Assembly (NCBI GenBank): GCA_030747395.1
Contig: JASLKT010000001.1
Coordinates: 4,661 to 68,660, forward strand
From: Candidatus Thalassarchaeaceae archaeon
GTDB lineage: Archaea > Thermoplasmatota > Poseidoniia > Poseidoniales > Thalassarchaeaceae
Reading direction: 5' to 3'
DNA length: 64,000 bases
This document shows, one piece after another, positions 1-64,000 of the stretch. The notes beneath the pieces were generated by a model. The model was not told the DNA's origin. It did not search any database and saw only the letters and a list, made by a program, of their open reading frames with translations. Position 1 is the stretch's first letter. Every line of letters starts with the position of its first letter. Both the position numbers and the translations under genes were made by a program.

Positions 1-1076
1 ATCCACCCAGTAAAATTAGCACTGATGCGAATGGTACGCCACAATTCGTTGAAAATGCGGAGATACCCTTCACACTCGTGATTCCTCAAGTTCTAGCTGA
101 CAAAAACGAAAGTGGACCATTGGTTGTATTTGGGCACGGCTTCCTCGGAGACGGTCGTTCAGCAGTCTCCAGTTGGGCGATTGGTTGGATGGAAGAATAC
201 GAAGTTGCGATGGTGGCCACAGATATCCATGGCTGGTCTGGAACTGATATAGACACAGTCTTCATGGGTTTGGCGAACCCTGAATATTTCGAACATCAAT
301 CGGATCGACTTCAACAGATGCTGGTGAATCAAATGGCTCTCGCGCGTACATTCAAGGGCGTTTGTAGCGACCTAGCGGAACTACATTACAACGGAACCAA
401 CTTGGTTGACAGTTCAGATGTTCATTACATGGGTTACTCATTAGGTGGAATCTACGGTGCAAGTATCACAGGGTTCTCTCCAGACATAGACCGCGCAGCG
501 CTATGGGTGGGTGGTTCGGGATTCTCGACGTTCATTGAGCGAAGTACAAATTATGTAACATTCTCAGATGGTTTCATTCTACCGCAGGCCTACCCACAAC
601 GCAATGATCGAGCACTACTCATCGCGGTCTGTCAGCAAATGTGGGATGCATCAGATGCAGAAACTTGGTTGCGCTTCGCAGAGAGCGGATATGGTGATGA
701 AATTCAACCATTCAATATCCTCTCAACCATATCTGTGAATGATGCACAGGTACCTGGACTCTCTTCAGACAGAGCCGCTAGAACGGCCGGTATTCCAATG
801 CTCAATGGGTCGATGATGACACCTTATGGCATCGATATGGTGGACGGCCCAATCAACGGTTCTGCAATCGTCTATTGGGACGGTGGCTACGATGGTATGC
901 CAGATACAAACGCAGCACCACCACTTGGTGACGCCGGTTTGGCACACAACGAAATTGCCCCAATTATCCAAGTCAACTCAATGGTGAAAGATTTCCTATT
1001 GACGGGTGTCATCAATGACACGTGTGGTGGAAGTTGCACGTTTGATTACGATACGGAACAAACAACTTGGAGTTAA
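1..1076 (+). CDS. alpha/beta-hydrolase fold protein (esterase/lipase-like), 5'-truncated at window edge
   Basis: ORF 78..1076 starts at GTG, but the frame stays open back to nt 3 with no stop, so the N-terminus lies outside the window. GYSLGG nucleophile elbow (G-x-S-x-G) and an HGF oxyanion-type region are present. Confidence 0.5.
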   Translation, partial: PPSKISTDANGTPQFVENAEIPFTLVIPQVLADKNESGPLVVFGHGFLGDGRSAVSSWAIGWMEEYEVAMVATDIHGWSGTDIDTVFMGLANPEYFEHQSDRLQQMLVNQMALARTFKGVCSDLAELHYNGTNLVDSSDVHYMGYSLGGIYGASITGFSPDIDRAALWVGGSGFSTFIERSTNYVTFSDGFILPQAYPQRNDRALLIAVCQQMWDASDAETWLRFAESGYGDEIQPFNILSTISVNDAQVPGLSSDRAARTAGIPMLNGSMMTPYGIDMVDGPINGSAIVYWDGGYDGMPDTNAAPPLGDAGLAHNEIAPIIQVNSMVKDFLLTGVINDTCGGSCTFDYDTEQTTWS

Positions 1077-1078
1077 TA

Positions 1079-2638
1079 CTACAATTTGCGGATTGCCTTT
1101 GGCTTAGGCCAATCAGAAAACCAAGTTTCCTCGCCATTCCAATCAGGGATAATCCCCATATCGGCACAAATGAGTTTGGCTGTGATCCGGCCGCTCTCAA
1201 AAATCGTTGGAAGCCCACTCCCTGGATGTGTCCCCCCACCCACCAAGTAGAGTTTCTTCAATTCCTCAAAGCGATTTTGTGGGCGTCGCCATAGCATCTG
1301 ATCAAGCCCATGTGCGAGGTTGAAAACAGCCCCCTTGTAGATGTCTCTCTCCGCCCAGTCGTCGGGAGTCACGATGGTTTCCGACACGATGTGGTTCTCG
1401 ATGTCATCGTAACCAAGATGAGCCATTTGCTTGAGGACAACATCACGGAAATCATGTTTGATATCATCCCATTTGATATTCGGGTGCTGATTACTGACCG
1501 GTACCAATACGTAAACCGTAGAGTGTCCATCTGGAGCCATTGAGGGGTCTGTGATGCAGGCATTTTGCACGTAGACCGAGGGGTCATCCCAGGACACCTT
1601 GTGTTCGGTCACCTCTCGCAAATTCTTCTGGTAATCCTTGGCAGCGTAAATCTGGTGATGGTCTACATCGTAGAGTTTGTCAACACCGAGATACAGCATG
1701 AAAGTCGAGCAAGAGTATGACTTCTTTTCCAATTTCTTATTCGACCAACGCTTACGCAATTCATTTGGAATCAAATCTTTCATTCCGGTGGCGAAATCGA
1801 CATTCATGACATACCGTTCAGCGTGATATATCCCTTTCTCGGTCTTGACACCTACCACCGTTTTTCCCTCGAAAATGAATTCTTCCACGGGTTCATTGAG
1901 GCGAATCTCAACACCCAATTCACGCGCGATTTCACCCATACGTTGTGTGATTGTTCCAAGACCACCTTTGGCGTGGAAAACACCGTATTCATATTCAAGA
2001 TATGCGAGAATTGTAAACAAACTTGGGGCTTTGAATGGACTCATTCCAAGGTACTTGGTTTGGAACGACATGGCCACCTGCATTCGTTCATCTGTGAACA
2101 TTTTTGACAAGTCAGAGGCTACTGAGCGCCAAGGTCGTAGAACTTTTGAAACTCGAAAAGCACGCCGACTGAAAAGATCCAGTGGACCTTTCCATGGTGA
2201 ATTTAAACAATTTCTCGAAAGTGCCAATTTTCTTCGGTTGTCAATCACATATTTCTGAAATCCGGCCGCATTTCGATCCCCGCATAACTCGCGTATTTGT
2301 TCAGTCATATTTTCAATATCAGTTGTGGCGTTCAAACTGCCTCCTGAACCGAAGACGAGCCGGTAATTGGGATCAATTCCAATGAGATTCAATTCTTCAA
2401 AGACATCCTTTCCCAAAGCACGAAAGATTTCTTCTGCAATTTCGGGATAATGGAAAAATGTCGGACCATTGTCAAACTTGTAACCATCTTTTTCGATGAC
2501 TCGAGTTCGGCCACCAACATCATCTGATTTTTCAAGAATAGTGACTTTGATTCCAGCTTTTGCAAGCATCATTGCAGCGGTCAGGCCACCTGGGCCAGCT
2601 CCAACAATCAGAACCTGACATGATGTCTCTTCTGCCAT
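1079..2638 (-). CDS. CrtI/CrtD-family phytoene-desaturase-like FAD-dependent oxidoreductase
   Basis: N-terminal dinucleotide-binding motif VLIVGAGPGGLTAA...LEKSDDVGGR and a FDNGPTF motif. The C-terminal GGGTHPGSGLPTIFESG matches the CrtI family terminal motif. 519 aa. Confidence 0.7.
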   Translation of the reverse strand: MAEETSCQVLIVGAGPGGLTAAMMLAKAGIKVTILEKSDDVGGRTRVIEKDGYKFDNGPTFFHYPEIAEEIFRALGKDVFEELNLIGIDPNYRLVFGSGGSLNATTDIENMTEQIRELCGDRNAAGFQKYVIDNRRKLALSRNCLNSPWKGPLDLFSRRAFRVSKVLRPWRSVASDLSKMFTDERMQVAMSFQTKYLGMSPFKAPSLFTILAYLEYEYGVFHAKGGLGTITQRMGEIARELGVEIRLNEPVEEFIFEGKTVVGVKTEKGIYHAERYVMNVDFATGMKDLIPNELRKRWSNKKLEKKSYSCSTFMLYLGVDKLYDVDHHQIYAAKDYQKNLREVTEHKVSWDDPSVYVQNACITDPSMAPDGHSTVYVLVPVSNQHPNIKWDDIKHDFRDVVLKQMAHLGYDDIENHIVSETIVTPDDWAERDIYKGAVFNLAHGLDQMLWRRPQNRFEELKKLYLVGGGTHPGSGLPTIFESGRITAKLICADMGIIPDWNGEETWFSDWPKPKAIRKL

Positions 2639-2792
2639 CTAACAGTAAGCCGGAGACCCATTTATTATGACGTTTCCTTTGGGATTTCTCACTGGGAATC
2701 AAGGGGCAGAAGGGGGTTAAAATAAAGGTTGGAATTTTCCGACACACAATCAGGCATCGGTTTGAATTGCCCACCAAGATTTTGGAAGTGGA

Positions 2793-3269
2793 ATGATGGA
2801 TTCTCACGCGCATTGGATTGGAGAAGAGTTTCCCGAATTTTCTCTAAAAGACGATGAAGGAAACTGGTTCAATCATGAAGGATTCAAGGGGCTATGGTCG
2901 GTTGTTTTCTTCTACCCCAAAGATGGTTCACCTGGATGCACGATTGAATCGTGTGGATTTAGGGATGAACATGAGCAATTCACCGCATTGGGTGCTCAAC
3001 TAATTGGGGTGTCAACGGATTCTGTGAATCGTCATCGACGATTCAAAGAAAAACACAATCTCCAATACAAATTGTTGTTCGATGATGGAGGAAGATTGGC
3101 TAAAAAATTGAGGCTAAAGAGAACGTTGGGTTTGCTGCGAGCAAGGGTCACGTTCATCATTGATCCAGAGTGTGTTATCCGGGGCACAATTACAGCACAA
3201 TTCGCTCCAAAAAAGCACGTTTATCATGCCCTGCGTCAACTTCGAGAATTGACTACCACGGATACTTGA
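2793..3269 (+). CDS. bcp: Bcp-type peroxiredoxin (thiol peroxidase, AhpC/TSA family)
   Basis: FFYPKDGSPGCTIESCGFRD active-site motif (P-x-x-x-T/S-x-x-C). 158 aa. Confidence 0.75.
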   Translation: MMDSHAHWIGEEFPEFSLKDDEGNWFNHEGFKGLWSVVFFYPKDGSPGCTIESCGFRDEHEQFTALGAQLIGVSTDSVNRHRRFKEKHNLQYKLLFDDGGRLAKKLRLKRTLGLLRARVTFIIDPECVIRGTITAQFAPKKHVYHALRQLRELTTTDT

Positions 3270-3807
3270 TATTCCAAAGAATACCGTCATTGATGATGAC
3301 TTGGATACCGAGCATACAAGCCCCGACAACAGGCCAGAACGAGTCTGAATTTGCACCCTGTTGATGTGCACTCCAAGCAAACAGGCCGAGTAGAATGTTG
3401 CCCAAACAAACCAACCAGAGATTCCCAATCACCAACCATTGTGTCCAATTGGCTTCAGTTTGCATATGAAAAGCGGTGAGTTCCAGCCAAAGCATGGATG
3501 GGATAGTGACCAACAAGAAGGCGATGAGGAGGCGATTGTGCCCTCCGCTTGTCCCCTCACTCCATGGCCATTGCACTGATTCGACAACTGTTGCATCCCA
3601 ACGATAGAGGAAAAACCACCACATGATGAGGAAGCCTGTTGCAGAAATGAACATGCAAGTTACATTCAGTGTCCGCCATGATTCTGGAATGCCACCCCAC
3701 AAATCATTGGGGTTCTCCATACGAGACAACCCGAATACATACGATGCCAAGACCAGAGGCCCTGTGATATACAGAGCAAGGCGAATGGTTTCACGGGTGA
3801 CTTCCAT
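3253..3807 (-). CDS. membrane protein, unknown function
   Basis: 184-aa ORF with 5-6 predicted hydrophobic helices, Trp-rich. Tail-to-tail with bcp. Confidence 0.4.
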   Translation of the reverse strand: MEVTRETIRLALYITGPLVLASYVFGLSRMENPNDLWGGIPESWRTLNVTCMFISATGFLIMWWFFLYRWDATVVESVQWPWSEGTSGGHNRLLIAFLLVTIPSMLWLELTAFHMQTEANWTQWLVIGNLWLVCLGNILLGLFAWSAHQQGANSDSFWPVVGACMLGIQVIINDGILWNIKYPW

Positions 3808-3816
3808 TGGGACGCC

Positions 3817-5445
3817 TCAGGCTAGAGAGGTCCAATCGACTTCAGCTTCTTCGATTTCGATTTCTTCGACATCCATTTGTGCCAACTGAAGTTTACCGCT
3901 GAGTTCATCGTTCACTGCATGCCAATAGGAATAGGCTTCAATGACCCAAATACCAGACTCTCGAGTTCCGTTTCCTGAACCCTTGACGCCCCCGAAAGGT
4001 AGGTGAGCTTCTGCACCAGTTGTCGAATTGTTGATTCCTGTCATGCCAGCCTTGATTCCAGTCTTGAATCGATACGCCTCTAGGCGATCATTGGTGTATA
4101 TCGCACTTGACAACCCATAGGGGCTGGCATTCGCGAGATGCAAAGCATGCTCGAAATCCTTTGCTTTGACCACGGTAATAACTGGGCCAAATATTTCTTC
4201 ATGGAAGCACTCCATATCCTCTGTAACATTCTCATAAACGTGAGGCCACATGTAAACTCCTTCCGAAGCATCGCCAAGGAAACCTGCAGGTTTGTTGTCA
4301 TTGGTAATTCGGCCTTTGCCATAGATCTTGGTGGCGTTACTCGCTTCACACATCTCCAATCCTTTGAGGAATTCACCTGCATATTTCTCAGAGAGCATCG
4401 GTCCGTAGAGGACATTGTCGTGTCGCAATGAATCACCGATTGTCGTACTCTCGACCTTGGCCATGAGTTTGGTCATGAATTCATCATAGATGTCCTGGTG
4501 AATGATTAGATTCCCAAGACTCGTGCACCGTTGTCCAGCGGTTCCAAATCCGGCCCAGTACGCACCTTCAACAGCGTTGTCCATATTGGCACTCGGCATG
4601 ATGACGAGTGGGTTCTTACCTCCAAGTTCAAGGCTGGCTGATACGAGGTTGCGTCCGCAAATTTCTCCAATCATCTTACCCACGGCCGTACTACCGGTGA
4701 AGGAAATTTTGTTCACCATGCCTTTGTCAACCGCATCGACGAGATGTTGGCCTGCTCCGCTGCCCTTGCCATGCACGAGATTGATGACACCGTTGGGCAA
4801 ACCCGCCTCGTGCATGATACGCGCGAGCGCGAAGGAGAGAAGGGGTGCATCCTGCGGAGATTTCCACACACAAGTATTGCCACACATGATGGCGGGAATC
4901 ATCTTCCAGAAGGGGACTGCCGCTGGGAAATTGCAGGCGTTGATGATTCCACAAACGCCAAGGGGGCGTCGATAGGTGAACAATTCCTTATCCGGTAATT
5001 CACTGTTAACGGTCTGACCATAGAGGCGACGGCCTTCGGACTGGAAGAATAAGCACGTGTCGATTGCCTCTTGCACCGATCCCGCTGATTCTTTGAGAGT
5101 CTTGCCAATTTCTCGAGTTTCAATCGCTACGATTGCATCCTTGTGCTCCATCAGCAACCGGCCCATGTTACCAATGATTTGCCCGCGCGTGGGCGCAGGG
5201 GTTGTTGACCAACTGGCAAATGCTTTGCGAGCCGCTCTAAGGGCCTCATGCACATCCTCTTCGGTAGAGAGAGGAAATTCACCAAGGCAATCATCCAACC
5301 ATGCGGGATTGATTGATTTGAACGTAGAGCCATCACTCGCTTGTTTGAGTTCACCATCAATGATATTGTATCCCTTCACACATGGATTGCCGTTTGGGTT
5401 GCTGTGGTCAAGAAATTCCAGACCTGTTGAGAGTACCTGCGCCAT
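3817..5445 (-). CDS. NAD(P)-dependent aldehyde dehydrogenase, ALDH7/antiquitin-like (alpha-aminoadipic semialdehyde dehydrogenase family)
   Basis: LELGGKNP and GTAGQRCTS catalytic-Cys motifs. GIINACNFP...CGNTCVWK and an N-terminal YNIIDGE block resemble ALDH7. Confidence 0.8.
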   Translation of the reverse strand: MAQVLSTGLEFLDHSNPNGNPCVKGYNIIDGELKQASDGSTFKSINPAWLDDCLGEFPLSTEEDVHEALRAARKAFASWSTTPAPTRGQIIGNMGRLLMEHKDAIVAIETREIGKTLKESAGSVQEAIDTCLFFQSEGRRLYGQTVNSELPDKELFTYRRPLGVCGIINACNFPAAVPFWKMIPAIMCGNTCVWKSPQDAPLLSFALARIMHEAGLPNGVINLVHGKGSGAGQHLVDAVDKGMVNKISFTGSTAVGKMIGEICGRNLVSASLELGGKNPLVIMPSANMDNAVEGAYWAGFGTAGQRCTSLGNLIIHQDIYDEFMTKLMAKVESTTIGDSLRHDNVLYGPMLSEKYAGEFLKGLEMCEASNATKIYGKGRITNDNKPAGFLGDASEGVYMWPHVYENVTEDMECFHEEIFGPVITVVKAKDFEHALHLANASPYGLSSAIYTNDRLEAYRFKTGIKAGMTGINNSTTGAEAHLPFGGVKGSGNGTRESGIWVIEAYSYWHAVNDELSGKLQLAQMDVEEIEIEEAEVDWTSLA

Positions 5446-5589
5446 ATCTCGTCGAACGCTATCCCCATGATGAATGCTCGCTTCTCGGCGGTTGAATCGA
5501 ACCGAACAGACCGAATGATAAGGAGATGGAAATTTGCAACATTAAAAGGGGTCTAGGTTTTCTGCTAGTATTGCTGTTGGGGTGACACT

Positions 5590-7815
5590 ATGGCTGACGA
5601 TGATGAAAAAACACTATCTCTACGAGTAGCAAAAGCAATTCCAAGTGATGTTGGTCACGGACGAGCACGCGTGCCTTTTGACAATGATTTAGGCTTGAAA
5701 CCTGGAGATGTAATCGAAATCAGCGGGGAGCGAAATACCGCGGCAATCGTTTGGAGATGTCGTCCTGAAGATGCAAACCTTGGTGTTATTCGAATCGATG
5801 GTATCATTCGTAAGAATGCTGGAGTCAGTCTAGGTGACCGAGTGACGATAAAGAAGGTCGAAACGAATGAGTGCGAGAGACTGGTGCTGAGTCCCGTAAT
5901 GGCAAAGCAACAGAAAGTCAAGTTCGGTTCAGGAATCGAAGGATTTGCCCGACGTGGCCTCAACAAGCGACCCGTGGTCGCAGGTGATAGAATATTCATA
6001 CCTGGCATGACACTCTTTGCAGAGGCGTTGCCATTCGCAATCGTGTCCACCAAACCGAAAGGAATCGTTAGAGTCCTTCCCGATACTGAAATCGTCATCA
6101 AGGAAGAAATGGTCGAAGACGAGGAACACGGAGAGGTTTCATCCATCATGTACGAAGACATCGGTGGACTTGGAGATCAATTGCTCAAAGTTCGTGAAAT
6201 GATCGAATTACCACTCAAGCATCCAATTCTCTTCCGCCGCCTTGGAATCGACCCCCCAAAGGGTGTACTTCTCCATGGCCCACCCGGAACTGGCAAAACG
6301 ATGATCGCAAAGGCAGTGGCCAACGAAACAAATGCCCATTTTACAAGCATCAATGGACCCGAAATTATTTCGAAATACTACGGTGAATCTGAGAAACAAT
6401 TGCGTGAAATCTTTGATGAAGCCGCTTCAAATGCCCCTGCAATCATCTTCGTCGATGAGTTGGATTCAATTGCACCCAAGCGTGAAGATGTTTCTGGCGA
6501 AGTTGAGCGTCGTGTCGTCGCTCAATTGCTCACACTGATGGATGGGATGCAGGGCCGTGATAATGTGGTTGTCATCGGCGCTACAAATCGACCCGATGCT
6601 ATCGATCAAGCCCTTCGAAGGCCGGGTCGGTTCGATCGTGAATTGGAGATCGGTGTTCCCGACAAAAATGGGCGTCGTGAAATTGTGAATATTCACACAA
6701 GAGGCATGCCGATTGCAGATGATTTTGACATGGACTGGATTTTGGAAAATTCATACGGGTTTGTAGGTGCAGATATCATGAGCCTGACCCGAGAAGCCGC
6801 GATGAAGGCTCTTCGACGCTATCTACCTGAAATCGATTTAGATCAAGATGAAATTCCGCCTGAAGTGTTGGAAAAGATGGAAGTCCAAATGAATGACTTC
6901 CGGATTGCAATTAGAGACATCGAACCTAGTGCATTGCGTGAAATCTATGTCGAGATTCCCGAAGTCTCGTGGGATGATGTCGGTGGCCTTGACGAAGTCA
7001 AGGAACGCCTCAAGGAGAGTGTTGAATGGCCATTGACAATGCCTGATAGATTTGAGCACTTTGGCATCAAACCACCTCGTGGTATCGTCCTTTTTGGTGC
7101 CCCAGGAACGGGCAAGACCTTGATCGCCAAAGCCATTGCTCATGAAGCAAAAGCGAATTTCATCACGGTCAAGGGTCCGGAACTCATCTCAAAGTGGGTT
7201 GGTGAATCTGAAAAAGCAATTCGCGAGGTGTTCAAGAAGGCAAAACAATCCAGCCCCAGTATCATTTTCCTCGATGAATTCGAATCGATTGCAGGTGCAC
7301 GTACATCCAATTCTGGTGAAGGCAGCGATGTATCGAACCGTGTCGTCAATCAATTGCTATCCAGTATGGATGGCGTTGAATCCATGGAAGGAGTCATCAT
7401 CATTGCCGCAACGAACCGTCCCGAAATGATTGACCCTGCATTGCTGCGAAGTGGCCGGTTTGAACGTGTTATGCACATTCCACCACCTGACCACGCAAGC
7501 CTTCGAAAGATTCTGAAAATCCACGCCAAAGATATGCCTCTTGGCAAGTTTGATCTTGAGAGTCTAGCAGACAACATGCAAAATTTCACTGGCGCTGATG
7601 TAGAAGCGGTGTGCCGTGAAGCAGCCCTCATCGCCATGCGAGCTGAAAGAAAATCTGTCGCGAAGAAGCACTTTGAGGAAGCGATTGCTAGAGTTCGACC
7701 AACAATCACACCTGAGATGCTTGAATATTACTCCAAGTTAGAGAGCCGCTTAACCAGTGGACTGGAGAGTATCCGAAGAAAGAATGACACCTTGATGGGT
7801 ATCGAAAGTGTATGA
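5590..7815 (+). CDS. cdc48: CDC48/VCP-like AAA+ ATPase (two AAA domains plus N-domain)
   Basis: Two GPPGTGKT / GAPGTGKT Walker A motifs, DE-x-D Walker B motifs, SRH regions, and an N-terminal CDC48_N-like domain. 741 aa. Confidence 0.9.
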
Positions 7816-7824
7816 GGTGGATAA

Positions 7825-8067
7825 ATGCCAGCAGCCTTCTCAACAGAACTGTCTGGTCGACGGGTCGTTGATAGTCGAGGAGATTTACTAGGAACTGTTG
7901 TCGATTTGTTCATTGATGATACCAACGGCACCGTTCTTGGGCTTCTCCTAGAATTGGACGAAGGATTGGATCCAAAACTGCTGCCGTGGTCCACTTTTGG
8001 CGAATATTTGGTCGTTCCAACCGATGAGGTTGCATCCATCGATGAAGAGATTCATCTCAATCGATAG
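7825..8067 (+). CDS. PRC-barrel domain protein
   Basis: 80 aa, LSGRRVVDSRGDLLGTVVDLFIDDTNGTVLGLLL PRC-barrel pattern. GAGGTGGA Shine-Dalgarno 6 nt upstream. 10 bp after cdc48. Confidence 0.6.
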   Translation: MPAAFSTELSGRRVVDSRGDLLGTVVDLFIDDTNGTVLGLLLELDEGLDPKLLPWSTFGEYLVVPTDEVASIDEEIHLNR

Positions 8068-8142
8068 ACCGAATTGGCGATGATACAAGACCTCCCACCA
8101 CCCCCAAACCGTCTTAAGGCTAGGTTCAGCGTCTCGCGGCTG

Positions 8143-8159
8143 CACATCCTATGGATGTG
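8143..8159. other. perfect 7-bp stem hairpin CACATCC-TAT-GGATGTG, 15 bp upstream of the 8174 start codon
   Basis: Inverted repeat read directly from the sequence. Possible RBS-occluding or regulatory structure. Confidence 0.3.
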
Positions 8160-8173
8160 GGGAGTCAGTCGAA

Positions 8174-9844
8174 ATGAAAATCGGTTCGGTTGACATTGGC
8201 ACCGTCCTGAAATCACGCAAAACGCGTCGAACAGGATTGATGGTCGCTTTCTATGGGGTATTGGCGCTTTTGCTCTACAGCATAGTTGGTTCTTACCTAG
8301 TGCCAAGTGACCCACACCTGTCCGCCTACGATGATGATTGGGATGATTTATCTGCATTCAGAGCAGATCTCAAAGGAATGGGCATTGATACGACGAGTAT
8401 GATTTCTAGTCCCGTACTGTTGGGAGAAATTGAGAACCCTGAGGATACCGTGTTCATCGTTACTGGTGTGGAACAAGATACAATTTCCCTGCCGAGATTT
8501 ACTGGAGATGTTGATGTAGTCCAATTCAGTGAATCTGAAGGATATACAACAACAGAAATTGAAGCAATAGTGCAGTATGTTGCGTCTGGTGGAACATTGC
8601 TTGTCATGGATGATTTTGGTTTCTCAGCTGGTTTGGCTGAGACGTTTGAATTGGGATACAGTGGACATCAACTCTACGATGAGGAAGCTTGGGCTCGTGG
8701 ACTTGACTACAATTACATCTGGATGAATTCATCGAACCCCTACGATTACACAGGGACCGACAAATCTGGCTCACATCCGTGCTTATCGGATGCCGATAAT
8801 GATGGAATCATCGACCGATTGGATTCATTGCCAAACAGCCCGGTCAACAGTGCCGATACACCTACAGTTGCTGAAGCCGGACTTTGTGCTCATCACATTG
8901 AAACCGATTCCACTGGTGGACAATATTGGAATTTCAGCACGAACTACAACGTTTTGCTGAACACGCCGTCTGCATTCGATAAACAAGCCGCAGAATCAAA
9001 TTCAGACAATCGATATGCTTGGGGTACTTCCAGTCAGGATTCTTACCTCGACACCAACGATGACGGACAGGGTGACGTTGGATTTGAGGGAGGAGGGATC
9101 GAAAGCGATGAGCAAGGTCCGTTCACAATGGCCGTCAAAGTCTGTGCCAAGCGAGATTGTGAAGAAATGCCTGGTGAGGCAATGGGTCGGGCAATTTTCG
9201 TCACAGATGGTTCAGTTCTGATGAATGCAATCTACGATTGGGAGGATACCAACGAGGGAGAATATGGTGAATTGAATGGCAAAATCATGCCTGAAAATGA
9301 CAACCGTCGCTGGGTTCTGGACATTGTTGCTGAATCATTATTGATGCACACCGCTGCTGATGAATTCAATGGGACATCTGGAGCCGGAAAGCAAGTCATC
9401 TTTGATGAAAGTCGACATCAACAAACGAATGCCATGGGTGACACCTACAATCTCATCTACTACATTCTGGTATACTTCACCAATGATTGGATGGCAATGC
9501 TGTTCCTTTTCCTAGCACTATTCATCGCCTTTGAGGCTGTGATTATCAAAAAGGTCGATCCTGAACCTTGGCGGCACGTATTCAGCATCATTTACTACGG
9601 ATTTGGTGATGCTAGACGATACGGTTACTATGGCCGTGCCAATAAAGTCAAGCAAGTATTACTGTCTAGGGTGAGGAATCTCAATTCATTGACCAGAGAT
9701 GAGTTTGATGCCTTGCCAGCTCGAGAATTGCAGAAGATGATTGGCGATCCTGTTCTCATCAAGTTCGTCTTTGAAGATCGGAATTACAGTCTTGAGCAAC
9801 TCGTTGCTGTTGTCAAACGGGTCAAAATGTGGGGACGCAAGTAA
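8174..9844 (+). CDS. membrane protein, DUF4350-like (MoxR-operon-associated type)
   Basis: N-terminal TM, large acidic extracytoplasmic domain, C-terminal TM, followed directly by a DUF58 gene. Family assignment by architecture only. Confidence 0.45.
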   Translation: MKIGSVDIGTVLKSRKTRRTGLMVAFYGVLALLLYSIVGSYLVPSDPHLSAYDDDWDDLSAFRADLKGMGIDTTSMISSPVLLGEIENPEDTVFIVTGVEQDTISLPRFTGDVDVVQFSESEGYTTTEIEAIVQYVASGGTLLVMDDFGFSAGLAETFELGYSGHQLYDEEAWARGLDYNYIWMNSSNPYDYTGTDKSGSHPCLSDADNDGIIDRLDSLPNSPVNSADTPTVAEAGLCAHHIETDSTGGQYWNFSTNYNVLLNTPSAFDKQAAESNSDNRYAWGTSSQDSYLDTNDDGQGDVGFEGGGIESDEQGPFTMAVKVCAKRDCEEMPGEAMGRAIFVTDGSVLMNAIYDWEDTNEGEYGELNGKIMPENDNRRWVLDIVAESLLMHTAADEFNGTSGAGKQVIFDESRHQQTNAMGDTYNLIYYILVYFTNDWMAMLFLFLALFIAFEAVIIKKVDPEPWRHVFSIIYYGFGDARRYGYYGRANKVKQVLLSRVRNLNSLTRDEFDALPARELQKMIGDPVLIKFVFEDRNYSLEQLVAVVKRVKMWGRK

Positions 9845-9860
9845 GCGGAGGTGAGATGAA

Positions 9861-11111
9861 ATGTGGACACGAAAAGCAGCACTGTTCCTAACATCAGGTA
9901 TTTCTCTCGTCCTGATTGGAATGATGATTGCAAATTTCCAGTTGATGATTCTCGGTATCATGTTCATGGCTTTCCTAGCCATCAATTCGTGGGTCACGGG
10001 TCATGGTGAATTGGAAATTGTGCGGACACTATCAGCTGACAATCTGTACAAAGGTGATGATTTGTATGTCGAATTGGCGATTACAAACAGTTCATTCCGT
10101 CGTACACAACAATTGGAAGTATTTGACAACGTTCCGCATGAAATGAAATTGCGTAGTGGTCTCAACTACATGCGCGTCAATCTCGGCCCTGGGGAAACCA
10201 CGCGGATTCGCTATGTTTTGCGGTGCCCGCTTCGAGGACACTATTCCTTTGGGCCTGTGTCTGTTCGATATAGAAACACGTTCAACCTGTTCAGCCAAGA
10301 GATGTACATCGATCACCGCTCGGGTCTCATTGTATTCCCTCAAGTACGGGAAATTGAAGAAGCGATGGTTCGAAGTCGAACACCAAAGATGTACACGGGT
10401 GCAATGACTCTTCGAACCCCCGGTCCTGGTTCTGAATTTTTTTCACTGCGAGAATATGTTCCGGGAGACCCATTCAAGATTATCAATTGGAAAGCATTTG
10501 CTCGCACTGGTATCATGATGGTCAACGAAAAATGTCGTGATGCGGTCACAGATGTATTCATTCTTCTCGATTCAAGAGACATCAGTCGTATTGGTACCGT
10601 ACTCAAAAATCCACTAGAAATGGGTACAGTTGCCGCTGCAAGTTTGGCCTCTTATTTCATCAAGAGACGCGATTCTGTCGCCCTTGCTGTGTACGATGAT
10701 ACTCTGTCATATTTGCCAGCAGATGGTGGAGATAAGCAGTATTTCAAGGTCCTATCTAGCCTTGCGGGTGTCGCTCCAAAGGGTGACATGCCACTCCAAG
10801 CTGTAACCAATTCCCTCGCACCGCGATTCAGCCGTGGTAGCCCCGTATTCGTCATCTCAAGTCTTGAGGGTGATGGGACTGTGCCACATGCAATTCGCGA
10901 TTTGGCTGGCCGTGGTCACGAAGTCGTAATTCTCAGTCCATCCAGCATCGATTACGAGCGACTTGTGAGTCGAATCCCTCGAATGTCATATGAGGTGATG
11001 AAACTTGAACGACAAAATCGACTGTCCGCTGTTGCAGGTTATGGAGCACGTGTCATCGATTGGATGCCCGATGTAGAATTGAGTCAAGCACTACTACAGG
11101 TGAAAATGTGA
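9861..11111 (+). CDS. DUF58 family protein (vWA-like, MoxR-partner type)
   Basis: Signature LREYVPGDPFKIINWKAFART...VFILLDS. N-terminal 2 TM. GGAGGTGA Shine-Dalgarno upstream. Confidence 0.75.
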   Translation: MWTRKAALFLTSGISLVLIGMMIANFQLMILGIMFMAFLAINSWVTGHGELEIVRTLSADNLYKGDDLYVELAITNSSFRRTQQLEVFDNVPHEMKLRSGLNYMRVNLGPGETTRIRYVLRCPLRGHYSFGPVSVRYRNTFNLFSQEMYIDHRSGLIVFPQVREIEEAMVRSRTPKMYTGAMTLRTPGPGSEFFSLREYVPGDPFKIINWKAFARTGIMMVNEKCRDAVTDVFILLDSRDISRIGTVLKNPLEMGTVAAASLASYFIKRRDSVALAVYDDTLSYLPADGGDKQYFKVLSSLAGVAPKGDMPLQAVTNSLAPRFSRGSPVFVISSLEGDGTVPHAIRDLAGRGHEVVILSPSSIDYERLVSRIPRMSYEVMKLERQNRLSAVAGYGARVIDWMPDVELSQALLQVKM

Positions 11112-11123
11112 GGAGGTGAATGA

Positions 11124-12371
11124 ATGGCAGATGATGTAGCACAACAAGAGGAAGGTCTGACCAGCCTTCATTTGCGAACTCTGCGAAAGGAGTGGCGCGT
11201 TGTTTGCCTCCAACTTGTTGCGAGTATTTCTCTAATCTGGTTGTTCTTGACCATGACCCAAGTCTTTGGACACTGCCATCCAGATTATGTTGCCAGTGGT
11301 TCATGGTGCCCTGCACTGGATCACACACTAACCCTTGATCAAATCGAAGCTGGTTTCGCTGACGGCGGAGGATTTGATGAATTGCCCTTACCTGATTGGC
11401 TAACAGGCCAAGGCAACGAAGGTGATGGGCGATTTTACGTTCCTATTCTATTGACAATGGCCATTGCCGGTGCTTGGGTAGCCCTCAATTTCCAACCACC
11501 AGCACGTCGACGAAAGATTACCCTTGCATTGTTGGGTAGCATGATTCTATTCCTCGCTGGAATGTTCCTACTCACATGGACATTTGGCATGATTATCAAT
11601 TTCGACTTGTATTTACCATTCGGGCATTCTGATGATGCAATGAATCATGCAAATCATTTGGTTTGGCCCTTATCAGTCTACATTCAAGTACTCGTCATGT
11701 TGTTTTTCTTGGCGCCAGTACTCTTTGGCTTGATGGGAATCTGGGGCCTTTCAAAGCGAATGGTCAATTGGTCGATGGCATATATGCTCATTTTCCTTGG
11801 ACTGTATGCTCTGCTATCCTACGAGGGTGTGATCAGCCAATTATCGAGTGCGTCAGACCCTCATGCCCCAGGTCTCAATCCACTTCCAACTCAAATCGGT
11901 GAGGCCGATACGTTGGGTGGCTTGATTTCTGGTGATGTTTGGGAGTTGCTACTGGTTGCAATCCTCTTGATGGTTTATTCAGAAACTGCACAAGCGACGA
12001 TTCGCTTCCTTGAATACGCATTCCGATTGCCTGAATCCTGCAAGAAGGACCCTGAATATGTGCGCCAATTCCAGAGCATTCTCAACACGCACATGCAGCA
12101 TACTGTAGTCGTGATTCTAGCAGTTGGGTTCGTAACCATGCTCGCTCTCAAGTTCGATGATTTGATTATTGATATCGTGGGATGGACTGGTTCTGGTCAG
12201 TGGAGTGGACAGGTCAGAGAATCACTTGAATTGCGCCTCACCTATGGGAAGGTGATTTCGGCAATGCTATTCCTCACATTTGTTGCAGGACTACGTTACA
12301 TCGTCCCTTGGCAACGAATCTCAGGTCTAGTTGAATCTGCACTTGCGAGTAGGGGTAATACAAACCCCTAA
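11124..12371 (+). CDS. polytopic membrane protein, unknown
   Basis: 415 aa, more than 8 hydrophobic segments. GGAGGTGA Shine-Dalgarno. Last gene of the + strand array. Confidence 0.5.
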   Translation: MADDVAQQEEGLTSLHLRTLRKEWRVVCLQLVASISLIWLFLTMTQVFGHCHPDYVASGSWCPALDHTLTLDQIEAGFADGGGFDELPLPDWLTGQGNEGDGRFYVPILLTMAIAGAWVALNFQPPARRRKITLALLGSMILFLAGMFLLTWTFGMIINFDLYLPFGHSDDAMNHANHLVWPLSVYIQVLVMLFFLAPVLFGLMGIWGLSKRMVNWSMAYMLIFLGLYALLSYEGVISQLSSASDPHAPGLNPLPTQIGEADTLGGLISGDVWELLLVAILLMVYSETAQATIRFLEYAFRLPESCKKDPEYVRQFQSILNTHMQHTVVVILAVGFVTMLALKFDDLIIDIVGWTGSGQWSGQVRESLELRLTYGKVISAMLFLTFVAGLRYIVPWQRISGLVESALASRGNTNP

Positions 12372-12632
12372 TCAATCACCGCTAACGTGAATTCTTAGGA
12401 TTATGCGAGCAACGCCCTCTCCTAGAAGGAGAGTTCCGGCAGGTAATCCACAAATGGTCACAACCCACAATGCAATTGTGGGCCAATCAGATTCTGCCCA
12501 CATCCATTGACCAACAAAAATCGCAGTAACAATTGTAGTCAGGAATCCAATTCTCTCCAAGAGTCCAGGGTATCGACGGCCATGAGTTTCTTGTCGACCG
12601 ACGAGGGTTCCCGCTCCCTCATCCGCACTCAT
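12372..12632 (-). CDS. small 2-TM membrane protein
   Basis: 86 aa, two hydrophobic helices. 10 bp downstream of the coiled-coil gene on the same strand. Confidence 0.4.
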   Translation of the reverse strand: MSADEGAGTLVGRQETHGRRYPGLLERIGFLTTIVTAIFVGQWMWAESDWPTIALWVVTICGLPAGTLLLGEGVARIILRIHVSGD

Positions 12633-12641
12633 TTTCCCAAC

Positions 12642-15600
12642 TCACATATCGAGGTCTGACAATTCGCGTTCAAGATCGTCCAGTGCATCTCGTTGAACTG
12701 GATCAGCAGGAGGGGGTACACCGTTTTCTGTTGATTCTCGAACATCAGCAGCGGAATCAACTTCGGAGAGAGCGACATCAATATTTGCCATCAATGCAGC
12801 TTCATCGGCATCGCCAGCCACATTTGCAGGTGTCAATCCAGCAGAGATACGTGTTGAAATGTCCACACCATCGGTTTCGGCAGCAGCTTCAATCGGCTGC
12901 CAAGTTGAATTGGATGCTGGAGCCGCACTCGCCTCAGGTGTAGGTGCTGCAGCAGGTGCGCTGGGTGCAACCACAGAAGACGGTGAAGATACGACTGCAA
13001 CCACATCATCCACGGGATTCATGTGTCGAACCGCTTCATTGTTGATTTCAGGCCTTTCATGACGTGCCAATCCATCCACTTCGAAGGGTAAGCTGCCACT
13101 ACGTTGGAACGTCCATAGCGCCCCTGTTGGTTCTTCTCCGGTCAGACCTGCAACGTCCAATCGACGCAACAAGGATTCCAATACCTCCACAGTTTCAGCC
13201 AAGCCAACAGCATCTCCAGCGGTACGACGGTCTGCATCTAGATAGATTTCATCGAGAGAGCGTTGAATCAGACGTCGTGCCTCAACGGATATGTATGGTA
13301 GGGCTTCAGGCATGTGACTGAATCGCTCAAGAGGTTTCACATCTTCAGCTGGTAAGCCCAAATCGACAAGGCCACGGAGTACGTCTTGCATTTGTGCTAG
13401 CATTGTCACAGACCTCTCATATTCACCGAGTAATCCTTCAAGATCAATGACAACGTGCTGAACTGTTTCTGCCAGTTGGTGCTCTAGACGAGATTGTACT
13501 GACCATCGCGTCAAACCGCGAACTGTTGAGGCTGTTTCAGGTGCCTGTCTTTCTAGGAGGTCCATGACCTCAAGTGATAGCAGATGCCTCGGAGTTTTCG
13601 CAACTTCATCCACACTGTGTTGGATGATGGCCAATGCGCGTTCAACAGCGCGGTCGAGCAAGACGATACTGTAACCACGACTGCGAGCGTTCGCCATCCG
13701 GTCAAGGACTGGTTCTAGGCTAGAGAGTCCGCGCTCATCGCCGAGCAAAGCCTGAGCGAGAGGTTCTTCAGCCAACCGGGCACGGATTCGATCTGCTTCT
13801 TGTAAATCGAGAAGGGCCATCTCGTGCGCTTCTTGGATATCTTCGGCCTGCTCAAGCAGCATTCTCAATTCCGTCTCTGATTGGGCCTTGCGTGCATCAA
13901 GATCGCCAAGTTCACGAAGAAGTAAACGGCGTTCTTCCATCATTTCACGTAGTTCAGATTGCATGATTGTTGATTTGCGCTCAGAATCGAGAATGCGACC
14001 TCGCTCTTCTTCCATGAGGCGCCGGTGAGCGTGAGCTTCCGCTTCTAGTTCCACAAGTTCGGCCCGCTGACTCTCAATTCTACGTTCAACTTCGTCGAGT
14101 TCACCTTGTCCTGTTCGGTGTCGATCGCGCTGTGCGTTAACCTGTTCTGTGAGAACGCGCTGCAATCGCTCATCATGGTCCAATGATTTTCGGACTTCAT
14201 CAAGACGTGTTTCAGCAGCACTGAGTTCAGACTTGGTTGTTGCTTCTTCAGTTGATAATTCGCGCAAATCGGTGAGTAGGGATTCGCGGGAATCGAACTC
14301 GCCCAATGCACTGGCCAACTCTTCAGCACGCTTTTCGACCATGTGCTCCAATTCAGATACGCGCTTAGACAATCGATTGGAAAGGGACGTGGACTCATCT
14401 GTTTCAGATTCTGCGGCACGAACCTTGGCTGATAAATCATCAATCTCTCGATGAAGACCGCTTCTCTCATCACGGGATTCACTCAATGTGGATTCAAGAT
14501 CGTGCATCATATCTCGCGCTTCATCTCTTGATGCGCGAGCATCTGCAACTTCTCTCTCTAGGCGACCTTTCTCTCTCTCGAGTGAAATCTGAGTGTGTTC
14601 AAGTTGTTCGATACGCTTCTTGATTTCACCTCCAGCAGGAGTGAGGACCTTTGAACTTGATACTGGCATCAATTTGGCCATAGGTCCACCACTTTCGAGC
14701 ATCTTCCATGTGGACCGCCCGGATTCCATGGCTTCAAGACCCAAATCAAACCCGAAGAGAGCGTCAAGCCGTCCAGTCAACAATCGCTTTCGATCATCCG
14801 AGCGAGTACGACAACCGGCAATTGCATCAGCAAAATGTGCGAGTGAGAAATCTGCCACTGTAGAGCCAGCGAGGCCTAAGCGCGCTCTTCTCTCCAACCT
14901 GTGTGACTGTAGGCGACGAGAAGAGGTGGTCATCGTATGTACTGCATCGGAAAGTGCGGCCCCTTCAGATTCCCGCAATCCAGTTGGAACTCCATCCACT
15001 AGCATAACTGAAATCGGATCGGCTGATTCCGATACAGATTGGATATAGCCCGTGAGGTGGTCTTCATAGGCCATTCGAAGATGAGAAATTAATTGGTCAA
15101 TTCCAGATTTTGTTTCCTTGGTGATGAAACCCTCTGGCAACTCTTCATTCTCGGCCAATGCATCTTCATCCATTGTTCCAACGAGGCTTGCTGCATTGGA
15201 GAGAGCCGCATGTGCATCAGCCCCATGTCGGCACCAAATCGCAATTGCTGCTTGACCTGCTTCCGTGAGCATCAATTGCCCACCTTCCAATCGTAAATTG
15301 GTTGAGAGTGATTCATCTTGAGTGAATTTCGATGACAAGCCGCGGAGGTGTTCATGGCCTAAAGTGGCAAGATCGTCTGGTGTTGAAGGCAATTCACCAC
15401 TCGAGTGGATGACGACGCCATCCTCAAATGCCAATCCACCCATGACTTCATCAGATTCAGTCAAGCGATCGACGAGTAAGGCCAAGTCGGTTGTTTCAAT
15501 AGGTAGTGCGGCAGCACCTTGAGCAAGTAATGAGGCGACATCAGAAGGATCTGAAAATGCCTCAGGAATTCTACGAGCTACTTCTGTGAATTGAGACATT

Positions 15601-15878
15601 GTCCATGATGCGCCACGCGAATTGAGGTCGTGAGCATCAGACAATTCCAGCAAACGATTCTTGGCAGCATCCCCTGTAACGAATGTTTGCTTGGCTTCAG
15701 ATTCAGCCAACCATCCGACAACACGCCCACCGTGAATCAATCGATGCGCACAAGCAGTTTTTGCACGAGGTTTGTAATGAGAAATTACACCTGTCTCAAA
15801 GGGCATCTGATTTTGCCCCACACTCAAATCGGCTTCAGAATCAACAGCATTTCCAGGGGGTAGATTAAACATTTTCAC
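12642..15878 (-). CDS. large coiled-coil protein with N-terminal Roadblock/LC7 (MglB-like) domains
   Basis: 1078 aa. aa ~130-230 (GGLAFEDGVVIHSSGELP...AIAIWCRHGADAHAAL) fits the Roadblock fold, with a second weaker copy near aa 270-330. Then ~350 aa of heptad-rich, E/R/L-rich coiled coil and an Ala/Pro/Asp-rich acidic tail. Start may be ATG at 15872 rather than GTG at 15878. Confidence 0.6.
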   Translation of the reverse strand: MKMFNLPPGNAVDSEADLSVGQNQMPFETGVISHYKPRAKTACAHRLIHGGRVVGWLAESEAKQTFVTGDAAKNRLLELSDAHDLNSRGASWTMSQFTEVARRIPEAFSDPSDVASLLAQGAAALPIETTDLALLVDRLTESDEVMGGLAFEDGVVIHSSGELPSTPDDLATLGHEHLRGLSSKFTQDESLSTNLRLEGGQLMLTEAGQAAIAIWCRHGADAHAALSNAASLVGTMDEDALAENEELPEGFITKETKSGIDQLISHLRMAYEDHLTGYIQSVSESADPISVMLVDGVPTGLRESEGAALSDAVHTMTTSSRRLQSHRLERRARLGLAGSTVADFSLAHFADAIAGCRTRSDDRKRLLTGRLDALFGFDLGLEAMESGRSTWKMLESGGPMAKLMPVSSSKVLTPAGGEIKKRIEQLEHTQISLEREKGRLEREVADARASRDEARDMMHDLESTLSESRDERSGLHREIDDLSAKVRAAESETDESTSLSNRLSKRVSELEHMVEKRAEELASALGEFDSRESLLTDLRELSTEEATTKSELSAAETRLDEVRKSLDHDERLQRVLTEQVNAQRDRHRTGQGELDEVERRIESQRAELVELEAEAHAHRRLMEEERGRILDSERKSTIMQSELREMMEERRLLLRELGDLDARKAQSETELRMLLEQAEDIQEAHEMALLDLQEADRIRARLAEEPLAQALLGDERGLSSLEPVLDRMANARSRGYSIVLLDRAVERALAIIQHSVDEVAKTPRHLLSLEVMDLLERQAPETASTVRGLTRWSVQSRLEHQLAETVQHVVIDLEGLLGEYERSVTMLAQMQDVLRGLVDLGLPAEDVKPLERFSHMPEALPYISVEARRLIQRSLDEIYLDADRRTAGDAVGLAETVEVLESLLRRLDVAGLTGEEPTGALWTFQRSGSLPFEVDGLARHERPEINNEAVRHMNPVDDVVAVVSSPSSVVAPSAPAAAPTPEASAAPASNSTWQPIEAAAETDGVDISTRISAGLTPANVAGDADEAALMANIDVALSEVDSAADVRESTENGVPPPADPVQRDALDDLERELSDLDM

Positions 15879-16180
15879 ACCTCAAGTAGATCTTCGATAA
15901 CAGGTCTTAGCATTCGAGCCTCGTGACTCAATCGACCAACGGGCAATACATCACTAGCAAGCCAAAGACTAGAACCGCCTCGAATCGCAGTTGCTACCGT
16001 CGTTGCCTCACCTTCAAACCACATCTCATCAATGCGGCCGATTTTGAGAGTTGTTGCCATCTTCATGGCCCGATGGAAAAGTGTGATGTTTCCTTGTCCT
16101 TCGCCACCCATTGTATCTCCCTCACTCGATAATAAGCAAGCCTCGATTTGATCGAGATTTGAGAGCAAACGAGTCAACAT
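15875..16180 (-). CDS. Roadblock/LC7 family protein
   Basis: 101 aa, EGDTMGGEGQGNITLFHRAM...IGRIDEMWFEGEATTVATAIRGGSSLWLASDV matches the Roadblock/MglB pattern. Stop overlaps the start of the downstream coiled-coil gene (4-nt overlap). Confidence 0.55.
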   Translation of the reverse strand: MLTRLLSNLDQIEACLLSSEGDTMGGEGQGNITLFHRAMKMATTLKIGRIDEMWFEGEATTVATAIRGGSSLWLASDVLPVGRLSHEARMLRPVIEDLLEV

Positions 16181-16235
16181 GGGCGTCCTCAGAAGTCATC
16201 GAGGCAGAATCCGACTTCAAGAACTTGCCCCATAC

Positions 16236-16253
16236 CGGCCCCTAAGGGGGCCG
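16236..16253. other. GC hairpin CGGCCCC-TAAG-GGGGCCG
   Basis: Perfect 7-bp GC stem. Lies in the divergent region upstream of the Roadblock operon. Near-identical hairpin type at 29604..29621. Confidence 0.3.
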
Positions 16254-16373
16254 TTTGATGAGTGAAATTGATTCGCCAACTGGAAAATGGCGATATTGAT
16301 GCAATTTTGCCACGTTTGGAGTGGATATTGTTTTGAAAAAAAGGCGAAAAGAATACAATGATGGAGATTATAG

Positions 16374-16409
16374 ATTTCAATTGAAAGTTTCATTTTCCAA
16401 TTGGGAAAT
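16374..16409. promoter_or_regulatory. tandem CAATTG-palindrome element (ATTTCAATTGAAAG + TTTTCCAATTGGGAAA, centres 20 bp apart)
   Basis: Read from sequence. Sits immediately upstream of a TATA-like TTTGAATAAA (16431-16440), ~25 bp before the GTG start at 16460. Confidence 0.5.
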
Positions 16410-16459
16410 TCAGATTTCCAACAGGGTCGATTTGAATAAACAAACCCCATCCCCGTTCT

Positions 16460-17476
16460 GTGTCAGTATCACTGGATGTGCAATCTTGCAGTCGATGTAG
16501 TCATCCTGCTGTTATACATCAGATTTACAGTGGCCAACATCTTTGCCAATTACATTTGGCAAAATCAATACGAAAACGTGTTTCAAAGACCCTGCGGGAA
16601 CAACTCAACCTTCCATCTGATGCGCGAGATGCAGATGGGTTGGCTTCGGTGATTTTGGTTTGTATTTCAGGCGGAAAGGATTCTGCAGTATTGCTTGATA
16701 TGCTCGTCAAAATCGTTGGTTCTCGTCGCGATATTGAATTGGTTTGCGGCTGTGTGGATGAAGGCATAGATGGGTATCGATCACCCTCAATGGAATGTGC
16801 CAAGGAATTGGCTGAATCCCACAATTTGCGCTTTGAAACAATTGCCTATCCCGAGTTGGGATACCAAAGAATGGATGAAATTGTAAAAGCGATGCCGTTG
16901 ATGGCAGAAAATCACAAGGAAGCAAGGGGGATGAAACCCTGCTCGTATTGTGGTGTGTTCAGGAGGCAGGGACTCAATGCACTGGCCGAACGTGTTGGGG
17001 CAAGATGGATGGCGCTTGGGCACAACCTCGACGATACCGCACAATCCGTTCTCATGAATTTGGGCAAGGGGGAAATGGAGAGGATCATTCGCTTGGCTCC
17101 TCACACATCGATGCCGTTAGATGGGCTGCCGCCCCGTATCGTCCCACTCCGTTGGGTTCCTGAACGTGAGATTCATGCTTATGCGATTGGGACTGGGTTG
17201 CCCATTCATCACGATGATTGCCCGCATGCCACCGGTGCTCTAAGACAAAAACACAGAGCTTACCTTGCTGAGATGGAAGCCGCGAACCCAGGAACCATGC
17301 ATGGACTTGTACATTCAATGGATGCGATTCGGGATTTGTGGTCTACTTCAGAAAATCCACCCGCTTCATGGAAACCCGGCCAAGCCACCCAGTGCAGTGA
17401 ATGTAGTTCACCTTCTAGCCAAACGATTTGTCAGGCTTGTACGTTCAAGGCTTGGTTATCTGAAATCTCCGGATGA
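16460..17476 (+). CDS. Ncs6/NcsA/TtuA-type tRNA 2-thiolation PP-loop ATPase
   Basis: PP-loop ISGGKDSAVL. N-terminal C-x-x-C...C-x-x-H and C-terminal C-x-x-C...C-x-x-C zinc ribbons. 338 aa. Confidence 0.75.
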   Translation: MSVSLDVQSCSRCSHPAVIHQIYSGQHLCQLHLAKSIRKRVSKTLREQLNLPSDARDADGLASVILVCISGGKDSAVLLDMLVKIVGSRRDIELVCGCVDEGIDGYRSPSMECAKELAESHNLRFETIAYPELGYQRMDEIVKAMPLMAENHKEARGMKPCSYCGVFRRQGLNALAERVGARWMALGHNLDDTAQSVLMNLGKGEMERIIRLAPHTSMPLDGLPPRIVPLRWVPEREIHAYAIGTGLPIHHDDCPHATGALRQKHRAYLAEMEAANPGTMHGLVHSMDAIRDLWSTSENPPASWKPGQATQCSECSSPSSQTICQACTFKAWLSEISG

Positions 17477-17479
17477 AAA

Positions 17480-17956
17480 TCAGAGTAAATTTTCGATGAG
17501 TTCGTCCATATCCTGTGGGCGGCCACAGTAGCGGCAACGCAATTCAATCGGGTCCCCATTCACGACCTTCAAACGATGATCTTGTGGTTCGCGTGGATTG
17601 ATTGTGATGCAATTCGAAAACGTACAACTGGCGATATTCACGAGTTCGGAACCGATGCTGACCTCGCGTTTCTCTGCAACCGAATATGATCGAATAATCG
17701 CCACGCTGGCCTTGGGTGCAATAAGTGCAAGTCGGTCGAGTTCATCTTGGGTGAGTTCACGATCTTCAACCTTGATGATATCCTTTCGCCCATGCTTGGA
17801 TGAGGGGACATTCATCACCAGACTAATCGGAGAGGAGCGATCGCCAGAAATGCCTAACATTTGCAGAACTGCAAGTGCTGCACCAGCAGGGACGTGATCG
17901 ATGACTGTTCCATTGTTAATCGCTGTAACACGCCGCATTTCTCCAGTTGACATCAA
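17480..17956 (-). CDS. pyrI: aspartate carbamoyltransferase regulatory subunit
   Basis: 158 aa, INNGTVIDHVP N-terminal motif, C-terminal C-x-x-C...C-x-x-C Zn domain (CRYCGRP). 4-nt overlap with pyrB. Confidence 0.85.
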   Translation of the reverse strand: MMSTGEMRRVTAINNGTVIDHVPAGAALAVLQMLGISGDRSSPISLVMNVPSSKHGRKDIIKVEDRELTQDELDRLALIAPKASVAIIRSYSVAEKREVSIGSELVNIASCTFSNCITINPREPQDHRLKVVNGDPIELRCRYCGRPQDMDELIENLL

Positions 17957-18888
17957 GCCTCACCTCCTGGCACGGCAACCCCGAGGAGACGACACATGAG
18001 TGCCATTCTAGCGACCACTCCGTTGAATGCCTGCTCAAAGTAGCGTGCGTGTCGAGTTGCATCGACATCTGATGAAATTTCGTTCACCCTCGGCAACGGA
18101 TGCATGACAATCATCTCACCCTTTGCACCTGCAAGATCTGCTGCGGTCAGTTTGTAGATGCCTGCAACCTTTGCATATTCGTCCTCATCAGGAAATCGCT
18201 CCTTTTGGATGCGGGTCATGTAGATGACGTCGGCATCTGGTATTGCCCCGTAGAGATCTTCTGTTTCTGTAATCTTGGCGCCTTCGTTGTTCAAATCGGA
18301 TACAATTTCAGCAGGCATAGCCAATTGTGATGGAGATATGAATATCAAATTGCAGTCAAATCTTGCCAATGCGTGAGATAGACTGTGAACGGTTCGCCCG
18401 TATCTTAAATCACCGACAAGAGCGACAGTTAGACCATCAAGTCGGCCATGTGCTTGTCGGATGGTAAATAGATCAAGCAATGTTTGAGTTGGATGATGCC
18501 CGGCTCCGTCGCCTCCATTCATAATCGGGATGGCACATGCGTCTGCAGCATATTGTGCAGCGCCTTGACGGGGGTGCCGTAAAGCGGCGATGTCGCAGTA
18601 ACCATCGACCATTCTCATGGTGTCATACAATGTCTCACCTTTGACTGCCGACGATGAATTGACATCTCCGAGATTGACAACGCCACCACCCAATCGCTTC
18701 ATTGCAGACTCAAATGACATTCGAGTACGGGTGCTTGGCTCAAAGAACATGTTCGCCAATAACTTGCCCTGAAGGAGTGGGAGGTACTCAGAACCGTGGG
18801 CTACAGGTAGCAGGCGTTCCGCATCGTCAAGGAGCGAAATAATCTCCTCATTTGTCAGGTCATCCATGGTGATGAGGTCGCCGTCCAT
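17953..18888 (-). CDS. pyrB: aspartate carbamoyltransferase catalytic subunit
   Basis: STRTR carbamoyl-phosphate-binding motif (FFEPSTRTRMSF) and HPLP motif. 311 aa. Confidence 0.9.
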   Translation of the reverse strand: MDGDLITMDDLTNEEIISLLDDAERLLPVAHGSEYLPLLQGKLLANMFFEPSTRTRMSFESAMKRLGGGVVNLGDVNSSSAVKGETLYDTMRMVDGYCDIAALRHPRQGAAQYAADACAIPIMNGGDGAGHHPTQTLLDLFTIRQAHGRLDGLTVALVGDLRYGRTVHSLSHALARFDCNLIFISPSQLAMPAEIVSDLNNEGAKITETEDLYGAIPDADVIYMTRIQKERFPDEDEYAKVAGIYKLTAADLAGAKGEMIVMHPLPRVNEISSDVDATRHARYFEQAFNGVVARMALMCRLLGVAVPGGEA

Positions 18889-19009
18889 CTTACCCGCCGG
18901 AACTCCTCGGACGCTCCCCGAACTTATTCATTGGGGTGGATAAACATGGTCGATTCCATAGGAATCGGAAGCCGAGGGCTTGAAGGGGGATTGCTGAGTC
19001 GCCGAAACG

Positions 19010-19984
19010 ATGATCATCAGTCGGACCCCGGTTCGTGTCTCATTTTGTGGTGGTGGAACCGACCTTCCAGCCTACTACGTGGGTAGTGAAAATGGTGGGC
19101 TTGTGACTTCAATGGCATTGGCTAAACATATCCATGTCACAGTCAACAAGCGATTCGATAACAGCGTCCGAGTGGGCTATTCTAAAACTGAAATTGTCGA
19201 CAATTTCGAGGAGTTGGAGCACGAATTGGTGCGAGAAGCTATGCGACTTACAGGAGTTACTCATAGTGTCGAAATAACCACGATTGCGGACATACCCTCA
19301 AGAGGCACGGGGTTGGGTTCCTCATCGGCTCTAACCGTCGGATTACTCAATGCCCTCCACACCTATGCTGGTCGAAAACCCGATGCGGCACAACTGGCTG
19401 AAGAAGCCTGTCGAATTGAAATCGACATCCTAGGCCAACCTATCGGCCGACAAGATCAGTATGCCGCTGCCTTTGGTGGCGCAAACCAGATTGCCTTCCA
19501 TCCCGATGACAGTGTGATTGTTACACCTGTCAATCTCGATGCAGCCTCCTTGGAGGAGAACTACTTCCTTGTCTATACAGGCATCACTCGGAAGGCGACC
19601 GATATCCTTGCCGTACAGAGTGCAACTTCCGATCAGAAGCGAGACAATCTCGATACACTCCGCGAACAAGCCATTGAAGTCAGAACTGCGCTTGAATCAA
19701 ACAATCATGATGCGGTCGGCACTTTGCTCGACTCCTCCTGGCAAATCAAGCGAGGGTTGGTCGATGGCATCACGGTAGCGGAACTGGATGAACTCTATTC
19801 AAGTATCATCGAAATGGGGGCAGCAGGAGGGAAATTACTCGGAGCTGGTGGTGGAGGATTCTTCCTGTTCCAAGGTGATGCATCAATTGGTTCAAAGGTC
19901 GCTGGAATGCACAAAGTCATCCCTCTCGTCCTTGATGATGTGGGCAGCATCATCATTTTCGATGACGGCGCTCGTCAGGAGTGA
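19010..19984 (+). CDS. GHMP-family sugar kinase (HddA/heptose-7-phosphate-kinase-like)
   Basis: PVRVSFCGGGTDLPAYY N-terminus and PSRGTGLGSSSALTVGLLNAL GHMP motif. 324 aa. Confidence 0.7.
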   Translation: MIISRTPVRVSFCGGGTDLPAYYVGSENGGLVTSMALAKHIHVTVNKRFDNSVRVGYSKTEIVDNFEELEHELVREAMRLTGVTHSVEITTIADIPSRGTGLGSSSALTVGLLNALHTYAGRKPDAAQLAEEACRIEIDILGQPIGRQDQYAAAFGGANQIAFHPDDSVIVTPVNLDAASLEENYFLVYTGITRKATDILAVQSATSDQKRDNLDTLREQAIEVRTALESNNHDAVGTLLDSSWQIKRGLVDGITVAELDELYSSIIEMGAAGGKLLGAGGGGFFLFQGDASIGSKVAGMHKVIPLVLDDVGSIIIFDDGARQE

Positions 19985-19988
19985 TTCG

Positions 19989-22229
19989 ATGCGCAAAGCA
20001 GTGCTGCTCGTCGGAATTCTAATTCTAGCCAGTATCCCCGTTTCCGCAGATGAGCCTACAACGATTCACCTGTGGAGCGAACAGGCACCCGGACCTGTCC
20101 TCTTGTGGAAGAGTGGTGAGGATATGATCAATGTTGATCCTAACCTACCAATCGATCTTGATATTCCAGCAGGGAACTATTTCTTTGTCAGACTCTTCGA
20201 GGGTATTCCACAGATGAACAGATTGTTGTTTAGCGAAAGTACGAACGTCACTGACTTCCTATTGGAGAATCTCACTCATTGGAGTTCAATGGCCGGCCAG
20301 ATGATACCTGGCCCGGCGCTGATTGAAGGAAATGCGCATCTAGACATCACAGGGCCCATTGCCAGAAGTGAGGCAATGAACGCCACTTGGACATCGTCCA
20401 CGAGACTGCCCGCCTCTCTGGGCCATCCTGGACTTGAGGGTGCGTTCAGAGGAATTATGGAACAGATGACATTGAACGGTTTCGCAGACGAAAATGCATT
20501 CACTGCTTGGGCTATCAACAACACGGAGATTGGATGCTGCGCCTATGACCACAACGACATGATCGCCTCAAACATATCGATTTCAGTCATCTTTGACGGC
20601 CCGATTTGGGGTTGGGACATCAGTGCAGAGTTCGTCGGTCAAGGCGATGGTCGAAGCACTAGGCTCCTCGATATTCCAGTAACTGGATTCGTAGAAGATT
20701 TCACCGATCTGCGAATCACACTTCCTGAACCACATGAGATTCGCTACAGCCCTCAAGAGGATTACATCACAGGAACACCTGATGATTTTGTAATCCACCG
20801 GGGCGATATCCCCGTCACTGGTAATGCAACCATTGCACTTGGCATCAATGTCGCCCCGGTTGTAGGAATGCATGTGACCGATGGTCAACTCCCATGGCTT
20901 CCATTCGGTCAACTTTCAGAAATTGTTTCTGATTGCACGGATTCATCGATTTCCGAACCCGAAAGTCGATTTATTCTAAGAAATGGGAATTCAACATTGC
21001 TCGATGAGCAATCACTCAATCTTACCATCGATGCAATGTTCCTCAATTTGTCTCCAAGCACATGGTTGAATCTCACACTAGAATGCACCGACCCACAAGG
21101 TCTGATGTCCAATGAATCGATGGAGATTTACATCGATGGTGTGCTACCGACCCGCACATTGCAAATGCAGTATTTACATCCAGATGACCCCAGCCCCGTC
21201 GATGCTGATTATGGCAATCAATCCATTTCAATTCCTTCCGGGGCTGTGCTTTCGGGGGCGGTTCAAGCCGGAGATGATTCGGACCCCCCTGTCGACATTG
21301 AATGGACCAGTAACAAGAGTAGTGGATGGATTCATTTGGGGATTGGAAATCATGCGTGGAATGACATTTTTGTGCAGGGCCCTCACATCAATGGTCAGCA
21401 TTTGAGCATCGAAGATCGACACCAAACAAAGACACTCACCGTATACAGTTTACAACTAAATCTCACCGATGCAGCTGGAAATATTCAAACTCAAAATTGG
21501 GATGTAACTGTGACTGACCGCACGAGCCCCACACCACGACCTGCTCTCAGTATCGATGGAAATTACTACGGGGATTTGAATCACCCAATCGAAGGGGGTT
21601 CACCCATCGATGTAAGCATGAATGAATCATGGGATGATATCGATGCAATCGAACAACTCACTTGGTCGGTGGAATTGAATGGTGAAACTTTGAATCTCAC
21701 AACATGGGAGGATGTTCGATCCTTCACGCTCCCTGAATTGAAGACGGGGCGACATGCACTCGTTGTCAATGCAACCGATTCATCGGGCAATACTGGAACC
21801 CATTCAATGATGTTCGTCGTTGAGCCCCCGTTCGGAGCATTGTACCGAATAACAGATGTTGTCAAGGTTGGCGATGGTGGGCCTGGTGATCAGGGAGCAT
21901 TGGATGTCACAATCGCCAACGACGCTCAAGGTGAAACCTACTTCCGATTGTGCTACCTGACCGACTGCACCTCACAATTCAGGGCAGTGGAAGCCAGTGT
22001 GGATGGGCCGGGTGAAATGACGCATCGAATTCCTGTGAAAGAATGGGCTTCGGGCGAGATTAACATTCGAATCGAATACCCCGACAATACGACCAGCGAA
22101 TATCAAAGTGGATTGAATATTGACTCAGAGATGACACCCTTGATGTGGATTCTACTCGCACTGCCCCCTCTTGCTGGATTGGTGGCATTTTTGCGACTAA
22201 AGCGTCAACCCGATGATAAGGAATCATGA
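19989..22229 (+). CDS. secreted, C-terminally membrane-anchored surface protein, unknown function
   Basis: Internal ATG at 19989 gives the signal peptide MRKAVLLVGILILASIPVSA. The annotated ORF start 19788 would overlap the kinase gene. C-terminal TM WILLALPPLAGLVAFL then a basic tail. 747 aa. Confidence 0.55.
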   Translation: MRKAVLLVGILILASIPVSADEPTTIHLWSEQAPGPVLLWKSGEDMINVDPNLPIDLDIPAGNYFFVRLFEGIPQMNRLLFSESTNVTDFLLENLTHWSSMAGQMIPGPALIEGNAHLDITGPIARSEAMNATWTSSTRLPASLGHPGLEGAFRGIMEQMTLNGFADENAFTAWAINNTEIGCCAYDHNDMIASNISISVIFDGPIWGWDISAEFVGQGDGRSTRLLDIPVTGFVEDFTDLRITLPEPHEIRYSPQEDYITGTPDDFVIHRGDIPVTGNATIALGINVAPVVGMHVTDGQLPWLPFGQLSEIVSDCTDSSISEPESRFILRNGNSTLLDEQSLNLTIDAMFLNLSPSTWLNLTLECTDPQGLMSNESMEIYIDGVLPTRTLQMQYLHPDDPSPVDADYGNQSISIPSGAVLSGAVQAGDDSDPPVDIEWTSNKSSGWIHLGIGNHAWNDIFVQGPHINGQHLSIEDRHQTKTLTVYSLQLNLTDAAGNIQTQNWDVTVTDRTSPTPRPALSIDGNYYGDLNHPIEGGSPIDVSMNESWDDIDAIEQLTWSVELNGETLNLTTWEDVRSFTLPELKTGRHALVVNATDSSGNTGTHSMMFVVEPPFGALYRITDVVKVGDGGPGDQGALDVTIANDAQGETYFRLCYLTDCTSQFRAVEASVDGPGEMTHRIPVKEWASGEINIRIEYPDNTTSEYQSGLNIDSEMTPLMWILLALPPLAGLVAFLRLKRQPDDKES

Positions 22230-22270
22230 CGGGGCACCTATCTTAGAGGTGGGCTGCATCGCCGGAGGCG

Positions 22271-24010
22271 ATGGAACACCTTGAGTCACCCTCGGCACTC
22301 ATCGATGCAGAGATTGTTGAGCAGAAGGAAAGGGTGACCCGTCTAGCCTTGGCATGTGCTTTAGCAACCATCGCAACGGCCGCATGGTACATGTGGCCGG
22401 CACTCGATGGGGATGCGGTTCTCTTTGATCGCCTAGGAGCGGTTGGATTGTTACTTGCCGCATCTCTATTGCTACAGGATTTGGTTGAACCTGACGCACG
22501 CGCGCGAGGACGCTTAGGTGCTGTAAGTTGCCTCGCCTGGCCAGCCATCGCTGTTCTAGGAGTCGAAGCAATCACCACAACAGGAGCTGTTCAAATCGGA
22601 CACGGACTAATGTTCGTCATCTCTGGAACGTGTTTACTCGCATCACGAGAATTGCTTCGAGGGAACTTGGATGCACAGCGATTTCGTGGCATCATGACAT
22701 TGGGTGGTTCAACGATTGGCGGTGCCGTCATGTTGTCATCCCAATTTGAACAAGAACCGATGATTGCCGCTTCTGTAATTCTAGGTCTGGGGGTTATCTC
22801 TGTCGCCATGGATTTGTTTGGTGGCGATGAGGATCGCGCCGAACGCAAACGCTTCGGGAATACTCTGGATGCCATCGAAAATCGTATTCTCAAATTACAG
22901 GCCAATGGGGTTAGTCTAGATCAAGCTTCGAGTCTTTGTCGAAACGCTTCAGAAGTGGGTTACAAAAATCCTGAAATGGGATTCTCAATTCTAGATGATG
23001 CGGAAGAAAATATTGAGCGGACGTTGGCATTGGCAGAAGATATCTCCGAAATTCGCGCCGTTTGCGCGGCCGCCGTAGAACAAGCTGCAGAAATTGCATC
23101 GACGGCCAAAAAACCGCAACGCAGCATGGATGCAGGAGATAGAGAGCGAGACCTTGGAAGCCTACGGGAGGCTGAGATGCTGTATCGACGCGCCAAGAAG
23201 CTCGCTCTGAACGTCGTCGAACATTGGAAAGCGGCTGAGGATCAAATTGCTGAATCGAGTCTTCTGATTGCTGAACTTGAAGGTAGTCAGCATCAGCAGT
23301 TGCATGAATTGTTACTCCAGGCTAAGGAAGCGCTCGCCAAGGAAGATTGTGTATTGGCATTGGAGATTGCTGAAACCATTCCCGACCATGTCGCCAATCT
23401 TGGTGAAGCCAGTGAAGGTGCTGAAGAGGCATATGATGAGGCTGTGAAAATCATGGAGGAGAGTGAGGGACTCGACCTCAAACTCTGGAATGAGCGCCTT
23501 GAGAATGCGAAGATGCATCTAGATGAAGGTGAGTTCAGTCTGGCGCGCGGTGTCTCAGATGGTATTGTTCGAGAAGTGCGCAAGGAGCGCGAAGCGATGG
23601 GCGAAGTGCAACGTGCACTACGCCAGAAGAAGAAACTCAAGGAGAGATGGAAGGGGCGCGCCGATTCTGACGAATGGGAAGAGCGATTGAAGAATGTGAC
23701 CGATGCCTCCAAGCGCAAATCCTGGTCACATGCAGGGGCCCTTCTGGAACGACTCGCGGCTGATCTCGATACGCTGGATGCGGCGAGTGGAGATGCAGAA
23801 GAATTACTCACCTATGTTCAAAATGAATGGACGGCACTGCGCAAGAAGTTGGAAGGCCGTGGAATCAAGGCGATTGATGGCGAACGTGCGGCTTGTGAGA
23901 AGGCCGTTGGTGATGCCAAGGCTGCGTTTGAGGAAGGGCGGCTGGAAGAGACGCTCAATGCCTTAGGCGAAGCCGATGGACTGATGGAAAAGTTGCGGCG
24001 TAGAGTTTAG
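22271..24010 (+). CDS. membrane protein with ~4-5 N-terminal TM helices and a long cytoplasmic coiled-coil/charged domain
   Basis: 579 aa. Hydrophobic N-terminal 190 aa, then an E/R/K/A-rich helical region. No recognizable catalytic motif. Confidence 0.5.
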   Translation: MEHLESPSALIDAEIVEQKERVTRLALACALATIATAAWYMWPALDGDAVLFDRLGAVGLLLAASLLLQDLVEPDARARGRLGAVSCLAWPAIAVLGVEAITTTGAVQIGHGLMFVISGTCLLASRELLRGNLDAQRFRGIMTLGGSTIGGAVMLSSQFEQEPMIAASVILGLGVISVAMDLFGGDEDRAERKRFGNTLDAIENRILKLQANGVSLDQASSLCRNASEVGYKNPEMGFSILDDAEENIERTLALAEDISEIRAVCAAAVEQAAEIASTAKKPQRSMDAGDRERDLGSLREAEMLYRRAKKLALNVVEHWKAAEDQIAESSLLIAELEGSQHQQLHELLLQAKEALAKEDCVLALEIAETIPDHVANLGEASEGAEEAYDEAVKIMEESEGLDLKLWNERLENAKMHLDEGEFSLARGVSDGIVREVRKEREAMGEVQRALRQKKKLKERWKGRADSDEWEERLKNVTDASKRKSWSHAGALLERLAADLDTLDAASGDAEELLTYVQNEWTALRKKLEGRGIKAIDGERAACEKAVGDAKAAFEEGRLEETLNALGEADGLMEKLRRRV

Positions 24011-24020
24011 GTGAAATGAG

Positions 24021-24611
24021 ATGCAATGGGATGAAAGAATTGAGAATCTGAAAAAAGTCACTGGATTCCCAAAGGCCCTATTCATGAGCGATGACGGACG
24101 CGTAGTTGGAACATGGATTATGGGCAACAATTACCAAGTCAAATCTGGATACTATGGTGGCTACCCAGCAGGATACCTCAAGAGAATTAAAGCGCTATTT
24201 CCCGACAAAGAAAACGTGCTTCACCTCTTTTCAGGCAAGGTAGATTTGGAAGCATTCCCTGGGAAAACTGTTGACATCAATCCCGACAGAGGCGCTGATT
24301 TTGTCGACGATGCTCAGAGTCTAGAAAATGTCCCTATTGAAGAATTTGATTTGGTTTTGGCAGACCCCCCATATTCGATTGAAGATGCAGAACGTTACCA
24401 AACGACGATGATTAAGAGAAATAAAGTCATGCAAGCCCTCGGAAAGAAGGCTGTGAAAGGAACCCATGTAGTTTGGCTCGATCAAGTATTGCCGATGTAT
24501 CGTAAGGACGAATGGGATGTCGTTGCGGTGATTGGAATGGTGAAAAGTACCAATCATCGGTTTCGGGTAATCACTATTTTTGAGAAAAATTGTGACCCGA
24601 AGGCTCAGTAA
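24021..24611 (+). CDS. small SAM-dependent methyltransferase with DPPY catalytic motif (amino-MTase type, target unknown)
   Basis: 196 aa. Motif I-like HLFSGK, acidic VDINPD, FVDDAQ, and FDLVLADPPY (motif IV). Shine-Dalgarno GGTGA upstream. Confidence 0.5.
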   Translation: MQWDERIENLKKVTGFPKALFMSDDGRVVGTWIMGNNYQVKSGYYGGYPAGYLKRIKALFPDKENVLHLFSGKVDLEAFPGKTVDINPDRGADFVDDAQSLENVPIEEFDLVLADPPYSIEDAERYQTTMIKRNKVMQALGKKAVKGTHVVWLDQVLPMYRKDEWDVVAVIGMVKSTNHRFRVITIFEKNCDPKAQ

Positions 24612-25360
24612 CTTAGTCGTTGGAGTTGGCGCCCAATCGCTTCTTCCATCGACAGGCGCCCCACAGCAACCGCTTGGGCCAATCGCTGAGAAATCGTCAC
24701 CTGTCCACCTGAGACTCGACGACTCAATCTCTGCACTTCCTTGATTTCACCATGCGTCGGTACCACGGGTTGCTTCTGAGTGACAAGTGAGCCGTTCATC
24801 TTCGCAATTCGAGTCGCTGAAGCATGATGCTGATTACGCTGTAATCCGCGCGATGTGCGACGTTCATCTACACGCTCAACCTTCAGGCCCCGCGCAAGGC
24901 AGACATTGGCCAAACGATTGGAAATCGTTCGCGAACCGTCGCCAATTCGAACCGTCAAAGAAGTGTGACCAATATCTTCAGACAATTTACAGATACGATC
25001 TACGGTGGCATCTACCGATTCAAATTGAGCCGTACCCAATACTCGTCCATCACCTACCCAAGCAAGCCCAGGACGAGGTCCAGGATCGATTCCAAATGTC
25101 AAATCCTTGACAATGCCACCTTTGGACATCAATCGCAGGGCCTGATCAATTGCATATTCCACCGATTCTAGCGTTGCTCCGATGCCCAATGGGTCGGCAG
25201 CGGCCTCGACCTCCTCATGTGTGGCCAACCAAACCAGTGCTGAAGGGGGCAAGGATGCGTCCCTCTCAAGGTGGGCACAACGAACCCGCCTTGCCTTCAG
25301 ACTGGCCAGCAATCGATAGGCCAGACGGAAATCTGCCGTTCGGACGACGACTTCACCCAC
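24605..25360 (-). CDS. RNase H-fold YqgF/RuvC-like nuclease-domain protein with N-terminal extension
   Basis: FGIDPGPRPGLAWVGDGRVL...VRIGDGSRT...VERVDERRTS resembles the YqgF/RuvC-like resolvase family, including its conserved vDERlTS segment. 251 aa. Confidence 0.45.
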   Translation of the reverse strand: MGEVVVRTADFRLAYRLLASLKARRVRCAHLERDASLPPSALVWLATHEEVEAAADPLGIGATLESVEYAIDQALRLMSKGGIVKDLTFGIDPGPRPGLAWVGDGRVLGTAQFESVDATVDRICKLSEDIGHTSLTVRIGDGSRTISNRLANVCLARGLKVERVDERRTSRGLQRNQHHASATRIAKMNGSLVTQKQPVVPTHGEIKEVQRLSRRVSGGQVTISQRLAQAVAVGRLSMEEAIGRQLQRLSY

Positions 25361-25495
25361 GCTAATGGGTTCCTCTGTAGATAGTCAAACCTTCGCATTC
25401 TATGGGACCGAATTTCCTCGTTTGCCAAACAAATCGTGCGGAGTCGCGGGGGTTGAGCGAACACTGTAATAGCCGCGGATGGGCCGGCTTCGCCG

Positions 25496-26128
25496 ATGGC
25501 CTCGTCTTACGAGCGCGAATTAAGGGCGGTATTGGCCGGTTCCCCCGATGGGGTCCGCGCCGTCACACGCTCGTGTACAGAATTGGAACGCGCAAGGGCG
25601 ATGCAAGTCGTTCAAAGGCCATTTCTGGTGGTTCGAGCCGCTGGTAGTGGCATGGATGGAAGTGGGGATTTGCTCGCCTTGCGCGGCGATATTTGTTTTC
25701 CAATCGAAGTCAAAACGCGGGCTGACAAAAAGGTCTACTTTTCAGGACAAACCGAAACTCAATTGGAAGCGATGAAGGAAATTGGCGAAAAATGTGGTCT
25801 CATGCCGTTGTATGCGCACAGACTCAAGGGTGTTCGAGGTGACTCATGGCGGATATTCCGAGTGGAAACTTCTACCTTAACGGGGAGATTGGCGACACTG
25901 TCCAAGCGAATTCCAAAATTGCCCTTAACACGAACTGGCAAACCGCATCTGGATTGGGATCAAGGTCTTCCTCTCCACCAATTCCTCGGTGTTGTTTGCA
26001 GAAATTCTGAGGAAAATGGTTTGTCAAGAATTGTGACCGAAGCGTTGTCCATCAATATTGAGCCTGAAACCGTCATCGAGGTCGAACCAGAACCAATGCC
26101 AACTTGGATGCAGAGATTTAGAGTCTAA
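25496..26128 (+). CDS. hjc: Holliday junction resolvase Hjc (PD-(D/E)xK) with ~80-aa C-terminal extension
   Basis: YERELRAVL...VVRAAGSG...GDLLAL...IEVKTR carries the Hjc catalytic E, D and E-x-K signature. 210 aa versus ~130 aa typical. Confidence 0.7.
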   Translation: MASSYERELRAVLAGSPDGVRAVTRSCTELERARAMQVVQRPFLVVRAAGSGMDGSGDLLALRGDICFPIEVKTRADKKVYFSGQTETQLEAMKEIGEKCGLMPLYAHRLKGVRGDSWRIFRVETSTLTGRLATLSKRIPKLPLTRTGKPHLDWDQGLPLHQFLGVVCRNSEENGLSRIVTEALSINIEPETVIEVEPEPMPTWMQRFRV

Positions 26129-26352
26129 ACATCCTCTCCTGAGAGAAGAATCTCGAGTTTGTCAATGGCAACACTTTGACGGCCGATATCGCGCCCCAGT
26201 CGCTCATAGTCAGCTTGCTCAATCATGCGACGTATGGCGTCTCGATCTCTCAGTAGAGTGTTGACCCTGCGCTGAATTCGTCGCGCCTCATCGGAGTCAA
26301 CCATGTTACGGCGAGAGGGGTTGTCGCCTTGAGTTCTCTCCCGATGCTTCAA
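26125..26352 (-). CDS. small charged helical protein (hypothetical)
   Basis: 75-aa ORF filling the Hjc/S2P intergenic gap. R/D/E-rich. No motif, could be non-coding. Confidence 0.3.
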   Translation of the reverse strand: MKHRERTQGDNPSRRNMVDSDEARRIQRRVNTLLRDRDAIRRMIEQADYERLGRDIGRQSVAIDKLEILLSGEDV

Positions 26353-27873
26353 GAAGAAGTGGGAGTAGGGCTACTCGTGAGCGATGCACGGCGGACGCGC
26401 GACCGGCGCGCACTCATTCTGATTTTCATCAGCGCTTTTCTGACCGTGCAAGTGCATTGGGCATTTGCCGCTCTGTGTATTTGGGTGCTCCTTTTGGGCC
26501 AATTGGAACGTCGCGGGGTGCTGGATCGGTGGAATGCAACTCGAGTGTTGGGGGGCCTCCTGATGCTACGCACAACGCGAGGACAGGATACGATTGAGAA
26601 AGCGGCAACACCGCGCAAATTCTGGCGAGCGTATGGTGAAGTTTCTTTGTGGACTTGTGCAATTGTCATGGTCTTCATCGTCGTGTTTCTACTCCTTTCC
26701 TTTTCTTTAGCCCTATTCATGGGGGTCGAAAACACGGATGCTCCCGCAAGCCATCTGATTCCATTCCCTGGTGTCAGTCCAATCATTCCGTTTTGGTGGC
26801 CTGCAATCGCATTTGTTGGTGCCCTTGTCATCCACGAGTTTGCTCATGCTCTGCAAGCGCGCGCGCACGGGATGCGCGTACGGTCTGTGGGTGTGCTAAT
26901 GTTGGGACCTTTTCCAGCAGGAGCATTTGTCGAACCGGAGTATGAAGAGTTGACTAAAGCGCCACGGCGAGAACGTGCACGATTGTTTGCAGCCGCGCCA
27001 GCAACCAATCTCTTTGCGGCCTTTTTCACTTGGTTGTTGATTTGCCTACTGGCTACACAATTCGCCGTTGTGAATCCGGGGGTGCACGCAAGTGGAATTG
27101 TAGAAGATTCAGCCGCAGCAGAATCTGGCTTGGAGCCGTGGGAAATCATCACACACTTCAACGGAACTTCCGTCGATTCGGCAATGGAGATGTCAGAACT
27201 GTTGAATGATCATTCTGCAGGTGACACCGTGGATCTCATTGTACTCGGTCATCCGGATACAGACGGAGAACGAACAGAACGCGTTGTGAGTGTGACACTC
27301 ACGAGTAAACTGGATTATTTGCAATCACAAAATGCCACAGACGAACAAATCGAATATCTCGAAGTTGATGAGGAAAGTGCATTCCTCGGTGTTTCAGGAA
27401 TGGCTGGTGGTTCAAGTGGTATTGACAGATTGGCAGGACCAACCGCTTGGGAACAAGATGTTCCTTGGTATGTTGATGCCCTTGGTGTTGCCATTCAACC
27501 GATTGTCCTCATCGGTATACCTCTTGATTTTGAGGGGCAAATAATGGAGCCTCAAGAGATGGAATACATCGAAGCGGATGGATGGTTGGGCAGTATTCTT
27601 GGCACCACCGTGTTAATGGCGTTGATTACGCTCCTGTTCTGGTTCGTCTGGTGGAATGTCGGACTGGGTTTGGCAAACCTGATCCCAATCATTCCGTTTG
27701 ACGGTGGACATTTGATGAAGGATTTCTTGGGGGTTGTTGTCGGAGGAGTTCACAGACTTTCAAAGAACCATCATCCACTCAAAACCGAGGCCACCGTCTC
27801 AAGGATCTCTTCTTTCAGCAGTCTCTTTTTGTTCATGGGATTGTTGATGATTATCATCGCCCAGAGAATCTAG
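26329..27873 (+). CDS. site-2 protease (M50 family, RseP-like) with PDZ domain
   Basis: HEFAHALQARAHG (HExxH) in a TM helix, PDZ-like middle region, C-terminal FDGGH motif. 514 aa. Confidence 0.8.
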   Translation: MSSLPMLQEEVGVGLLVSDARRTRDRRALILIFISAFLTVQVHWAFAALCIWVLLLGQLERRGVLDRWNATRVLGGLLMLRTTRGQDTIEKAATPRKFWRAYGEVSLWTCAIVMVFIVVFLLLSFSLALFMGVENTDAPASHLIPFPGVSPIIPFWWPAIAFVGALVIHEFAHALQARAHGMRVRSVGVLMLGPFPAGAFVEPEYEELTKAPRRERARLFAAAPATNLFAAFFTWLLICLLATQFAVVNPGVHASGIVEDSAAAESGLEPWEIITHFNGTSVDSAMEMSELLNDHSAGDTVDLIVLGHPDTDGERTERVVSVTLTSKLDYLQSQNATDEQIEYLEVDEESAFLGVSGMAGGSSGIDRLAGPTAWEQDVPWYVDALGVAIQPIVLIGIPLDFEGQIMEPQEMEYIEADGWLGSILGTTVLMALITLLFWFVWWNVGLGLANLIPIIPFDGGHLMKDFLGVVVGGVHRLSKNHHPLKTEATVSRISSFSSLFLFMGLLMIIIAQRI

Positions 27874-27874
27874 G

Positions 27875-28729
27875 TTATTCTTCTTCTTCGTGTTGCGCTT
27901 GCGCAACCTCTGGAGCAGTTTCCATTACACGATTGGCTACTCGTTCCCAAATTGCTGGAATTGCGAGTAGGATGAAAGCTGTGAACGCCAATTTTGTCCA
28001 AGTTGAACTAGGAACTGAATCACTGTTGTTTGACAAACCCAACTTGATGGCGCCTACCCACGGAATTTCAGCCCCTGCTACACCAACAACCCACTCCCCC
28101 TTGACGGTTTGAACGGGACCCACACTTCCATCCGAATTTGTCCCAGAAAGTCCGGGGCCCTGATTTTGGGCGTTCGCTGCAGGTTGGTCGATCATGCAGT
28201 CGTTGTTGTCTCCCTTGGTTAGAAAGCCCTCATGAACAGGGTCCCAATTCTCAACCTTGAGATCGTATTCCCCCCCATGATATGGACACTGGATGTCAAA
28301 TGTCCATGTGATGGTCTCTACGTTTCTGAGCGTGGTTCCGGGTGCATCCCAACCACCTGATTCATTGGCGACGACCTCGAGGAGTGCTCGGTGAATCACA
28401 GGCGTATCTGTACCGCCATTTTTCTGATAGATGATGACATCACCAGGCATTCCGTGACTCTCATAGTTCTCGTAAACACCACCTTCTTCGGTTGCTTCGG
28501 CGAAGGTGATGATATTTTTCCGGTCATCTGACATCACGAGCACGAGATCACCTGCATCGATAGAGCCAATCTCCCCATTTTCATCATGCTGCATAGAGTT
28601 GGATTCAATCACGACCATCGGTGGCCAAGAGCCTGTCATCAATACGAGTACAGTAATCAGGGTGGCGATGAGGCCGCCGGCTAGAACGGCCTCACGCATC
28701 CAGGACCAAGCCTCGCCCATTGGGCTCAC
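27875..28729 (-). CDS. signal peptidase I (S26, archaeal/Sec11-type)
   Basis: N-terminal TM then VVIESNSMQHD...GDLVLV (S-M catalytic serine box). C-terminal TM. 284 aa. Confidence 0.7.
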   Translation of the reverse strand: MSPMGEAWSWMREAVLAGGLIATLITVLVLMTGSWPPMVVIESNSMQHDENGEIGSIDAGDLVLVMSDDRKNIITFAEATEEGGVYENYESHGMPGDVIIYQKNGGTDTPVIHRALLEVVANESGGWDAPGTTLRNVETITWTFDIQCPYHGGEYDLKVENWDPVHEGFLTKGDNNDCMIDQPAANAQNQGPGLSGTNSDGSVGPVQTVKGEWVVGVAGAEIPWVGAIKLGLSNNSDSVPSSTWTKLAFTAFILLAIPAIWERVANRVMETAPEVAQAQHEEEE

Positions 28730-29526
28730 TCCTCTTCATCCATCTCAGTGACTTTAGGCTCCGGCCTTTCTCCAGAGGCGGGGAATGAAACCCATAGTAA
28801 AAACATGGAAATGAATAACAGAATCCAGCCAGATATGTCATCGAAATAAGGAGCGGGAACTGAATCTATTCGCTCCCCATTCAACCAATCCCAAATGATG
28901 AGTGTGTTCACGCGCTCTAAGGCCATGTTGCGTACGATGCCAAATGACATATTGCAAAGTTGTAGAATGGTGACAACAAATCCAACAGAACCCAGTGAAC
29001 GATTCAACCATGGCTCCCTGAATATATCGACATCAATCATTCGAGAAAGTCGCGAATCTTCTGTGCGCCACCAATTGATGATGAGATCCTCCGGTACATG
29101 CCCTTCATCCTCTACCCGTGAGGCCTTTCCTTTGGCAAGACCGTGCTCGATATAGTGAGATTTCAGCCGTGCGCTCCAAACAGATCCAAGCAAGGTTGCG
29201 GCTTCATCAGCCTCCTTACGTTGGCGACCCAATTCAGCACGAGAGGTTGAACGTAATATTTCCATCAAGAAACTCCACTTTCCTTGGTAATGAAGGAATT
29301 CAGGGCCTACAAAAATCAGTACGATAAAACCGACAAATAAACCGGCCCAAGTCCAATTTCTTAGATCCTCCAAATCGGGGTCCTGCGCACCGCCGAGGAA
29401 GAAGAAGTAAACGATGGCCCATATGACAACGCTCGCGGAAAGGAATGTTATCGTTCCCAATATGAACAAATGGCGGTCTCGTTGGCTTTCCCACCAACGT
29501 TTCATCGGGGCTAACATTCCACTCAA
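28726..29526 (-). CDS. membrane protein, unknown
   Basis: 266 aa, about 4 TM helices, acidic C-terminal EMDEEE tail. 4-nt overlap with the signal peptidase gene downstream. Confidence 0.45.
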   Translation of the reverse strand: MSGMLAPMKRWWESQRDRHLFILGTITFLSASVVIWAIVYFFFLGGAQDPDLEDLRNWTWAGLFVGFIVLIFVGPEFLHYQGKWSFLMEILRSTSRAELGRQRKEADEAATLLGSVWSARLKSHYIEHGLAKGKASRVEDEGHVPEDLIINWWRTEDSRLSRMIDVDIFREPWLNRSLGSVGFVVTILQLCNMSFGIVRNMALERVNTLIIWDWLNGERIDSVPAPYFDDISGWILLFISMFLLWVSFPASGERPEPKVTEMDEEE

Positions 29527-29603
29527 ATTACCTACTCCCTGCCAACAGCACCTGCTGACCTAAACCGCCGAAACTCTTGGCACTGTTGAGTGTTCGCCTT
29601 CAA

Positions 29604-29666
29604 CGGGCCCTAACGGGCCCGGAATAGTTTGAAAGCCGAGGGCGCCGGGTGTCGGCATAGCCGACA
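29604..29666. other. two GC-rich hairpins (CGGGCCC-TAAC-GGGCCCG at 29604..29621; TGTCGGC-ATA-GCCGACA at 29650..29666) in the divergent leader of the giant surface-protein gene
   Basis: Perfect inverted repeats read from the sequence. Region is markedly more GC-rich than flanks. Confidence 0.35.
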
Positions 29667-29687
29667 GGGCGAAGGGGCGGAAACCAA

Positions 29688-32600
29688 ATGCGAAAAGTTG
29701 CCATTTTCATCCTTGCAATCTTGCTCTTTTCCACAGCATTGCCTTTTGCATCCGCAGCTACTGAAACCCAATTTTCAGACGGTTCCTCAACGTTCACACA
29801 TGTCTTCAGTCAGGCTGGGGATGCGGCCACACAGGGTGTGACACTACCGTATGGGGCCGAAGTGAGTGATGTTGAATTTGAACTTGAAGGGTCATCTTCA
29901 ACACAAAGTTGGTTCAATCGGACGAGCAATGCTGACTTCGGTGGCCAAGGAACGACTGGATCAAGTCAATGGGGTTGGTCAATCAACCAGAATGGATGGA
30001 ACTATGGTTATCGCCAAAATGTCAAAGTCGACAATGGTGAACTGGAATTGCGCCCTACAGAAGAAACCACCTACTGGTCGATGAGCAATGCAAACGAGAT
30101 TGCATCATCCACTGGCGGCAGCATGAACACGACTGGAGAATACTTCTCAACCGCTGAAGCAGGTTACAACGGAATGGGGGATACCAGCACAAAGAGTATG
30201 TCCGGGGGGACTTGGAATTACATGGGCCCCGTCGTCAAACAAGGTGATGAAATCCATGTCATTCGATACGGTTCTGTTAGTTCCTACGGCGGATATCAAT
30301 TGAGTGCAATCAATCGATTCAATGCAACGACTGGAGCGTCCATTGGAACGGCTAGCATTCAATACAACAACTGTTCTTCAAACAACGTATACTACGTCAC
30401 CGATGCAACCAGTGATGGCGATGGAACTGTTTGGATGACTTCCTTCTACACGGGCACTGCCTATGGCGCGATTACGAACTGGTCGGTGACTCACTCAGGA
30501 AGTTCACTCATTTACAAGTGCGAGAGGTCGTGGACTGTTCTCGAAGTAGGTGGAATTTCCATTGACCCCATCACCGACAAAATGTACGTCGTACAACGGG
30601 TTCGACTGTCTAATCAATACACCATTGATTTGTGGGAAGTCAGTCGTAGTAACCCGAATCTGGCTATACAGACTTGGTCTCTAGGTGATTTATCCCATGG
30701 AGGGTCTACGACAATCAATAGTTATGTTAAACCAGCTGGACTAGATGTTCAAATGCCTCGAATTTCGGTCAATATTTACTGTTACTATTACTATTATTCG
30801 TATTATTGTGGTGAGGATCGGGTGTCATGGATGAACGTCTATCACCAACGCTCCAACTGGCCAGAATTGCAAGGTGAATTCCCCAGTTCTTACGCGAGTT
30901 TGGGGATTGAAAATATCGATGGAGAGTTGGCGACAACCTGTATGTATGGGTCGGTTACATCCTATTGTCCCAGCGCTACCACCATGCGGAAAATTACGAC
31001 GCGAGGACACGGTGCCACCGATTGGATGGGCACCCCAACATCAAATAGTGCCACGATCACATCGAGTATGCAAACACTCTCTCGTTCGGTTAGCGAACTT
31101 TCGCTTGGAGCTGCGATTACATGGGAACCAACGGGCACCTCAGTCGACTTTGAAGTTACAAACGATGGTGGAACTACTTGGAAGCGTGCCACCAGTGCGG
31201 GTCAAACGGTTACATTCACAAATGCTGGTAACAGTTTGGGGTGGCGGGCATGGCTCAACGGAACTGCTTCTGCTGCACCACTCATCGATACCGTAGGCCT
31301 CGCCTATGCCGCTACTTATGCCTCGAGTGGACAATGGAGATCATACCGTATTACATCTGGATCATTCCCTGATGCTGCGATGGTTTGGTGGAATGCCACC
31401 ACGCCAGGTGGAAGTTCTATCGATGTTCACTTCAGAGCTTCATCAAGTTGTACGAGTGGGACCAGAGTAAGCGTTCCAAGTTCCGGTTCAACAGTTACAT
31501 TTTCTCAAATGTCTGGAAGTTACATGTCTCTCTGCATTGACTTGGATGCTGGAACCTCCAATCAGTATACTCCGACACTATCCGACATCAACATCGCACT
31601 TTTCGAAAATGCACCTCAGGATGTCAAAATTGATATTTATGATACAGATTCTTCCACTCCTGTTAGTTGCACCATCCCTGAATATGAATGGGAATACGAT
31701 GGAACGCTCTTGGGTAGAACTACGGCGCAATCTTCGGGTGGGAACAATGATCTAGAAGATGCCTTCAACTGTATCGTTCCACAGTCAGGTTCTGGAACTG
31801 AAGTCGTGGGTGTGAAATTACACTCCTCCACTCAAGGGAAAGTCGAAATCAAATCAATGAGCATTGAATACACAATGGTGACTGTCAACCTTGACATTAA
31901 TTATAATGAAAATATGGTTCTCCACGAGCGTGGCGATTCTTATGAAATTGTTACCCGACATGTGATTGGGGACAATGCTCTGAGCATTACCAATGCTGAG
32001 TTGACCTTCCTCGCATCCCCGAATAGTGACGCACCAAAACTATCCTGGGCTGAAGATGGCACTCTTGTCGATGATGATCCTGAAGATTGGATTATTCCGG
32101 ACCAAGGTGGAACGTGGACGAATTTATCCAATGGCATCTTTGAAATCCACTGGATGTTCCGTGTTACAGATGATTTCCCAGAACAAAATAACGTCCGTTG
32201 GCGCATCAGTTGTACCGATGACAATGGCTTCTCACCAGCAACTCTAACGACAACTGATGCTGCAATCATTGTCAATCAATCGTATGGCCTCGGATGGTTT
32301 GCAATCCACGATGTTGAAGGTGAAGTCGTCAACGACGATGTGCAAAATGGAGATTGGGTCGTTGCAGGTGAGACCGTTTACTTCCAAGGTCAAGTCTGGT
32401 TTGCAGGAACACAAGATGCGCCTCTTAACTCAGTTTTCGATATCCGTGTCGCACGCAAGGACAGTCAGGGTGATTTCGTCTCTGCCAGTTGGAAAGACAA
32501 TTCAAATCCAAATGGAACATTCTTCATCTCTGTTGCCGTTCCGGACATGGATATCCCCGAAGGGGTGACATTTGAGGTCCAGGCTTACAATGTACGTGAT

Positions 32601-34823
32601 CCAACCAAAGTGATGCCAATTAACGAATCTTGGCAACGTACTTTGAGAATCGATGGTTCATCTCCTGAAATCACCGATTCTTGGCCTGCTGAAGGTGATT
32701 ATGAAGCAAGTTCTCCCGAACAACAAGTCGCTGTGACCATCTCTGATGCAGTGGGTCAGCCCGAATCCCTCACGCTCAATTATTGGGTGGAAGCGGACCA
32801 TGATACAAATCGGAATGGTGAACCTGACGTAGAGGAGTATGCGACACAAACTATGTCCAATTCAACGGTAGCAGAAGAGAAGGTGTTCTTCGGTATAATC
32901 GATGATTCCCGTAACCCCAACATGGCAAGGGTGTCCTATTTCGTATCGGGCCATGACCCTGCTGGGAATCTCATCACAGGAACCGATGGGCCTGGCTTTG
33001 CTTATGATTTATCCACCTACAGAACCCGCCAAGATATGGCATCTGTTTTCACCGGCTTGGTTTGGCAAGATCACATCGACGGAGCCGATGTTTACAGTGG
33101 TACAGACCAATCGATTTCAATCGGACTTGTAGATGCAAATGGCATTATCGATTTCGAATATATTGCACTGATTTTCGACTTTGAAGGACCCGATCCAGAA
33201 CGCGATCAACAACGCATCTCATACAATGGTCGAACTGATACTTGGTCTTCAGAAAGTGATTACATCGCCCTCCAACCAAGCAGCACTGCTGATGTCACGA
33301 CCAACGATACCGGGCTGCCTTGGATTCAAACGACATTTGATTTCCAATTCTCGTGGGATTGGCCTGATGAAGACATCTCTGATCTCGCACTTGAATACAA
33401 GGAACTGGGTTCACCTACACCTACACGAATCGAATTCATAGATCAAACATTCAGTGTTGAGAATGATTTGGTCCTAGATGCGTCAACATACGTTGTAGAG
33501 GATGTTGCTGAACCTCGAACGGGCCCTCTCGATGATGCTACACCCGTTCGACCTGATGATCGATTGCGATGGTCTGGACGAGTGGTGTTTGAGAGCAGTG
33601 GAATCCCTGCTCCAAATGACCTCGGCATTACTGTTGAGGTGTTCGATGGAGTGCAATATTGGTCCGATGGAAGCCTCACCGATGATGGTGCTTTCAGTAT
33701 CGAAGTCCCCCTAACTGCAGCCACAACCTTGCAAAGTGCAGAAACTCGAACATTCCTCACTGGAGTTCGAAATGTACCGGGCCGTGGCGAAGATATGACA
33801 CGCGATACTGTTGCAACTACATTGCAACTACAGGTCGACCACACACCTCCACGTGTCCACCATCGATTGTCTCCTGTCGATGTAATCGATATCTCCGCCT
33901 CATCAGATTTGACATCGATTCCAGTCCGATTTACGGGGTGGGAGGAATGTGTGCTGCTAGGCGATGATGACAGATGTGCCGCATTTAGCCAATCACCTCA
34001 ATGGGTGAATTGGGTGATGCGAGATGGTGCTAGAACAATTGCAGCTGGTATCTCTCCTCTAGCAATGCAATTGAATAATACGCATCTTGAATGGATTGGT
34101 GAAGTTGATTTGACCAGTGATGGTCTTGTCACACCTCGAAGTGGCTATAAGATTGGATTCTGGGTAACAGGGCACGATGCAGCTGGAAATGAATTCCCGA
34201 TGGCTGCAAATACTGAGAGTGACCCTGTTCGTGAGCGAGATGATTTGGATGGTGATCAAGATCTCGCATGGGTTCGTCTTGGGGCGACGGTTGCAGAACT
34301 TATCGTCAAGAGTGTGACACTGAATCAAGATACAGTTAGCGAAGGTACAGAAATCGAAGTCACTGCAATTATTGCCAACACAGGAGGAGTGACTGAATCC
34401 TCATTCTCTGTCCAATTTGTCACCGATGAAAAGGTGATTGATACGGTCAGAATCACAGGACTACCAAGTGGTGGTGAACATCGAATTACCAGCACCTGGA
34501 CTGCGACTGAAGGGGTTGATCGAATCACCGTTATTGTCGACGCTGACAATGAAATTGTTGAAGTCGATGAAGAAGGGAACTCGATGTCAGCCGGAATCTC
34601 TGTTGAATATTCGTGGGGCCTTGGATGGGTAGATAGTTGGCGACAAAATCCCCTCACCGTGATTGGAATCATCTTTGCTTTGGTTCTGATTCCTGTTATC
34701 GGTGTAATCACATGGAAAACCTCACTCTCTGGTTCAACCAGTCTCTATGATGAAGAACTCTTGTACGAAGATGAGGATGAGGATGACTGGGATGATGATG
34801 ACGATGATGATGGTTGGGAATAA
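29688..34823 (+). CDS. giant (1711 aa) secreted, C-terminally anchored surface protein with CARDB-like domain (adhesin/S-layer-associated type)
   Basis: Signal peptide MRKVAIFILAILLFSTALPFASA. Ser/Thr/Gly/Asn-rich beta-type ectodomain. CARDB-like module near the C-terminus (VTLNQDTVSEGTEIEVTAIIANTGG...FSVQF...VIDTVRITGLPSGGEHRITSTW). One TM (VIGIIFALVLIPVIGVITW) and an acidic D/E tail. Confidence 0.85.
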   Translation: MRKVAIFILAILLFSTALPFASAATETQFSDGSSTFTHVFSQAGDAATQGVTLPYGAEVSDVEFELEGSSSTQSWFNRTSNADFGGQGTTGSSQWGWSINQNGWNYGYRQNVKVDNGELELRPTEETTYWSMSNANEIASSTGGSMNTTGEYFSTAEAGYNGMGDTSTKSMSGGTWNYMGPVVKQGDEIHVIRYGSVSSYGGYQLSAINRFNATTGASIGTASIQYNNCSSNNVYYVTDATSDGDGTVWMTSFYTGTAYGAITNWSVTHSGSSLIYKCERSWTVLEVGGISIDPITDKMYVVQRVRLSNQYTIDLWEVSRSNPNLAIQTWSLGDLSHGGSTTINSYVKPAGLDVQMPRISVNIYCYYYYYSYYCGEDRVSWMNVYHQRSNWPELQGEFPSSYASLGIENIDGELATTCMYGSVTSYCPSATTMRKITTRGHGATDWMGTPTSNSATITSSMQTLSRSVSELSLGAAITWEPTGTSVDFEVTNDGGTTWKRATSAGQTVTFTNAGNSLGWRAWLNGTASAAPLIDTVGLAYAATYASSGQWRSYRITSGSFPDAAMVWWNATTPGGSSIDVHFRASSSCTSGTRVSVPSSGSTVTFSQMSGSYMSLCIDLDAGTSNQYTPTLSDINIALFENAPQDVKIDIYDTDSSTPVSCTIPEYEWEYDGTLLGRTTAQSSGGNNDLEDAFNCIVPQSGSGTEVVGVKLHSSTQGKVEIKSMSIEYTMVTVNLDINYNENMVLHERGDSYEIVTRHVIGDNALSITNAELTFLASPNSDAPKLSWAEDGTLVDDDPEDWIIPDQGGTWTNLSNGIFEIHWMFRVTDDFPEQNNVRWRISCTDDNGFSPATLTTTDAAIIVNQSYGLGWFAIHDVEGEVVNDDVQNGDWVVAGETVYFQGQVWFAGTQDAPLNSVFDIRVARKDSQGDFVSASWKDNSNPNGTFFISVAVPDMDIPEGVTFEVQAYNVRDPTKVMPINESWQRTLRIDGSSPEITDSWPAEGDYEASSPEQQVAVTISDAVGQPESLTLNYWVEADHDTNRNGEPDVEEYATQTMSNSTVAEEKVFFGIIDDSRNPNMARVSYFVSGHDPAGNLITGTDGPGFAYDLSTYRTRQDMASVFTGLVWQDHIDGADVYSGTDQSISIGLVDANGIIDFEYIALIFDFEGPDPERDQQRISYNGRTDTWSSESDYIALQPSSTADVTTNDTGLPWIQTTFDFQFSWDWPDEDISDLALEYKELGSPTPTRIEFIDQTFSVENDLVLDASTYVVEDVAEPRTGPLDDATPVRPDDRLRWSGRVVFESSGIPAPNDLGITVEVFDGVQYWSDGSLTDDGAFSIEVPLTAATTLQSAETRTFLTGVRNVPGRGEDMTRDTVATTLQLQVDHTPPRVHHRLSPVDVIDISASSDLTSIPVRFTGWEECVLLGDDDRCAAFSQSPQWVNWVMRDGARTIAAGISPLAMQLNNTHLEWIGEVDLTSDGLVTPRSGYKIGFWVTGHDAAGNEFPMAANTESDPVRERDDLDGDQDLAWVRLGATVAELIVKSVTLNQDTVSEGTEIEVTAIIANTGGVTESSFSVQFVTDEKVIDTVRITGLPSGGEHRITSTWTATEGVDRITVIVDADNEIVEVDEEGNSMSAGISVEYSWGLGWVDSWRQNPLTVIGIIFALVLIPVIGVITWKTSLSGSTSLYDEELLYEDEDEDDWDDDDDDDGWE
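30777..30815 (+). repeat. TAY/TGT codon microsatellite encoding YCYYYYYSYYCGE
   Basis: tactgttactattactattattcgtattattgtggtgag. Low-complexity Tyr/Cys tract inside the giant ORF. Confidence 0.6.
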
Positions 34824-34889
34824 TCCCAAGCATGATTCGGCGCATTGAAGTCACACGCTTACCCGCCCTCCCCCTACGGGGAGAGGGCG

Positions 34890-37800
34890 ATGTCAGTTTA
34901 CGAGAGCCTTTGTGAACCCCTTAAGGCCCATCTGGAATCACAGGGTTGGGTGCCAACTCCAATTCAGGAGGCGGCCATTGAATCGCTCCTTTCTGGGCAG
35001 GATCGTGTGCTTGTTGCGCCAACGGGTTCAGGAAAAACTGAGGCTGCTGTTCTACCTATTCTCTCCGCTTGTTATTCGCAGGAATGGGGGCCGATGTCTA
35101 TTCTGTATGTGACTCCATTGCGGGCTCTCAATCGCGACATCGACAGACGTTTGGAAGGACTGGCCTCGGTTGTGAATTTGAAGGTAGGATTGCGACATGG
35201 AGATACTACTCAATCAGAAAGAAATAGACAATCTCGAAAACCACCTCATCTCCTCGTCACAACTCCTGAAACATTGCAAATCATGTTGACAGGGAAAAGA
35301 CTCAGAGGGCATTTGCAAAATGTTCGAGCAATCATTGTTGATGAGGTGCATGAAGTTGCAGCCTCGGAAAGAGGTTCCCAACTTCTTGTCGGCATGACAA
35401 GAATCGAAGAGATGGCCAAGAGGGCCATACAGAGGATTGGACTTTCAGCAACGGTTGGAAACCCTTCAGAAGTTTCGAAATGGCTCTCACCTGAACGTGG
35501 TGAAGCCATCCTCGCAGATGCACCTCGAAATACAGAGGTACGCATCACTTGTTCTCAACCAGATGATGCCGACGAAGCGGTTGCATTGGAACACAATACA
35601 TCTCCACAAGCAATGGCGAGTTTGCGTATGCTAGCCGGGCGACTCAAGGCGGATGCCCCCTCTCTCGTGTTTGTCAACAGCCGCAATGCTGCAGAAACGG
35701 TGGCCAATCGACTGGCGACTTTCGATGAAACGTTGGAAATCGGAATTCATCACGGGTCTCTTTCAGCGGAATTAAGAACGGAAATGGAAAATCGATTGCA
35801 GCGTGGTGAATTGCACGCTTTAGTGTGCACGAGCAGTTTGGAATTGGGAATTGATGTTGGAGCCATTCGTCACGTTCACCAAATTCAATCTCCGCGAGCA
35901 GTGGATCGGCTCCTACAACGCCTCGGAAGAGCCGAGCACGTTCTCGGTGGTACAGGTAGAGGCGATTTAATCGCGTGGGAATGCGATGATATCGCCGAGT
36001 CTGCTGTGATTGCTAGAAGGGCCATAGCGGGACAAATTGAAGGGGTTCAGTGGCGAAGAATGCCGCGAGTAGTCGCCGCCAATCAAATGGTGATGATGAC
36101 ACTCTCAGAAGGGATTGTCCCCCTACCTGCTACAACAGCAATTTTTCAGAGAACTTCAATCTTCAGTGAATGGACTGAAACTGATACCCGTGAATTGGCA
36201 AGAATCCTAGATGATCGATGGCTTCTAAAATTGGTCGAGCAGCCTGAATCATCTGATCCACTAAAATGGGCCCCTTCGCTGTGGAGGGAACTTGTAGAGG
36301 GGACCTCTCTCCCAGCTGAAAGACCTTCAAAAGAAGAGATAGAAACACTGCCTTCTGAGAAATTAGAACGACTGCGCAAAGAAATGAGGGCATTGGTGCC
36401 CAAGCATCTCAAAGATGGGTGGACATCAGCGGGTGCTAGAACGCGTTCGTATATGCTGGAACACCTCTCAATGATTCCAGATGCCCAGAGATATACAGTA
36501 CGAGATGTTGTTTCTCGACGGGCAATTGGATCCGTTGATGAGGCATTCGTGCTGTCATTGAATAATTCCGGTGAAGAAACTGATGGGGCACCTCGGCGAT
36601 TCGTCATTGTAGGTCGCACCTGGGAAATTGTTGAAGCAAATCCTGAGAAAACGGAATTGCTGGTTGCCCCTGTAGGTTCAGGAGGTACCGCACCCGTATG
36701 GAGTGGTGAACTACCACCCGTACCTGCTGAAATCGCGCGAGAAGTTGGTGCATTGCGGAGAGTTATTCGTGAATTGGCCACGGGTGAAGAAAGTGAAGAT
36801 GTGGAAACGGGGGCACGCCTCGATCGAATCGGTGGGGCTCCTATATCGTGTGATATTGATGACTATCCGTTCGCCCCTGATGCATTATCAAAATTGATGA
36901 ATAAAGTCGTAGAGCATGTGGATGCTTCGAGCAGCCTTCCCGATGAACGAACTCTAGATGTGGAGACTCGACGTGATGCGGTCATCGTACATTCGTGCCA
37001 TGGGAGTCGAATAAACGAAACTCTGGCTCACTTTTTACAAGCGATGGCTTCGACCATCGAAGGTCGAATGGGACGTGTATTGGTCGACCCGTACAGAATC
37101 AGTTTGCAGGTTCCTGGACTCCGGGCAACACACGTTGTAGAGTGGTTGACAGAAACCAAACCCGAGAATTTGTCAACAATCCTCCGCGTGACTGTGCCAA
37201 ACGGAAGGCAATTGCGTTGGAGACTGGTTCAAGTTTGCAAAGTCATGGGTGTTTTGCGCTCGGGAGTTGATCCTCGAAAGGTCAACTTGCATGGAATCGC
37301 TCAGAGATACAAGGGCACACCACTGATGGATGAGGCCTTGGATAAACTGTTCAGCGAGCGAATGGATGTCGATGCGACAACCGATTTACTTCATGCCATC
37401 CAAGATGGAATTGTGAAAGTTGCACAACGATCACCTGGGGCACTTGGTGTATCTCCACGCTCAGAACGAGATATGCAATTGCCTGATTGGTCCAATGTAG
37501 AAGTGCGGCGTCGCCTCGAAAATCGTCTGATGAATGAACGAGTCGTAATGATTTGTTTGCGGTGTAAAACATCATCTCGTTTCAGGGTTGCAAGATATCC
37601 AAGCATTGAACGAAACTGCGGAATTTGTCAAGCATCCATGCGAGCCGTCGCTAGAGAGGGATTGGGAGATGAGTTGGCCAAATGGGTTGCTTCGGATGAA
37701 GACAATGTTCGCAATCGCATGATGCGCAATGCTGAGATGGTTCAAAATCGTGGTATTGACGCCATCCTTTGTCTCATGGCAAGAGGGGTTGGAGAGAACA

Positions 37801-37913
37801 CAGCAACGAGAATATTGCGTGCATATCCGCCAGAGTCCGAACGGGATTCATTGCTCAAAGCGATTCATGAAGCTGAAGTTCAATATGCAAGAACTCGCCG
37901 CTTCTGGGGTTAG
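34890..37913 (+). CDS. lhr: Lhr-like DEAD/DEAH-box ATP-dependent helicase
   Basis: Walker A APTGSGKTEAA, DEVH box (IIVDEVHEV), SAT motif (LSATVGN), helicase C region, C-terminal Lhr-like domain with a C-x-x-C...C-x-x-C Zn ribbon. ATG at 34890 preferred over the TTG at 34845. Confidence 0.8.
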   Translation: MSVYESLCEPLKAHLESQGWVPTPIQEAAIESLLSGQDRVLVAPTGSGKTEAAVLPILSACYSQEWGPMSILYVTPLRALNRDIDRRLEGLASVVNLKVGLRHGDTTQSERNRQSRKPPHLLVTTPETLQIMLTGKRLRGHLQNVRAIIVDEVHEVAASERGSQLLVGMTRIEEMAKRAIQRIGLSATVGNPSEVSKWLSPERGEAILADAPRNTEVRITCSQPDDADEAVALEHNTSPQAMASLRMLAGRLKADAPSLVFVNSRNAAETVANRLATFDETLEIGIHHGSLSAELRTEMENRLQRGELHALVCTSSLELGIDVGAIRHVHQIQSPRAVDRLLQRLGRAEHVLGGTGRGDLIAWECDDIAESAVIARRAIAGQIEGVQWRRMPRVVAANQMVMMTLSEGIVPLPATTAIFQRTSIFSEWTETDTRELARILDDRWLLKLVEQPESSDPLKWAPSLWRELVEGTSLPAERPSKEEIETLPSEKLERLRKEMRALVPKHLKDGWTSAGARTRSYMLEHLSMIPDAQRYTVRDVVSRRAIGSVDEAFVLSLNNSGEETDGAPRRFVIVGRTWEIVEANPEKTELLVAPVGSGGTAPVWSGELPPVPAEIAREVGALRRVIRELATGEESEDVETGARLDRIGGAPISCDIDDYPFAPDALSKLMNKVVEHVDASSSLPDERTLDVETRRDAVIVHSCHGSRINETLAHFLQAMASTIEGRMGRVLVDPYRISLQVPGLRATHVVEWLTETKPENLSTILRVTVPNGRQLRWRLVQVCKVMGVLRSGVDPRKVNLHGIAQRYKGTPLMDEALDKLFSERMDVDATTDLLHAIQDGIVKVAQRSPGALGVSPRSERDMQLPDWSNVEVRRRLENRLMNERVVMICLRCKTSSRFRVARYPSIERNCGICQASMRAVAREGLGDELAKWVASDEDNVRNRMMRNAEMVQNRGIDAILCLMARGVGENTATRILRAYPPESERDSLLKAIHEAEVQYARTRRFWG

Positions 37914-37928
37914 GAAGCCTCATGGACG

Positions 37929-38498
37929 GTGAGGGCAGACATCGTCCCGATGTGGTTTGGGTTGACTGGCCGAAATGCTTCGGGCAAGACCACTGTTGTA
38001 GACTGGTTGGTTGACAATGGCTACGTCTCAACCTCCTGTTCGGATTCAATTCGTGCGCACCTGAAAACACAAGGAAAAGAAATCAATCGAGACAATCTGA
38101 TTGCGGGTGGACGGGAGTTGCGGGCGGCACATGGTCCTGCCATTCTTGCTGAAATGCTGCGGGATGCGAATGGGGATGCAGAGAATCTTGTGATTGATTC
38201 GATTCGAACTCCTGCTGAAGTCGAAGCGTTACGAAAAAGACCCGATTTCAGATTGATTGAGGTTCGTGCTTCGCGTGAAGTTCGATGGAATAGATTGCAA
38301 TCACGCGGAAGAGACGGTGATCCAACAGATTGGGACACCTTTGTCGCACAAGAAGAATCGGAACTAGTGGCTGCTGATGATAGTGGGCAAGCGCTTGATG
38401 CAACGGCGGAACTAGCAGATATTGTAATCATCAATGATAATGATTCAGATTCATTGCAAGAATCGCTGGAACTGTTGCTCAGGCCTGCCGAATCGTAA
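37929..38498 (+). CDS. P-loop nucleotide/nucleoside kinase-family protein (CMP/dNMP-kinase-like)
   Basis: 189 aa, Walker A GLTGRNASGKTT, NMP-kinase-like DSIRTPAEVEAL and R-x-x-x-R LID-like segment (RLQSRGRDGD). Confidence 0.5.
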   Translation: MRADIVPMWFGLTGRNASGKTTVVDWLVDNGYVSTSCSDSIRAHLKTQGKEINRDNLIAGGRELRAAHGPAILAEMLRDANGDAENLVIDSIRTPAEVEALRKRPDFRLIEVRASREVRWNRLQSRGRDGDPTDWDTFVAQEESELVAADDSGQALDATAELADIVIINDNDSDSLQESLELLLRPAES

Positions 38499-38916
38499 GG
38501 CCTGCTTCACCCATCATCTGAGTTGACATTTCGAAGTCGGCCATCCAGCGTTCTGGAACTTCGCTCTCTTGTGGATAAACAACTTCAATGACACCTGCCT
38601 GAATGAGTGAACGTGCACAGCGCGTGCATGGTGGCCATGTCACATAGGCAGTACAACCCTTCAATGACAATCCGATTCGGGCTGCGTGCATGATTGCATT
38701 TTCTTCTGCATGGCAAATGAGCGGGTATTTCTGTTCACGATCGGAAAGGCGCTCCATATCATCAGCAATACCTCGTGGGAAACCATTGAATCCCGTACTT
38801 CGAATCTCACGATCTTCTCCGACGACCACACACCCTACCTTTGTTGAAGGGTCCTTGGACCAACCAGAAATGTGCTCAGCGAGTTTCAGGAATCGCTGGT
38901 CCCACTTCTCACTCAT
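38479..38916 (-). CDS. dCMP deaminase (zinc-dependent cytidine/deoxycytidylate deaminase family, ComEB-like)
   Basis: HAEENAI...PCTRCA zinc-binding motifs. Start set at MSEKWDQRFLKLAEHIS (typical family N-terminus), avoiding overlap with folC. 3' end overlaps the kinase 3' end by 20 nt (convergent). Confidence 0.75.
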   Translation of the reverse strand: MSEKWDQRFLKLAEHISGWSKDPSTKVGCVVVGEDREIRSTGFNGFPRGIADDMERLSDREQKYPLICHAEENAIMHAARIGLSLKGCTAYVTWPPCTRCARSLIQAGVIEVVYPQESEVPERWMADFEMSTQMMGEAGLTIRQA

Positions 38917-38959
38917 GACTTCACCAACCAATCCTAGGAGCCGTAGTGTTTGAGTCTTC

Positions 38960-40333
38960 TCACGCAATCGGGTCAATGCCTTCTTCGCCACTAGGTGAAA
39001 TCAGAATATTTTGAAAATCCATTTTCCCTTCTTCATCAATGATTTTGAGAATCTCTCCAATCAGATAGATGCTGCCTATGCACAGGATGGGTTGAGGGAG
39101 GTCACTGTCTAGTTCGACGGCTTGATTCTTAGCAGAAGATAGGGCGGAATCAATGGATTTGATGGCGGTAATCTGAGCATCTGTTCCTTGTGCTCTGAGT
39201 TCACTTGCGAGGACTTCACAATCTACAGCAACCTTCCTTCCATCGGGTGGCTGTGTGACAAAAACATGGCTAATTTTTGCTTCGACGATGAGTTCCACAA
39301 GGGGTTGAAGGAAGATGGCCAAATCTTTCTGAGTGGTCGTTCCTATCACAATGACGCCTGGAGTGGGGGCCATATCTCTAGATTTGAGGAAGCGAATTTG
39401 ATCACAAGATCGAGTCATCCCACTTGGATTGTGGGCACAATCTAGTAGCATTGGAGCCCCGAAATCAATCCACTGCATTCGCCCAGGCCAATTTGTGTGT
39501 GTTCGAGCCCTTTCGATTTCTTTGTAGGCCTTTTTTTCCCCCATGATATACAAGGCCATACTCGCCAGTTGGTATGCCTCCTGTTGGTAAGGCATCCATC
39601 CATCATACCATGTCTTGCTGGATAGGGGTCGAAATGGCTTTACAGCATTTGAAAATTTGAAAGCGCGCCTTCGATCCCCTCTCCACCACCAAGCAGTATC
39701 ATGATCTTTGACAGTGCGTTCAATTGTCTTACGCACTGAGTTATCGTAAGGCCAAGCAGCTAGAAGGGGACGACCTTGGCGTACAATTGCAGCCTTCTCC
39801 TCAGCGATTTCCGCGAGTGTTTCGCCGAGTACCTCTGTGTGTTCCAAAGAAATTTCCGTTAAGATACAGCAATCAGCATCGACCAAACGTGTCGCATCCC
39901 ACCGACCACCCAATCCAGTCTCAACAACGGCCCTCTCAACACCCTGATCCCGGAACGCCAACATGGCCACTAGGAACGTGGCCTCATAGAAAGTCGGAGA
40001 AACTCGTGGTTCAATCTTGCACACCTCTTGAATCTGCTTTAGGCAGTCCTCAAACAGCACATCAGAAATAGGTGAACCGTCGATTCGAATGCGCTCATTT
40101 ACGGACATCAAATGTGGCGAAGTAAACAGACCCGTACACTTGCCGGAAAGTGTGAATGCATTGGCGAGAATTGCACAACAAGTTCCCTTTCCATTGCTGC
40201 CTGCAACATGCACAGCAGGAAAGGAATGCTGGGGCATGTCAAGCCGCCCGAGTAGAGTTGCTGTGTTGTCTAGAGAAGGGTTGTATCCAAACGCTTTGAG
40301 CGAATCCAACCACGACCAAACATCATCGTCCAT
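38960..40333 (-). CDS. folC: folylpolyglutamate synthase / dihydrofolate synthase (Mur-ligase family)
   Basis: VAGSNGKGT P-loop, Mur ligase central and C-terminal domains. Start trimmed to MDDDVWSWL (ATG 40331-40333). The upstream 82 in-frame codons carry no family similarity. Confidence 0.75.
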   Translation of the reverse strand: MDDDVWSWLDSLKAFGYNPSLDNTATLLGRLDMPQHSFPAVHVAGSNGKGTCCAILANAFTLSGKCTGLFTSPHLMSVNERIRIDGSPISDVLFEDCLKQIQEVCKIEPRVSPTFYEATFLVAMLAFRDQGVERAVVETGLGGRWDATRLVDADCCILTEISLEHTEVLGETLAEIAEEKAAIVRQGRPLLAAWPYDNSVRKTIERTVKDHDTAWWWRGDRRRAFKFSNAVKPFRPLSSKTWYDGWMPYQQEAYQLASMALYIMGEKKAYKEIERARTHTNWPGRMQWIDFGAPMLLDCAHNPSGMTRSCDQIRFLKSRDMAPTPGVIVIGTTTQKDLAIFLQPLVELIVEAKISHVFVTQPPDGRKVAVDCEVLASELRAQGTDAQITAIKSIDSALSSAKNQAVELDSDLPQPILCIGSIYLIGEILKIIDEEGKMDFQNILISPSGEEGIDPIA

Positions 40334-40507
40334 ACGCCCACCCCGTACTTCCGGTGAACGGTCGCCTTGAAATGGCCTTTGAGGGTCGCCCGAGACATGT
40401 CGGGAGATGGTTTCGCCGCAAAGCGGCGTTCTGAGGAGGGGGCAAATGCTTCCCCTGAACGAAAACCCCGGTCCATATTGGAGGAATTGAAAGGTCAAGC
40501 CGGATCG

Positions 40508-42550
40508 ATGGCAGGAATGGCAGGGATGTTCATCATCACGATTCTGTTGGCGATGAAAATTCAACCGTTCTATGACCACGATGAATTGCGAGCCTTTGGT
40601 GCAGAAGGAGCAACCAAAGCAGGATTTATTCTGTTGGAACTTGTCTTTATTTTCATCTTCACCGCCCTCATTATCTATCTCGCCAGAAAGAATCTGCAGA
40701 AGTTCATTCGCTGGGGCGTTCTTGGGGTTCTTTGGATTGCGATGCTTTACGCTCTTTTCCCATTGGTTGCCATGGTGCTTGTTCCTGAGGCCCCACCTTT
40801 CACTGAAGATTCATTGGATACCTCAGAGGCCTACATCGTCGCTGTGGAAGAGGGTGGAGCAGATTTCTTCTATGTTGATGATCCCTATTCAGGGAATGGA
40901 ACGCTCAGGTATGTCGGCAATGCAGGTGAAATCGAGTATTGGAATCATACCGTATTACCTGAATCTGGAATTGAATCGTCGACACCAGGAACAGTCCAAA
41001 TTTCAAGGACGGCAGATGGAATCATCTTGTGTGAAGGCACTCAATGGGTTCTACTCGATGCTGAGGATGGTACTCAAAGGGATGACCACGGGAGAGATTG
41101 TGACCTTGGATTGAGATATGAATGGACTGCAAGTAGTGAACAGGATGAGGCTTGTGATGGCCCGGATTCTGGTGAAGTGATCGATGGAATTGAAATCGCA
41201 CACCAAGATTGGCTGATTCAAGACAGCAGATTAGAGGCAATACCAGTGCACAATGATGGTGATATTCAAGGTGGAATTTATGATTGCTCAGAATGGAGGA
41301 GGAATTTCCCCGCACCATTCAATGGGAATAGTATTCTTTTTGTCCGCGACATTGGTACTGAGCATTTCCTTATTGTTTCTCAACAATGGGCTGGAATGGT
41401 AGAGTATCCTACTGAATCCTCCGGGCAGACACCAGAAAACGCCCAAATTACAACCACTTGGGATCTATCACTCTCCGGTGGAGAAGTGTTCACCGGTGCT
41501 ACGTTTGGAGCCGCACCTGGGGTGAATTCCAGTGGACTGGATTCCTTGGTGCTCAGTACATCCGCAGGTCACATTACCGGTTGGGAAATCGGTGAAGATG
41601 GAACAGTCGATGAGGGTATTTCCATGGATCTTTCAGAGACGATTCGTGGTGTCTTACTCGCAGATTGTTGTTCGGGTGGTAGCAACGATCTCTGGGTGAT
41701 TGAAGGAGACCATGTTCGCATATTCATGGGTGGCAATTTGGTAGAAATGCCGCGTAGCCTTGACATTGGAGGGGATGATTCACGAATTCCAATGGCTCTA
41801 CACAATATGGACAACAATGAAACTACATTGGATGATGGAATTCTCTTAATCGAACAAGATGGCGCGTGGTCTTCAATGCGTTATACCGCGCATATCTATG
41901 ATTACACCATGACGACCTATGTGGCTCTCTTTTTCGCAATCGCTCTACTCGTTGTACTAATTGTTCAGCCTCAGTGGTATGTCATCAATACGGTTGGAAT
42001 TCTTGTTGGAGCGGGCACCATTACGATGCTCGGTGTGTCATTTGTTCCATGGATCATCATTCTCTTCATGGTGCTTGCAGCAGCATACGATGCTTGGGCG
42101 GTGTACAAGAGTAAACATATGCTTGAATTGGCAGATACGATGGTCAACCTAGAATTACCAGTCATGTTAGTCGCTCCACAAAAGCCGAGACATGGACGGG
42201 TTCAAATGGTGCGTCCTGAAGATGGAGCACCTCCACCAAAAAGAAACTTTGACGAAACCATGTTGATGGGTCTTGGAGATGTGATTTTCCCTGGATTGCT
42301 TTGCATCTCTGCGATGACTTGGTTGCCTGATGTTTCAGGACCTATGGGCTTCTCTGCACCCATTTGGGTTGCGATTGGAACGATGATTGGCAGCTTGGTT
42401 GGATATTGTGTATTGATGACTTACGTAGCCCGTGGCAGACCTCAGGCTGGCCTTCCATTACTCAATGGTGGAGCCATTCTTGGATATTTTATCTCCGCAG
42501 CCATCTTCATCGGTAGTTCTGCCTTTGTTTTCGATGTCAGCCTATTCTGA
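40508..42550 (+). CDS. presenilin/signal-peptide-peptidase-like intramembrane aspartyl protease (A22/DUF1119-type) fused to a large N-terminal extracytoplasmic domain
   Basis: C-terminal ~200 aa: LAAAYDAWAVYKSKHMLELA (YD) and MLMGLGDVIFPGLL (GxGD) in TM helices, plus a PAL-like region. Preceded by ~430 aa of soluble Asp/Gly/Trp-rich domain and N-terminal TMs. Start uncertain (ORF opens at 40367, MAGMAGMF at 40508). Confidence 0.55.
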   Translation: MAGMAGMFIITILLAMKIQPFYDHDELRAFGAEGATKAGFILLELVFIFIFTALIIYLARKNLQKFIRWGVLGVLWIAMLYALFPLVAMVLVPEAPPFTEDSLDTSEAYIVAVEEGGADFFYVDDPYSGNGTLRYVGNAGEIEYWNHTVLPESGIESSTPGTVQISRTADGIILCEGTQWVLLDAEDGTQRDDHGRDCDLGLRYEWTASSEQDEACDGPDSGEVIDGIEIAHQDWLIQDSRLEAIPVHNDGDIQGGIYDCSEWRRNFPAPFNGNSILFVRDIGTEHFLIVSQQWAGMVEYPTESSGQTPENAQITTTWDLSLSGGEVFTGATFGAAPGVNSSGLDSLVLSTSAGHITGWEIGEDGTVDEGISMDLSETIRGVLLADCCSGGSNDLWVIEGDHVRIFMGGNLVEMPRSLDIGGDDSRIPMALHNMDNNETTLDDGILLIEQDGAWSSMRYTAHIYDYTMTTYVALFFAIALLVVLIVQPQWYVINTVGILVGAGTITMLGVSFVPWIIILFMVLAAAYDAWAVYKSKHMLELADTMVNLELPVMLVAPQKPRHGRVQMVRPEDGAPPPKRNFDETMLMGLGDVIFPGLLCISAMTWLPDVSGPMGFSAPIWVAIGTMIGSLVGYCVLMTYVARGRPQAGLPLLNGGAILGYFISAAIFIGSSAFVFDVSLF

Positions 42551-42573
42551 TGTTCCGTCGCTTTCAAGCATGA

Positions 42574-42594
42574 AGGGCGGTTCCGTAGGAACCG
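42574..42594. other. hairpin CGGTTCC-GTA-GGAACCG just upstream of serS start
   Basis: 7-bp perfect inverted repeat read from the sequence, 10-30 nt before ATG 42605. Confidence 0.25.
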
Positions 42595-42604
42595 GTGGAA
42601 GCCC

Positions 42605-43888
42605 ATGCTGGATATTCGGATGTTCCGTGACCATGCAGATGTGATTCGTGCAGATCACGACAAGCGGGGCCTTCAGCACGATGCAATCGATGAGGTCATT
42701 CGATTGGATGAGGCATGGAGAAAGGCTCGATTTGATGCTGACCAACTCCGTCGTCAGCGCAATGAGGCTGCCCGTGGAATTGCTGCGGCCAAGAAGGCTG
42801 GAGATGATGCTGAATTCCAGAAGATCAAATCAGAAGTAGACACCATTGCTGCTGAAATTGAAAATCTAGGAGATGTTGCAGATGCTCACGAAGCCGAGCG
42901 TGATCGAATTCGCATGTCCATTCCAAACATCCTTCACACCGATGTTCCAATCGGTGATGATGAAGGCGGTAACACGCAGCACAGTCTGCATGGAGAAAAA
43001 CCAACCTTCGATTTTGATGCCAAGACTCACAATGACCTCATTGAAATGAATCGATGGGTGGATTTACCTCGGGCCGCAAAGATTGCTGGCAGCCGATTCT
43101 ACTTCCTCAAGGGTGATTTGGCACATCTGGAATTAGCACTCCAACAATATGCAGTGGATTTCATTTCAGAACGAGGCTACACCTTTGTTCAGCCACCGGT
43201 CATGATGAACCGTGAAGCCTACGAAGGAGTCACTGATTTGGCTGATTTTGAATCTGTGATGTACAATATTCAGCCTGACGGGTTCTACACCATTGCAACC
43301 AGTGAACATCCGTTGACTGCGATGTTCATGGATGAGGTATTGGAGCCAAGTTTGCTGCCCATTCGGATTGTAGGTGTGTCTCCTTGCTTCCGTCGAGAGG
43401 TGGGGGCCCACGGTCAGGGTGACAAAGGAATCTGGCGTGTTCACCAATTTACCAAGGTAGAACAAATTATCATTACACACCCTGATGATTCTTGGAATCA
43501 TCACGAGGAATTACTCACCAATTGTGTAGATCTCTGGGATAGCCTTGGCTTGCACTATGAAGTTGTCAATATCTGTACGGGTGACATGGGAACTGTGGCC
43601 GCCAAGAAGTATGATCTTGAAGCTTGGTTGCCCGGTCGTGGCGAATACAAAGAAATCGTCTCGTGTTCCAATTGCACTGACTATCAAGCCAATCGTTTGC
43701 GAATGCGATATCGGACCACTGAAGGCAATGCAGCGGTCCACACACTCAATTCAACAGCGGTCGCCACCAGTCGTGCTCTCGTCGCCATTATGGAACAAAA
43801 TCAACTCGAAGATGGACGAGTTCGAGTACCGGACTGTTTGATCTCTAGAATGGGTGGAAAGACGCATCTAGAGCCCTGTGAGTGGTGA
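42605..43888 (+). CDS. serS: seryl-tRNA synthetase
   Basis: N-terminal coiled-coil arm (MLDIRMFRD...), class II motifs (FRRE...G motif 2, GLHYEVVNICTGDMG...EAWLPG). 427 aa. Confidence 0.9.
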   Translation: MLDIRMFRDHADVIRADHDKRGLQHDAIDEVIRLDEAWRKARFDADQLRRQRNEAARGIAAAKKAGDDAEFQKIKSEVDTIAAEIENLGDVADAHEAERDRIRMSIPNILHTDVPIGDDEGGNTQHSLHGEKPTFDFDAKTHNDLIEMNRWVDLPRAAKIAGSRFYFLKGDLAHLELALQQYAVDFISERGYTFVQPPVMMNREAYEGVTDLADFESVMYNIQPDGFYTIATSEHPLTAMFMDEVLEPSLLPIRIVGVSPCFRREVGAHGQGDKGIWRVHQFTKVEQIIITHPDDSWNHHEELLTNCVDLWDSLGLHYEVVNICTGDMGTVAAKKYDLEAWLPGRGEYKEIVSCSNCTDYQANRLRMRYRTTEGNAAVHTLNSTAVATSRALVAIMEQNQLEDGRVRVPDCLISRMGGKTHLEPCEW

Positions 43889-45203
43889 TGGCATGCGTGC
43901 CATCATGTTGACATTGCTCATTTTCCTTGCTTCATTCAGTGGTTGCTTTGGTGAACCTCCTGAGGATGTTCAAGCCAAATTATCCATTGATCCCATTGAG
44001 CAAGCTATTCGAGGACAGGTGATGTCTATTCATGTTGAATCGAATATTGAATGGACTGTGAATCGTTCTGCGGGACTCTTCTTTATCGATGATGATGGTG
44101 TGTTTAGAGATGATTTGGAAAGGACCTTTGCATCGGATGTTGAAGATTTTGAAATCCTAGTCCTCGATAGCGAACGAGCCGATGTCGAACTCATCATTAC
44201 GGCCGGGGATGAATCTGAGAACATCACCATGCAACTCGTCGATAGCGATGAAATGATGCTCGTAGATGGCCGAAGAGCCTTCGACACCATCGATATGCTC
44301 ACCACTGATTGGAACAACCGTTGGTGTGCTTCAGCAGACCTTACTGGAGGTGGTGCGACTTACGAAGCCGCAGCAGAAGCCATGAAAGTCATCTGGGATG
44401 ATTACGGCTTTGATCTTGTTGAAGTCACCCGATATGATGATGATCCCAATCAAATCAATGTTGTAGGATACAAATATGGGAATGTGTATCCAGACCAATA
44501 CATCATTCTCGGAGGTCATTTCGACGTCGGATATGCCTTCACCCCACCCGGTGGGGGAACCACTGAAGGCGCCAATGATGATACGAGTGGATCGACGGTT
44601 TCAATGGAAGTGGCACAGGCCATCGCATCAAGAGAATGGGACCACACTGTAGTCGCTGCACTATGGGCCTGTGAGGAAGAAGGGCTGCTGGGGAGTGCTG
44701 CATTCGTAGACCATCTCCCTGAAGACAAGGCGGTCAAAGCTTACTTGAATTTCGATATGGTTTCTCTGAATTATCCAATCATACCTCCTCCAGGATATGG
44801 TCCATATGATCTCTCAATCGCAACAGCGGGTGCGCATGATGAAAATCTCTCTGTCATGCTAGAATGGGTTCGCTTGGTCGTTGAGGATGAAATGAACTTC
44901 CACGATGTGGCATCAAATGATATCTATTGGCAGGCGGCCGAATCGTGTGCTAGTGATCATTGTTCATTCTTCACTTCAGGATATGCTACATTCAACTTCT
45001 TCAGTGCTGGAGGTGATGCTTCATTCTGGCAAGAATGGCACAGTCCGACAGACACACTGGATTTCATGGTGGGCAAAGCTGGTGGTGAGGATGAATTGGG
45101 TGATGGATTCAACACCCTTGTTTGGACTGCATTTTGTCTGTTCGTCCATGTTGACAATACCGATGATTCATTCCAAGGTCGTTGGTATACAGGCGAGGAA
45201 TAG
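43878..45203 (+). CDS. M28-family secreted aminopeptidase (possible lipoprotein)
   Basis: Signal peptide with Cys (FLASFSGCFG). Zn ligands GGHFDV...NDDTSG...CEEEGLLGS...H pattern of M28. 441 aa. Confidence 0.75.
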   Translation: MSGDGMRAIMLTLLIFLASFSGCFGEPPEDVQAKLSIDPIEQAIRGQVMSIHVESNIEWTVNRSAGLFFIDDDGVFRDDLERTFASDVEDFEILVLDSERADVELIITAGDESENITMQLVDSDEMMLVDGRRAFDTIDMLTTDWNNRWCASADLTGGGATYEAAAEAMKVIWDDYGFDLVEVTRYDDDPNQINVVGYKYGNVYPDQYIILGGHFDVGYAFTPPGGGTTEGANDDTSGSTVSMEVAQAIASREWDHTVVAALWACEEEGLLGSAAFVDHLPEDKAVKAYLNFDMVSLNYPIIPPPGYGPYDLSIATAGAHDENLSVMLEWVRLVVEDEMNFHDVASNDIYWQAAESCASDHCSFFTSGYATFNFFSAGGDASFWQEWHSPTDTLDFMVGKAGGEDELGDGFNTLVWTAFCLFVHVDNTDDSFQGRWYTGEE

Positions 45204-45236
45204 TTTTCCAATTGGAAAAATGAATTTTCAATTGAA
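45204..45236. repeat. tandem CAATTG-palindrome element: TTTTCCAATTGGAAAA (perfect 16-bp palindrome) + TTTTCAATTGAA, centres 20 bp apart
   Basis: Read from sequence. Fills the 33-bp gap between convergent M28 peptidase and BCCP genes. Confidence 0.6.
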
Positions 45237-45713
45237 TTATTCTGAATCTTCGATGTCGATTAATGTCGCACCCGCATCCACTTGTTCACCGACTTCATGG
45301 TGAATGGCCACAATCTCACCCGGGCCATTGGCTGCAATTCGATGTTCCATCTTCATCGCTTCCATGACAATGAGTGTTTGTCCCTGTTCTACTTGATCCC
45401 CGATGCTACAGAGAATTTCGAGAATCTTACCAGGCATTGGTGCAGTCATCCCACCATCATCGCCCGAACCGCTCGCCCCCTGTTCATCGATGGAAATGAC
45501 ATGGATACATCCGTCAAGGTGTACCCACCAGTCGTCACCGACCTTGACAACATGTGCCAATTGGCCATCGACCCACATTCGATTGGGTCGTGCATCAATT
45601 TCGAAAGTGTGTTCGTTTGGGACGCTCTCGTCATCACAAATCGCTTCGGCTGAACCAATGGTGATTTGCCAGCGACGGCCCTGATTATCTCTTAAATCGA
45701 CCATGGCAATCAC
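45237..45713 (-). CDS. biotin carboxyl carrier protein (biotinyl domain)
   Basis: EAMKMEH biotin-attachment motif (AMKM). 158 aa. 2 bp downstream of the biotin carboxylase gene. Confidence 0.75.
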   Translation of the reverse strand: MIAMVDLRDNQGRRWQITIGSAEAICDDESVPNEHTFEIDARPNRMWVDGQLAHVVKVGDDWWVHLDGCIHVISIDEQGASGSGDDGGMTAPMPGKILEILCSIGDQVEQGQTLIVMEAMKMEHRIAANGPGEIVAIHHEVGEQVDAGATLIDIEDSE

Positions 45714-45715
45714 CC

Positions 45716-47257
45716 TCAGGGGAAGGACCTCCGTAGAGACAAGAACGGGTTGTAGGGACTGCCTCGTCCCTCTTCTGATTCAACTGTCATTGCTTTCCTA
45801 GAAAGTCCGTAGTGTTCAGCTGCAGCAGCCACAAACGGCACTACATCAGATGATTTTGAATCCCATCCTTCGGGCCAATTGACATCGATAAAATCAGTTG
45901 TAGTCTCCCCTGCATGGTATGCCGGATGTGACATAATATCACAAAGGAAGCCAAGATTTGTAGTGACGCCAAGCAACACGAAATCTTCGCAGGCTCGCTT
46001 CATTCTTCGAATCGCAGCTTCACGTTCAGGTGCATGCACAATCAATTTGGCGAGCATCGGATCAAAGTCGATGCTGGCCTCGTCACCTTCACGAACACCC
46101 GTATCCAATCGAATTCCAGGACCAGTGGGGGGACGAAACATCGCCAATGGTCCAATGGCTGGAAGGAAACTGTTTGCTGGATCTTCTGCGTAGATGCGGA
46201 CCTCGATTGCATGGCCTCTGATAGAAAGGTCGGACTGGGAAAACGGAAGTGGCAAACCTGCGGCGACTCGAATTTGTTCAACAACCAAATCGACACCACT
46301 GATGCATTCTGTAATTGGATGCTCGACCTGTAGCCGAGTGTTCATTTCAAGGAAGTGAAAATCGCCATCTTCTGCGAGTAAGAACTCGACGGTGCCAGCA
46401 CCTTCGTAATCAACTGCTTTGGCTGCATTCACTGCAGCTTCACCCATGCGTTGACGGGTTGCCTCTTCCAGTACAGGCGAGGGAGATTCTTCGACAACTT
46501 TCTGATGTCTGCGTTGAATACTACACTCCCGTTCAAACAGATGAACGGCATTCCCCTGTGCATCGGATAGTACCTGAACTTCGATGTGCCGGGATTTCTC
46601 AAGAAGGCGTTCAACATAGACTGTTCCATCACCGAATGATGTTACGGCTTCACGACTTGCAGCTGCATATTCTCGCTGTAGATTTCGAGGTTCGCGAACC
46701 ACCCGCATTCCTTTACCACCGCCACCAGCACTTGCCTTCAGTAGCAATGGGTAACCCACGCGTGTGGCGGCGCGTACAAGTTCGTCCACCATTTCATCGG
46801 GATTCTCTAGTGGTAATTCTTCACCCGGAATGACTGGCACACCTGCTGCCACCATGGCCCTTCGAGCACTGATTTTATCCCCCATCTCATCAATCGCATG
46901 AGCGGAAGGGCCAATCCAAACAAGACCTGCTGCTTTGACCTCATTGGCAAACGAACTACGTTCAGATAGAAATCCATATCCTGGATGTATTGCATCCGCG
47001 CCGGTCTCTTTTGCCGCAGCCAGAATTGCCTCGATATTGAGATATGTTTCTGCCAGATTATCCCCTGGAAGAAACACGGATTCATCTGCTGTTTGCTGAT
47101 GTAAAGAGCCGCGATCTGCTTCAGAATAAATAGCGACAGAACCCAAACCTAATTCTGCACAAGAGCGAAAGATTCGACACGCAATTTCACCGCGGTTTGC
47201 GACCAATATTTTGGAGATAGGGCGTGGTGCACCCTCCATCCAATCTGGTCCACCCAT
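45716..47257 (-). CDS. biotin carboxylase (acyl-CoA carboxylase alpha, BC domain)
   Basis: ILVANRGEIA N-terminus, ATP-grasp motifs. Start set at MGGPDWMEG (ATG 47257), preceded by GAGGAGTGA Shine-Dalgarno that overlaps the hydratase stop. Confidence 0.85.
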   Translation of the reverse strand: MGGPDWMEGAPRPISKILVANRGEIACRIFRSCAELGLGSVAIYSEADRGSLHQQTADESVFLPGDNLAETYLNIEAILAAAKETGADAIHPGYGFLSERSSFANEVKAAGLVWIGPSAHAIDEMGDKISARRAMVAAGVPVIPGEELPLENPDEMVDELVRAATRVGYPLLLKASAGGGGKGMRVVREPRNLQREYAAASREAVTSFGDGTVYVERLLEKSRHIEVQVLSDAQGNAVHLFERECSIQRRHQKVVEESPSPVLEEATRQRMGEAAVNAAKAVDYEGAGTVEFLLAEDGDFHFLEMNTRLQVEHPITECISGVDLVVEQIRVAAGLPLPFSQSDLSIRGHAIEVRIYAEDPANSFLPAIGPLAMFRPPTGPGIRLDTGVREGDEASIDFDPMLAKLIVHAPEREAAIRRMKRACEDFVLLGVTTNLGFLCDIMSHPAYHAGETTTDFIDVNWPEGWDSKSSDVVPFVAAAAEHYGLSRKAMTVESEEGRGSPYNPFLSLRRSFP

Positions 47258-47264
47258 GTGGATT

Positions 47265-48122
47265 TCACTCCTCTTTCCAATTGGGTGGGCGCTTTTCAAG
47301 GAATGAGGCCAAGCCTTCCTGCCCCTCATCTGAGCCTCTCATCTCACTGGTTTTGTCAAGTGTCCATTGCCTCAATTCTTCATCAGTTCCATCCCAGCGA
47401 TCAAAAGTTAATACCAGTTTTTTAGATTCTGAAACGGCCATTGGTCCTGTCGTCAAGACCTCGTTAATGATTGTCGATTCTGCATCCTCTAGTGATTCTG
47501 ATAATTGATTCACCAACCCAATTCGAAGTGATTCTTCGGCGCCAATTCTTCCAGCCATCATAGACAGTCGTCGGAATTCTGCGCTACCCACCTTTCGATA
47601 TACGTAAGGGCCAATGACAGCAGGTAAGATTCCTAATTTCCCTTCAGAAAGGGCGATTCGTGCTCCCGGCTCAACGATGACGTGGTCCAGACAAGCGATG
47701 AGGCCAGCTCCACCTCCTAGGGCAACACCTTGGATTTTTCCAATGGTAAAACAAGGATGTGACCAGAGACTGTTGAACAAGCGATCAAGCCTTTCAGAAT
47801 CGGCTCTGTTTTCTTCTGGACTTTTGGCTCCTGCATCCCTCATCATATTGATGTCGGCCCCTGCACAGAAGTGCTTGCCTGCTCCAGAAAACACGATTAC
47901 ACGCAGAAAGGGTGAACCGGATGAATCGTGCAAAGATCCTCGTTCACCGACCGAACGGTCTCGAGTCCAATCAAGAATTGAGATAATCTCGCTGATGAGT
48001 TGGATATTCAGCGCATTATACACATCTTCACGTGTCAGGGTCACATGGGCGACCGCTCCGTCTATTTCAAGCGCACAAAGGCTTGTTTCTGGCTTTAAAT
48101 TTTCAATTGCAAAATTAGACAT
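47265..48122 (-). CDS. enoyl-CoA hydratase/isomerase family (methylglutaconyl-CoA hydratase-like)
   Basis: Crotonase fold, VIVFSGAGKHFCAGADI oxyanion-hole segment. 285 aa. Confidence 0.8.
   Translation of the reverse strand: MSNFAIENLKPETSLCALEIDGAVAHVTLTREDVYNALNIQLISEIISILDWTRDRSVGERGSLHDSSGSPFLRVIVFSGAGKHFCAGADINMMRDAGAKSPEENRADSERLDRLFNSLWSHPCFTIGKIQGVALGGGAGLIACLDHVIVEPGARIALSEGKLGILPAVIGPYVYRKVGSAEFRRLSMMAGRIGAEESLRIGLVNQLSESLEDAESTIINEVLTTGPMAVSESKKLVLTFDRWDGTDEELRQWTLDKTSEMRGSDEGQEGLASFLEKRPPNWKEE
47274..47305. repeat. CAATTG-palindrome element (CTTTCCAATTGGGTGG + degenerate TTTTCAAGGAA 20 bp away) at the hydratase/BC junction
   Basis: Read from sequence. First half-site is strong, second is degenerate. 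Overlaps the last codons of the hydratase gene. Confidence 0.4.
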
Positions 48123-48134
48123 TTCAATTGCTCC
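48101..48134. repeat. tandem CAATTG-palindrome element (TTTTCAATTGCAAAAT + ATTTCAATTGC, centres 21 bp apart) spanning hydratase start codon and carboxyltransferase stop
   Basis: Read from sequence. The hydratase N-terminus MSNFAIENLK is encoded by one copy. Confidence 0.5.
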
Positions 48135-48135
48135 T

Positions 48136-49752
48136 TCACATTCTAAATATTCCGAAATTTGTATCTGGCATCGGTGCGTTCAAACTGGCACTAATGGCCA
48201 AACCGAGAATATCGCGTGTATCACGGGGGTCGATGATGCCATCATCCCATAATCGCGCTGTGGAATAATACGGAGAACCCTCGGCCTCATATTTCTCAAG
48301 AATTGGTGCCTGGAATGAATCCCACTCTTCATCAGTCATCGGCTCAATCCCTTCACGGGCCCTCTGGTCCTGCTTGACAGTTGCAAGGACATCAGCTGCT
48401 TGTGGACCGCCCATGACAGAGATGCGGCTGTTAGGCCACATGAAGAGGAAGCGTGGGTCGTAAGCACGCCCACACATGCCGTAGTTGCCTGCACCGTGGC
48501 TGCCACCGATGATTACGGTAAATTTGGGTACAGGGACACAGGAAACAGCAGTCACGAGTTTTGCGCCATCCTTTGCAATCCCTCCTGCTTCGTAATCACG
48601 ACCCACCATGAAACCCGTAATGTTCTGTAAGAACACCAAGGGCACTCCACGCTGGCCACACAGTTCCACGAAATGTGCACCTTTGAGTGATGATTCTGAA
48701 AAGAGGATTCCGTTGTTTGCGACAATGCCAACTGGATATCCGTGTATTCGAGCAAAACCGCAGACGAGAGTTGGGCCGTAACGGGCCTTGAACTCGTGAA
48801 AGCGGCTGCCATCGACGATGCGTGCAATAATTTCCCGGACATCGAATGGAGTGCGATTGTCTTCTGGAATGATGCCGAGGATTTCGTCAATGGGATAGGC
48901 TGGATCCTCTGGAGCCTGAACCTCCAATTTCGTCTTCACACCGGTGTTGAGATTCTCAACAATATTTCGAACCATACGCAATGCGCTGGGCTCATCTTCA
49001 GCGTAATGATCCGCCACCCCAGATTGGGCTGTATGAACATCAGCACCTCCCAAATCTTCCGCTGTGACTTCTTCACCAGTTGCTGCCTTGACCAAAGGTG
49101 GACCTGCGAGGAAGATTGTTCCGTTGCCTTTGACGATAATCGATTCATCGGACATGGCGGGTACATATGCCCCTCCCGCAGTGCAGGACCCACAGACCGC
49201 AGCAATCTGTGGGATGCCTTTTCCACTCATAATCGCTTGATTCCGAAAAATACGGCCAAAGTGTTCTTTGTCGGGGAAAACCTCGTCCTGCATCGGAAGG
49301 AATGCTCCACCTGAATCGACCAGATAGATGCAGGGCAGATGATTCGTATTTGCAACCTCTTGAGCGCGAATGTGTTTTTTCACAGTCATCGGGTAGTATG
49401 ATCCCCCTTTGACCGTAGCATCATTGGCTACGAATAGGCATTCTTTCCCATGAACAACTCCAACCCCTGTGACCATACCAGCACTGGCTGCACGGCCATC
49501 ATAGAGGTCATATGCTGCAAGTGGAGATAATTCGAGAAATGGTGTACCGGGGTCACAAATGGCCGAGATGCGCTCACGGGGTAGAGCCTTGCCTCGGCTT
49601 CGATGCTTCTCGACATATTTTCCCCCGCCGCCTTGTTGAACAACGTCAAGTCGTTCACGCAATGTTGCAAGAAGCGAGTTGTTGTGGTCATGGTTCGACT
49701 TGAATGATGCATCCGAGGAATTGACTCGGGTCTGAAGTCGATCCATACGCAC
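48136..49752 (-). CDS. acyl-CoA carboxylase carboxyltransferase (beta) subunit, methylcrotonyl-/propionyl-CoA carboxylase beta family
   Basis: 538 aa, two crotonase-like CT domains. N-terminal [15 protein letters not shown] pattern typical of MCC/PCC beta. Confidence 0.85.
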
Positions 49753-49798
49753 CCCTTAGGGGTGCGACTACGAACTTGGCCTTGAACACTCGCCCGTT

Positions 49799-51115
49799 TC
49801 AAACGCCTAGAGTCATTCTGAGAACATCTCTCAACCCAGGGGCTAAACCAACGACCAGAAGGCACAAAATCACTAACAAGCGCAAATGGCGATGACGATG
49901 CTCAAATCGAGCCGTTGCAAAGAGCCACCAAATGATAGCTGCGAGTCCAAACTTTAGAACACCAAAGCCCCAAGCAGTACCTGCAATATCAATGACTTTC
50001 TGTGAAAGAACATGTTTCTCACCATATCCATAGTTCTCCAAGCCCACGCTGGTTGCAAGTCCATCGACCATCTGACCATACATTGCTAAGAGAATAATTG
50101 GAAGGCCAATGGTTGCACGTGGGGTGAGGGCCTCCATTCGTTCCCATGTTGACGAATGCTGACAATCCCAATCGTCCAATGAAACCCCTTCAGGAATGAT
50201 TCCTGGTTCAAGTCCCATGTGATGTAATTCTGATCTTGCTTGTTGCCCAGTAAACCATAGTACCATGCAAAGAAGGAGTGGGCCAATGAGAATCATTATC
50301 ATGGGAATCAGCGAAATGGGGGTGCGATCATTCAAGGGTTCTGTGTAAAGCATGAGCCAACCTGAAAGGTGCATGCAACTTCCACCAAGACCTGTTTGGA
50401 TGAGGCCTTGTTCAATTGCTGTACAGCATTCCAAGAATGGGTGAATTAGAATAATGATTAGTAGGCCTCCAATCGGTGCCACGAATAGGGGTGAAATGAG
50501 TAAAGAAATAGGGTCCTTTTCCCAATGTTGGCTGATGTCAGGCATGAATAATACCATCTGAAGGCAAGTCAAAATGAATGCCAATTGAGTGATGGCTATT
50601 CGATTCTCCGATCCTGCGCTCTTGGACACACTGTGGCACATCCAACCGGTCACAATCACCCAGATGGCTACATGGAAATGAATCAAGGGTGATACGAACA
50701 AGCCACCCAAACCTTCGGGATCAAAAAGACGGCCGTCTTCGTTTACTTCTCCAAGTGAGGCCCAAATGACCCATGGTACAAGCGCGATAATTGAACTGTC
50801 TCTCGCAGGAAGGCCGATACGTCGCAACCAACTAGAAATTACCACAACAAAAGAGACGAGAAGAAGAGAATATGCCAGAGTATCTACTGGATTGTAGCCA
50901 GCATCACCTGTGGTTGAATCCTGTGCATGTGGTTCGATAAAATAGGACTCGTATCCTTCGGAAAGCATGTTGCCGGGTGCGATTTCTTGCCCGGCAATAG
51001 CACCCAATAGTAGAATCACTGCAGTCAAAATCAGTGTGGCAGCACCACGTTCCATCAAAGAAAATTGGTGGTCGGGTAACGGTACCTCGGAAAGGACCGG
51101 GCTATTGTCAGCCAT
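49799..51115 (-). CDS. polytopic membrane protein, unknown
   Basis: 438 aa, more than 10 hydrophobic helices. No recognizable motif. Confidence 0.45.
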   Translation of the reverse strand: MADNSPVLSEVPLPDHQFSLMERGAATLILTAVILLLGAIAGQEIAPGNMLSEGYESYFIEPHAQDSTTGDAGYNPVDTLAYSLLLVSFVVVISSWLRRIGLPARDSSIIALVPWVIWASLGEVNEDGRLFDPEGLGGLFVSPLIHFHVAIWVIVTGWMCHSVSKSAGSENRIAITQLAFILTCLQMVLFMPDISQHWEKDPISLLISPLFVAPIGGLLIIILIHPFLECCTAIEQGLIQTGLGGSCMHLSGWLMLYTEPLNDRTPISLIPMIMILIGPLLLCMVLWFTGQQARSELHHMGLEPGIIPEGVSLDDWDCQHSSTWERMEALTPRATIGLPIILLAMYGQMVDGLATSVGLENYGYGEKHVLSQKVIDIAGTAWGFGVLKFGLAAIIWWLFATARFEHRHRHLRLLVILCLLVVGLAPGLRDVLRMTLGV

Positions 51116-51150
51116 GGGTCTCGCTCAGGTTAACGCTTCAAAGCGATTTC

Positions 51151-51855
51151 TTACTCTTCTTCGCCAACTTGGCGTGCTTCGTGGACTTCACGGAAAACAA
51201 TTGTCTCAACTCCGACATGGTCGCGAAGTGTGCGAATAAGGCTGAACTTGGTAAAAGCCCAATTCTGATCATAAGCAACGAACTCCGGAAGGGTGATTGT
51301 CAAATCATCTCCATCGAAAGTAACTTCGAATCCATCTCGACCAGTATTGGTTTCGAGAAGAGTCGTTACTTTCTCAGCACGATCTTCGACGACCTTGACA
51401 ATGCGGTACTTGTAACGCAGTGTGCGACCAGCGAGAGGGTGATTGAAGTCAATTCGAGCGCGGCCAGCTCGGACCATCTGTAGAATTCCTTGCTTGCCGT
51501 TGATTTCAACAGGGCCGCCGATGGCAAGGCTGTCTGGGTCACGCACGGAGCGCGCTAGAACATCTTGGCCCATCGTTTCAACGGCATTAGGGTCACGTTC
51601 ACCGTATCCGTCCTCAGGTGCAATATCAAATTCGTAATCTGTTTCAGCATCTGCTTCAGCCAAATGAGATTCAAACCCAGCGATGAGGCGACCATCACCA
51701 ATGACTGTGATGAGAGGTTCATATTTGCGATTCTCATCAAACTTGTCTGCCTCTTTAGCAACCGCCTCACGGGTGGTCTCAATGAGGATCTCGTCGTCTG
51801 CATTGTATAGGTCGTAGTCGATATGGACGATGGAACCGTTTTCCATTTTGTTCAC
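51151..51855 (-). CDS. FKBP-type peptidyl-prolyl cis-trans isomerase (long archaeal/SlyD-like type with insert-in-flap)
   Basis: VHIDYDLYNADDEIL...GDGRLIAGFE...DFNHPLAGRTLRYKYRIV FKBP core with inserted flap domain. 234 aa. Confidence 0.8.
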   Translation of the reverse strand: MNKMENGSIVHIDYDLYNADDEILIETTREAVAKEADKFDENRKYEPLITVIGDGRLIAGFESHLAEADAETDYEFDIAPEDGYGERDPNAVETMGQDVLARSVRDPDSLAIGGPVEINGKQGILQMVRAGRARIDFNHPLAGRTLRYKYRIVKVVEDRAEKVTTLLETNTGRDGFEVTFDGDDLTITLPEFVAYDQNWAFTKFSLIRTLRDHVGVETIVFREVHEARQVGEEE

Positions 51856-51935
51856 CTACCCAGCATTGTGGGCGAGCCGGCGACCGACTCCCCCTTTATG
51901 AGCGTGCGTATGGGGAAGCCGCGAGCCCGTAGGGC

Positions 51936-54152
51936 TCATTCTTCCTCTTCTTTCTGGATTGAAGGAGTCATGACCCAATTCAATGCGGTACCAATCAGAA
52001 TCAATGACCATCCTGTCCAAACCAAATGGCTACCCGTCAAATCATAGATAATAACTCGAACTCTATCTACTGAATCGCCCTGTTGCATCGTCACTGATAT
52101 CCACGAGAGATCCTGCGCCTGACTCTGATCAAAAATCATCACAATATCTCCATGCGGACGGTGCCAAATATCCGTTTCAGAACGGGCATTGATACTACCT
52201 TCGTCGAATCTCAGCATCCCTGGTGTCAACGTTGCAATGACATCACCCTCAACTTCCTTTCGTACTTCGACTGTGACGGTTATTTTCCCATCGCCGACGT
52301 TCTCATCCCATCCTTCATCATCGGGACCAATGGCCGTCAATTCGGTAAACGTGTACCAATACTCCCCATGCTCAATGGGAGTATCCTTTGCGAGCATCAC
52401 AATGTGGCTCGGATCTCCACGCTGAACCAGTGTTGTGGTAAACACGTGTCCAACCAACAAGAGAAGGATGCCAAGGTGGGCAACATGAATGGCCATTCGA
52501 CGCAATTGCAATGGTTTTCGACGCAATCGAAATTCACCATATCGAGTCCATACCAATCGAATCATGGGGGGAATTGAAAACAAGAACAAGGGCAAAGCAA
52601 AACCTGCAATCATGCCCCTTGTGATTCCTTCTGCACCACGGAATTCAAGATCTGCATCACCAGGCAATGCATCACCCATCGCATAAGCGAACAAAATGCT
52701 GAGAAGAATCATACTACCCACCAATCTCGGAATTAAATGTGGTTTGACGACCTTACGCCAACTGTAAATTGTAAGTCCAAGTGCTGAAAGGCAAATCAAC
52801 GGTAAACCAAAAATCTCGTGCCATTCCAAATTGGTGCCGTCTACTTCTGCAAGCAACAACAACCAGGTGAGCAAGAGGAAAGGTGCACCAACAGCCAGTG
52901 GGGTCCACAAGACAAGTCGTTGTTGCCAGCGTCCGTCATTCCAATCCAATGGAGGGTCATCTTGATCTCCTAGTAAGAACATGGGGGACAAAAAGCCAAC
53001 CATTCCAATGACGGTTGGAATTACCGATAATAGTGAAGCCCAATAGCTGAAAAGCATCAATGTCACACCCGCTGTCATCCACACAACGCGCTCATTAGTT
53101 GCATATTGGTTTGATAGTAAGAAGGCAAAAACACCCGTCAGAATCCCAACCTCTACCGTGCCCATCCACGACCCGATTAGGCCACCTGCGATGATTACCA
53201 GAGGAGTCCACTCTTGTTCTTCAGAATTTGCGAAGTGACGTATACCCAACCACATCAAACAGAATAGAATGACCAAGTAGAGATGGACCTCAAGCCCTGC
53301 TCCGTCTTGAATACCCAACTCAAGGATGCGTTGAATGGGCCCCATTGAAGGATCTATTTCACCTTCAGCGACGAAAGCATGTACACTGTCCCAAACACCA
53401 TTTGCACGTGTGACCAGTGTGGCATGGATGGCGAAGAATGCGGGTAAAATCCCTAACCCAACAAACCAATGATCTTCATTGGACATACCCTTGGGTAATC
53501 TGAGATGAAGTAGAATAATCAGGGCAATCCATGGCAAAAGAGAGCCCGTCTCTACCGGATCCCATGCCCAATAGCCACCCCAATCCAAAATCGTGTAAGC
53601 CCACAATCCGCCTAGGCCTACACCCAGTGTGCCGACCCATAATGCTGGACGAGCGAGGTGGAGGATTCTGTCTCGCGCGGGCGCGCCCGCATGGAGCATT
53701 GACGAAATAGAGTGCACACCAACACCCACGCACAGTGTGTAAAAGGCGAAAATCACGGGTGGATGAATAACCATCAAATCAGTTTGCAACCAAGCGTTGA
53801 GGCCTGGGCGAGAAATCACATCGCTAGGGGTCGCACGAAATGGTTCCAACATCAGGGCGATAAGGAGGAGAATGGTTGAGAAACCTACTAACAATCGAAG
53901 GCGAAGTTGGTGCTGAGGAACTGTTTCTGTGGGATGTTTCTCACCATCTATTAGAATGAGAGCACCCAACATGGCCACCCACAGGAGTAAGGGACCAGAT
54001 CTCCCTGCCCAAATCGCACTAATTCTGTAGAGAAGTGGTAGATCAGAGCCACCATTACTCCACACATATTCGATGCTAGAGGCATCGATTAGAAACAAAA
54101 ATAGCAGTATGGAGAACGGCAGCATCAATGCGATACCGAGCAGTTTTCTCAT
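51936..54152 (-). CDS. ccmF: cytochrome c-type biogenesis protein CcmF (heme lyase/heme-handling family)
   Basis: WWD tryptophan-rich signature WGGYWAWDPVETGSLLPW, about 15 TM helices. Start trimmed to MRKLLGIALM (ATG 54150-54152), 5 nt after the upstream gene stop. Confidence 0.8.
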   Translation of the reverse strand: MRKLLGIALMLPFSILLFLFLIDASSIEYVWSNGGSDLPLLYRISAIWAGRSGPLLLWVAMLGALILIDGEKHPTETVPQHQLRLRLLVGFSTILLLIALMLEPFRATPSDVISRPGLNAWLQTDLMVIHPPVIFAFYTLCVGVGVHSISSMLHAGAPARDRILHLARPALWVGTLGVGLGGLWAYTILDWGGYWAWDPVETGSLLPWIALIILLHLRLPKGMSNEDHWFVGLGILPAFFAIHATLVTRANGVWDSVHAFVAEGEIDPSMGPIQRILELGIQDGAGLEVHLYLVILFCLMWLGIRHFANSEEQEWTPLVIIAGGLIGSWMGTVEVGILTGVFAFLLSNQYATNERVVWMTAGVTLMLFSYWASLLSVIPTVIGMVGFLSPMFLLGDQDDPPLDWNDGRWQQRLVLWTPLAVGAPFLLLTWLLLLAEVDGTNLEWHEIFGLPLICLSALGLTIYSWRKVVKPHLIPRLVGSMILLSILFAYAMGDALPGDADLEFRGAEGITRGMIAGFALPLFLFSIPPMIRLVWTRYGEFRLRRKPLQLRRMAIHVAHLGILLLLVGHVFTTTLVQRGDPSHIVMLAKDTPIEHGEYWYTFTELTAIGPDDEGWDENVGDGKITVTVEVRKEVEGDVIATLTPGMLRFDEGSINARSETDIWHRPHGDIVMIFDQSQAQDLSWISVTMQQGDSVDRVRVIIYDLTGSHLVWTGWSLILIGTALNWVMTPSIQKEEEE

Positions 54153-54156
54153 CGGT

Positions 54157-55383
54157 TCACCATCCGTAGTACTTCGCACGGCTGTAGCCAAATGCGAGCA
54201 TTGCAGGAACAATTCGACGGAAATACAGGCTGGGTTTTCGAACAAGCAAACGCAACCCAACCATTGCTTTTCCATGTGGCCCCATTGCCGACATCTCTTG
54301 TGGGAAACAGCGTCCCATCAAGGACATCTCGTCATCATTGAGATTGTATAGTGCTGTTTTACCCTTGAGAATCTTATCGTATGGTGGGAATTCCCTCTTC
54401 CAAGCCGCCTGATAAGCAGCTAGGCTTGAGGCTGAAAAATCGCCGGAGTGGATTGAAGATGCTGCGGTTATTGCCGCGAATACTGCGGATTTCAAAGCGA
54501 GATGAGACCCGCCTTCAAACAGAGGTGAGGTGAAGCCGGCAGCATCACCAACAAGCATCAAACCGTCTGCATAAGTTCGTTCATGTGGACCTGAAATTGG
54601 AATCGTACCCCCAAATCCTCTAACGGATACTGAACCGTCCCGCCAAGGGGGATTTGTAATTTCAAGATCAGAGAAATGTGTGGTTTCGATAAACGCATCC
54701 AAGTCTTTCACGAGACCCTTCTTATCCTCACTCACAAGACCAACATTCGCGCGGCCATCACATTTTGGAATCATCCAAAGGTAGCCTTTCTTGGCATATT
54801 TTGGCCATATGTAGAAATCGAGATACCCATCGGTAGGCACATCATGCATTTCGTATTGAATTCCTGCAATTACTTTGGGTCGTTCGTTCAGTTTGGTGAG
54901 TTTTGAACAGACACCTGCAACTCCCGATGCGTCGATGATTATTTTCGCAGTGATGGGGAAAGAATCACCCTTCCCTTCACATTGCCAACCACAAAATTTC
55001 CCATTGGATTCAATGCGATTCATTCCTGTCAATTTGTGACTCAAATTGAGAGTCGCTCCCGCTGCAACTGCTTCATCTGCAATCCATTGCTCAAACAGGT
55101 GCTTTTCAAGGACGTAACCAGGCTCAGAAAGATGCTTCTCAGTCCCATCGGGGAATATGACTCGAATCCCATCAACATGCTTGCTAATCACCGTCTCAGG
55201 GAGGTCCAATCCGAGGTTGGCAACAGCGACGTTAGACAAACATTCACCACAATGAACAGGAGTACCGATTTCAGCGTGGTCTTCGATAAGGATAACCGAT
55301 AATCCTGCTCGAGCAGCATGCAACGCTGCGGAACCTCCGCCAGGTCCAGCCCCGACGACGAGAACATCACACTCGGATGCCAT
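54157..55383 (-). CDS. geranylgeranyl reductase family flavoprotein (digeranylgeranylglycerophospholipid reductase-like)
   Basis: FAD-binding CDVLVVGAGPGGGSAAL, GD-box LMLVGDAAGF. Start trimmed to MASECDVL. Confidence 0.8.
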   Translation of the reverse strand: MASECDVLVVGAGPGGGSAALHAARAGLSVILIEDHAEIGTPVHCGECLSNVAVANLGLDLPETVISKHVDGIRVIFPDGTEKHLSEPGYVLEKHLFEQWIADEAVAAGATLNLSHKLTGMNRIESNGKFCGWQCEGKGDSFPITAKIIIDASGVAGVCSKLTKLNERPKVIAGIQYEMHDVPTDGYLDFYIWPKYAKKGYLWMIPKCDGRANVGLVSEDKKGLVKDLDAFIETTHFSDLEITNPPWRDGSVSVRGFGGTIPISGPHERTYADGLMLVGDAAGFTSPLFEGGSHLALKSAVFAAITAASSIHSGDFSASSLAAYQAAWKREFPPYDKILKGKTALYNLNDDEMSLMGRCFPQEMSAMGPHGKAMVGLRLLVRKPSLYFRRIVPAMLAFGYSRAKYYGW

Positions 55384-55481
55384 TAGAGGGGGATACAGTC
55401 GATACGGGCCTTGAATGCCTCGGTGCCGTAGGCACCGGCGCACGCCCGCTGGATTTGATAGGGGGAACGTTTCCGGCGACC

Positions 55482-57323
55482 ATGGGATGGCGCCGCCTAG
55501 GACGTTACCTCCGCTCGCTGGAGGACAAAGGAGATCTCATCCGAATCACACGCCCTGTTGATTGCTATCTAGAAGCAGGATGTATTGCTGATAAACTCGT
55601 CAAGAACGGTGGACCTGCTGTCATTTTTGAACAACCAAAACTCGCCGATGGAACCATCTCAAAATTCCCTCTAGCCATGAATTTGTATGGAACTCGACGC
55701 CGGACAAATCAAGCATTACGGGTTGAAAAACCAAGTGAAATAGGGGGGAGATTGACCGATCTCATGAAACCCGATATCGGGACCTTTGCCAAGCGCCCAT
55801 GGAAGGCTTGGCCCCTTGCCAAGAAGGCGCTTTCTCTCCCTCCGAAAAAGGTTCGAAAGGGGGCTTGCCAACAGGTGAGAATGTCCAAACCAGATCTAAC
55901 CAAACTACCCATTCCCACAACATGGCCTATGGATGGAGGACCATTCATCACCTTGCCATTGGTCGTCACAAAAGATCCATCCACGAAAGAACACAATTTG
56001 GGAATGTATCGCGCCCAAGTCTATGGCCCAACCGAAGTAGGATTGCATTGGCAAATGCACAAACATGGTGCCGATCATGCTGCTGCAAGCGATGGGAAAA
56101 TGCCTGTTGCAATTTGCTTGGGAGGTCCACCTGAAGTTATGTTCAGTGCAATTGCCCCCTTGCCAGATAATCTTGAAGAGTACATGTTTGCTGGATTATT
56201 GGGACAAAAACGACTCAGAATCACCAAATGTCTAACACAAGATTTGTGGGTTCCCGCAGAAGTAGATGTTGTCATTGAAGGATATACAATACCAGGGGAA
56301 ACGCAAACAGAAGGGCCTTTTGGAGACCACTTTGGGCATTATTCACTTGAGGGAGAATTCCCAGTTCTCCACGTGACTGCAATTACGCATCGGAAAGATG
56401 CAGTGATACCCATGACCATTGTTGGGAAACCACCGATGGAAGATGGATATCTTGGTGAAGCAATAGGTGATGCCTTCCTTCCTGTACTTCGATTCCAACA
56501 TCGTGATGTGCAGAATATGTTCTTGCCATTGGAAACTGGTTTCCACAATCTCGCAATCGTCTCATCTAAGCAACGATATCCGGCTCAAGCACGGAAAACC
56601 GCACTTGGGTTGTGGGGTGCCGGACAAATGATGTTCCTCAAAACCATCGTTGCAACAGGACCCGAACATGATGTCAAAAATCTGGATGCGTTGCTAGATG
56701 TCTTGGATCAAAATGTTTCGATTCCGGATGACTTGGTCGTTCTCGATGGTATGGTCGCTGATCAATTGGCCCATGCTGCACCCTACGAAGGCGTGCACTC
56801 CAAGCTTCTCATCGATGCATCAACACCAAGAAAACAGGGGCATCCAAACATTTCCCTTGATGGAATTGAAGGAATTTCTCAACATCGCTGGATTCGACCA
56901 TCGATGCTGGTCATTACAACTCAAATCGAAGGTGGGCCCTCTGAAACAGAGAATACGGAACTCATAGATGAAGAAGGTGCGAACAGGCAAAGGGGACAAA
57001 TATCCCAATTGATGAATTCAATTTGGCAATTGGAAAATTCAAATAAATTACGCTGGTTATTCATCACAGACGACAGTCTTAACTTGGACTCAGAAGATAC
57101 GATGCGTGTCTTACTGTGGCAACTATTCTGTCGTTTTGAAGTGAGTCGTGATTTACACTACTCGGCTGAAGGAAACAGAATTTGTTGGGATGCCACCGCA
57201 CCGATTCCTTCGACCGAAGGAAAAATGCCCGTACGAAGATGGCCGGCAGTTTGTATCCATGATTCTAGCATTCAAACAAAGGTTGACGAGTGGTATGAGG
57301 AGGAGGTGCGAACATGGGCCTGA
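55482..57323 (+). CDS. ubiD: UbiD-family (prenylated-FMN-dependent) decarboxylase with ~110-aa C-terminal extension
   Basis: N-terminal LRSLEDKGDLIRI...GGPAVIFE, conserved UbiD core. ATG 55482 chosen (family-typical N-terminus, avoids overlap with the divergent reductase). Confidence 0.8.
   Translation: MGWRRLGRYLRSLEDKGDLIRITRPVDCYLEAGCIADKLVKNGGPAVIFEQPKLADGTISKFPLAMNLYGTRRRTNQALRVEKPSEIGGRLTDLMKPDIGTFAKRPWKAWPLAKKALSLPPKKVRKGACQQVRMSKPDLTKLPIPTTWPMDGGPFITLPLVVTKDPSTKEHNLGMYRAQVYGPTEVGLHWQMHKHGADHAAASDGKMPVAICLGGPPEVMFSAIAPLPDNLEEYMFAGLLGQKRLRITKCLTQDLWVPAEVDVVIEGYTIPGETQTEGPFGDHFGHYSLEGEFPVLHVTAITHRKDAVIPMTIVGKPPMEDGYLGEAIGDAFLPVLRFQHRDVQNMFLPLETGFHNLAIVSSKQRYPAQARKTALGLWGAGQMMFLKTIVATGPEHDVKNLDALLDVLDQNVSIPDDLVVLDGMVADQLAHAAPYEGVHSKLLIDASTPRKQGHPNISLDGIEGISQHRWIRPSMLVITTQIEGGPSETENTELIDEEGANRQRGQISQLMNSIWQLENSNKLRWLFITDDSLNLDSEDTMRVLLWQLFCRFEVSRDLHYSAEGNRICWDATAPIPSTEGKMPVRRWPAVCIHDSSIQTKVDEWYEEEVRTWA
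57003..57037. repeat. tandem CAATTG-palindrome element inside the ubiD C-terminal extension (CCCAATTGATG + TTTGGCAATTGGAAAAT, centres 21 bp apart)
   Basis: Read from sequence. Encodes ...QLMNSIWQLENSNKL. Confidence 0.5.
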
Positions 57324-58165
57324 AAGCGATTCTCGAATTTGTAAAAATTGAGCATACGATGTTTTCCCTTCCGTTCGTCTTCATTGGCGCATATATTGCT
57401 GGAGAACCGACCATTATCCAACTGATTTGGATATTGATTGCGGCGGTTGGTGCCCGGGGATTGGCTATGGCTCTGAATCGAATTATTGATCGTGATGTTG
57501 ATTCGAAGAATCCACGAACATCTAGTCGGCACTTGGTCAGCGGGTCAATGTCCCTGAATACTGCGTGGTCATTATGTGCATTATTCTTAGGAATACTTCT
57601 CATCGGTGCTTGGCAATTGAACATGGTGGCTCTCGCAATGAGTTGGCTCCCAGTACTTGCTTTCGTCATTTACCCCTACACAAAGAGAATCACCTGGGCA
57701 TGTCACCTGTGGTTGGGATTGTGTTTGGGTCTCGCCCCAGCAGGAGCTTGGCTCGGAATTGTTGGAGGGGATTTGGGTTGGTCAGCAATTACTGAATTGC
57801 ACTGGTATCCCACGGTTTTCTGGATTAGCCTCGGAGTCATGTTTTGGATTGCTGCATTCGATCTCAATTATGCCTTGATGGATATTGAAAGTGATCGTCA
57901 AAATGGAATCCAATCATTCCCAGCACGATTCGGTGAACAACACACTCTGCGCACAAGTGTACAATTCACTCTCTTGTGGTTTGCATGTTTTGCGATTGCA
58001 AACCCTATCGATAAAGTCACATTTCTCGGTGCAGCACTATGTATGTGTCTCATCAACATGGGTGTAATCATTGGACAAACAAGGATGGCTGATTTCCAGA
58101 AGGCTTTCTTTTACACCAGCGTTTTCACTGGATGGGTGTTGCTTGGAGGACTGATGGCTGCATGA
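57314..58165 (+). CDS. ubiA: UbiA-family aromatic prenyltransferase (4-hydroxybenzoate polyprenyltransferase-like)
   Basis: Asp-rich motifs NRIIDRDVD and a second DxxxD region, about 8 TM helices. 283 aa. 10-nt overlap with ubiD, 4-nt ATGA overlap with uvrB. Confidence 0.8.
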   Translation: MGLKAILEFVKIEHTMFSLPFVFIGAYIAGEPTIIQLIWILIAAVGARGLAMALNRIIDRDVDSKNPRTSSRHLVSGSMSLNTAWSLCALFLGILLIGAWQLNMVALAMSWLPVLAFVIYPYTKRITWACHLWLGLCLGLAPAGAWLGIVGGDLGWSAITELHWYPTVFWISLGVMFWIAAFDLNYALMDIESDRQNGIQSFPARFGEQHTLRTSVQFTLLWFACFAIANPIDKVTFLGAALCMCLINMGVIIGQTRMADFQKAFFYTSVFTGWVLLGGLMAA

Positions 58166-60468
58166 ATGACGATGTAGATCCATTTGACCTCTCAAAGGCA
58201 CTTGAAGGCGCGGCAAAAGCGCACCTTGATCCATCAATCTCGAAGTTTCAACTCCATTCGGAATATGGGATGGCTGGGGACCAAGAATCTGCAATTGAAA
58301 AAACTCTTTCTCAATTGAAAGATTCACAGTCTCGGTGCGTGATGCTTGGGGTTACAGGTTCGGGCAAAACATTCGCCATGGCCAATATCATTCAAGAATT
58401 GAATATCCCGACACTGATTTTATCTCATAACAAGACTTTGTCACGCCAACTTTGGCAGGAAATGTCGGGGTTATTTCCTGAAAATGCGGTTGAATATTTC
58501 GTATCGCACTATGACTACTACCAACCTGAAGCCTACCTACCCAAAAGAGACCTGTACATCGAGAAGGAGCTTTCACTGAATGAACGGATTGAACAAGAAA
58601 GGTTCTCCACTGTTGCCTCATTGGTCTCCCGACCAGATGTACTCGTCGTGGCAACCGTATCTGCAATTTATGGCCTCAACCCACCCGAGACGTTTTTGCA
58701 ACAACATGCCCGACTCCACGTTGGCCAACAAGTGGAACCACAGGAGGTTGTCAAGGAATTAGTTGCACTACAGTATCGACGTGTCACTGGAGAAATATCC
58801 AGGGGTGAATTGCGTTTGAGGGGCGAGGTTCTAGACATATGGATGCCGAGTCGCGATGATCCAATTCGCCTCCGCTTCGATTTAGATGGCATTACACGAA
58901 TTCAAGTCTGCGAGGCTGTATCATGGGAAGCAATCGATGAAATTGAAGAGGTTTGGATTCATCCAAAGGAATTTTTCATGACTGGTCCCGATCGATTTGA
59001 GAAAGCCCTGGAAGACATTGAATTCGAACTACAACAGAGATTAGACTTCTTTGAGAAAGCCGGCATGGATTTGGAGGCACATCGCTTAGAGTCTAAGACT
59101 CGTTATGACCTCGACATGCTTCGTGAAATCGGACACTGTCGTAGTGTCGAGAATTACTCTATGCACTTTGATGGGCGGAACTTTGGTGAACGGCCATATT
59201 GTTTACTCGACTTCTTTTCTGCATGCGCGCAAACATTCCATGGTTCAAAGGAAAAATTCCTAGTCATCATGGATGAGAGTCATGTTACATTACCACAATT
59301 AGGTGGAATGTATCACGGGGACCGCTCAAGAAAAGAGAATTTGATTGAGCATGGGTTTAGATTGCCCTCCGCTGCAGATAACCGACCATTGATGGCTGAC
59401 GAATTCCAATCCTTAGTGCCTCAAATTCTCTATGTGAGTGCAACTCCTGGTGAACGTGAATTGCGGCAACTTTGTGAATCGACAGGCCAGCCCGTGCAAG
59501 AAGTCGATCCAAAGGCAAAACGAAAACCACTACTGAAGGATGCGCTCGGAGAAATTCAAGGGATTTCAAGAATGGAAATCCGCCCCACGGGATTACTCGA
59601 TCCAGCCATTGAAGTTCGCCCGACTGAAGGACAAATTCAGAATTTGCTAGATGAAATTACAACATGTGCACGGAAAAATGAGAGGGTGTTGGTCACTGTG
59701 ATGACAATTAAATTTGCAGAAGAAGTGGCTGATTACTTGCAACGAATGGGTGTAAAAGCTCACTACCTGCATTCTGAAATTGATACATTGGAACGAAGTG
59801 AAATCATCAAAGCATTACGTATTGGTCACATCGATGTGATCGTTGGAATCAATCTCTTACGTGAAGGGTTAGACCTCCCAGAGGTGAGTTTGGTGGCAAT
59901 TTTTGATGCGGATAAAGAAGGATTTCTTCGCAATGAACGAAGTTTACTGCAAACGATTGGGAGGGCCTCTCGGAATCAGAATGGCAGAGTGATTCTTTAT
60001 GCCGATACAATGGGTAGGGCAATGGAATCTGCAATATCTCAGACTATTGAACGAAGGCAAAGGCAAATTGCACACAATGAGGAGAATGGAATCACTCCAA
60101 CAACTATCGAGAAACCCTTGCCTGTGATGGGAATTGAGGCTGAACAACTACTCGCAGGAACCGCCGGTAAAGGCGTAACTGGAGGGAAGCGATTCGTTGG
60201 AGGGTTTACCGGTCAAACCGGCAAGGACAAAGAAAGTGATCTGATTCAGAAATTCAACCTTGGTGCCGGTTCTTGGGGTGACGACATCGTCTCCAATCTA
60301 TCACAACCTTCTGATGCGGATGTGTCTACAGGGCATAGCGATTCAAGTAAACTATTGATTGAGCGATTGAGGAAAGAAATGAATCAATCCGCTGCTCGCC
60401 TTGACTTTGAGAAAGCAGCCGAGTTGAGAGATAGAATTTTCCAATTGGAAAACTCAAATTTCAATTGA
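58162..60468 (+). CDS. uvrB: excinuclease ABC subunit B
   Basis: GDQESAI, GVTGSGKTF Walker A, DESH box, helicase C, beta-hairpin region and a C-terminal UVR motif (LRKEM...AAELRDRI). About 100-aa Gly/Thr-rich insertion before the UVR motif. Start ATG 58162 (MNDDVDPF). Confidence 0.9.
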   Translation: MNDDVDPFDLSKALEGAAKAHLDPSISKFQLHSEYGMAGDQESAIEKTLSQLKDSQSRCVMLGVTGSGKTFAMANIIQELNIPTLILSHNKTLSRQLWQEMSGLFPENAVEYFVSHYDYYQPEAYLPKRDLYIEKELSLNERIEQERFSTVASLVSRPDVLVVATVSAIYGLNPPETFLQQHARLHVGQQVEPQEVVKELVALQYRRVTGEISRGELRLRGEVLDIWMPSRDDPIRLRFDLDGITRIQVCEAVSWEAIDEIEEVWIHPKEFFMTGPDRFEKALEDIEFELQQRLDFFEKAGMDLEAHRLESKTRYDLDMLREIGHCRSVENYSMHFDGRNFGERPYCLLDFFSACAQTFHGSKEKFLVIMDESHVTLPQLGGMYHGDRSRKENLIEHGFRLPSAADNRPLMADEFQSLVPQILYVSATPGERELRQLCESTGQPVQEVDPKAKRKPLLKDALGEIQGISRMEIRPTGLLDPAIEVRPTEGQIQNLLDEITTCARKNERVLVTVMTIKFAEEVADYLQRMGVKAHYLHSEIDTLERSEIIKALRIGHIDVIVGINLLREGLDLPEVSLVAIFDADKEGFLRNERSLLQTIGRASRNQNGRVILYADTMGRAMESAISQTIERRQRQIAHNEENGITPTTIEKPLPVMGIEAEQLLAGTAGKGVTGGKRFVGGFTGQTGKDKESDLIQKFNLGAGSWGDDIVSNLSQPSDADVSTGHSDSSKLLIERLRKEMNQSAARLDFEKAAELRDRIFQLENSNFN
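60437..60468. repeat. tandem CAATTG-palindrome element: TTTTCCAATTGGAAAA (perfect) + TTTCAATTGA, centres 20 bp apart, forming the last codons of uvrB and ending 1 nt before the deoxyhypusine synthase ATG
   Basis: Read from sequence. Encodes ...FQLENSNFN-stop. Confidence 0.6.
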
Positions 60469-60469
60469 T

Positions 60470-61498
60470 ATGTTCAACCCGCCAATTCAAGTGAGGGAGG
60501 TGGGTCGCGAAGGCGTTCCCATGACGATTAATCCCGATGATTTCGACGTTCCTGTCGTAGACTACGATTTCGATGAAATCGAGGGTGTTCCATCATTGAT
60601 TGATCAAATGGCTCAAGCAGGTGGTTTCACGGCAACGAAACTTGCTCACGCCCGAGATATTCTCAGGGATGCAATAGCAAAATCGCAGTCAGATGGTGTT
60701 CTGAATTGGCTCTCATTCCCCGCTTGCCTTTGTGCAACTGGAACTCGTGGATTTTTCGTTGAAGCAATAAAACGCAAGGCATACAATGTCATCATCACCA
60801 CTTGCGGAACACTCGACCATGACATCGCTAGGACATTTCAATCCTACTACCACGGAGCCTTCGAACTGGACGATGTTGAACTTGGAGAACAAGGTTTGAA
60901 TCGGCTAGGAAACGTGATTGTACCCAATGAATGCTATGGGGATATTCTAGAGAAATCAGTTTTACCTTGGCTTCAAGAAATTGAAGTTGAGAGGAAAAAT
61001 ATGAATCCTGAAAATCCATGGAGAGGGTTTGGAAGTATCGAATTGTGCTGGGCATTTGGTGACCGGATTAAAGATGAGAGTAGTTTGTTACACTGGGCTG
61101 CAAAACACAGAATCCCTATCGTCATCCCTGGTCTATCCGATGGATCTATTGGCGCTCAATTATTCATACACCGACAGAGAAGTCCTGATTTCATGGTTGA
61201 TTTCTTGGCTGACGAACAAGTACTATCTGATCTCACTTGGACGTGTGATGAAAGTCATGCTTTGATGGTGGGGGGCGGCATTTCAAAACACCACGTTATA
61301 TGGTGGAATCAGTATAGAGATGGGTTGGATTCTGCAGTTGGTATTACGACTGCCCCTGAACATGATGGGAGCCTCTCAGGTGCACGTTTGAAGGAAGCTA
61401 TTTCATGGGGTAAAATTCGCCCAGAAGCACCTCAGGTCACCGTGGAAGGGGACGCGAGTGTTCTTCTACCGTTACTTGGTTCAGACCTGTTCGGCTGA
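60470..61498 (+). CDS. dys: deoxyhypusine synthase
   Basis: 342 aa, conserved DHS blocks (GGFTATKLAHA..., CATGTRGFFVEAI, TTCGTLDHD, WAAKHRIPIV, GGGISKHH). Confidence 0.85.
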   Translation: MFNPPIQVREVGREGVPMTINPDDFDVPVVDYDFDEIEGVPSLIDQMAQAGGFTATKLAHARDILRDAIAKSQSDGVLNWLSFPACLCATGTRGFFVEAIKRKAYNVIITTCGTLDHDIARTFQSYYHGAFELDDVELGEQGLNRLGNVIVPNECYGDILEKSVLPWLQEIEVERKNMNPENPWRGFGSIELCWAFGDRIKDESSLLHWAAKHRIPIVIPGLSDGSIGAQLFIHRQRSPDFMVDFLADEQVLSDLTWTCDESHALMVGGGISKHHVIWWNQYRDGLDSAVGITTAPEHDGSLSGARLKEAISWGKIRPEAPQVTVEGDASVLLPLLGSDLFG

Positions 61499-61960
61499 AT
61501 GTGCAATACATTCCATCAAACCGACTCGCATGGCAGTCATTGGCCGCCAACCATCAGTCCCACAAGCAACCAATGCATCATGCAGTGGCCCAAGATTCGG
61601 ACGCCGACGCTCGCCTCTGTATCGTACAGCGGCTGGTGAAGGAACCTCACTAAGAGATTCAATTGTGTGTGTATGTTCTAAGGCATTTTGAAATCGAGAC
61701 CAAAGAACCTTGATTTCGTCTACAACCATCTTTTGCGTCCAAGCACGCCGGCCACACAATTGAAAAATACCCTTAACAGCATTCTCAGAAAGTATTCTTT
61801 GTGCTACTTCAGCATCACGAATGTGGACCCAATGATAAATTGTAGAATCGGTTACAGGCTCATTTCCAACCAATATTTCAGAAATCCACCGATTGATTGG
61901 GCCATTTCCTCCAGGAGAATATACATCGATGAATTCTATTTCAAGTGATGTTGACATTTG
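61481..61960 (-). CDS. hypothetical protein
   Basis: ORF 61481..62140 trimmed to MSTSLEIEF (ATG 61958-61960) to avoid overlapping the aminotransferase gene. No recognizable motif. Convergent with dys (18-nt 3' overlap). Confidence 0.35.
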   Translation of the reverse strand, partial: QMSTSLEIEFIDVYSPGGNGPINRWISEILVGNEPVTDSTIYHWVHIRDAEVAQRILSENAVKGIFQLCGRRAWTQKMVVDEIKVLWSRFQNALEHTHTIESLSEVPSPAAVRYRGERRRPNLGPLHDALVACGTDGWRPMTAMRVGLMECIAHSAEQV

Positions 61961-61970
61961 ATTCACCCAA

Positions 61971-63494
61971 TCAAACGTCGTTAAGGGTGCCATAGTGACT
62001 GAGGGTTTGGCGAATGAGGTCGATGATGAGGTCGATCTCTTCGGTGGTAATGGAAAAATGGGGGGTGAAGCGCAATGCATTTTGGCCGCCGTGTATGACT
62101 CCAAGGCCCGCCTTTCGACAATGTTCTTCAATTTGACCAAATCCTACAACCGGGTGTGTCTCTGGATTCAATTCAGCACAACAAAGCAAACCGGTACCCT
62201 GCACTTTGACAATTACATCGGGGTATTCAGCCGCCAATAGTTCAAGTTTTGAAATCAATTCAACGCCCCGTTCTCGAATATTGTTTCTAAGTTCAGGTGT
62301 GATTTGATCCAGAACTGCAACTGCTGTTTCCAATGCTCGAGGATTGGTCGTCATGGTGTTGCCATAAATTCCAACTACGTAGAGTTCTGATGCACGAGGG
62401 GATAATCCAAGGACGGAGAGGGGGAATTGGCCAGCATTGAGAGCCTTTGACCAAGTCTCCAAGTCTGGGACACCACAGGTTTCGAATCCAGGGTAATCAA
62501 TAATTGAAAGACACCCTCGTCCACGCAACCCTGCTTGGATGGAATCCACCAGTAACATGCTGCCGTGTTCAAGTGTGAGCCTTCTAGCTTCATCGTAGAA
62601 TTCACGTGTGACACACTGTCCTGGATTCCCCTCTCCTTGTACGGGCTCAATGGCCATCAATTCGATGAAAAAACCATCTTCTTCAGCGCGTGAAAAAATG
62701 CTGCGAAGAGACTCGATGTCGTTGGGAGGGACCAGTAACAAATTATCACGGTCACGGAACGATGCTAGGTTTTGATCGTATCCATCTTTGCAAGAATGTG
62801 AAATTTGAGCCGGGCGATCTGTTCGTCCATGAAAAGCCTGCTCAATCGCCAGGAGTTTGATTGGTTTGCCTTCGTGCCGCCCGCCTGCTCCGGTCAACCG
62901 GTTGGCATTCACATCTGCAATCCTCAAACTAACCGCGACAGATTCTGAGCCACTATTCATGCAAATGAATTTTGAAAATGGGCACTCTCCACGTGTGTGG
63001 CCCAATTCATTTCGGAGGCGGTTTGATAGGCGTTGTTGGCTGAATGAAGGAGTCATGACATTGGCCATAACCCAATTTTGAGACATTGCCTCAATGACTG
63101 CATCAGGGCCATGCCCCCCTCCCAACATTCCGTAACTTCCATTATCATGAAGAACGGCTCCTTTTGAGGTGATTACCCATGGCCCTCGTGCAGCAATTGC
63201 CACATATGGATTGATTGTAGCAGCAGAATAAAAATTGATGTAATCTGACTGAACAGATGAAACAAGAATGGCTTCATCCTGAGCCAAATACTCCAGTCCA
63301 ACTTCATCGATTAGATTGGTGAAAATAAGCGAAGCTTCTTCAATCGCTTGAACCAATTGATTATCGAGAATACAAAATCGCCGAATAATCTCATCCGAGA
63401 GGCCAGTGGTTTGAGCAGAGGACCCATTGGAAAGTCGTCGGATCTCCTTCAGATGCTCAAGCATGTTCGATTCGACAGGGAGGGCATCCATCAA
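61971..63494 (-). CDS. class III pyridoxal-phosphate aminotransferase (acetylornithine/ornithine/GABA-AT family) with ~85-aa N-terminal extension
   Basis: Fold-type I AT-III blocks: RGPWVITSKGAVLHDNGSYGMLGGGHGP, FHGRT, LLVDSIQAGLRGRG (diverged D-E-x-Q-x-G-x-G-R-x-G), and a Lys region. 507 aa. Confidence 0.75.
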   Translation of the reverse strand: MMDALPVESNMLEHLKEIRRLSNGSSAQTTGLSDEIIRRFCILDNQLVQAIEEASLIFTNLIDEVGLEYLAQDEAILVSSVQSDYINFYSAATINPYVAIAARGPWVITSKGAVLHDNGSYGMLGGGHGPDAVIEAMSQNWVMANVMTPSFSQQRLSNRLRNELGHTRGECPFSKFICMNSGSESVAVSLRIADVNANRLTGAGGRHEGKPIKLLAIEQAFHGRTDRPAQISHSCKDGYDQNLASFRDRDNLLLVPPNDIESLRSIFSRAEEDGFFIELMAIEPVQGEGNPGQCVTREFYDEARRLTLEHGSMLLVDSIQAGLRGRGCLSIIDYPGFETCGVPDLETWSKALNAGQFPLSVLGLSPRASELYVVGIYGNTMTTNPRALETAVAVLDQITPELRNNIRERGVELISKLELLAAEYPDVIVKVQGTGLLCCAELNPETHPVVGFGQIEEHCRKAGLGVIHGGQNALRFTPHFSITTEEIDLIIDLIRQTLSHYGTLNDV

Positions 63495-63550
63495 TGTTCG
63501 CAGAATGAAAGTTCAAACAACATCTGATATCGACTATAATTCCAAATAAA

Positions 63551-63720
63551 TTTCCAATTGGTGAAAGAATTTAGGGCGCTCCTGCAAGTCAATTTTTATA
63601 TTGGCCGATAATGTTGTATTATCTGCCTTTTCAATTGAAAATGAACAAATGCACATCTGGGCGTATTATCAATTATTCAATTGAAAACTCTTTGATTATC
63701 CGCCTTTTTCAATTGAACAA
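63551..63720. promoter_or_regulatory. divergent intergenic region carrying four CAATTG-palindrome copies (TTTCCAATTGGTGAAAG 63551-63567; CCTTTTCAATTGAAAATG 63626-63643; TATTCAATTGAAAACT 63676-63691; TTTTTCAATTGAACAA 63705-63720)
   Basis: Read from sequence. 317-bp AT-rich gap between the aminotransferase start (63494, - strand) and the next + strand gene (63812). Confidence 0.55.
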
Positions 63721-63811
63721 CTGATTTAATTTCACAATGGGATGGTTTAATAGCCCAATCGACCCGTCGGATATCAGGCAGGATGGGATGTTGCAATAGG
63801 AGACGGAAACA

Positions 63812-64000
63812 ATGGTAGATGATAATTACAGAATTCAGGAACTTCTACAAAGAGAAGTGTACGTTGGTGAGAACCTCGTCGGGACGATTGTGGGTGAACG
63901 ATATCACCCCAACGAAGATCGCGTCAGATCGATGCGGATTCAGGTCAAACCAAACGTAGCAGAAGAATACATGCGCAAACCGGCTGAGCATGCACCACTA
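63812..64000 (+). CDS. PRC-barrel-like protein, 3'-truncated at window edge
   Basis: ATG 63812 after AGGAGACGG. MVDDNYRIQELLQREVYVGENLVGTIVGERYHPNEDRVRSMRIQV fits the PRC-barrel pattern. No stop before the window end. Confidence 0.35.
   Translation, partial: MVDDNYRIQELLQREVYVGENLVGTIVGERYHPNEDRVRSMRIQVKPNVAEEYMRKPAEHAPL

Follow-up and report, generated by a model that had tools for sequence, protein, structure and literature searches.

The window (the whole stretch of DNA that was analysed, 64,000 nucleotides) belongs to a Marine Group II archaeon of the Thalassarchaeaceae. Few archaea of the plankton are as abundant as the Poseidoniales (Marine Group II), yet none has been cultured and next to nothing is known of their cell biology. 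An ORF scan of the window finds three co-directional minus-strand ORFs, with the same coordinates as in an earlier sequence-only reading of this DNA. The features of this three-gene cassette and of its upstream region are as follows, with gene 2 residues numbered from its GTG codon.

16181-16283, minus strand: conserved non-coding element upstream of gene 1 (nucleotide conservation across loci)
16271-16283, minus strand: CCAGTTGGCGAAT box of the upstream element (conservation across loci)
16236-16253, minus strand: CAAA + GC hairpin of the upstream element (conservation, pairing)
16215-16226, minus strand: AAGTTCTTGAAG box of the upstream element (conservation across loci)
15875-16180, minus strand: gene 1, 101-aa standalone protein of Roadblock/LC7 fold, shortened and divergent for the family (ORF, AF2, Foldseek)
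12642-15878, minus strand: gene 2, multidomain coiled-coil protein, 1078 aa from GTG (ORF)
15543-15878, minus strand: gene 2 aa 1-112, N-terminal beta-rich domain beginning with invariant MFxLPxG (AF2)
15174-15494, minus strand: gene 2 aa 129-235, internal Roadblock/LC7 domain (AF2, Foldseek, Pfam in relatives)
14874-15128, minus strand: gene 2 aa 251-335, third alpha/beta domain, b-a-b-b-b-a-b-a (AF2)
13764-14636, minus strand: gene 2 aa ~415-705, proline-free rod of ~290 aa, 37-51% charged, putative coiled coil (composition, heptad score, Pro/Gly map)
13059-13763, minus strand: gene 2 aa ~706-940, orphan C-terminal domain (conservation profile, invariant columns)
12696-13058, minus strand: gene 2 aa 941-1061, variable acidic Ala/Pro/Ser-rich linker, presumed disordered (composition, alignment)
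12645-12695, minus strand: gene 2 aa 1062-1078, amphipathic acidic C-terminal peptide (C-termini of 66 family members, alignment)
12372-12632, minus strand: gene 3, 86-aa protein with two hydrophobic segments (ORF, hydropathy)

Genes 1 and 2 were initially described as overlapping by 4 nt, which is correct if gene 2 is taken as the longest ORF with its GTG start. An ATG at 15872, two codons downstream, would instead give a protein of 1076 aa and a 2-nt spacer, and this codon is favoured as the likely start because annotations give 1076 aa and the family-wide N-terminus is MFxLP. The two genes are tightly coupled under either start. Gene 3 follows after a spacer that measures 9 nt in the window, rather than the 10 bp first given, and in most loci it starts 9-12 nt beyond the end of gene 2. 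The retention of overlaps or 2-12-nt spacers between the cassette genes in nearly all loci points to co-transcription and translational coupling, beyond mere proximity. A composition check shows no anomaly.

Roadblock domains of genes 1 and 2

The Roadblock fold is ancient and forms the basis of polarity control by MglB, of Ragulator, and of the light chains of dynein. The 101-aa protein had been proposed to be a standalone member of this family, and structure prediction bears out the fold. The AF2 model (pLDDT 92) has the topology a-b-b-a-b-b-b-a, with elements H2-7, E13-17, E23-26, H32-44, E52-56, E60-66, E70-76, and H81-100, and the best 50 Foldseek matches in the PDB are all LAMTOR2, MP1, Asgard Roadblock, MglB, or LC7 structures (TM 0.6-0.8). 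On the model, the protein is a Roadblock/LC7 alpha-beta-alpha sandwich in the order a1-b1-b2-a2-b3-b4-b5(-a3). A Pfam scan of the window protein gives no match at E<=1. Among four distant positional orthologs, three match Robl_LC7 (PF03259) with E values of 1e-4 to 1e-3 and scores of 19.1-22.1 bits, under the gathering score of 23 bits; two of these matches span almost the whole profile and one only its first 26 positions. A profile of close gene 1 homologs, searched against PDB sequences, found no Roadblock. The 63 gene 1 homologs that were found are all unannotated, and the named ones belong to Poseidoniales, Thalassarchaeaceae, or Thermoplasmatota.

Full-length homologs of gene 2 are 1058-1108 aa long and 40-100% identical to it. 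The sequence-only reading placed at least one clear Roadblock domain and a second, weaker copy in the N-terminal third of the protein. The first is recovered: AF2 predicts the elements H129-139, E145-152, E155-161, H167-182, E192-197, E200-207, E210-216, and H222-235, and the best 50 Foldseek matches of the N-terminal model are all Roadblock structures, over ~85-120 aligned columns. Robl_LC7 is matched individually by 6 of 16 N-terminal family members (best E 7.2e-5), and the gene 2 protein of the window has no match to it. The modelled N-terminal part thus carries one canonical Roadblock domain, placed at aa 129-235 from its topology and from the Pfam match of family member P0115 at 132-214. 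Structure prediction finds the fold in both cassette proteins, and hhalign detects no sequence relation between the two domains.

The proposed second copy is unsupported, since the two flanking domains differ from a Roadblock in strand order and lack Robl_LC7 matches. The N-terminal domain is modelled with strands at 29-35, 44-49, 52-59, 65-68, and 86-91 and helices at 69-82 and 94-103, an order of b-b-b-b-a-b-a over aa ~10-105. None of 14 diverse members matches Robl_LC7 in this domain, and none of 17 does so in aa 251-335. Searches against PDB sequences gave no significant match for aa 1-112 and no match for aa 251-335, and hhalign of the latter against Roadblock domains was not significant.

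Rod, C-terminal region, and membrane peptide

The proline-free charged rod that follows had been described as about 350 aa of continuous coiled coil; composition, heptad score and the Pro/Gly map point to a shorter putative coiled coil of ~290 aa (415-705). Its sub-threshold matches are confined to the coiled-coil arms of SMC/Rad50 and LmuB, and in homologs they are to crescentin or tropomyosin. NCBIfam SMC-type matches span no more than aa 415-737 and score 31 bits, where the cutoffs lie at 567-1087 bits. Searches of the gene 2 protein against Pfam, NCBIfam, PADLOC, and PHROGs return coiled-coil noise only, and a motif scan of it finds no P-loop (GxxxxGK[ST]) and no ATPase or GTPase motif.

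The C-terminal domain, which we infer to be helical, lies in the most conserved part of gene 2 (column identity 0.74-0.88 over aa 641-920). An exhaustive HMM search with this domain, over 1.84 billion cluster representatives, returned only 41 matches, and every full-length one is a protein of 1020-1089 aa with the domain at ~695-965. The most conserved domain of the cassette does not occur outside this family among 1.84 billion protein clusters; there is a marginal FliS-like match (E 0.06). The linker is the least conserved and most indel-rich stretch of the family alignment, and the tail as a whole (aa 941-1078) is acidic and Ala/Pro/Ser-rich, as first described, with a net charge of -21. It ends in a peptide with the family-wide consensus ALxxLExxLSDLD[LIMF]-COOH (66 family members). 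The strong conservation of the C-terminal domain and of this peptide is as expected for interaction modules.

Hydropathy confirms two hydrophobic segments in the gene 3 protein. The family alignment shows conserved motifs, TLxGR..E..G..YP before TM1 and CGLP in TM2, and the charge distribution suggests an N-in/C-in topology, with conserved motifs on the predicted cytoplasmic side. No match to gene 3 was found in Pfam, NCBIfam, PADLOC, or PHROG.

Conservation of the cassette and its neighbourhood

The family is found in 237 species-representative genomes, and every lineage-level title among them names Poseidoniales or MGII. The architecture of gene 2 is fixed across the family. Gene 1 adjoins gene 2 in at least 57 of 60 loci and gene 3 follows gene 2 in 62 of 63, with two or more hydrophobic segments in 57 of those; the cassette is retained as a unit across the order at 30-50% protein identity. 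It occupies one chromosomal position between housekeeping genes. The surrounding genes (PyrBI, NcsA, DUF58, Cdc48) are also syntenic across the order, so conserved adjacency alone is weaker evidence than usual for a complex. The cassette is best read as a lineage-specific, vertically inherited Poseidoniales operon, and a three-gene unit kept in fixed order in 237 species-level genomes likely does something basic for these cells. A search of one literature library found nothing matching this system, in agreement with the initial statement that no such archaeal system is known to have been described.

Possible roles of the cassette

The cassette may be a Poseidoniales-specific operon for a cytoplasmic, membrane-anchored coiled-coil scaffold with a Roadblock dimer platform, a reading that is tentatively preferred and held with a little less than even confidence. 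Roadblocks in solved structures are homo- or heterodimers, and dimerisation in this family runs through the beta-sheet edge and the a2 helices. The 101-aa protein, translated together with the gene 2 product, would therefore probably pair with the Roadblock domain inside that product; alternatively, it may stack on a homodimer of that domain, with the rod bringing the copies together. The paired Roadblocks would make up a platform at one end of the rod, similar to Ragulator or MglB. The 2-TM hairpin peptide, with both termini predicted to be cytoplasmic, would probably anchor the complex by way of either the conserved C-terminal domain of gene 2 or its tethered terminal peptide. Both heterodimerisation and membrane anchoring we infer from gene order and family behaviour. 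At the inner membrane face the assembly would be a scaffold with a structural or organising task (cell shape, envelope, division, or positioning), and its platform would recruit a partner encoded elsewhere. The cytoskeletal, polarity, or tethering role suggested by the sequence-only reading is plausible.

Several known systems resemble parts of this proposed scaffold. The top structural matches of the cassette Roadblocks are LAMTOR2/p14 and MP1 of Ragulator (LAMTOR1-5; PDB 1veu, 5x6v, 5y39, 6ehr), and the shared concept is that of a docking platform made of Roadblock heterodimers, which a separate small subunit anchors to a membrane. The gene content of the cassette, a 2-TM peptide plus two Roadblock domains, is compatible with this. 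However, its anchor would be a 2-TM peptide without similarity to the lipidated LAMTOR1, it has no Rag GTPases and no evidence for two stacked heterodimers, and nothing in Ragulator corresponds to its long rod or to its orphan C-terminal domain. The resemblance is one of organisation and does not imply homology of the whole systems. MglB and MglC of Myxococcus xanthus and Thermus (PDB 6hjm, 6h5b, 1j3w) have the same alpha-beta-alpha sandwich as both cassette proteins, are likewise prokaryotic, and act together, as the two Roadblock paralogs here are encoded together. Unlike them, the cassette has no MglA-type GTPase adjacent or within ±10 kb, one of its Roadblocks is embedded in a 1078-aa rod protein, it has a dedicated TM peptide, and its window proteins fall below Pfam thresholds.

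The Asgard Roadblock proteins (PDB 7f8m, 7yh1, 9jue; PMC10933270), also among the best matches, are archaeal standalone homodimers with the full a-b-b-a-b-b-b-a topology. They are single-domain proteins discussed together with many Asgard small GTPases, whereas the Poseidoniales pair sits in a fixed three-gene cassette with a giant rod protein. CvnB of the Streptomyces conservons (PDB 3kye) is a structural match from a conserved operon that also encodes a membrane protein, but the sensor-kinase-like CvnA, CvnC, and the GTPase CvnD are all absent from the cassette. The cassette extends the known uses of Roadblock domains to a giant rod protein, a dedicated membrane peptide, and a locus with no neighbouring GTPase. 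A more ambitious form of the scaffold reading, in which the cassette is an unrecognised archaeal cell-organising apparatus, universal and specific to Poseidoniales, a group that ranks with the most abundant archaea of surface seawater, with a Ragulator-like Roadblock heterodimer on a ~40-nm membrane-anchored coiled-coil tether, no dedicated adjacent GTPase, and its own structured upstream control element, is rather unlikely.

It is possible, although on the unlikely side, that the Roadblock pair is a GAP/GEF-type platform (MglB/Ragulator-like) for a Ras-superfamily GTPase encoded elsewhere, whose activity the rod and membrane peptide would localise. Among the closest structural matches are MglA-bound MglB and the LAMTOR2/3 pair of Rag-Ragulator complexes, and JGI labels one relative a 'predicted regulator of Ras-like GTPase activity'. 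Aciduliprofundum has orphan MglB genes, and both Aciduliprofundum and Thermoplasma have unlinked, unclassified small GTPases (PMC4316618 supplement). However, P-loop, NKxD, and Pfam scans find no GTPase-like ORF in the 64-kb window and there is no GTPase candidate within ±10 kb of the cassette in 84 loci across the order, which upholds the earlier remark that none lies nearby. The cassette is not 'coupled' in the sense of a cognate MglA-family GTPase within about four genes (PMC4316618). The missing neighbour is nothing out of the ordinary, as 328 of the 749 MglB homologs counted in prokaryotes (44%) are such 'orphans' (PMC4316618). Of 449 MglA family members, 390 have a coupled MglB next to them, and up to 2014 the orphan MglB proteins had gone uncharacterised (PMC4316618). 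Additionally, Roadblock dimers, whether homo- or heteromeric, bind either GTPases or helices of their partners, and dynein LC7, which binds the intermediate chain, has a GTPase-independent role (PMC10933270). If the Poseidoniales pair works without a GTPase, this bears on the use of the regulatory platform before eukaryotes.

It is improbable that the cassette encodes no complex and that its genes are neighbours only through rigid synteny, with gene 2 encoding a soluble coiled-coil protein (for example in chromosome or nucleoid organisation, as SMC-like rods do) and the small genes acting independently. The surrounding genes are equally syntenic, the best sub-threshold rod matches are arms of SMC, Rad50, and ASRP, and one gene 2 homolog is named 'nucleic acid-binding Zn-ribbon protein' by JGI, presumably a coiled-coil artefact. 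However, the short spacing is retained in nearly all loci, and having Roadblock domains encoded in two neighbouring genes suits a fold that behaves as an obligate dimer. The ~290-aa rod matches the arms of SMC, Rad50, and LmuB and crescentin-type proteins below threshold and over the coil only (31 versus 567 bits), but gene 2 has no ABC ATPase heads, hinge, Walker motifs, or Zn-ribbon, and its terminal domains are unrelated. A defence-system or mobile-element cargo, comparable to Lamassu-like SMC-type effectors or Zorya-like membrane-anchored coiled coils, draws on a weak PADLOC LmuB match (E 6e-7) and is effectively refuted, as that match covers only the coil with no effector or ATPase domain, the cassette holds one conserved position in 237 genomes, the opposite of patchy defence islands, and there are neither PHROG matches nor a composition anomaly.

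The structured element upstream of gene 1 came to light in passing. An AT-rich stretch separates its CCAGTTGGCGAAT box from the CAAA + GC hairpin, and a comparison with Rfam assigned it to no family. The hairpin is present in 54 of 54 loci in 18 distinct stems, all still paired, and scores above shuffles (median 19.1 versus 8.7±3.6); the gene 1 leader has a fold z of -3.0. The CCAGTTGGCGAAT and AAGTTCTTGAAG boxes are each unique in the window.

Genes of the cassette and the Roadblock fold

Three co-directional ORFs, described as an operon in the sequence-only reading, are present exactly at the positions claimed, in a window of unremarkable base composition:

15875-16180, minus strand: small gene, ORF of 101 aa
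12642-15878, minus strand: large gene, ORF of 1078 aa from a GTG
12372-12632, minus strand: TM gene, ORF of 86 aa

The claimed 4-nt overlap of the first two genes (the TGA of the small gene with the GTG of the large ORF) holds for the GTG start only. The start of the large gene is ambiguous (15870-15878), as the GTG at 15878 overlaps the upstream stop but the ATG at 15872, two codons downstream, leaves a 2-nt spacer. Translation from this ATG begins with MFxLP, as throughout the family, and its 1076 aa agree with public annotations. The TM gene follows the large gene closely, as stated, but the spacer to its start is 9 nt and not 10. Homologs of the small and large proteins are unannotated, and the named ones are from MAGs assigned to Candidatus Thalassarchaeaceae, Poseidoniales or Thermoplasmatota. 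A Thalassarchaeaceae MAG encodes one of them with 100% identity (database homolog P0064), and on this basis the window belongs to a Marine Group IIb archaeon.

Pfam and NCBIfam scans of all three proteins returned nothing specific, and direct scans of the small and large proteins gave no Roadblock. A profile of the small protein's close homologs likewise found no Roadblock among PDB sequences, and the proposal that this protein is a standalone Roadblock/LC7 protein was therefore tested by structure. AlphaFold2 (AF2) models the small protein with confidence (pLDDT 92, pTM 0.85), its elements running a-b-b-a-b-b-b-a. The best 50 Foldseek matches in the PDB are all of the Roadblock/LC7 family (E values down to 4e-5, query TM-scores 0.6-0.8) and include LAMTOR2/p14, MP1, Asgard Roadblocks, Streptomyces Roadblock/LC7, MglB and dynein LC7. 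Positional orthologs in more distant Poseidoniales are 113-116 aa long and resemble classical Roadblocks; three of four match the Pfam Roadblock/LC7 model (Robl_LC7, PF03259) at 19-22 bits, slightly below the 23-bit cutoff, and two of these three cover nearly the full profile. The predicted fold, its structural matches and the ortholog scores bear out the proposal and indicate that the small protein, as modelled, is a divergent, trimmed Roadblock.

The N-terminal third of the large protein had been said to contain one clear Roadblock domain and a second, weaker copy. In the AF2 model of aa 1-412 (pLDDT 79), aa 129-235 have an element order identical to that of the small protein, and the best 50 PDB matches of the N-terminal model are all Roadblock structures. 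Robl_LC7 is matched individually by 6 of 16 N-terminal family members (best E 7e-5), in one of them across residues 132-214, and one relative is labelled Roadblock/LC7/MglB family by JGI. The flanking subdomains have AF2 element orders unlike that of a Roadblock (b-b-b-b-a-b-a for aa ~10-105, b-a-b-b-b-a-b-a for aa 251-335). Robl_LC7 was matched in the former by 0/14 diverse members and in the latter by 0/17, and neither subdomain has a significant PDB sequence match. Thus, one internal Roadblock domain is confirmed and the second copy is not supported. Comparison of the small family with the large family or its subdomains by hhalign was not significant, even at 56-66 sequences; since this misses the link between two structurally confirmed Roadblocks, sequence cannot decide the other subdomains either. 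Both cassette Roadblock proteins are fold-level members of the Roadblock/LC7 superfamily, below the Pfam sequence threshold.

Rod, C-terminal region and membrane protein

Residues ~415-705 of the large protein lack proline and are 37-51% charged and 60-80% E/L/K/R/Q/A/D, a composition that supports a putative rod. The continuous coiled coil proposed earlier is thereby retained as a candidate, at a length of about 290 aa instead of ~350. Similarities of the rod are solely far-sub-threshold matches to SMC, Rad50, LmuB, crescentin and tropomyosin arms. A search of the large protein for a P-loop found none, and an SMC/Rad50 relative is rejected (ATPase heads are lacking, and the match scores 31 bits against cutoffs of at least 567 bits).

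The best-conserved part of the family is aa ~640-920 (column identity 0.77-0.88) and not the Roadblock region (0.53-0.69 in the N-terminal third). An exhaustive search of 1.84 billion cluster representatives with a profile of aa 696-965 retrieved 41 proteins only, and every full-length protein among them is 1020-1089 aa long with the domain at the same position. By these profile searches, the C-terminal domain is an apparent orphan and the architecture is fixed. FliS is a four-helix-bundle flagellar chaperone, and a FliS-like stretch of ~90 residues is the sole PDB similarity of the C-terminal domain (aa ~706-940; 13059-13763) in a profile search. That match is marginal (E 0.06) and was rejected as probably generic helical-bundle similarity.

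The acidic Ala/Pro-rich tail noted earlier is confirmed in aa 941-1078, which are rich in Ala, Val, Asp, Pro and Ser, carry a net charge of -21 and are indel-rich between species. After this variable acidic Ala/Pro/Ser linker, the C-terminal peptide ALxxLExxLSDLD[LIMF]-COOH (aa 1062-1078; 12645-12695) is kept family-wide, and its leucine spacing fits an amphipathic helix. The natural reading is that of an interaction tip on a flexible tether, presumably resembling the acidic SSB tail or MIM-like helices.

The product of the TM gene has two hydrophobic segments, with conserved motifs ahead of the first (TLxGR..E..G..YP) and within the second (CGLP). Basic residues flanking both ends, with acidic and aromatic ones in the short loop between the segments, suggest an N-in/C-in hairpin.

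Conservation and a possible membrane-attached complex

The same gene order is found in relatives at 50%, 41%, 40% and ~30% identity: PyrB, PyrI, NcsA (divergent), small gene, large gene and TM gene, followed by a convergent block (multi-TM protein, DUF58, DUF4350-like) and then PRC-barrel and Cdc48 genes. A scan of one genome per species yielded 237 loci with the large-protein family, and all lineage-named titles among them are Poseidoniales, Thalassarchaeaceae, Poseidoniaceae or Marine Group II. The large ORF is complete in 65 of the 84 fetched loci. Among the 60 loci that extend far enough upstream, at least 57 have a small ORF directly adjoining the start of the large one; another follows the large gene by ~9-12 nt in 62 of 63 loci, with at least two hydrophobic segments in 57 of these. 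The cassette is therefore conserved as a unit in related genomes and, at order level, vertically inherited. A fourth conserved ORF 5' of the small gene was rejected (open frame in only 15/55 loci, and those not homologous). In each of four MAGs the large gene occurs twice, on separate contigs (loci L010/L013, L035/L046, L058/L060 and L059/L066), which could reflect strain mixtures, mis-binning or real paralogy.

The evidence shows that the cassette encodes two Roadblock folds, a putative rod, a conserved domain of orphan status, a conserved peptide on a tether and a membrane peptide with two segments, and that its genes are tightly coupled and conserved throughout the order. Roadblock proteins of solved structure are homo- or heterodimers on which a GTPase or a partner helix can dock (PMC10933270). 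By analogy with these, the co-translated small protein would most likely pair with the internal Roadblock domain or stack on it. Anchoring of the complex would most likely fall to the membrane peptide, by way of either the conserved C-terminal domain or the terminal peptide. The assembly would be a rod about 40 nm long, attached to the membrane and bearing a Roadblock platform at one end; its organisation would resemble that of Ragulator (an anchor plus Roadblock pairs) or of the MglB/MglC polarity module. Such a membrane-attached scaffold is favoured tentatively, at somewhat less than an even chance.

The cassette might otherwise regulate a GTPase encoded elsewhere in the genome. As the sequence-only reading had it, no GTPase gene lies nearby: the 64-kb window holds no ORF with a P-loop and NKxD-type motif or a Pfam GTPase family, and no candidate occurs within ±10 kb at any of 84 loci. 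No further Roadblock paralog was found in the window. The absence of a GTPase is less odd than was implied, since Wuichet and Søgaard-Andersen counted 328 orphans among 749 prokaryotic MglB homologs, none characterised then (PMC4316618). Aciduliprofundum has orphan MglB genes, and both it and Thermoplasma have unlinked, unclassified small GTPases (PMC4316618 supplement). Functional MglB systems are defined by coupling to MglA, which the cassette Roadblock proteins lack. A GTPase-regulator role is considered unlikely, second in probability to the scaffold. Less probable still is that the three genes form no complex. Synteny of the entire neighbourhood makes adjacency alone less telling than it would usually be, but co-transcription and translational coupling are favoured by the overlaps and the very short spacers that have been kept. 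A defence or mobile origin is essentially excluded by the fixed chromosomal position, the housekeeping neighbours and the finding of only coil noise in PADLOC and PHROGs.

Full-text literature searches found no description of the family or of an archaeal Roadblock-rod-TM cassette, and only passing mentions of Poseidoniales with Roadblock or small GTPases. The Roadblock module is well known, but neither this architecture nor the operon has been described, and both are restricted to one lineage. The cassette is conserved in, and specific to, an uncultured group of global abundance; coiled-coil proteins that are lineage-specific and of unknown function are, however, common.

Upstream element and neighbouring genes

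The ~100 nt 5' of the small gene (16181-16283, minus strand) are conserved at the nucleotide level across the order, at the same position in loci L001-L085:

16271-16283, minus strand: CCAGTTGGCGAAT box, then an AT-rich stretch
16236-16253, minus strand: CAAA and a GC-rich hairpin
16215-16226, minus strand: AAGTTCTTGAAG box, 35-43 nt before the ATG in 52/54 loci analysed

Both boxes are unique in the window. MAFFT with RNAalifold gave no consensus structure for the element because the stem is offset by one column from clade to clade, and the hairpin was analysed per sequence, loop-anchored, in its place. It occurs in 54/54 loci analysed with 18 distinct stem sequences, all paired (partly by construction, as the best hairpin was chosen per sequence), and with compensating G-C, C-G and T-A swaps at stem positions 4-7. 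The evidence lies in its fixed position and in the shuffle control, where its scores are far above composition-matched shuffles (median 19.1 vs 8.7±3.6). The leader in the window folds with z = -3.0, and the element matches no Rfam family. Pairing of a conserved CTTGAAG box with a Shine-Dalgarno-like GAGG, predicted in the window, was rejected as unsupported family-wide (6.6 vs 5.1 cross pairs, mean z -0.57). The element could be either a structure in the leader RNA or a DNA element close to the promoter (promoter/operator).

Other genes in the window include the following:

5590-7815, plus strand: Cdc48-family AAA ATPase gene
7825-8067, plus strand: 80-aa ORF, 9 nt after the Cdc48 gene, in the position of the PRC-barrel-Pfam gene of syntenic loci
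8174-12371, plus strand: convergent operon for a DUF4350-like membrane protein (556 aa), a DUF58 protein (416 aa) and a multi-TM protein (415 aa, no family match)
29688-34823 and 34845-37913, plus strand: two adjacent, very large ORFs (1711 aa and 1022 aa)

The Cdc48/80-aa ORF pair lies ~4 kb from the cassette on the opposite strand. Adjacency of Cdc48 and PRC genes is reported to be frequent in archaea, and haloarchaeal FtsZ-based division involves PRC-barrel proteins (CdpB) (PMC10120694). The last stop of the convergent operon ends at 12371 and abuts the TM-gene stop at 12372 with no spacer or obvious terminator, an arrangement also kept in distant loci. The 813-aa product of an ORF at 19788-22229 may be a surface protein, as it shows weak matches to Ig-like (Big_13) models and has a hydrophobic segment near its C-terminus.

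Follow-up and report, generated by a model that had tools for sequence, protein, structure and literature searches.

A conserved tandem CAATTG-centered palindrome with operator-like architecture in a Thalassarchaeaceae archaeon and related Poseidoniales

A palindrome centered on CAATTG recurs, often as closely spaced pairs, in a 64,000-nt stretch of DNA (the window) from a marine group II archaeon (Poseidoniales, Thalassarchaeaceae), which raises the question of whether it is an operator or a small MITE-like repeat, the two readings offered in the original prediction. CAATTG was found 62 times in the window, compared with 37.8 ± 6.1 times in dinucleotide-preserving shuffles, and 0 of 100 shuffles reached 62; the expectation of ∼17 given earlier was a mononucleotide figure. 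Longer versions were also overrepresented in the window, with 9 matches to TTTTCCAATTGGAAAA at ≤3 mismatches (0.76 expected) and 11 matches to TTTTCAATTGAAAA at ≤2 mismatches (0.74 expected). Six CAATTG pairs lie 20 to 21 bp apart (16378/16398, 45209/45229, 48104/48125, 57006/57027, 58292/58312, and 60442/60462). Markov simulation gave a mean of 0.04 such pairs per window (maximum, 1), and when 62 sites were placed at random the mean was 0.12 (maximum, 3; 20,000 trials), so the recurrent paired element is real and stands out more strongly than first claimed.

The repeat unit is an 18-bp palindrome, AWTTTY-CAATTG-RAAAWT. The two units of a pair are separated by 2 to 3 bp, giving an element of 38 to 39 bp in which the centers are 20 to 21 bp, or two helical turns, apart. 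A sequence-specific palindrome far above chance and in fixed helical phase, as seen here, is a mark of an operator. Across 1.36 Mb of Poseidoniales loci, 92 CAATTG pairs were spaced at 20 bp and 58 at 21 bp, while every other distance up to 60 bp was represented by no more than 6 pairs, except 32 bp (36 pairs) and 46 bp (15 pairs). Scanning for pairs with a position weight matrix (PWM) identified 189, with 0 in shuffles. Pair density was uneven, with 6 in the window and 0 in a further 80 kb of Poseidoniales sequence. The copies in the window, none of which is assigned a strand, are as follows.

10478 to 10495, unstranded: possible single copy GATTATCAATTGGAAAGC inside a DUF58 gene (PWM score, 15.3)
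16271 to 16288, unstranded: weak single copy ATTCGCCAACTGGAAAAT, core CAACTG (PWM score, 12.9), in the same intergenic region as the following pair
16372 to 16409, unstranded: pair upstream of ttuA, cores 16378 to 16383 and 16398 to 16403, 20-bp spacing
45203 to 45240, unstranded: pair, cores 45209 and 45229, 20-bp spacing; the first unit is a perfect TTTTCCAATTGGAAAA
47272 to 47289, unstranded: weak single copy, core 47278, at the ECH-to-accC junction (PWM score, 10.5)
48098 to 48136, unstranded: pair, cores 48104 and 48125, 21-bp spacing, covering the stop of pccB (48136) and the start of ECH (48122)
57000 to 57038, unstranded: pair, cores 57006 and 57027, 21-bp spacing, inside the UbiD C-terminal tail
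58286 to 58323, unstranded: pair, cores 58292 and 58312, 20-bp spacing, inside uvrB codons 44 to 52 (AIEKTLSQL)
60436 to 60473, unstranded: pair, cores 60442 and 60462, 20-bp spacing, in the last uvrB codons (IFQLENSNFN-stop)
63549 to 63721, unstranded: four single 18-bp copies, cores 63555, 63632, 63678, and 63710

The ttuA-side pair lies in a divergent intergenic region between an SMC-like/p101 operon (− strand) and ttuA (+ strand), the start of which is 57 nt further on. Past this pair are a degenerate third unit (core CAACAG, 16418 to 16423) and then a TATA-like sequence, TTTGAATAAA, at 16431 to 16440. The pair at 45209 occupies the 33 bp between the stop codons of two convergent genes, M28 peptidase (+) and accB (−), and is therefore upstream of no start codon. 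The pccB/ECH pair sits in a − strand operon. Within UbiD, the pair encodes ISQLMNSIWQLEN, with the UbiA start 282 nt downstream, while the 60442/60462 pair, whose first unit is a perfect TTTTCCAATTGGAAAA, ends 3 nt ahead of the dys start codon. The four single copies occupy a 318-bp divergent region between a class-III aminotransferase gene (−) and the orphan gene p195 (+, starting at 63813); the two p195-proximal copies, spaced 32 bp apart, precede a TATA-like TTTAATAG at 63746 to 63753.

Called ORFs cover ∼96% of the window, and approximately two-thirds of independent loci fall between genes or at gene junctions. Upstream and junction loci include those of ttuA, aIF5B, dys, p195, and a P-type ATPase gene, and intragenic loci include uvrB, UbiD, GGR, and phosphopantetheinyl transferase; the target genes share no obvious common physiology. 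The claimed enrichment at junctions and upstream of genes is thus borne out, but not all copies lie 0 to 80 bp before start codons, given that 57006 and 58292 are intragenic and 45209 is convergent. Five pairs and all four single copies listed originally are real, and the locus listed at 47277 with a weak partner corresponds to the weak single copy at 47278. Several coordinates were 1 bp off, and the 58292/58312 pair in uvrB had been missed. The intragenic pairs, the pair between convergent 3′ ends, and uvrB 3′ pairs facing a convergent gene occupy positions that are nonclassical for operators.

Conservation at orthologous junctions, put forward earlier as a check, extends across an archaeal order. 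Paired sites are kept at orthologous positions in dozens of Poseidoniales species, a phylogenetic footprint of the type expected for operators, and retention reaches down to ∼50 to 65% protein identity at ttuA, aIF5B, UbiD, the N- and C-terminal sites of uvrB, and the p195 and P-type ATPase promoters. In a 74-species codon alignment of uvrB, PWM pairs are confined to 5 alignment columns of the whole gene. The pair at codons 44 to 52 falls in an identical alignment column in 45 of the 74 species, and synonymous identity peaks at the motif (0.67 versus 0.40 overall), showing DNA-level selection inside genes. The C-terminal pair was identified in 58 of the 74 species at alignment columns 821, 828, 888, or 895 and persists though its exact position has shifted between marine group IIa (MGIIa) and MGIIb. 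In many MGIIa species a convergent gene comes after this pair near the uvrB 3′ end, and one locus (L016) carries a triple array at the C-terminal site. The UbiD-tail pair is kept as CAATTGATGAATTCAATTTGGCAATTGGA in ∼38 MGIIa and MGIIb loci. The conserved pairs within uvrB at +130, the UbiD tail, GGR, and phosphopantetheinyl transferase lie 130 to 460 bp from any start codon.

Among upstream sites, an orthologous pair precedes ttuA in two loci with a TtuA identity of ∼50%, lying 58 nt ahead of the called start in one (L210; GC, 0.60) and ahead of the start in the other (L184; GC, 0.41), where the ORF call is extended. Twelve relatives have a pair at aIF5B, which is 18 to 19 nt ahead of the start in 7; the other distances (−14 and −2) likely reflect alternative start-codon calls. 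The orphan protein p195, which has the most upstream sites, is highly conserved and has no recognizable DNA-binding domain. Its two proximal sites, 32 bp apart, are present in most of 50 aligned loci from relatives, including lineages without uvrB pairs, and in a few loci an exact CAATTG remains at just one of the two. Owing to different synteny, the convergent-junction pair at 45209 was missing from the four relatives inspected. Only one MGIIa relative (L260) allowed a comparison of the pccB/ECH junction; it has two single copies 47 bp apart and no pair.

Overall, the best-conserved targets are uvrB, UbiD, ttuA, aIF5B, dys, and p195, and the least conserved are the acc or “leucine catabolism” sites. 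The regulon proposed originally, spanning leucine catabolism, DNA repair/translation, and tRNA modification, has partial support and stands on shaky ground, given two pairs within genes, one between convergent gene ends, and the unconserved acc-operon sites; p195 had gone unnamed. Sites were also found beyond cellular genomes: in 12 diverged magrovirus-like contigs, three sites, two of them forming a pair, occupy a single syntenic position immediately behind the primase large-subunit gene; magroviruses presumably carry them to tap a host factor.

A short, AT-rich, palindromic sequence recurring at gene junctions would fit a selfish MITE- or REP-like repeat family, and coding copies could be a side effect of codon bias and constraints on coding. 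Gln-Leu dipeptides are preferentially encoded by CAATTG (24 of 60, or 40%, versus 21% expected), so codon bias contributes a little to the intragenic copies. However, codon bias alone predicts CAATTG at 20 to 40% of these dipeptides, not near-fixation with conserved flanks, and noncoding copies have the same 18-bp consensus and spacing as coding ones. In the 74-species uvrB alignment, dozens of species have copies at identical columns, and species lacking the copies differ by no indels there. Copies decay by point substitution (CAATTA, TAATTG, and CAATTC) rather than by presence or absence. No target-site duplications, extended terminal repeats, or flanking direct repeats were identified at the elements, and in-frame copies in uvrB, UbiD, GGR, and phosphopantetheinyl transferase do not match a repeat restricted to noncoding DNA. 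The orthologous positions and synonymous-site data thus refute the mobile-repeat and codon-bias reading, to which we give almost no credence, and with it the MITE alternative. A role at the RNA level, as a pair of hairpins acting in the processing, stability, or termination of mRNAs where cistrons meet, appears very improbable. Many copies do lie at 3′ ends or intercistronic junctions, and each unit could form a short hairpin or pair with its neighbor; in + strand RNA, the convergent-junction copy (45209) folds at −13.8 kcal/mol (z = −3.0). Of the pairs tested, no other gave a significant fold; z values for the remaining four motif-bearing folds were between −1.7 and 0. The putative hairpin loop, CAATTG, is the best-conserved segment, whereas mirror positions lack compensatory covariation (Watson-Crick at −1/+6 in 41 of 92, versus 39.6 expected). 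Copies also lie in divergent promoter regions that are not transcribed and take either orientation with respect to genes, and Rfam gave no match in the window. The covariation that a structured RNA or intrinsic terminator would display was thus absent, and folding stability was mostly not above background. Taken with decay by point substitution in the absence of indels and target-site duplications, these results exclude the MITE and largely refute the RNA hairpin.

The data support a functional, nonmobile cis-element with operator architecture, in agreement with the original proposal of a site for a dimeric or tetrameric DNA-binding protein, if not necessarily a helix-turn-helix one: two 18-bp palindromes are presented on one helix face, and their half-sites vary independently. 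We estimate a probability of about 0.6 that the elements are binding sites of one sequence-specific DNA-binding protein conserved throughout Poseidoniales, probably a global transcription regulator. Most copies lie a short distance upstream of candidate TATA boxes, across start regions, or between cistrons, making such a regulator the most likely candidate, and the absence of mirror-position covariation fits independent half-site recognition by a protein. A symmetric dimer would bind each palindrome, and a dimer of dimers, or a higher oligomer, would bind the two cooperatively on one DNA face. The regulator could activate from upstream sites and could repress or act as a roadblock from promoter-overlapping or intragenic sites. 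No transcription factor gene was seen beside site clusters in the loci examined.

Two other protein-based explanations can be weighed against a global regulator. It is possible, although unlikely, that the elements are sites of a nucleoid-associated or chromosome-organizing protein (parS- or insulator-like) or RNA polymerase roadblocks that insulate or end transcription units. Conserved copies are intragenic or at 3′ ends (the convergent junction at 45209 and the uvrB 3′ end facing a convergent gene), those at 57006, 58292, and 60442 flank transcription units, and the uvrB C-terminal pair is maintained despite its change of position; conserved palindromes within coding sequence are typical of parS. 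Against this reading stand the strong upstream bias, the reproducible start-codon distances (57 to 58 nt at ttuA; 18 to 19 nt at aIF5B in 7 of 12), and the p195 promoter arrangement, kept in all lineages. The density in the window, ∼1 pair per 10 kb, is also far above that of parS-type centromeres, and no ParB-like gene was seen beside a cluster. We consider it improbable that the elements are origin-recognition-box-like (ORB-like) sites for an Orc1/Cdc6-family protein acting as a genome-wide regulator, like Orc1-2 in Sulfolobales, and in a magrovirus replication module. The core TTTCCA-AT-TGGAAA resembles the ORB dyad (archaeal consensus, CTTCCAGTGGAAACGAAAGGGGT; Methanomassiliicoccales consensus, GTTCCAGTGGAAATGG) (PMC4153887). 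The Orc1-2 element ANTTTC, located 23 to 55 bp before the ATG in DNA-damage genes (PMC6061795), is matched by the half-site AWTTTY. Furthermore, the targets include uvrB, and the single viral array directly follows the primase large-subunit gene. The resemblance nevertheless involves ∼10 AT-rich bases, and the TTCCA-N-TGGAAA dyad with GGGGT string of ORBs and mini-ORBs is not reproduced, the elements having a dyad center of 2 nt (AT) rather than 1 nt and no G-string. Canonical ORBs were not enriched in the window (15 matches versus 14.9 expected), and a tandem, perfect, even-length palindrome suits symmetric dimers better than a polar Orc1 monomer. No orc1/cdc6 gene was found in the window or the scanned loci, a set that does not include the Poseidoniales oriC, and no cluster examined lay near such a gene or an AT-rich unwinding element.

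Several known systems share features with the elements described here. parS sites are likewise palindromes of 16 to 18 bp, often within coding sequence and conserved over large phylogenetic distances, but bacterial parS sites are few and clustered near the origin with parAB nearby, whereas the elements here are frequent, paired at 20 to 21 bp, and promoter biased. NrpR operators of methanogens (GGAA-N6-TTCC) are also palindromic archaeal sites in tandem, bound cooperatively by a dimer of dimers; here, however, the half-site order is inverted (TTYC-AATT-GRAA), the spacing is different, and the targets are unrelated to nitrogen metabolism. The ARG box sequence, TNTGAATWWWWATTCANW, is unrelated to the consensus here, AWTTTYCAATTGRAAAWT, and its TGAAT-N4-ATTCA core is not found in TTTYCAATTGRAAA. 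Moreover, the host is archaeal, the targets are not arginine genes, many sites are intragenic, and no ArgR gene was seen. The geometry is nonetheless that of a proven operator of a multimeric regulator, the ARG boxes bound by hexameric ArgR in bacteria, which likewise consist of two imperfect, AT-rich 18-bp palindromes with a 2- to 3-bp spacer, read on one DNA face by a multimer (PMC4381063); both elements span 38 to 39 bp in total, with centers 20 to 21 bp apart. ORBs share with the elements a TTCC...GGAA dyad, A/T-rich flanks, an arrangement in arrays, and intragenic clusters (PMC1904270, PMC4153887); in Pyrococcus, TTCC and GAA are invariant in the mini-ORBs, and the dp1 coding sequence houses a conserved ORB cluster (PMC1904270). 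Unlike ORBs, which flank an unwinding element beside orc1/cdc6, the elements here are dispersed over many loci. The Orc1-2 DNA-damage-response element of Sulfolobales, from another phylum, consists of one asymmetric hexamer set in a nonpalindromic 20-bp consensus, but it too lies upstream of start codons and places DNA-repair-related genes under a global regulator (PMC6061795).

The hexamer CAATTG occurs 62 times in the window against 37.8 expected from dinucleotide shuffles, and extended palindromes built on it were counted 9 and 11 times where about 0.75 would be expected. Six pairs of CAATTG lie 20 or 21 bp apart; simulation predicted 0.04 such pairs in Markov sequence and 0.12 when 62 sites were placed randomly (maximum of 3 in 20,000 trials). 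The original prediction had recognized this recurrent paired element, although it missed the pair at 58292/58312 and several of its coordinates were off by one. Alignment of the 14 units in this genome, including one pair just beyond the window end and upstream of aIF5B (L001:16507, on a contig that extends past the window), yielded the 18-bp palindrome A-W-T-T-T-Y-CAATTG-R-A-A-A-W-T, and a pair therefore consists of two 18-bp palindromes with a gap of 2 to 3 bp. Five other Poseidoniales regions (80 kb altogether) lacked pairs, and the density in the window is thus above average. Proteins encoded in the window matched metagenome-assembled genomes of Candidatus Poseidoniales, family Thalassarchaeaceae, close to MED-G33, and many marine metagenome contigs bear genes identical to those of the window. 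Pfam, NCBIfam, and recorded gene calls were used to name the genes near the elements.

Genes near the elements (window positions)
12642-15878, - strand, SMC-like protein
16460-17476, + strand, ttuA
43878-45203, + strand, M28 peptidase
45237-45713, - strand, accB
about 45716-47300, - strand, accC
47265-48122, - strand, enoyl-CoA hydratase (ECH)
48136-49752, - strand, carboxyltransferase (pccB)
55377-57323, + strand, UbiD
57314-58165, + strand, UbiA
58162-60468, + strand, uvrB
60470-61498, + strand, deoxyhypusine synthase (dys)
61971-63494, - strand, class-III aminotransferase
63813-64000, p195, start of an orphan 195-aa gene (continues to L001:13343-13930)

Paired and single CAATTG elements
16378 pair, 57 nt before the ttuA start, TATA-like box just downstream
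45209 pair, occupies the whole 33-bp gap between two convergent stop codons (M28/accB)
48104 pair, across the pccB stop and ECH start
57006 pair, fully intragenic in the UbiD tail, encodes ISQLMNSIWQLEN
58292 pair, fully intragenic in uvrB codons 44-52, encodes AIEKTLSQL
60442 pair, within the last uvrB codons, ends 3 nt before the dys ATG
Four single units, aminotransferase/p195 divergent region

A promoter-proximal position, which the original prediction had assigned to the copies alongside gene junctions, holds for only some of them. It stood for the pairs at 16378 (ttuA), 60442 (dys), and 48104 (ECH), but not for those at 57006 and 58292, which are intragenic, or at 45209, which is convergent. 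The pair at 57006 lies in a C-terminal extension of UbiD (56820-57323) that runs ∼165 aa past the Pfam domains, which end near residue 481. Divergent from ttuA on the - strand (12642-16180) are the 1,078-aa SMC/Rad50-like coiled-coil protein and a 101-aa orphan ORF, and the metagenome contigs L184 and L210 preserve this synteny along with the intervening motif pair. The gene order of the - strand cluster at 45237-49752 (carboxyltransferase, ECH, biotin carboxylase, and BCCP) resembles that of a methylcrotonyl-CoA carboxylase/methylglutaconyl-CoA hydratase cluster of leucine catabolism; it is retained in L260, a marine group IIa (MGIIa) relative, where the M28 peptidase gene and accB are separated by an inserted cold-shock-domain gene.

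Conservation was assessed using 80 uvrB-centered loci from GTDB species representatives (UvrB identity, 64 to 92%; 1.36 Mb in total). The histogram of CAATTG-to-CAATTG distances across these loci was dominated by spacings of 20 bp (n = 92) and 21 bp (n = 58), and a position weight matrix scan identified 189 pairs versus none in shuffled sequence. Pairs occupied orthologous positions in the relatives' loci. In an alignment of uvrB from 74 species they were confined to five columns, with an N-terminal pair in 45 species and a C-terminal pair, at one of four columns, in 58; one clade of 14 species had no uvrB pair. Column 821 was used by Poseidoniaceae (MGIIa) lineages, while columns 888 and 895 were used by the family to which the window belongs (MGIIb), which suggests site turnover near the uvrB 3′ end. 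At the uvrB 3′ end of a further locus, a triple array (L016:12251-12297, CAATTG at 12251, 12272, and 12292) encodes AAQLRDRILQLENSKSN*, and the UVR-domain motif AAxLRDxIxxLE appears to have been co-opted there as a holder of DNA sites.

Beyond uvrB, the UbiD-tail pair was nearly identical base for base in MGIIa and MGIIb, and the pair upstream of ttuA was kept on two metagenome contigs with TtuA identity of only about 50%, one of which has 60% GC; in L210 the distance to the start of ttuA is 58 nt. In 7 of 12 pair-bearing relatives the aIF5B pair ended 18 to 19 nt before the ATG (other start calls place it at −14 or −2). Further conserved contexts include the promoter of a heavy-metal P-type ATPase, a phosphopantetheinyl transferase coding sequence, geranylgeranyl reductase (MGIIa), and a carboxyltransferase junction. 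A wider metagenome scan with the pattern CAATTGNAAN{8,9}TTNCAATTG returned mostly chance matches from unrelated environments, with ∼15 of 120 loci usable among the matches listed. In two of the contigs compared, the pair was located inside the 3′ part of a 4′-phosphopantetheinyl transferase gene (L178:4560 and L192:1047) adjoining a large multi-ACP polyketide/PUFA-synthase-like gene, and was conserved between them at 44% and 38% GC. A pattern match at L231:1694-1760 consists of 21-bp direct repeats (TTCCAATTGGAACTAAAAAGG) in an array that looks unrelated and adjoins the gene of a winged-helix plus nucleotidyltransferase protein; it is probably a different system.

Conservation at orthologous positions, which the original prediction had put forward as a check, was borne out at uvrB, UbiD, aIF5B, and ttuA. 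The regulon that it proposed, which included leucine catabolism, was only partly right: conservation of the convergent M28/accB pair was not found in relatives because synteny differs there, and the pccB/ECH junction of L260 carries two single units 47 bp apart.

For the intragenic copies, selection could be examined at the DNA level. Identical residues in the uvrB codon alignment were encoded by identical codons at a frequency of 0.40 overall; this synonymous identity reached its gene-wide peak at the N-terminal pair (0.64 to 0.67 in 13-codon windows), with a second peak at the MGIIa C-terminal pair. In lineages that lost the motif, synonymous positions and residues had both changed (e.g., AIEKLISQLEN to AIDELVKQLEDG). 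Window genes of at least 150 aa encode the Gln-Leu dipeptide as CAATTG in 24 of 60 cases versus the ∼21% expected from single-codon usage, which partly explains the general excess of the hexamer (62 versus 38), but codon bias by itself is insufficient to explain a conserved intragenic motif. The intragenic copies reveal a measurable DNA-level constraint on the uvrB and UbiD coding sequences.

The most conserved target of the motif is p195. The gene was present in all 56 loci examined, including lineages without uvrB pairs, and its product is 93 to 100% identical across more than 120 Thalassarchaeaceae protein clusters (90% identity clusters). Most of the 50 relatives' loci aligned carry two CAATTG units 32 bp apart upstream of it (corresponding to 63678 and 63710). 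A TATA-like box (GTATAAG or TTTAATAG) lies ∼30 nt further on, and a conserved leader comes next. The protein is rich in beta structure; its two halves resemble each other, and its C-terminal third is basic. The notion that p195 is an autoregulated binder of these sites is not supportable, given that it has no match in Pfam or PDB, belongs to a family restricted to this lineage, and yields an unreliable AlphaFold model (pLDDT of 51, owing to a shallow alignment). A second conserved element in the p195 promoter (63603-63627 and 63694-63704) is an inverted repeat, GGCCGATAAT-N3-TATTATCTGCC, and a further copy of its half-element GATTATCCGCC abuts TTTTTCAATTG on the 5′ side. In related lineages the equivalent position is occupied by GATTATC[CA]GCC or AATTATACGAC, and the element probably serves a different factor.

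Two IMG/VR pattern scans, in which most matches were due to chance, together with metagenome contig L250 provided twelve virus-like contigs (L088, L108, L121, L123, L128, L137, L138, L139, L250, L299, L300, and L313; GC, 44 to 50%). They encode a DNA methylase, a primase large subunit, a conserved ORF of 105 to 118 aa, and an ERCC4 nuclease; we take the methylase, primase, and nuclease set to resemble that of magroviruses. All twelve carried a pair plus a third CAATTG unit 26 or 35 to 36 bp further on, directly downstream of the primase large-subunit stop codon and upstream of either the 105- to 118-aa ORF or a small zinc-ribbon ORF, which in several contigs encodes a basic protein of 41 aa (MRFTTRLCVNRKCKNVARTGFRKCPSC...). 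This array was the only strong cluster in each 6- to 14-kb locus, and primase large-subunit identity between virus groups was ∼68 to 71%. A motif common to host and magrovirus-like genomes independently supports the pairing of virus with host, and it hints that the viruses make use of a factor from the host.

Several other readings of the repeat were weighed. CAATTG is the MunI/MfeI recognition site, but the hexamer is overrepresented, not avoided, and conservation spans 18 bp with fixed pairing, which rules out a restriction-modification site. The MITE-like family offered as the alternative in the original prediction was rejected, since there were no target site duplications and no indel between species with and without the motif, which decays by point substitution (CAATTA, TAATTG, and CAATTC). 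An RNA hairpin or terminator was rejected on the basis of folds, covariation, and Rfam: of five motif-bearing strands folded, four gave z scores of 0 to −1.7 and only the + strand of the convergent-junction copy reached −3.0, mirror positions showed no excess complementarity (41 of 92 versus 39.6 expected at −1/+6), conservation is highest in the would-be loop, and the Rfam search returned no match.

A canonical replication origin was likewise rejected, as there is no orc1/cdc6 gene in the window or the loci scanned and matches to the canonical origin recognition box (ORB) in the window equal expectation; a search of the fetched loci for Orc1-like P-loop proteins found none. The 318-bp region at 63495-63812 is not an origin either, given the absence of orc1/cdc6 and canonical ORBs, an AT content of only about 62%, and its identity as a conserved promoter with a TATA-like box.

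The elements form a genuine family of functional cis-elements, shared by Poseidoniales and their viruses and not described before; no description of the motif was found in the literature searched. Most probably the element is the operator of a global DNA-binding regulator, and the operator idea of the original prediction was broadly right. Marine group II archaea rank among the most abundant archaea of the plankton; to our knowledge none has been brought into culture, and their gene regulation is uncharacterized. The deeply conserved 38- to 39-bp element defines testable, order-wide target loci and is a candidate bait for its cognate protein. Sites just upstream of TATA-like boxes (ttuA, p195, and the ATPase) suggest activation, those over start regions (aIF5B, dys, ECH, and the viral third unit) suggest repression, and intragenic and convergent copies may be roadblocks or architectural.

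The core of the element resembles ORB dyads (PMC1904270, PMC4153887) and the Orc1-2 element ANTTTC (PMC6061795), a likeness that is a lead and not membership, and the defining ORB features looked for in the element were absent. It is rather improbable that the element is a lineage-specific ORB derivative, with a Poseidoniales Orc1/Cdc6-type initiator paralog as genome-wide master regulator, possibly roadblock too, that couples replication or DNA-damage status to repair (uvrB), translation (aIF5B, dys, and ttuA), and lipid genes, and with magroviruses having copied the array beside their primase gene as an origin or early switch plugging into that host factor. For the operator of a global regulator, each 18-bp palindrome would be the site of one symmetric dimer, and the two palindromes would be occupied cooperatively on one face of the helix. 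This proposed geometry is the one established for ArgR at the ARG boxes (PMC4381063).

Follow-up and report, generated by a model that had tools for sequence, protein, structure and literature searches.

A paired palindromic DNA element that overlaps genes in every reading frame in Poseidoniales (Marine Group II archaea): a candidate operator array

The ubiD and uvrB copies

The window (the whole 64-kb stretch of DNA analysed here) carries on its forward strand an ORF for a UbiD-family decarboxylase (55377..57323), the uvrB gene (58162..60468), whose ATG overlaps the ubiA stop codon (ATGA), and dys, the gene for deoxyhypusine synthase (60521..61498 from its conserved start, with a Pfam DS domain). 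The first of these is a UbiD family member by its UbiD_N, UbiD (Rift-related) and UbiD_C domains; E. coli UbiD aligns only to residues 34-483 of the ORF (E = 1e-88), and the true start is probably ~35 codons inside the ORF as annotated. A shared sequence, CAATTGGAAAAYTCAAAT, occurs at 57027 in ubiD and at 60442 in uvrB. The first-pass annotation of this DNA had noted that it is read as QLENSN in both genes, and the 18-mer copies are there: CAATTGGAAAATTCAAAT at 57027-57044, on the forward strand and in the context ...IWQLENSNKL..., and CAATTGGAAAACTCAAAT at 60442-60459, reading ...IFQLENSNFN-stop. With up to three mismatches, the window holds six matches to the 18-mer (0.42 expected).

Each copy proves to be half of a larger, two-site element consisting of two abutting ~20-bp palindromes (consensus AATTTTYCAATTGRAAAATT; the symmetrised consensus of the sites is a 20-bp palindrome) with centres 20-21 bp, sometimes ~32 bp, apart. 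CAATTG by itself occurs 62 times in the window against 37.8 expected; the arrangement CAATTG-N14-15-CAATTG occurs six times against 0.04. In all, the window contains six palindrome pairs and one cluster.

The ubiD pair (57006..57032) has CAATTG at 57006 and 57027, a 21-bp spacing, with a near-copy, CAATTT, at 57017 in its centre, and reads S-QL-MNSIW-QL. It had been placed at the 3' end of the gene; it actually lies 296 nt (93 codons) before the stop codon. Nor does the proposal that an inserted element reshaped UbiD survive comparison with relatives. From residue ~537 on, the protein repeats part of UbiD_C (E = 1.3e-5; 25.6 bits, cut-off 24.2; profile positions 45-123), and this second copy is found in every Poseidoniales UbiD: an order-wide duplication and not a recent extension. 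The element overlies the conserved I-W-x-L helix of that second copy.

There are two pairs in uvrB, both with 20-bp spacing. The 5' pair (58292..58317; sites at 58292 and 58312), 130 nt into the gene, is read in different frames at its two sites (GCA ATT GAA ... CAA TTG, giving AIE...QL). In the 3' pair (60442..60467; CAATTG at 60442 and 60462) the first site codes for QL and the second provides the last Asn codon and the TGA (60466-60468). The QLE of the C-terminus had been attributed to the element, but it lies within the UVR domain: the PF02151 profile of UvrB/UvrC matches residues 742-774 of 778 (42.5 bits; gathering cut-off 21.5), with QLE at residues 770-772, and the peptide ...LDFEKAAELRDRIFQLEN is genuine UVR domain. 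Only the four-residue tail after QLEN is outside it, and here the suggestion that the element shapes the UvrB C-terminus holds. Tail residues differ among relatives (SNSN, LNIN, SKSN, EFFN and others), whereas the number of residues and the closing AAT TGA do not, the stop codon being inside the second palindrome; AATTGA at the stop is retained in 33 loci despite the variable residues. The Q of FQLE is specific to MGIIb; MGIIa proteins have FELE, and the single G-to-C difference creates CAATTG. The 3' pair of MGIIa is located ~145 nt before the uvrB stop.

The uvrB-dys junction

In the initial reading, the uvrB copy ended 1 nt before the dys start codon, leaving no room for a separate dys promoter. 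There is indeed an ATG at 60470, but it is unique to the window, relatives having ATA, ATT, AAT or TAT at that place. The conserved dys start is ATG 60521, the sequence gttcccATG being conserved there in all MGIIb relatives. That ATG lies 52 nt downstream, and room for a promoter exists: the 52-nt forward-strand spacer (60469..60520) is conserved, non-coding, and holds the TATA-like sequence ATTCAAGT. A third near-site, itself the TATA-like CAATTCAAGT (60482-60491), follows 20 bp past the second palindrome. The L033-type clade has CAATTGAAG at -31..-22 of the dys ATG and the L020-type clade has CAATTTGAAAAC at -34..-24 of the next ATG; in these two clades the copies are at TATA-box distance from a leaderless start.

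Other sites in the window and across the order

An intergenic pair (16378..16403) lies upstream of a TtuA-like gene (GTG 16460) and 27 nt upstream of a TATA-like TTTGAATA; the pair is conserved in loci L212, L213 and L215, as is its distance of 26-29 nt from the TATA-like box, a geometry fixed in four genomes. Another pair (45209..45234) occupies the 33-nt gap between the convergent stop codons of genes for an M28 peptidase and BCCP, the only convergent gap without overlap. It is retained at the BCCP end in loci L209-L211 although the convergent neighbour gene differs; the TGA of CAATTGA serves as the BCCP stop codon in L210 and L211, where the tails read ...EDSN* and ...ENSN*. The sixth pair (48104..48130) spans the start codon of the minus-strand gene for methylglutaconyl-CoA hydratase (ECH) as GGAG-CAATTG-AA-ATG...GCA ATT GAA, with the Shine-Dalgarno sequence and ATG flanking site 1; it is conserved in the same loci, where an A-to-S change preserves CAATTG. 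The cluster (63555..63715) comprises four sites (63555, 63632, 63678, 63710) between divergent genes for an aminotransferase and a PRC-barrel-like protein, and has orthologous counterparts in MGIIa as well as MGIIb loci. Of the window's seven loci, five are at gene boundaries or intergenic; measured from start codons, sites lie anywhere between -100 and +19. In MGIIa the GGR gene has sites deep within it. The genes that bear sites have no common function (quinone synthesis, uvrB, dys, leucine catabolism and tRNA thiolation).

The spacing is not peculiar to the window. Over 0.97 Mb, CAATTG pairs are 20 bp apart in 70 cases and 21 bp apart in 49, other short spacings accounting for 0-2 each, with a second, smaller peak at 32 bp; control hexamers have no comparable peak over the same DNA. 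Extended sites with high scores are nearly all clustered, and where the spacing is wide (32-78 bp) each site is individually palindromic. The spacing amounts to two or three turns of the helix, which puts the sites on one face of the DNA. Pairs are retained at orthologous positions in eighty Poseidoniales loci, with at least ten independent conserved positions for the element. Dyad symmetry, helical phasing (20, 21 and 32 bp), over-representation and orthologous conservation, the sequence marks of an operator array, are thus all present.

Selection on DNA or on peptide

Could there be no DNA element at all? UvrB QLE belongs to the UVR domain, the ubiD peptide sits on the I-W-x-L helix, and 21 bp is exactly one heptad; amphipathic QL helices of UVR and UbiD_C, combined with codon bias, might then generate the repeats. 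Codon use in ubiD speaks to this directly. The pair is conserved at synonymous sites in ~45 loci and is the gene's top window of synonymous constraint (0.92 identical codons against 0.43 expected). At the site, TTG encodes Leu in 21/23 cases (22% gene-wide), TCA encodes Ser in 21/21 (25%), ATT encodes Ile in 26/27 (49%) and CAA encodes Gln in 45/46 (72%), and in the clade that lost the motif the Q is also replaced, by R, S, A or G. The two uvrB pairs are likewise that gene's most constrained windows, the 5' pair ranking first and the 3' pair second within MGIIb. One MGIIa subclade keeps the N-terminal UvrB peptide AI..QLE with free codon choice and without the DNA motif. Furthermore, the commonest spacing, 20 bp, is out of frame, such pairs being read in two different frames, and intergenic copies exist. 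Spacing, ubiD codon use and the free-codon clade contradict the no-element reading. Its variant, a mobile repeat newly inserted at 3' ends, fares no better, the copies having orthologous positions across the order and only the palindrome in common; the whole reading is highly improbable. As a MITE- or REP-like repeat the element was also rejected on its own account: such repeats would be nearly identical, flanks included, and would differ in presence among close relatives, whereas here only a ~20-bp consensus is shared and the two families of the order have the element at the same positions.

The pairs being order-wide and, in ubiD and uvrB, under the highest synonymous constraint, and one subclade having the same peptide with free codons, sequence comparison indicates that it is the DNA and not the peptide on which selection acts. 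Distant orthologues with the same residues and divergent DNA, the pattern that would mark the peptide as the conserved entity, were considered for ubiD. Orthologues down to ~40% identity retain CAA TTG ... AAT TCA ATT TGG CAA TTR, with the adjoining Leu and Arg codons freely variable, and the earlier proposal of a DNA-level element maintained inside coding sequence is borne out. Its companion, that one and the same QLENSN peptide is at issue, is not supported: only Q-L is enforced, with E-N-S loosely so through a GAAAAYTC flank, and ENSN is conserved in ubiD orthologues neither as protein nor as DNA. The element can be read as Q-L-E-N (frame 1), [A/S/P]-I-E-N (frame 2) and N-stop or N-W (frame 3), and different genes between them use all three frames of this motif, whose TGA is the stop of at least two (uvrB, and BCCP in relatives).

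Transcription signals or RNA structures

That the palindromes are core transcription signals, either quasi-symmetric TATA/BRE-like boxes for sense and antisense initiation or bidirectional terminators with T-runs, has some points in its favour. Other promoters in the window have TATA-like motifs resembling TTTGAA/TTCAAG (TTTGAAW or TTTCAAG), which overlap the half-site TTGAAA/TTTCAA; CAATTGAAG and CAATTTGAAAAC stand at TATA distance; runs of T4-T5 flank many sites; and the pairs at the ends of uvrB and BCCP keep their place at the upstream stop codon whatever gene lies downstream (the distance to the next start varying from 25 to >100 nt), one of them filling the sole non-overlapping convergent gap. 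We nevertheless consider it unlikely. Most promoter regions in the window have no CAATTG motif, which argues for a regulon rather than a core promoter, and at TtuA the TATA-like box is distinct from the pair, which precedes it by 26-29 nt. Recognition by TBP is through the minor groove, which suits the invariant C and G of CAATTG poorly. Conserved pairs occur within ubiD and at +130 in uvrB, places where termination would be harmful, and the MGIIa 3' pair precedes the uvrB stop by well over a hundred nucleotides. Comparison with the archaeal core promoter (BRE/TATA at ~-24 to -38 from the inferred TSS, at the majority of promoters) and with the intrinsic terminator (a GC-rich hairpin and U run, or a T tract of five or more, confined to 3' ends) gave no match in either case: most upstream regions are devoid of CAATTG, and the hairpins are AU-rich with no U-tract following, T-runs being 3-5 long and inconsistent.

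All six pairs fold as site 1:site 2 hairpins of 9-10 bp (-4.7 to -11.5 kcal/mol), that of the uvrB +130 pair with z = -3.45, and several are at cistron junctions, the ECH pair next to ribosome-binding and start sequences. Action in RNA, with the stem-loop affecting mRNA processing, stability or translation at gene junctions, is nonetheless quite unlikely. A hairpin can form without each arm being one identical self-palindrome, z-scores are unremarkable for five of the six pairs, and no Rfam covariance model matches the window at its gathering threshold. The invariant core leaves no covariation by which to judge RNA pairing. Sites are also found upstream of TATA-like boxes and between divergent promoters, in DNA that is probably untranscribed, and those of widely spaced clusters keep their individual symmetry, which points to recognition of double-stranded DNA and not of RNA.

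A candidate operator array

The sequences show a motif with regular phasing that is conserved throughout the order and subject to a synonymous constraint independent of the protein; binding by a protein, and an effect of that binding, we infer. The reading that we favour, at a probability of roughly 0.55, is that the element is a cis-element of Poseidoniales serving as operator array for a putative dimeric DNA-binding regulator. Each palindrome would bind a dimer of a single sequence-specific protein (a global regulator of transcription or a nucleoid-associated protein), with paired sites bound cooperatively. Poseidoniales genomes have almost no intergenic DNA, so that many sites overlap coding sequence, and selection on the DNA would then fix synonymous positions and some amino acids. 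Reading of the element in frame 1 (QLEN) and frame 3 (N-stop) accounts for QLENS in both ubiD and uvrB and for the uvrB stop codon within the second palindrome. Where the pair precedes a TATA-like box, as at TtuA, control of initiation is plausible; at operon-internal or terminal sites (ubiD, uvrB +130, the uvrB end, the ECH start and the BCCP end) blocking or insulation of transcription is plausible.

Sites deep in genes (ubiD, uvrB +130 and MGIIa GGR) are unusual for a classical operator. They count against one, as do the functional diversity of the target genes and the finding of no transcription factor gene among the neighbours of any cluster. The copies at TATA-box distance in two clades and the ability of every pair to form a hairpin weigh on the same side.

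The stop-anchored pairs suit promoter control no better than they suit a role at 3' ends or boundaries. The paired palindromes may conceivably be boundary elements of an archaeal system not yet described, whose bound protein marks and insulates transcription units; this is unlikely. Read-through would be blocked at gene ends (uvrB, BCCP), and polarity would be set inside operons (the 3' part of ubiD, uvrB +130, the ECH start). Selection would be strong enough to have moulded stop codons and conserved protein helices to the binding site.

A further possibility is architectural or epigenetic: chromosomal landing sites (Noc/ParB-like or SMC-associated), or targets of an orphan CAATTG methyltransferase. 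CAATTG (n = 1005 in 0.97 Mb) is the commonest of the palindromic hexamers compared, several others being strongly depleted; the density is roughly one site per 9 kb, often in genes and with no functional theme; and the half-site TTTCC/GGAAA resembles the B. subtilis Noc-binding site ATTTCCCGGGAAAT. The preponderance of gene boundaries and intergenic positions in the window and the fixed geometry relative to the TtuA promoter make this distinctly improbable.

Likeness to known systems

Operation as an operator array would have parallels. The cre sites of CcpA and the boxes of CodY, which include intragenic roadblock operators, are likewise short AT-rich palindromes distributed over many unrelated operons, many of them in coding sequence or at cistron junctions, and position decides their effect. 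The arms AATTTTC/GAAAATT of the element are also the arms of the CodY box AATTTTCWGAAAATT. In contrast, the element is archaeal, where no CodY or CcpA is expected, its centre is the 6-bp CAATTG instead of 1 bp, and its sites are abutting pairs 20 bp apart. Archaeal Lrp/AsnC arrays (Ss-LrpB, FL11, Ptr2) consist of phased sets of 2-4 AT-centred palindromes of 13-15 bp, placed upstream of BRE/TATA for activation or over the TSS for repression, and several targets of the element belong to amino-acid catabolism (the leucine-degradation operon, the aminotransferase, the peptidase). The element differs from published boxes, however, and many of its sites are deep in genes. Lrp-type boxes have sequences such as TGAAAWWWTTTCA and TTGYAWWWWWTRCAA, and there is no Lrp gene beside any cluster. 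Dual-use codons (transcription-factor sites in exons, parS or Noc sites in genes) similarly suppress synonymous change and bias residues, but here one motif does so in all three frames and also supplies stop codons.

Significance

Short lineage-specific tails and odd conserved codons in Marine Group II genes can be by-products of a DNA signal, which is of consequence for annotation, and the dys start codon is corrected by this analysis. As a natural case of overlapping codes the element is a clean one. For Marine Group II archaea, an abundant and uncultured group, a search of the literature found no described cis-regulatory motif. A precise consensus, conserved positions and a protein footprint offer a handle for identifying the putative global DNA-binding factor (by DNA-affinity methods or DAP-seq), and the element may aid the reading of marine metatranscriptomes.

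A palindrome pair with fixed spacing

Two 18-mers singled out by the first-pass annotation, CAATTGGAAAATTCAAAT at 57027 in ubiD and CAATTGGAAAACTCAAAT at 60442 in uvrB, are both present and both read in frame as QLENSN. Each is part of a larger structure, in that a second CAATTG lies 20-21 bp from the 18-mer's own, at 57006 in ubiD and 60462 in uvrB. A third pair (58292/58312) is located 130 nt into uvrB, three further pairs are at 16378, 45209 and 48104, and a cluster of four sites occupies 63555-63715. CAATTG-N14-15-CAATTG occurs six times in the window against an expectation of 0.04. In the window and 80 related Poseidoniales loci (L001-L080; together 0.97 Mb), CAATTG-to-CAATTG spacings of 20 bp (n=70) and 21 bp (n=49) dominate, all others up to 31 bp occurring 0-2 times each; these counts take in orthologous copies, with at least ten positions independent. 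A secondary peak is found at 32 bp. None of ten control hexamers shows the 20/21-bp peak in these loci. High-scoring extended sites are almost confined to pair and cluster positions, and symmetrising 37 sites gives a 20-bp consensus palindrome, AATTTTYCAATTGRAAAATT; the 20-bp spacing thus corresponds to two abutting units.

Palindromic hexamer use in the same 0.97 Mb is very uneven (CTTAAG 27, GTTAAC 71, AAGCTT 102, CATATG 124, GAATTC 576, TTGCAA 633, CAATTG 1005), a skew pointing to avoidance of restriction sites in some cases and, for CAATTG, to positive selection. A CcmF-like membrane protein gene contains a 21-bp direct repeat, GACGCAATTGCAryGGTTTwCGACGCAATyG (window 52503-52535; L002:348; L009:344). 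The repeat is without the T/A-rich flanks seen at the palindromes and so probably reflects repetition at the protein level.

Selection on DNA within ubiD and uvrB

The host is a Marine Group II (MGII) archaeon (Poseidoniales, Thalassarchaeaceae-like), which groups with MGIIb, one of the two MGII families; the UvrB proteins of its nearest relatives are 88-92% identical to that of the window. Four plus-strand genes occupy 55.4-61.5 kb: a UbiD-family decarboxylase (55377-57323), a UbiA prenyltransferase (57314-58165), uvrB (58162-60468) and, downstream, the deoxyhypusine synthase gene, dys. Overlaps of start with stop link the first three, which are thus probably a single operon. Taken from its first ATG, the UbiD ORF shares 67 nt with a divergent geranylgeranyl-reductase-like ORF (55377-55443), and E. 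coli UbiD aligns only from residue 34; a true start ~35 codons further on (MGWRRL...) is probable.

Orthologues of ubiD in both MGII families keep CAA TTG nnn AAT TCA ATT TGG CAA TTR down to ~40% identity over the region, and the adjoining Leu and Arg codons vary freely. Among 27 sequences less than 90% identical to each other, the first Leu is TTG in 21/23 (gene-wide TTG use 22%), Ser is TCA in 21/21 (25%), Ile is ATT in 26/27 (49%) and Gln is CAA in 45/46 (72%). In a pairwise scan for identical codons this pair is the top stretch of the whole gene (0.92 observed versus 0.43 expected). In a clade that has lost the motif, Q is replaced by R, S, A, G, N or D with the I-W-x-L scaffold intact; the protein therefore does not require Q. 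The same scan places the N-terminal uvrB pair (AIEKTLSQL) first in the whole of uvrB and the C-terminal pair (RDRIFQL) second within MGIIb. One MGIIa subclade retains the UvrB peptide AI(D/E)..L..QLE(D/N)GQ with free choice of codons (GCA/GCT/GCC/GCG, ATC/ATT/ATA, CAA/CAG, TTG/CTT/CTC/CTA) and, like the clade that lost the ubiD motif, serves as a natural control.

Selection acts, then, on DNA rather than peptide. The proposal of a DNA-level element kept within coding sequence is borne out by the codon bias, the identical-codon peaks and the MGIIa subclade with peptide but free codons; a purely protein-level or mobile-repeat origin is contradicted by that subclade, by the ubiD codon bias and by the 20/21-bp spacing peak. 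A 20-bp spacing necessarily puts the two sites of a pair in different frames. The motif yields Q-L-(E/K/D)-N in one frame, [A/S/P]-I-E-N in the second and, in the third, N-stop, or S-N-W if the next base is G; GCA ATT GAA...CAA TTG is AIE...QL, and CCA ATT GAA AAT TCA AAA ATT CAA TTG is PIENSKIQL. Of the peptide shared by ubiD and uvrB, E-N-S is explained by the flank GAAAAYTC; what remains of ENSN varies among ubiD orthologues.

Protein C-termini

The ubiD copy had been assigned to the 3' end of the gene, within a C-terminal extension attributed to the element; it actually lies 93 codons before the stop, and the region is found in every Poseidoniales UbiD examined. The E. coli UbiD alignment covers only residues 34-483 of the window protein, and the remainder scores above the gathering threshold against Pfam UbiD_C (profile positions 45-123, E = 1.3e-5). 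From this match, residues ~537-648 (56985-57320) are identified as a partial duplicate of the UbiD_C subdomain, not made by the element, which overlies its first helix. This copy repeats the ...W...hhhhDDD...W...R...RD...DAT pattern of the first; homologues were found only among Poseidoniales-type sequences, and PDB searches with the segment, alone or as a profile, gave no match. A separate gene for this domain was considered and rejected, some of the short ORF calls being nanopore homopolymer frameshifts (L201, L202). Two independent Illumina assemblies (L204:730-790, L206:60-120) have a real CAA-to-TAA change in the first CAATTG (...KIS*LMNSIWQL..., orthologous to window 57006), so that UbiD is divided at the very site of the element; the duplicated subdomain has a 103-aa ORF beginning at an ATG two codons on. 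In MGIIa, the geranylgeranyl-reductase-like gene divergent from ubiD has its own intragenic palindrome cluster (L049:1582-1643), read as ...F-S-N-W-K... and ...F-P-I-E..., which the window orthologue (54157-55443) lacks.

In UvrB, the idea of a reshaped C-terminus does hold. QLE is within the Pfam UVR domain (residues 742-774). The MGIIb tail that follows QLEN is variable in sequence (SNSN, LNIN, SKSN, DNFN, EFFN...) and fixed in length, and its last codons are invariably AAT TGA, since the second CAATTGA supplies the TGA that serves as the stop. In 33 loci AATTGA is retained at the uvrB stop. MGIIa UvrB ends FELEQTL-stop, with the motif absent. The heptamer A AAT TTC is not conserved in relatives, and a -1 frameshift there was accordingly discarded.

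The uvrB-dys junction

Placing the dys start at ATG 60470 had seemed to leave no room for a dys promoter. That ATG is unique to the window genome (relatives have ATA, ATT, AAT or TAT), and 'gttcccATG' at the position of 60521 is common to all relatives. With 60521 as the conserved start, uvrB and dys are separated by a conserved 52-nt spacer, which provides the room: it carries a TATA-like ATTCAAGT (TTTGAAGT in L009-L012) ~30 nt before the dys ATG, resembling the TTTGAAW boxes upstream of other window genes. In annotation pipelines, the ORF-finder start at 60470 would give dys 17 spurious N-terminal residues. A GC hairpin in the spacer (ACCCGCC/GGTGGGT, 60477-60483/60500-60506) was dismissed, its consensus structure being worth just -4 kcal/mol and showing virtually no covariation.

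Location and conservation of the pairs

The pair at 60442 is anchored to the uvrB stop, its distance to the dys ATG ranging from 25 to >100 nt among clades. MGIIa loci alone have a pair at uvrB +2167, ~145 nt before the stop, and there the next gene is convergent. The intragenic sites are lost in the L033/L035/L041-type clade.

At 16378 the pair precedes a TATA-like TTTGAATA by 27 nt and the TtuA start, which looks leaderless, by ~57-82 nt. Both the pair and a 26-29-nt gap to the TATA-like box persist in L212, L213 and L215 (TtuA identity 87%, 74% and 66%) as the intervening sequence diverges; the site is absent from the L216 lineage. Nearby, just upstream of a 101-aa Roadblock-like gene, is a ~90-nt non-coding block with hairpin GGCCCCTAAGGGGGCC (window ~16195-16290; L212-L215), conserved down to 66% TtuA identity. 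It is a possible 5' leader or small RNA. Rfam matches neither this block nor anything else in the window.

Two pairs belong to a leucine-catabolism-type operon. That at 48104, inside it, straddles the methylglutaconyl-CoA hydratase start codon and is retained in L209-L211, even across an Ala-to-Ser change. That at 45209, at the operon's end between convergent stops, is retained whatever the convergent neighbour (M28 peptidase, YaaD or SerRS, by genome). In the window it takes up the 33-nt gap beyond the BCCP stop; in L210 and L211 the BCCP ORF enters it, ending ...EDSN* and ...ENSN*, an overlap with the stop codon that is independent of the one at uvrB.

The four sites at 63555-63715 separate divergent aminotransferase and PRC-barrel-like genes, and an orthologous cluster of this type is found in both MGII families (spacings 32, 46 and 78 bp). 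Upstream of the PRC-barrel-like gene the sites are joined by a second motif, which comprises the inverted repeat GGCYGATAAT...ATTATCWGCC (63603-63627), GATTATCCGCC at 63694-63704 and CAATTTTTATATTG at 63590 and is conserved in MGIIb loci (window 63590-63704; L002:11425-11545).

Five of the seven window loci are at boundaries or in intergenic DNA, and CAATTG is missing from most of the window's promoter regions. That the pairs are core promoter or terminator signals is unlikely.

A predicted protein-binding site

Every unit is dyad-symmetric, with C and G invariant, phasing is at 20-21 and 32 bp, some copies lie in probably untranscribed DNA, and only a subset of promoters carries the motif. 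All of this fits paired sites for a predicted dimeric, sequence-specific DNA-binding protein, cooperatively bound. Pairing of site 1 with site 2 as an RNA hairpin would give folds of -4.7 to -11.5 kcal/mol, with mostly unremarkable z-scores, and is an improbable explanation; a role as architectural or methylation sites is similarly improbable. The ~200-aa PRC-barrel-like gene adjoins the densest cluster and was rejected as the cognate regulator: it has weak PRC-barrel matches only and no DNA-binding domain.

If the pairs are such protein-binding sites, those upstream of promoters may modulate initiation, on the model of archaeal regulators that act according to where they sit with respect to BRE/TATA. 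Pairs inside operons and at gene ends may block or insulate elongation, as likened to the intragenic cre and CodY sites of bacteria.

Nothing relevant on the motif or on promoter motifs of Poseidoniales emerged from literature searches, the sole sequence match being a Drosophila BEN-domain site, CCAATTGG. A metagenome scan for CAATTG-N14-15-CAATTGAA returned 120 loci from unrelated organisms (soil, gut, freshwater) and uninformative on MGII, and a viral-contig scan for the strict double palindrome gave two matches only. An operator-like palindrome array over coding sequence is known in kind; the present instance appears to be new, no description of it or of any MGII regulatory motif having been found in the literature searched. 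Its distinctive twist is the use of one motif in three reading frames and as a stop codon.
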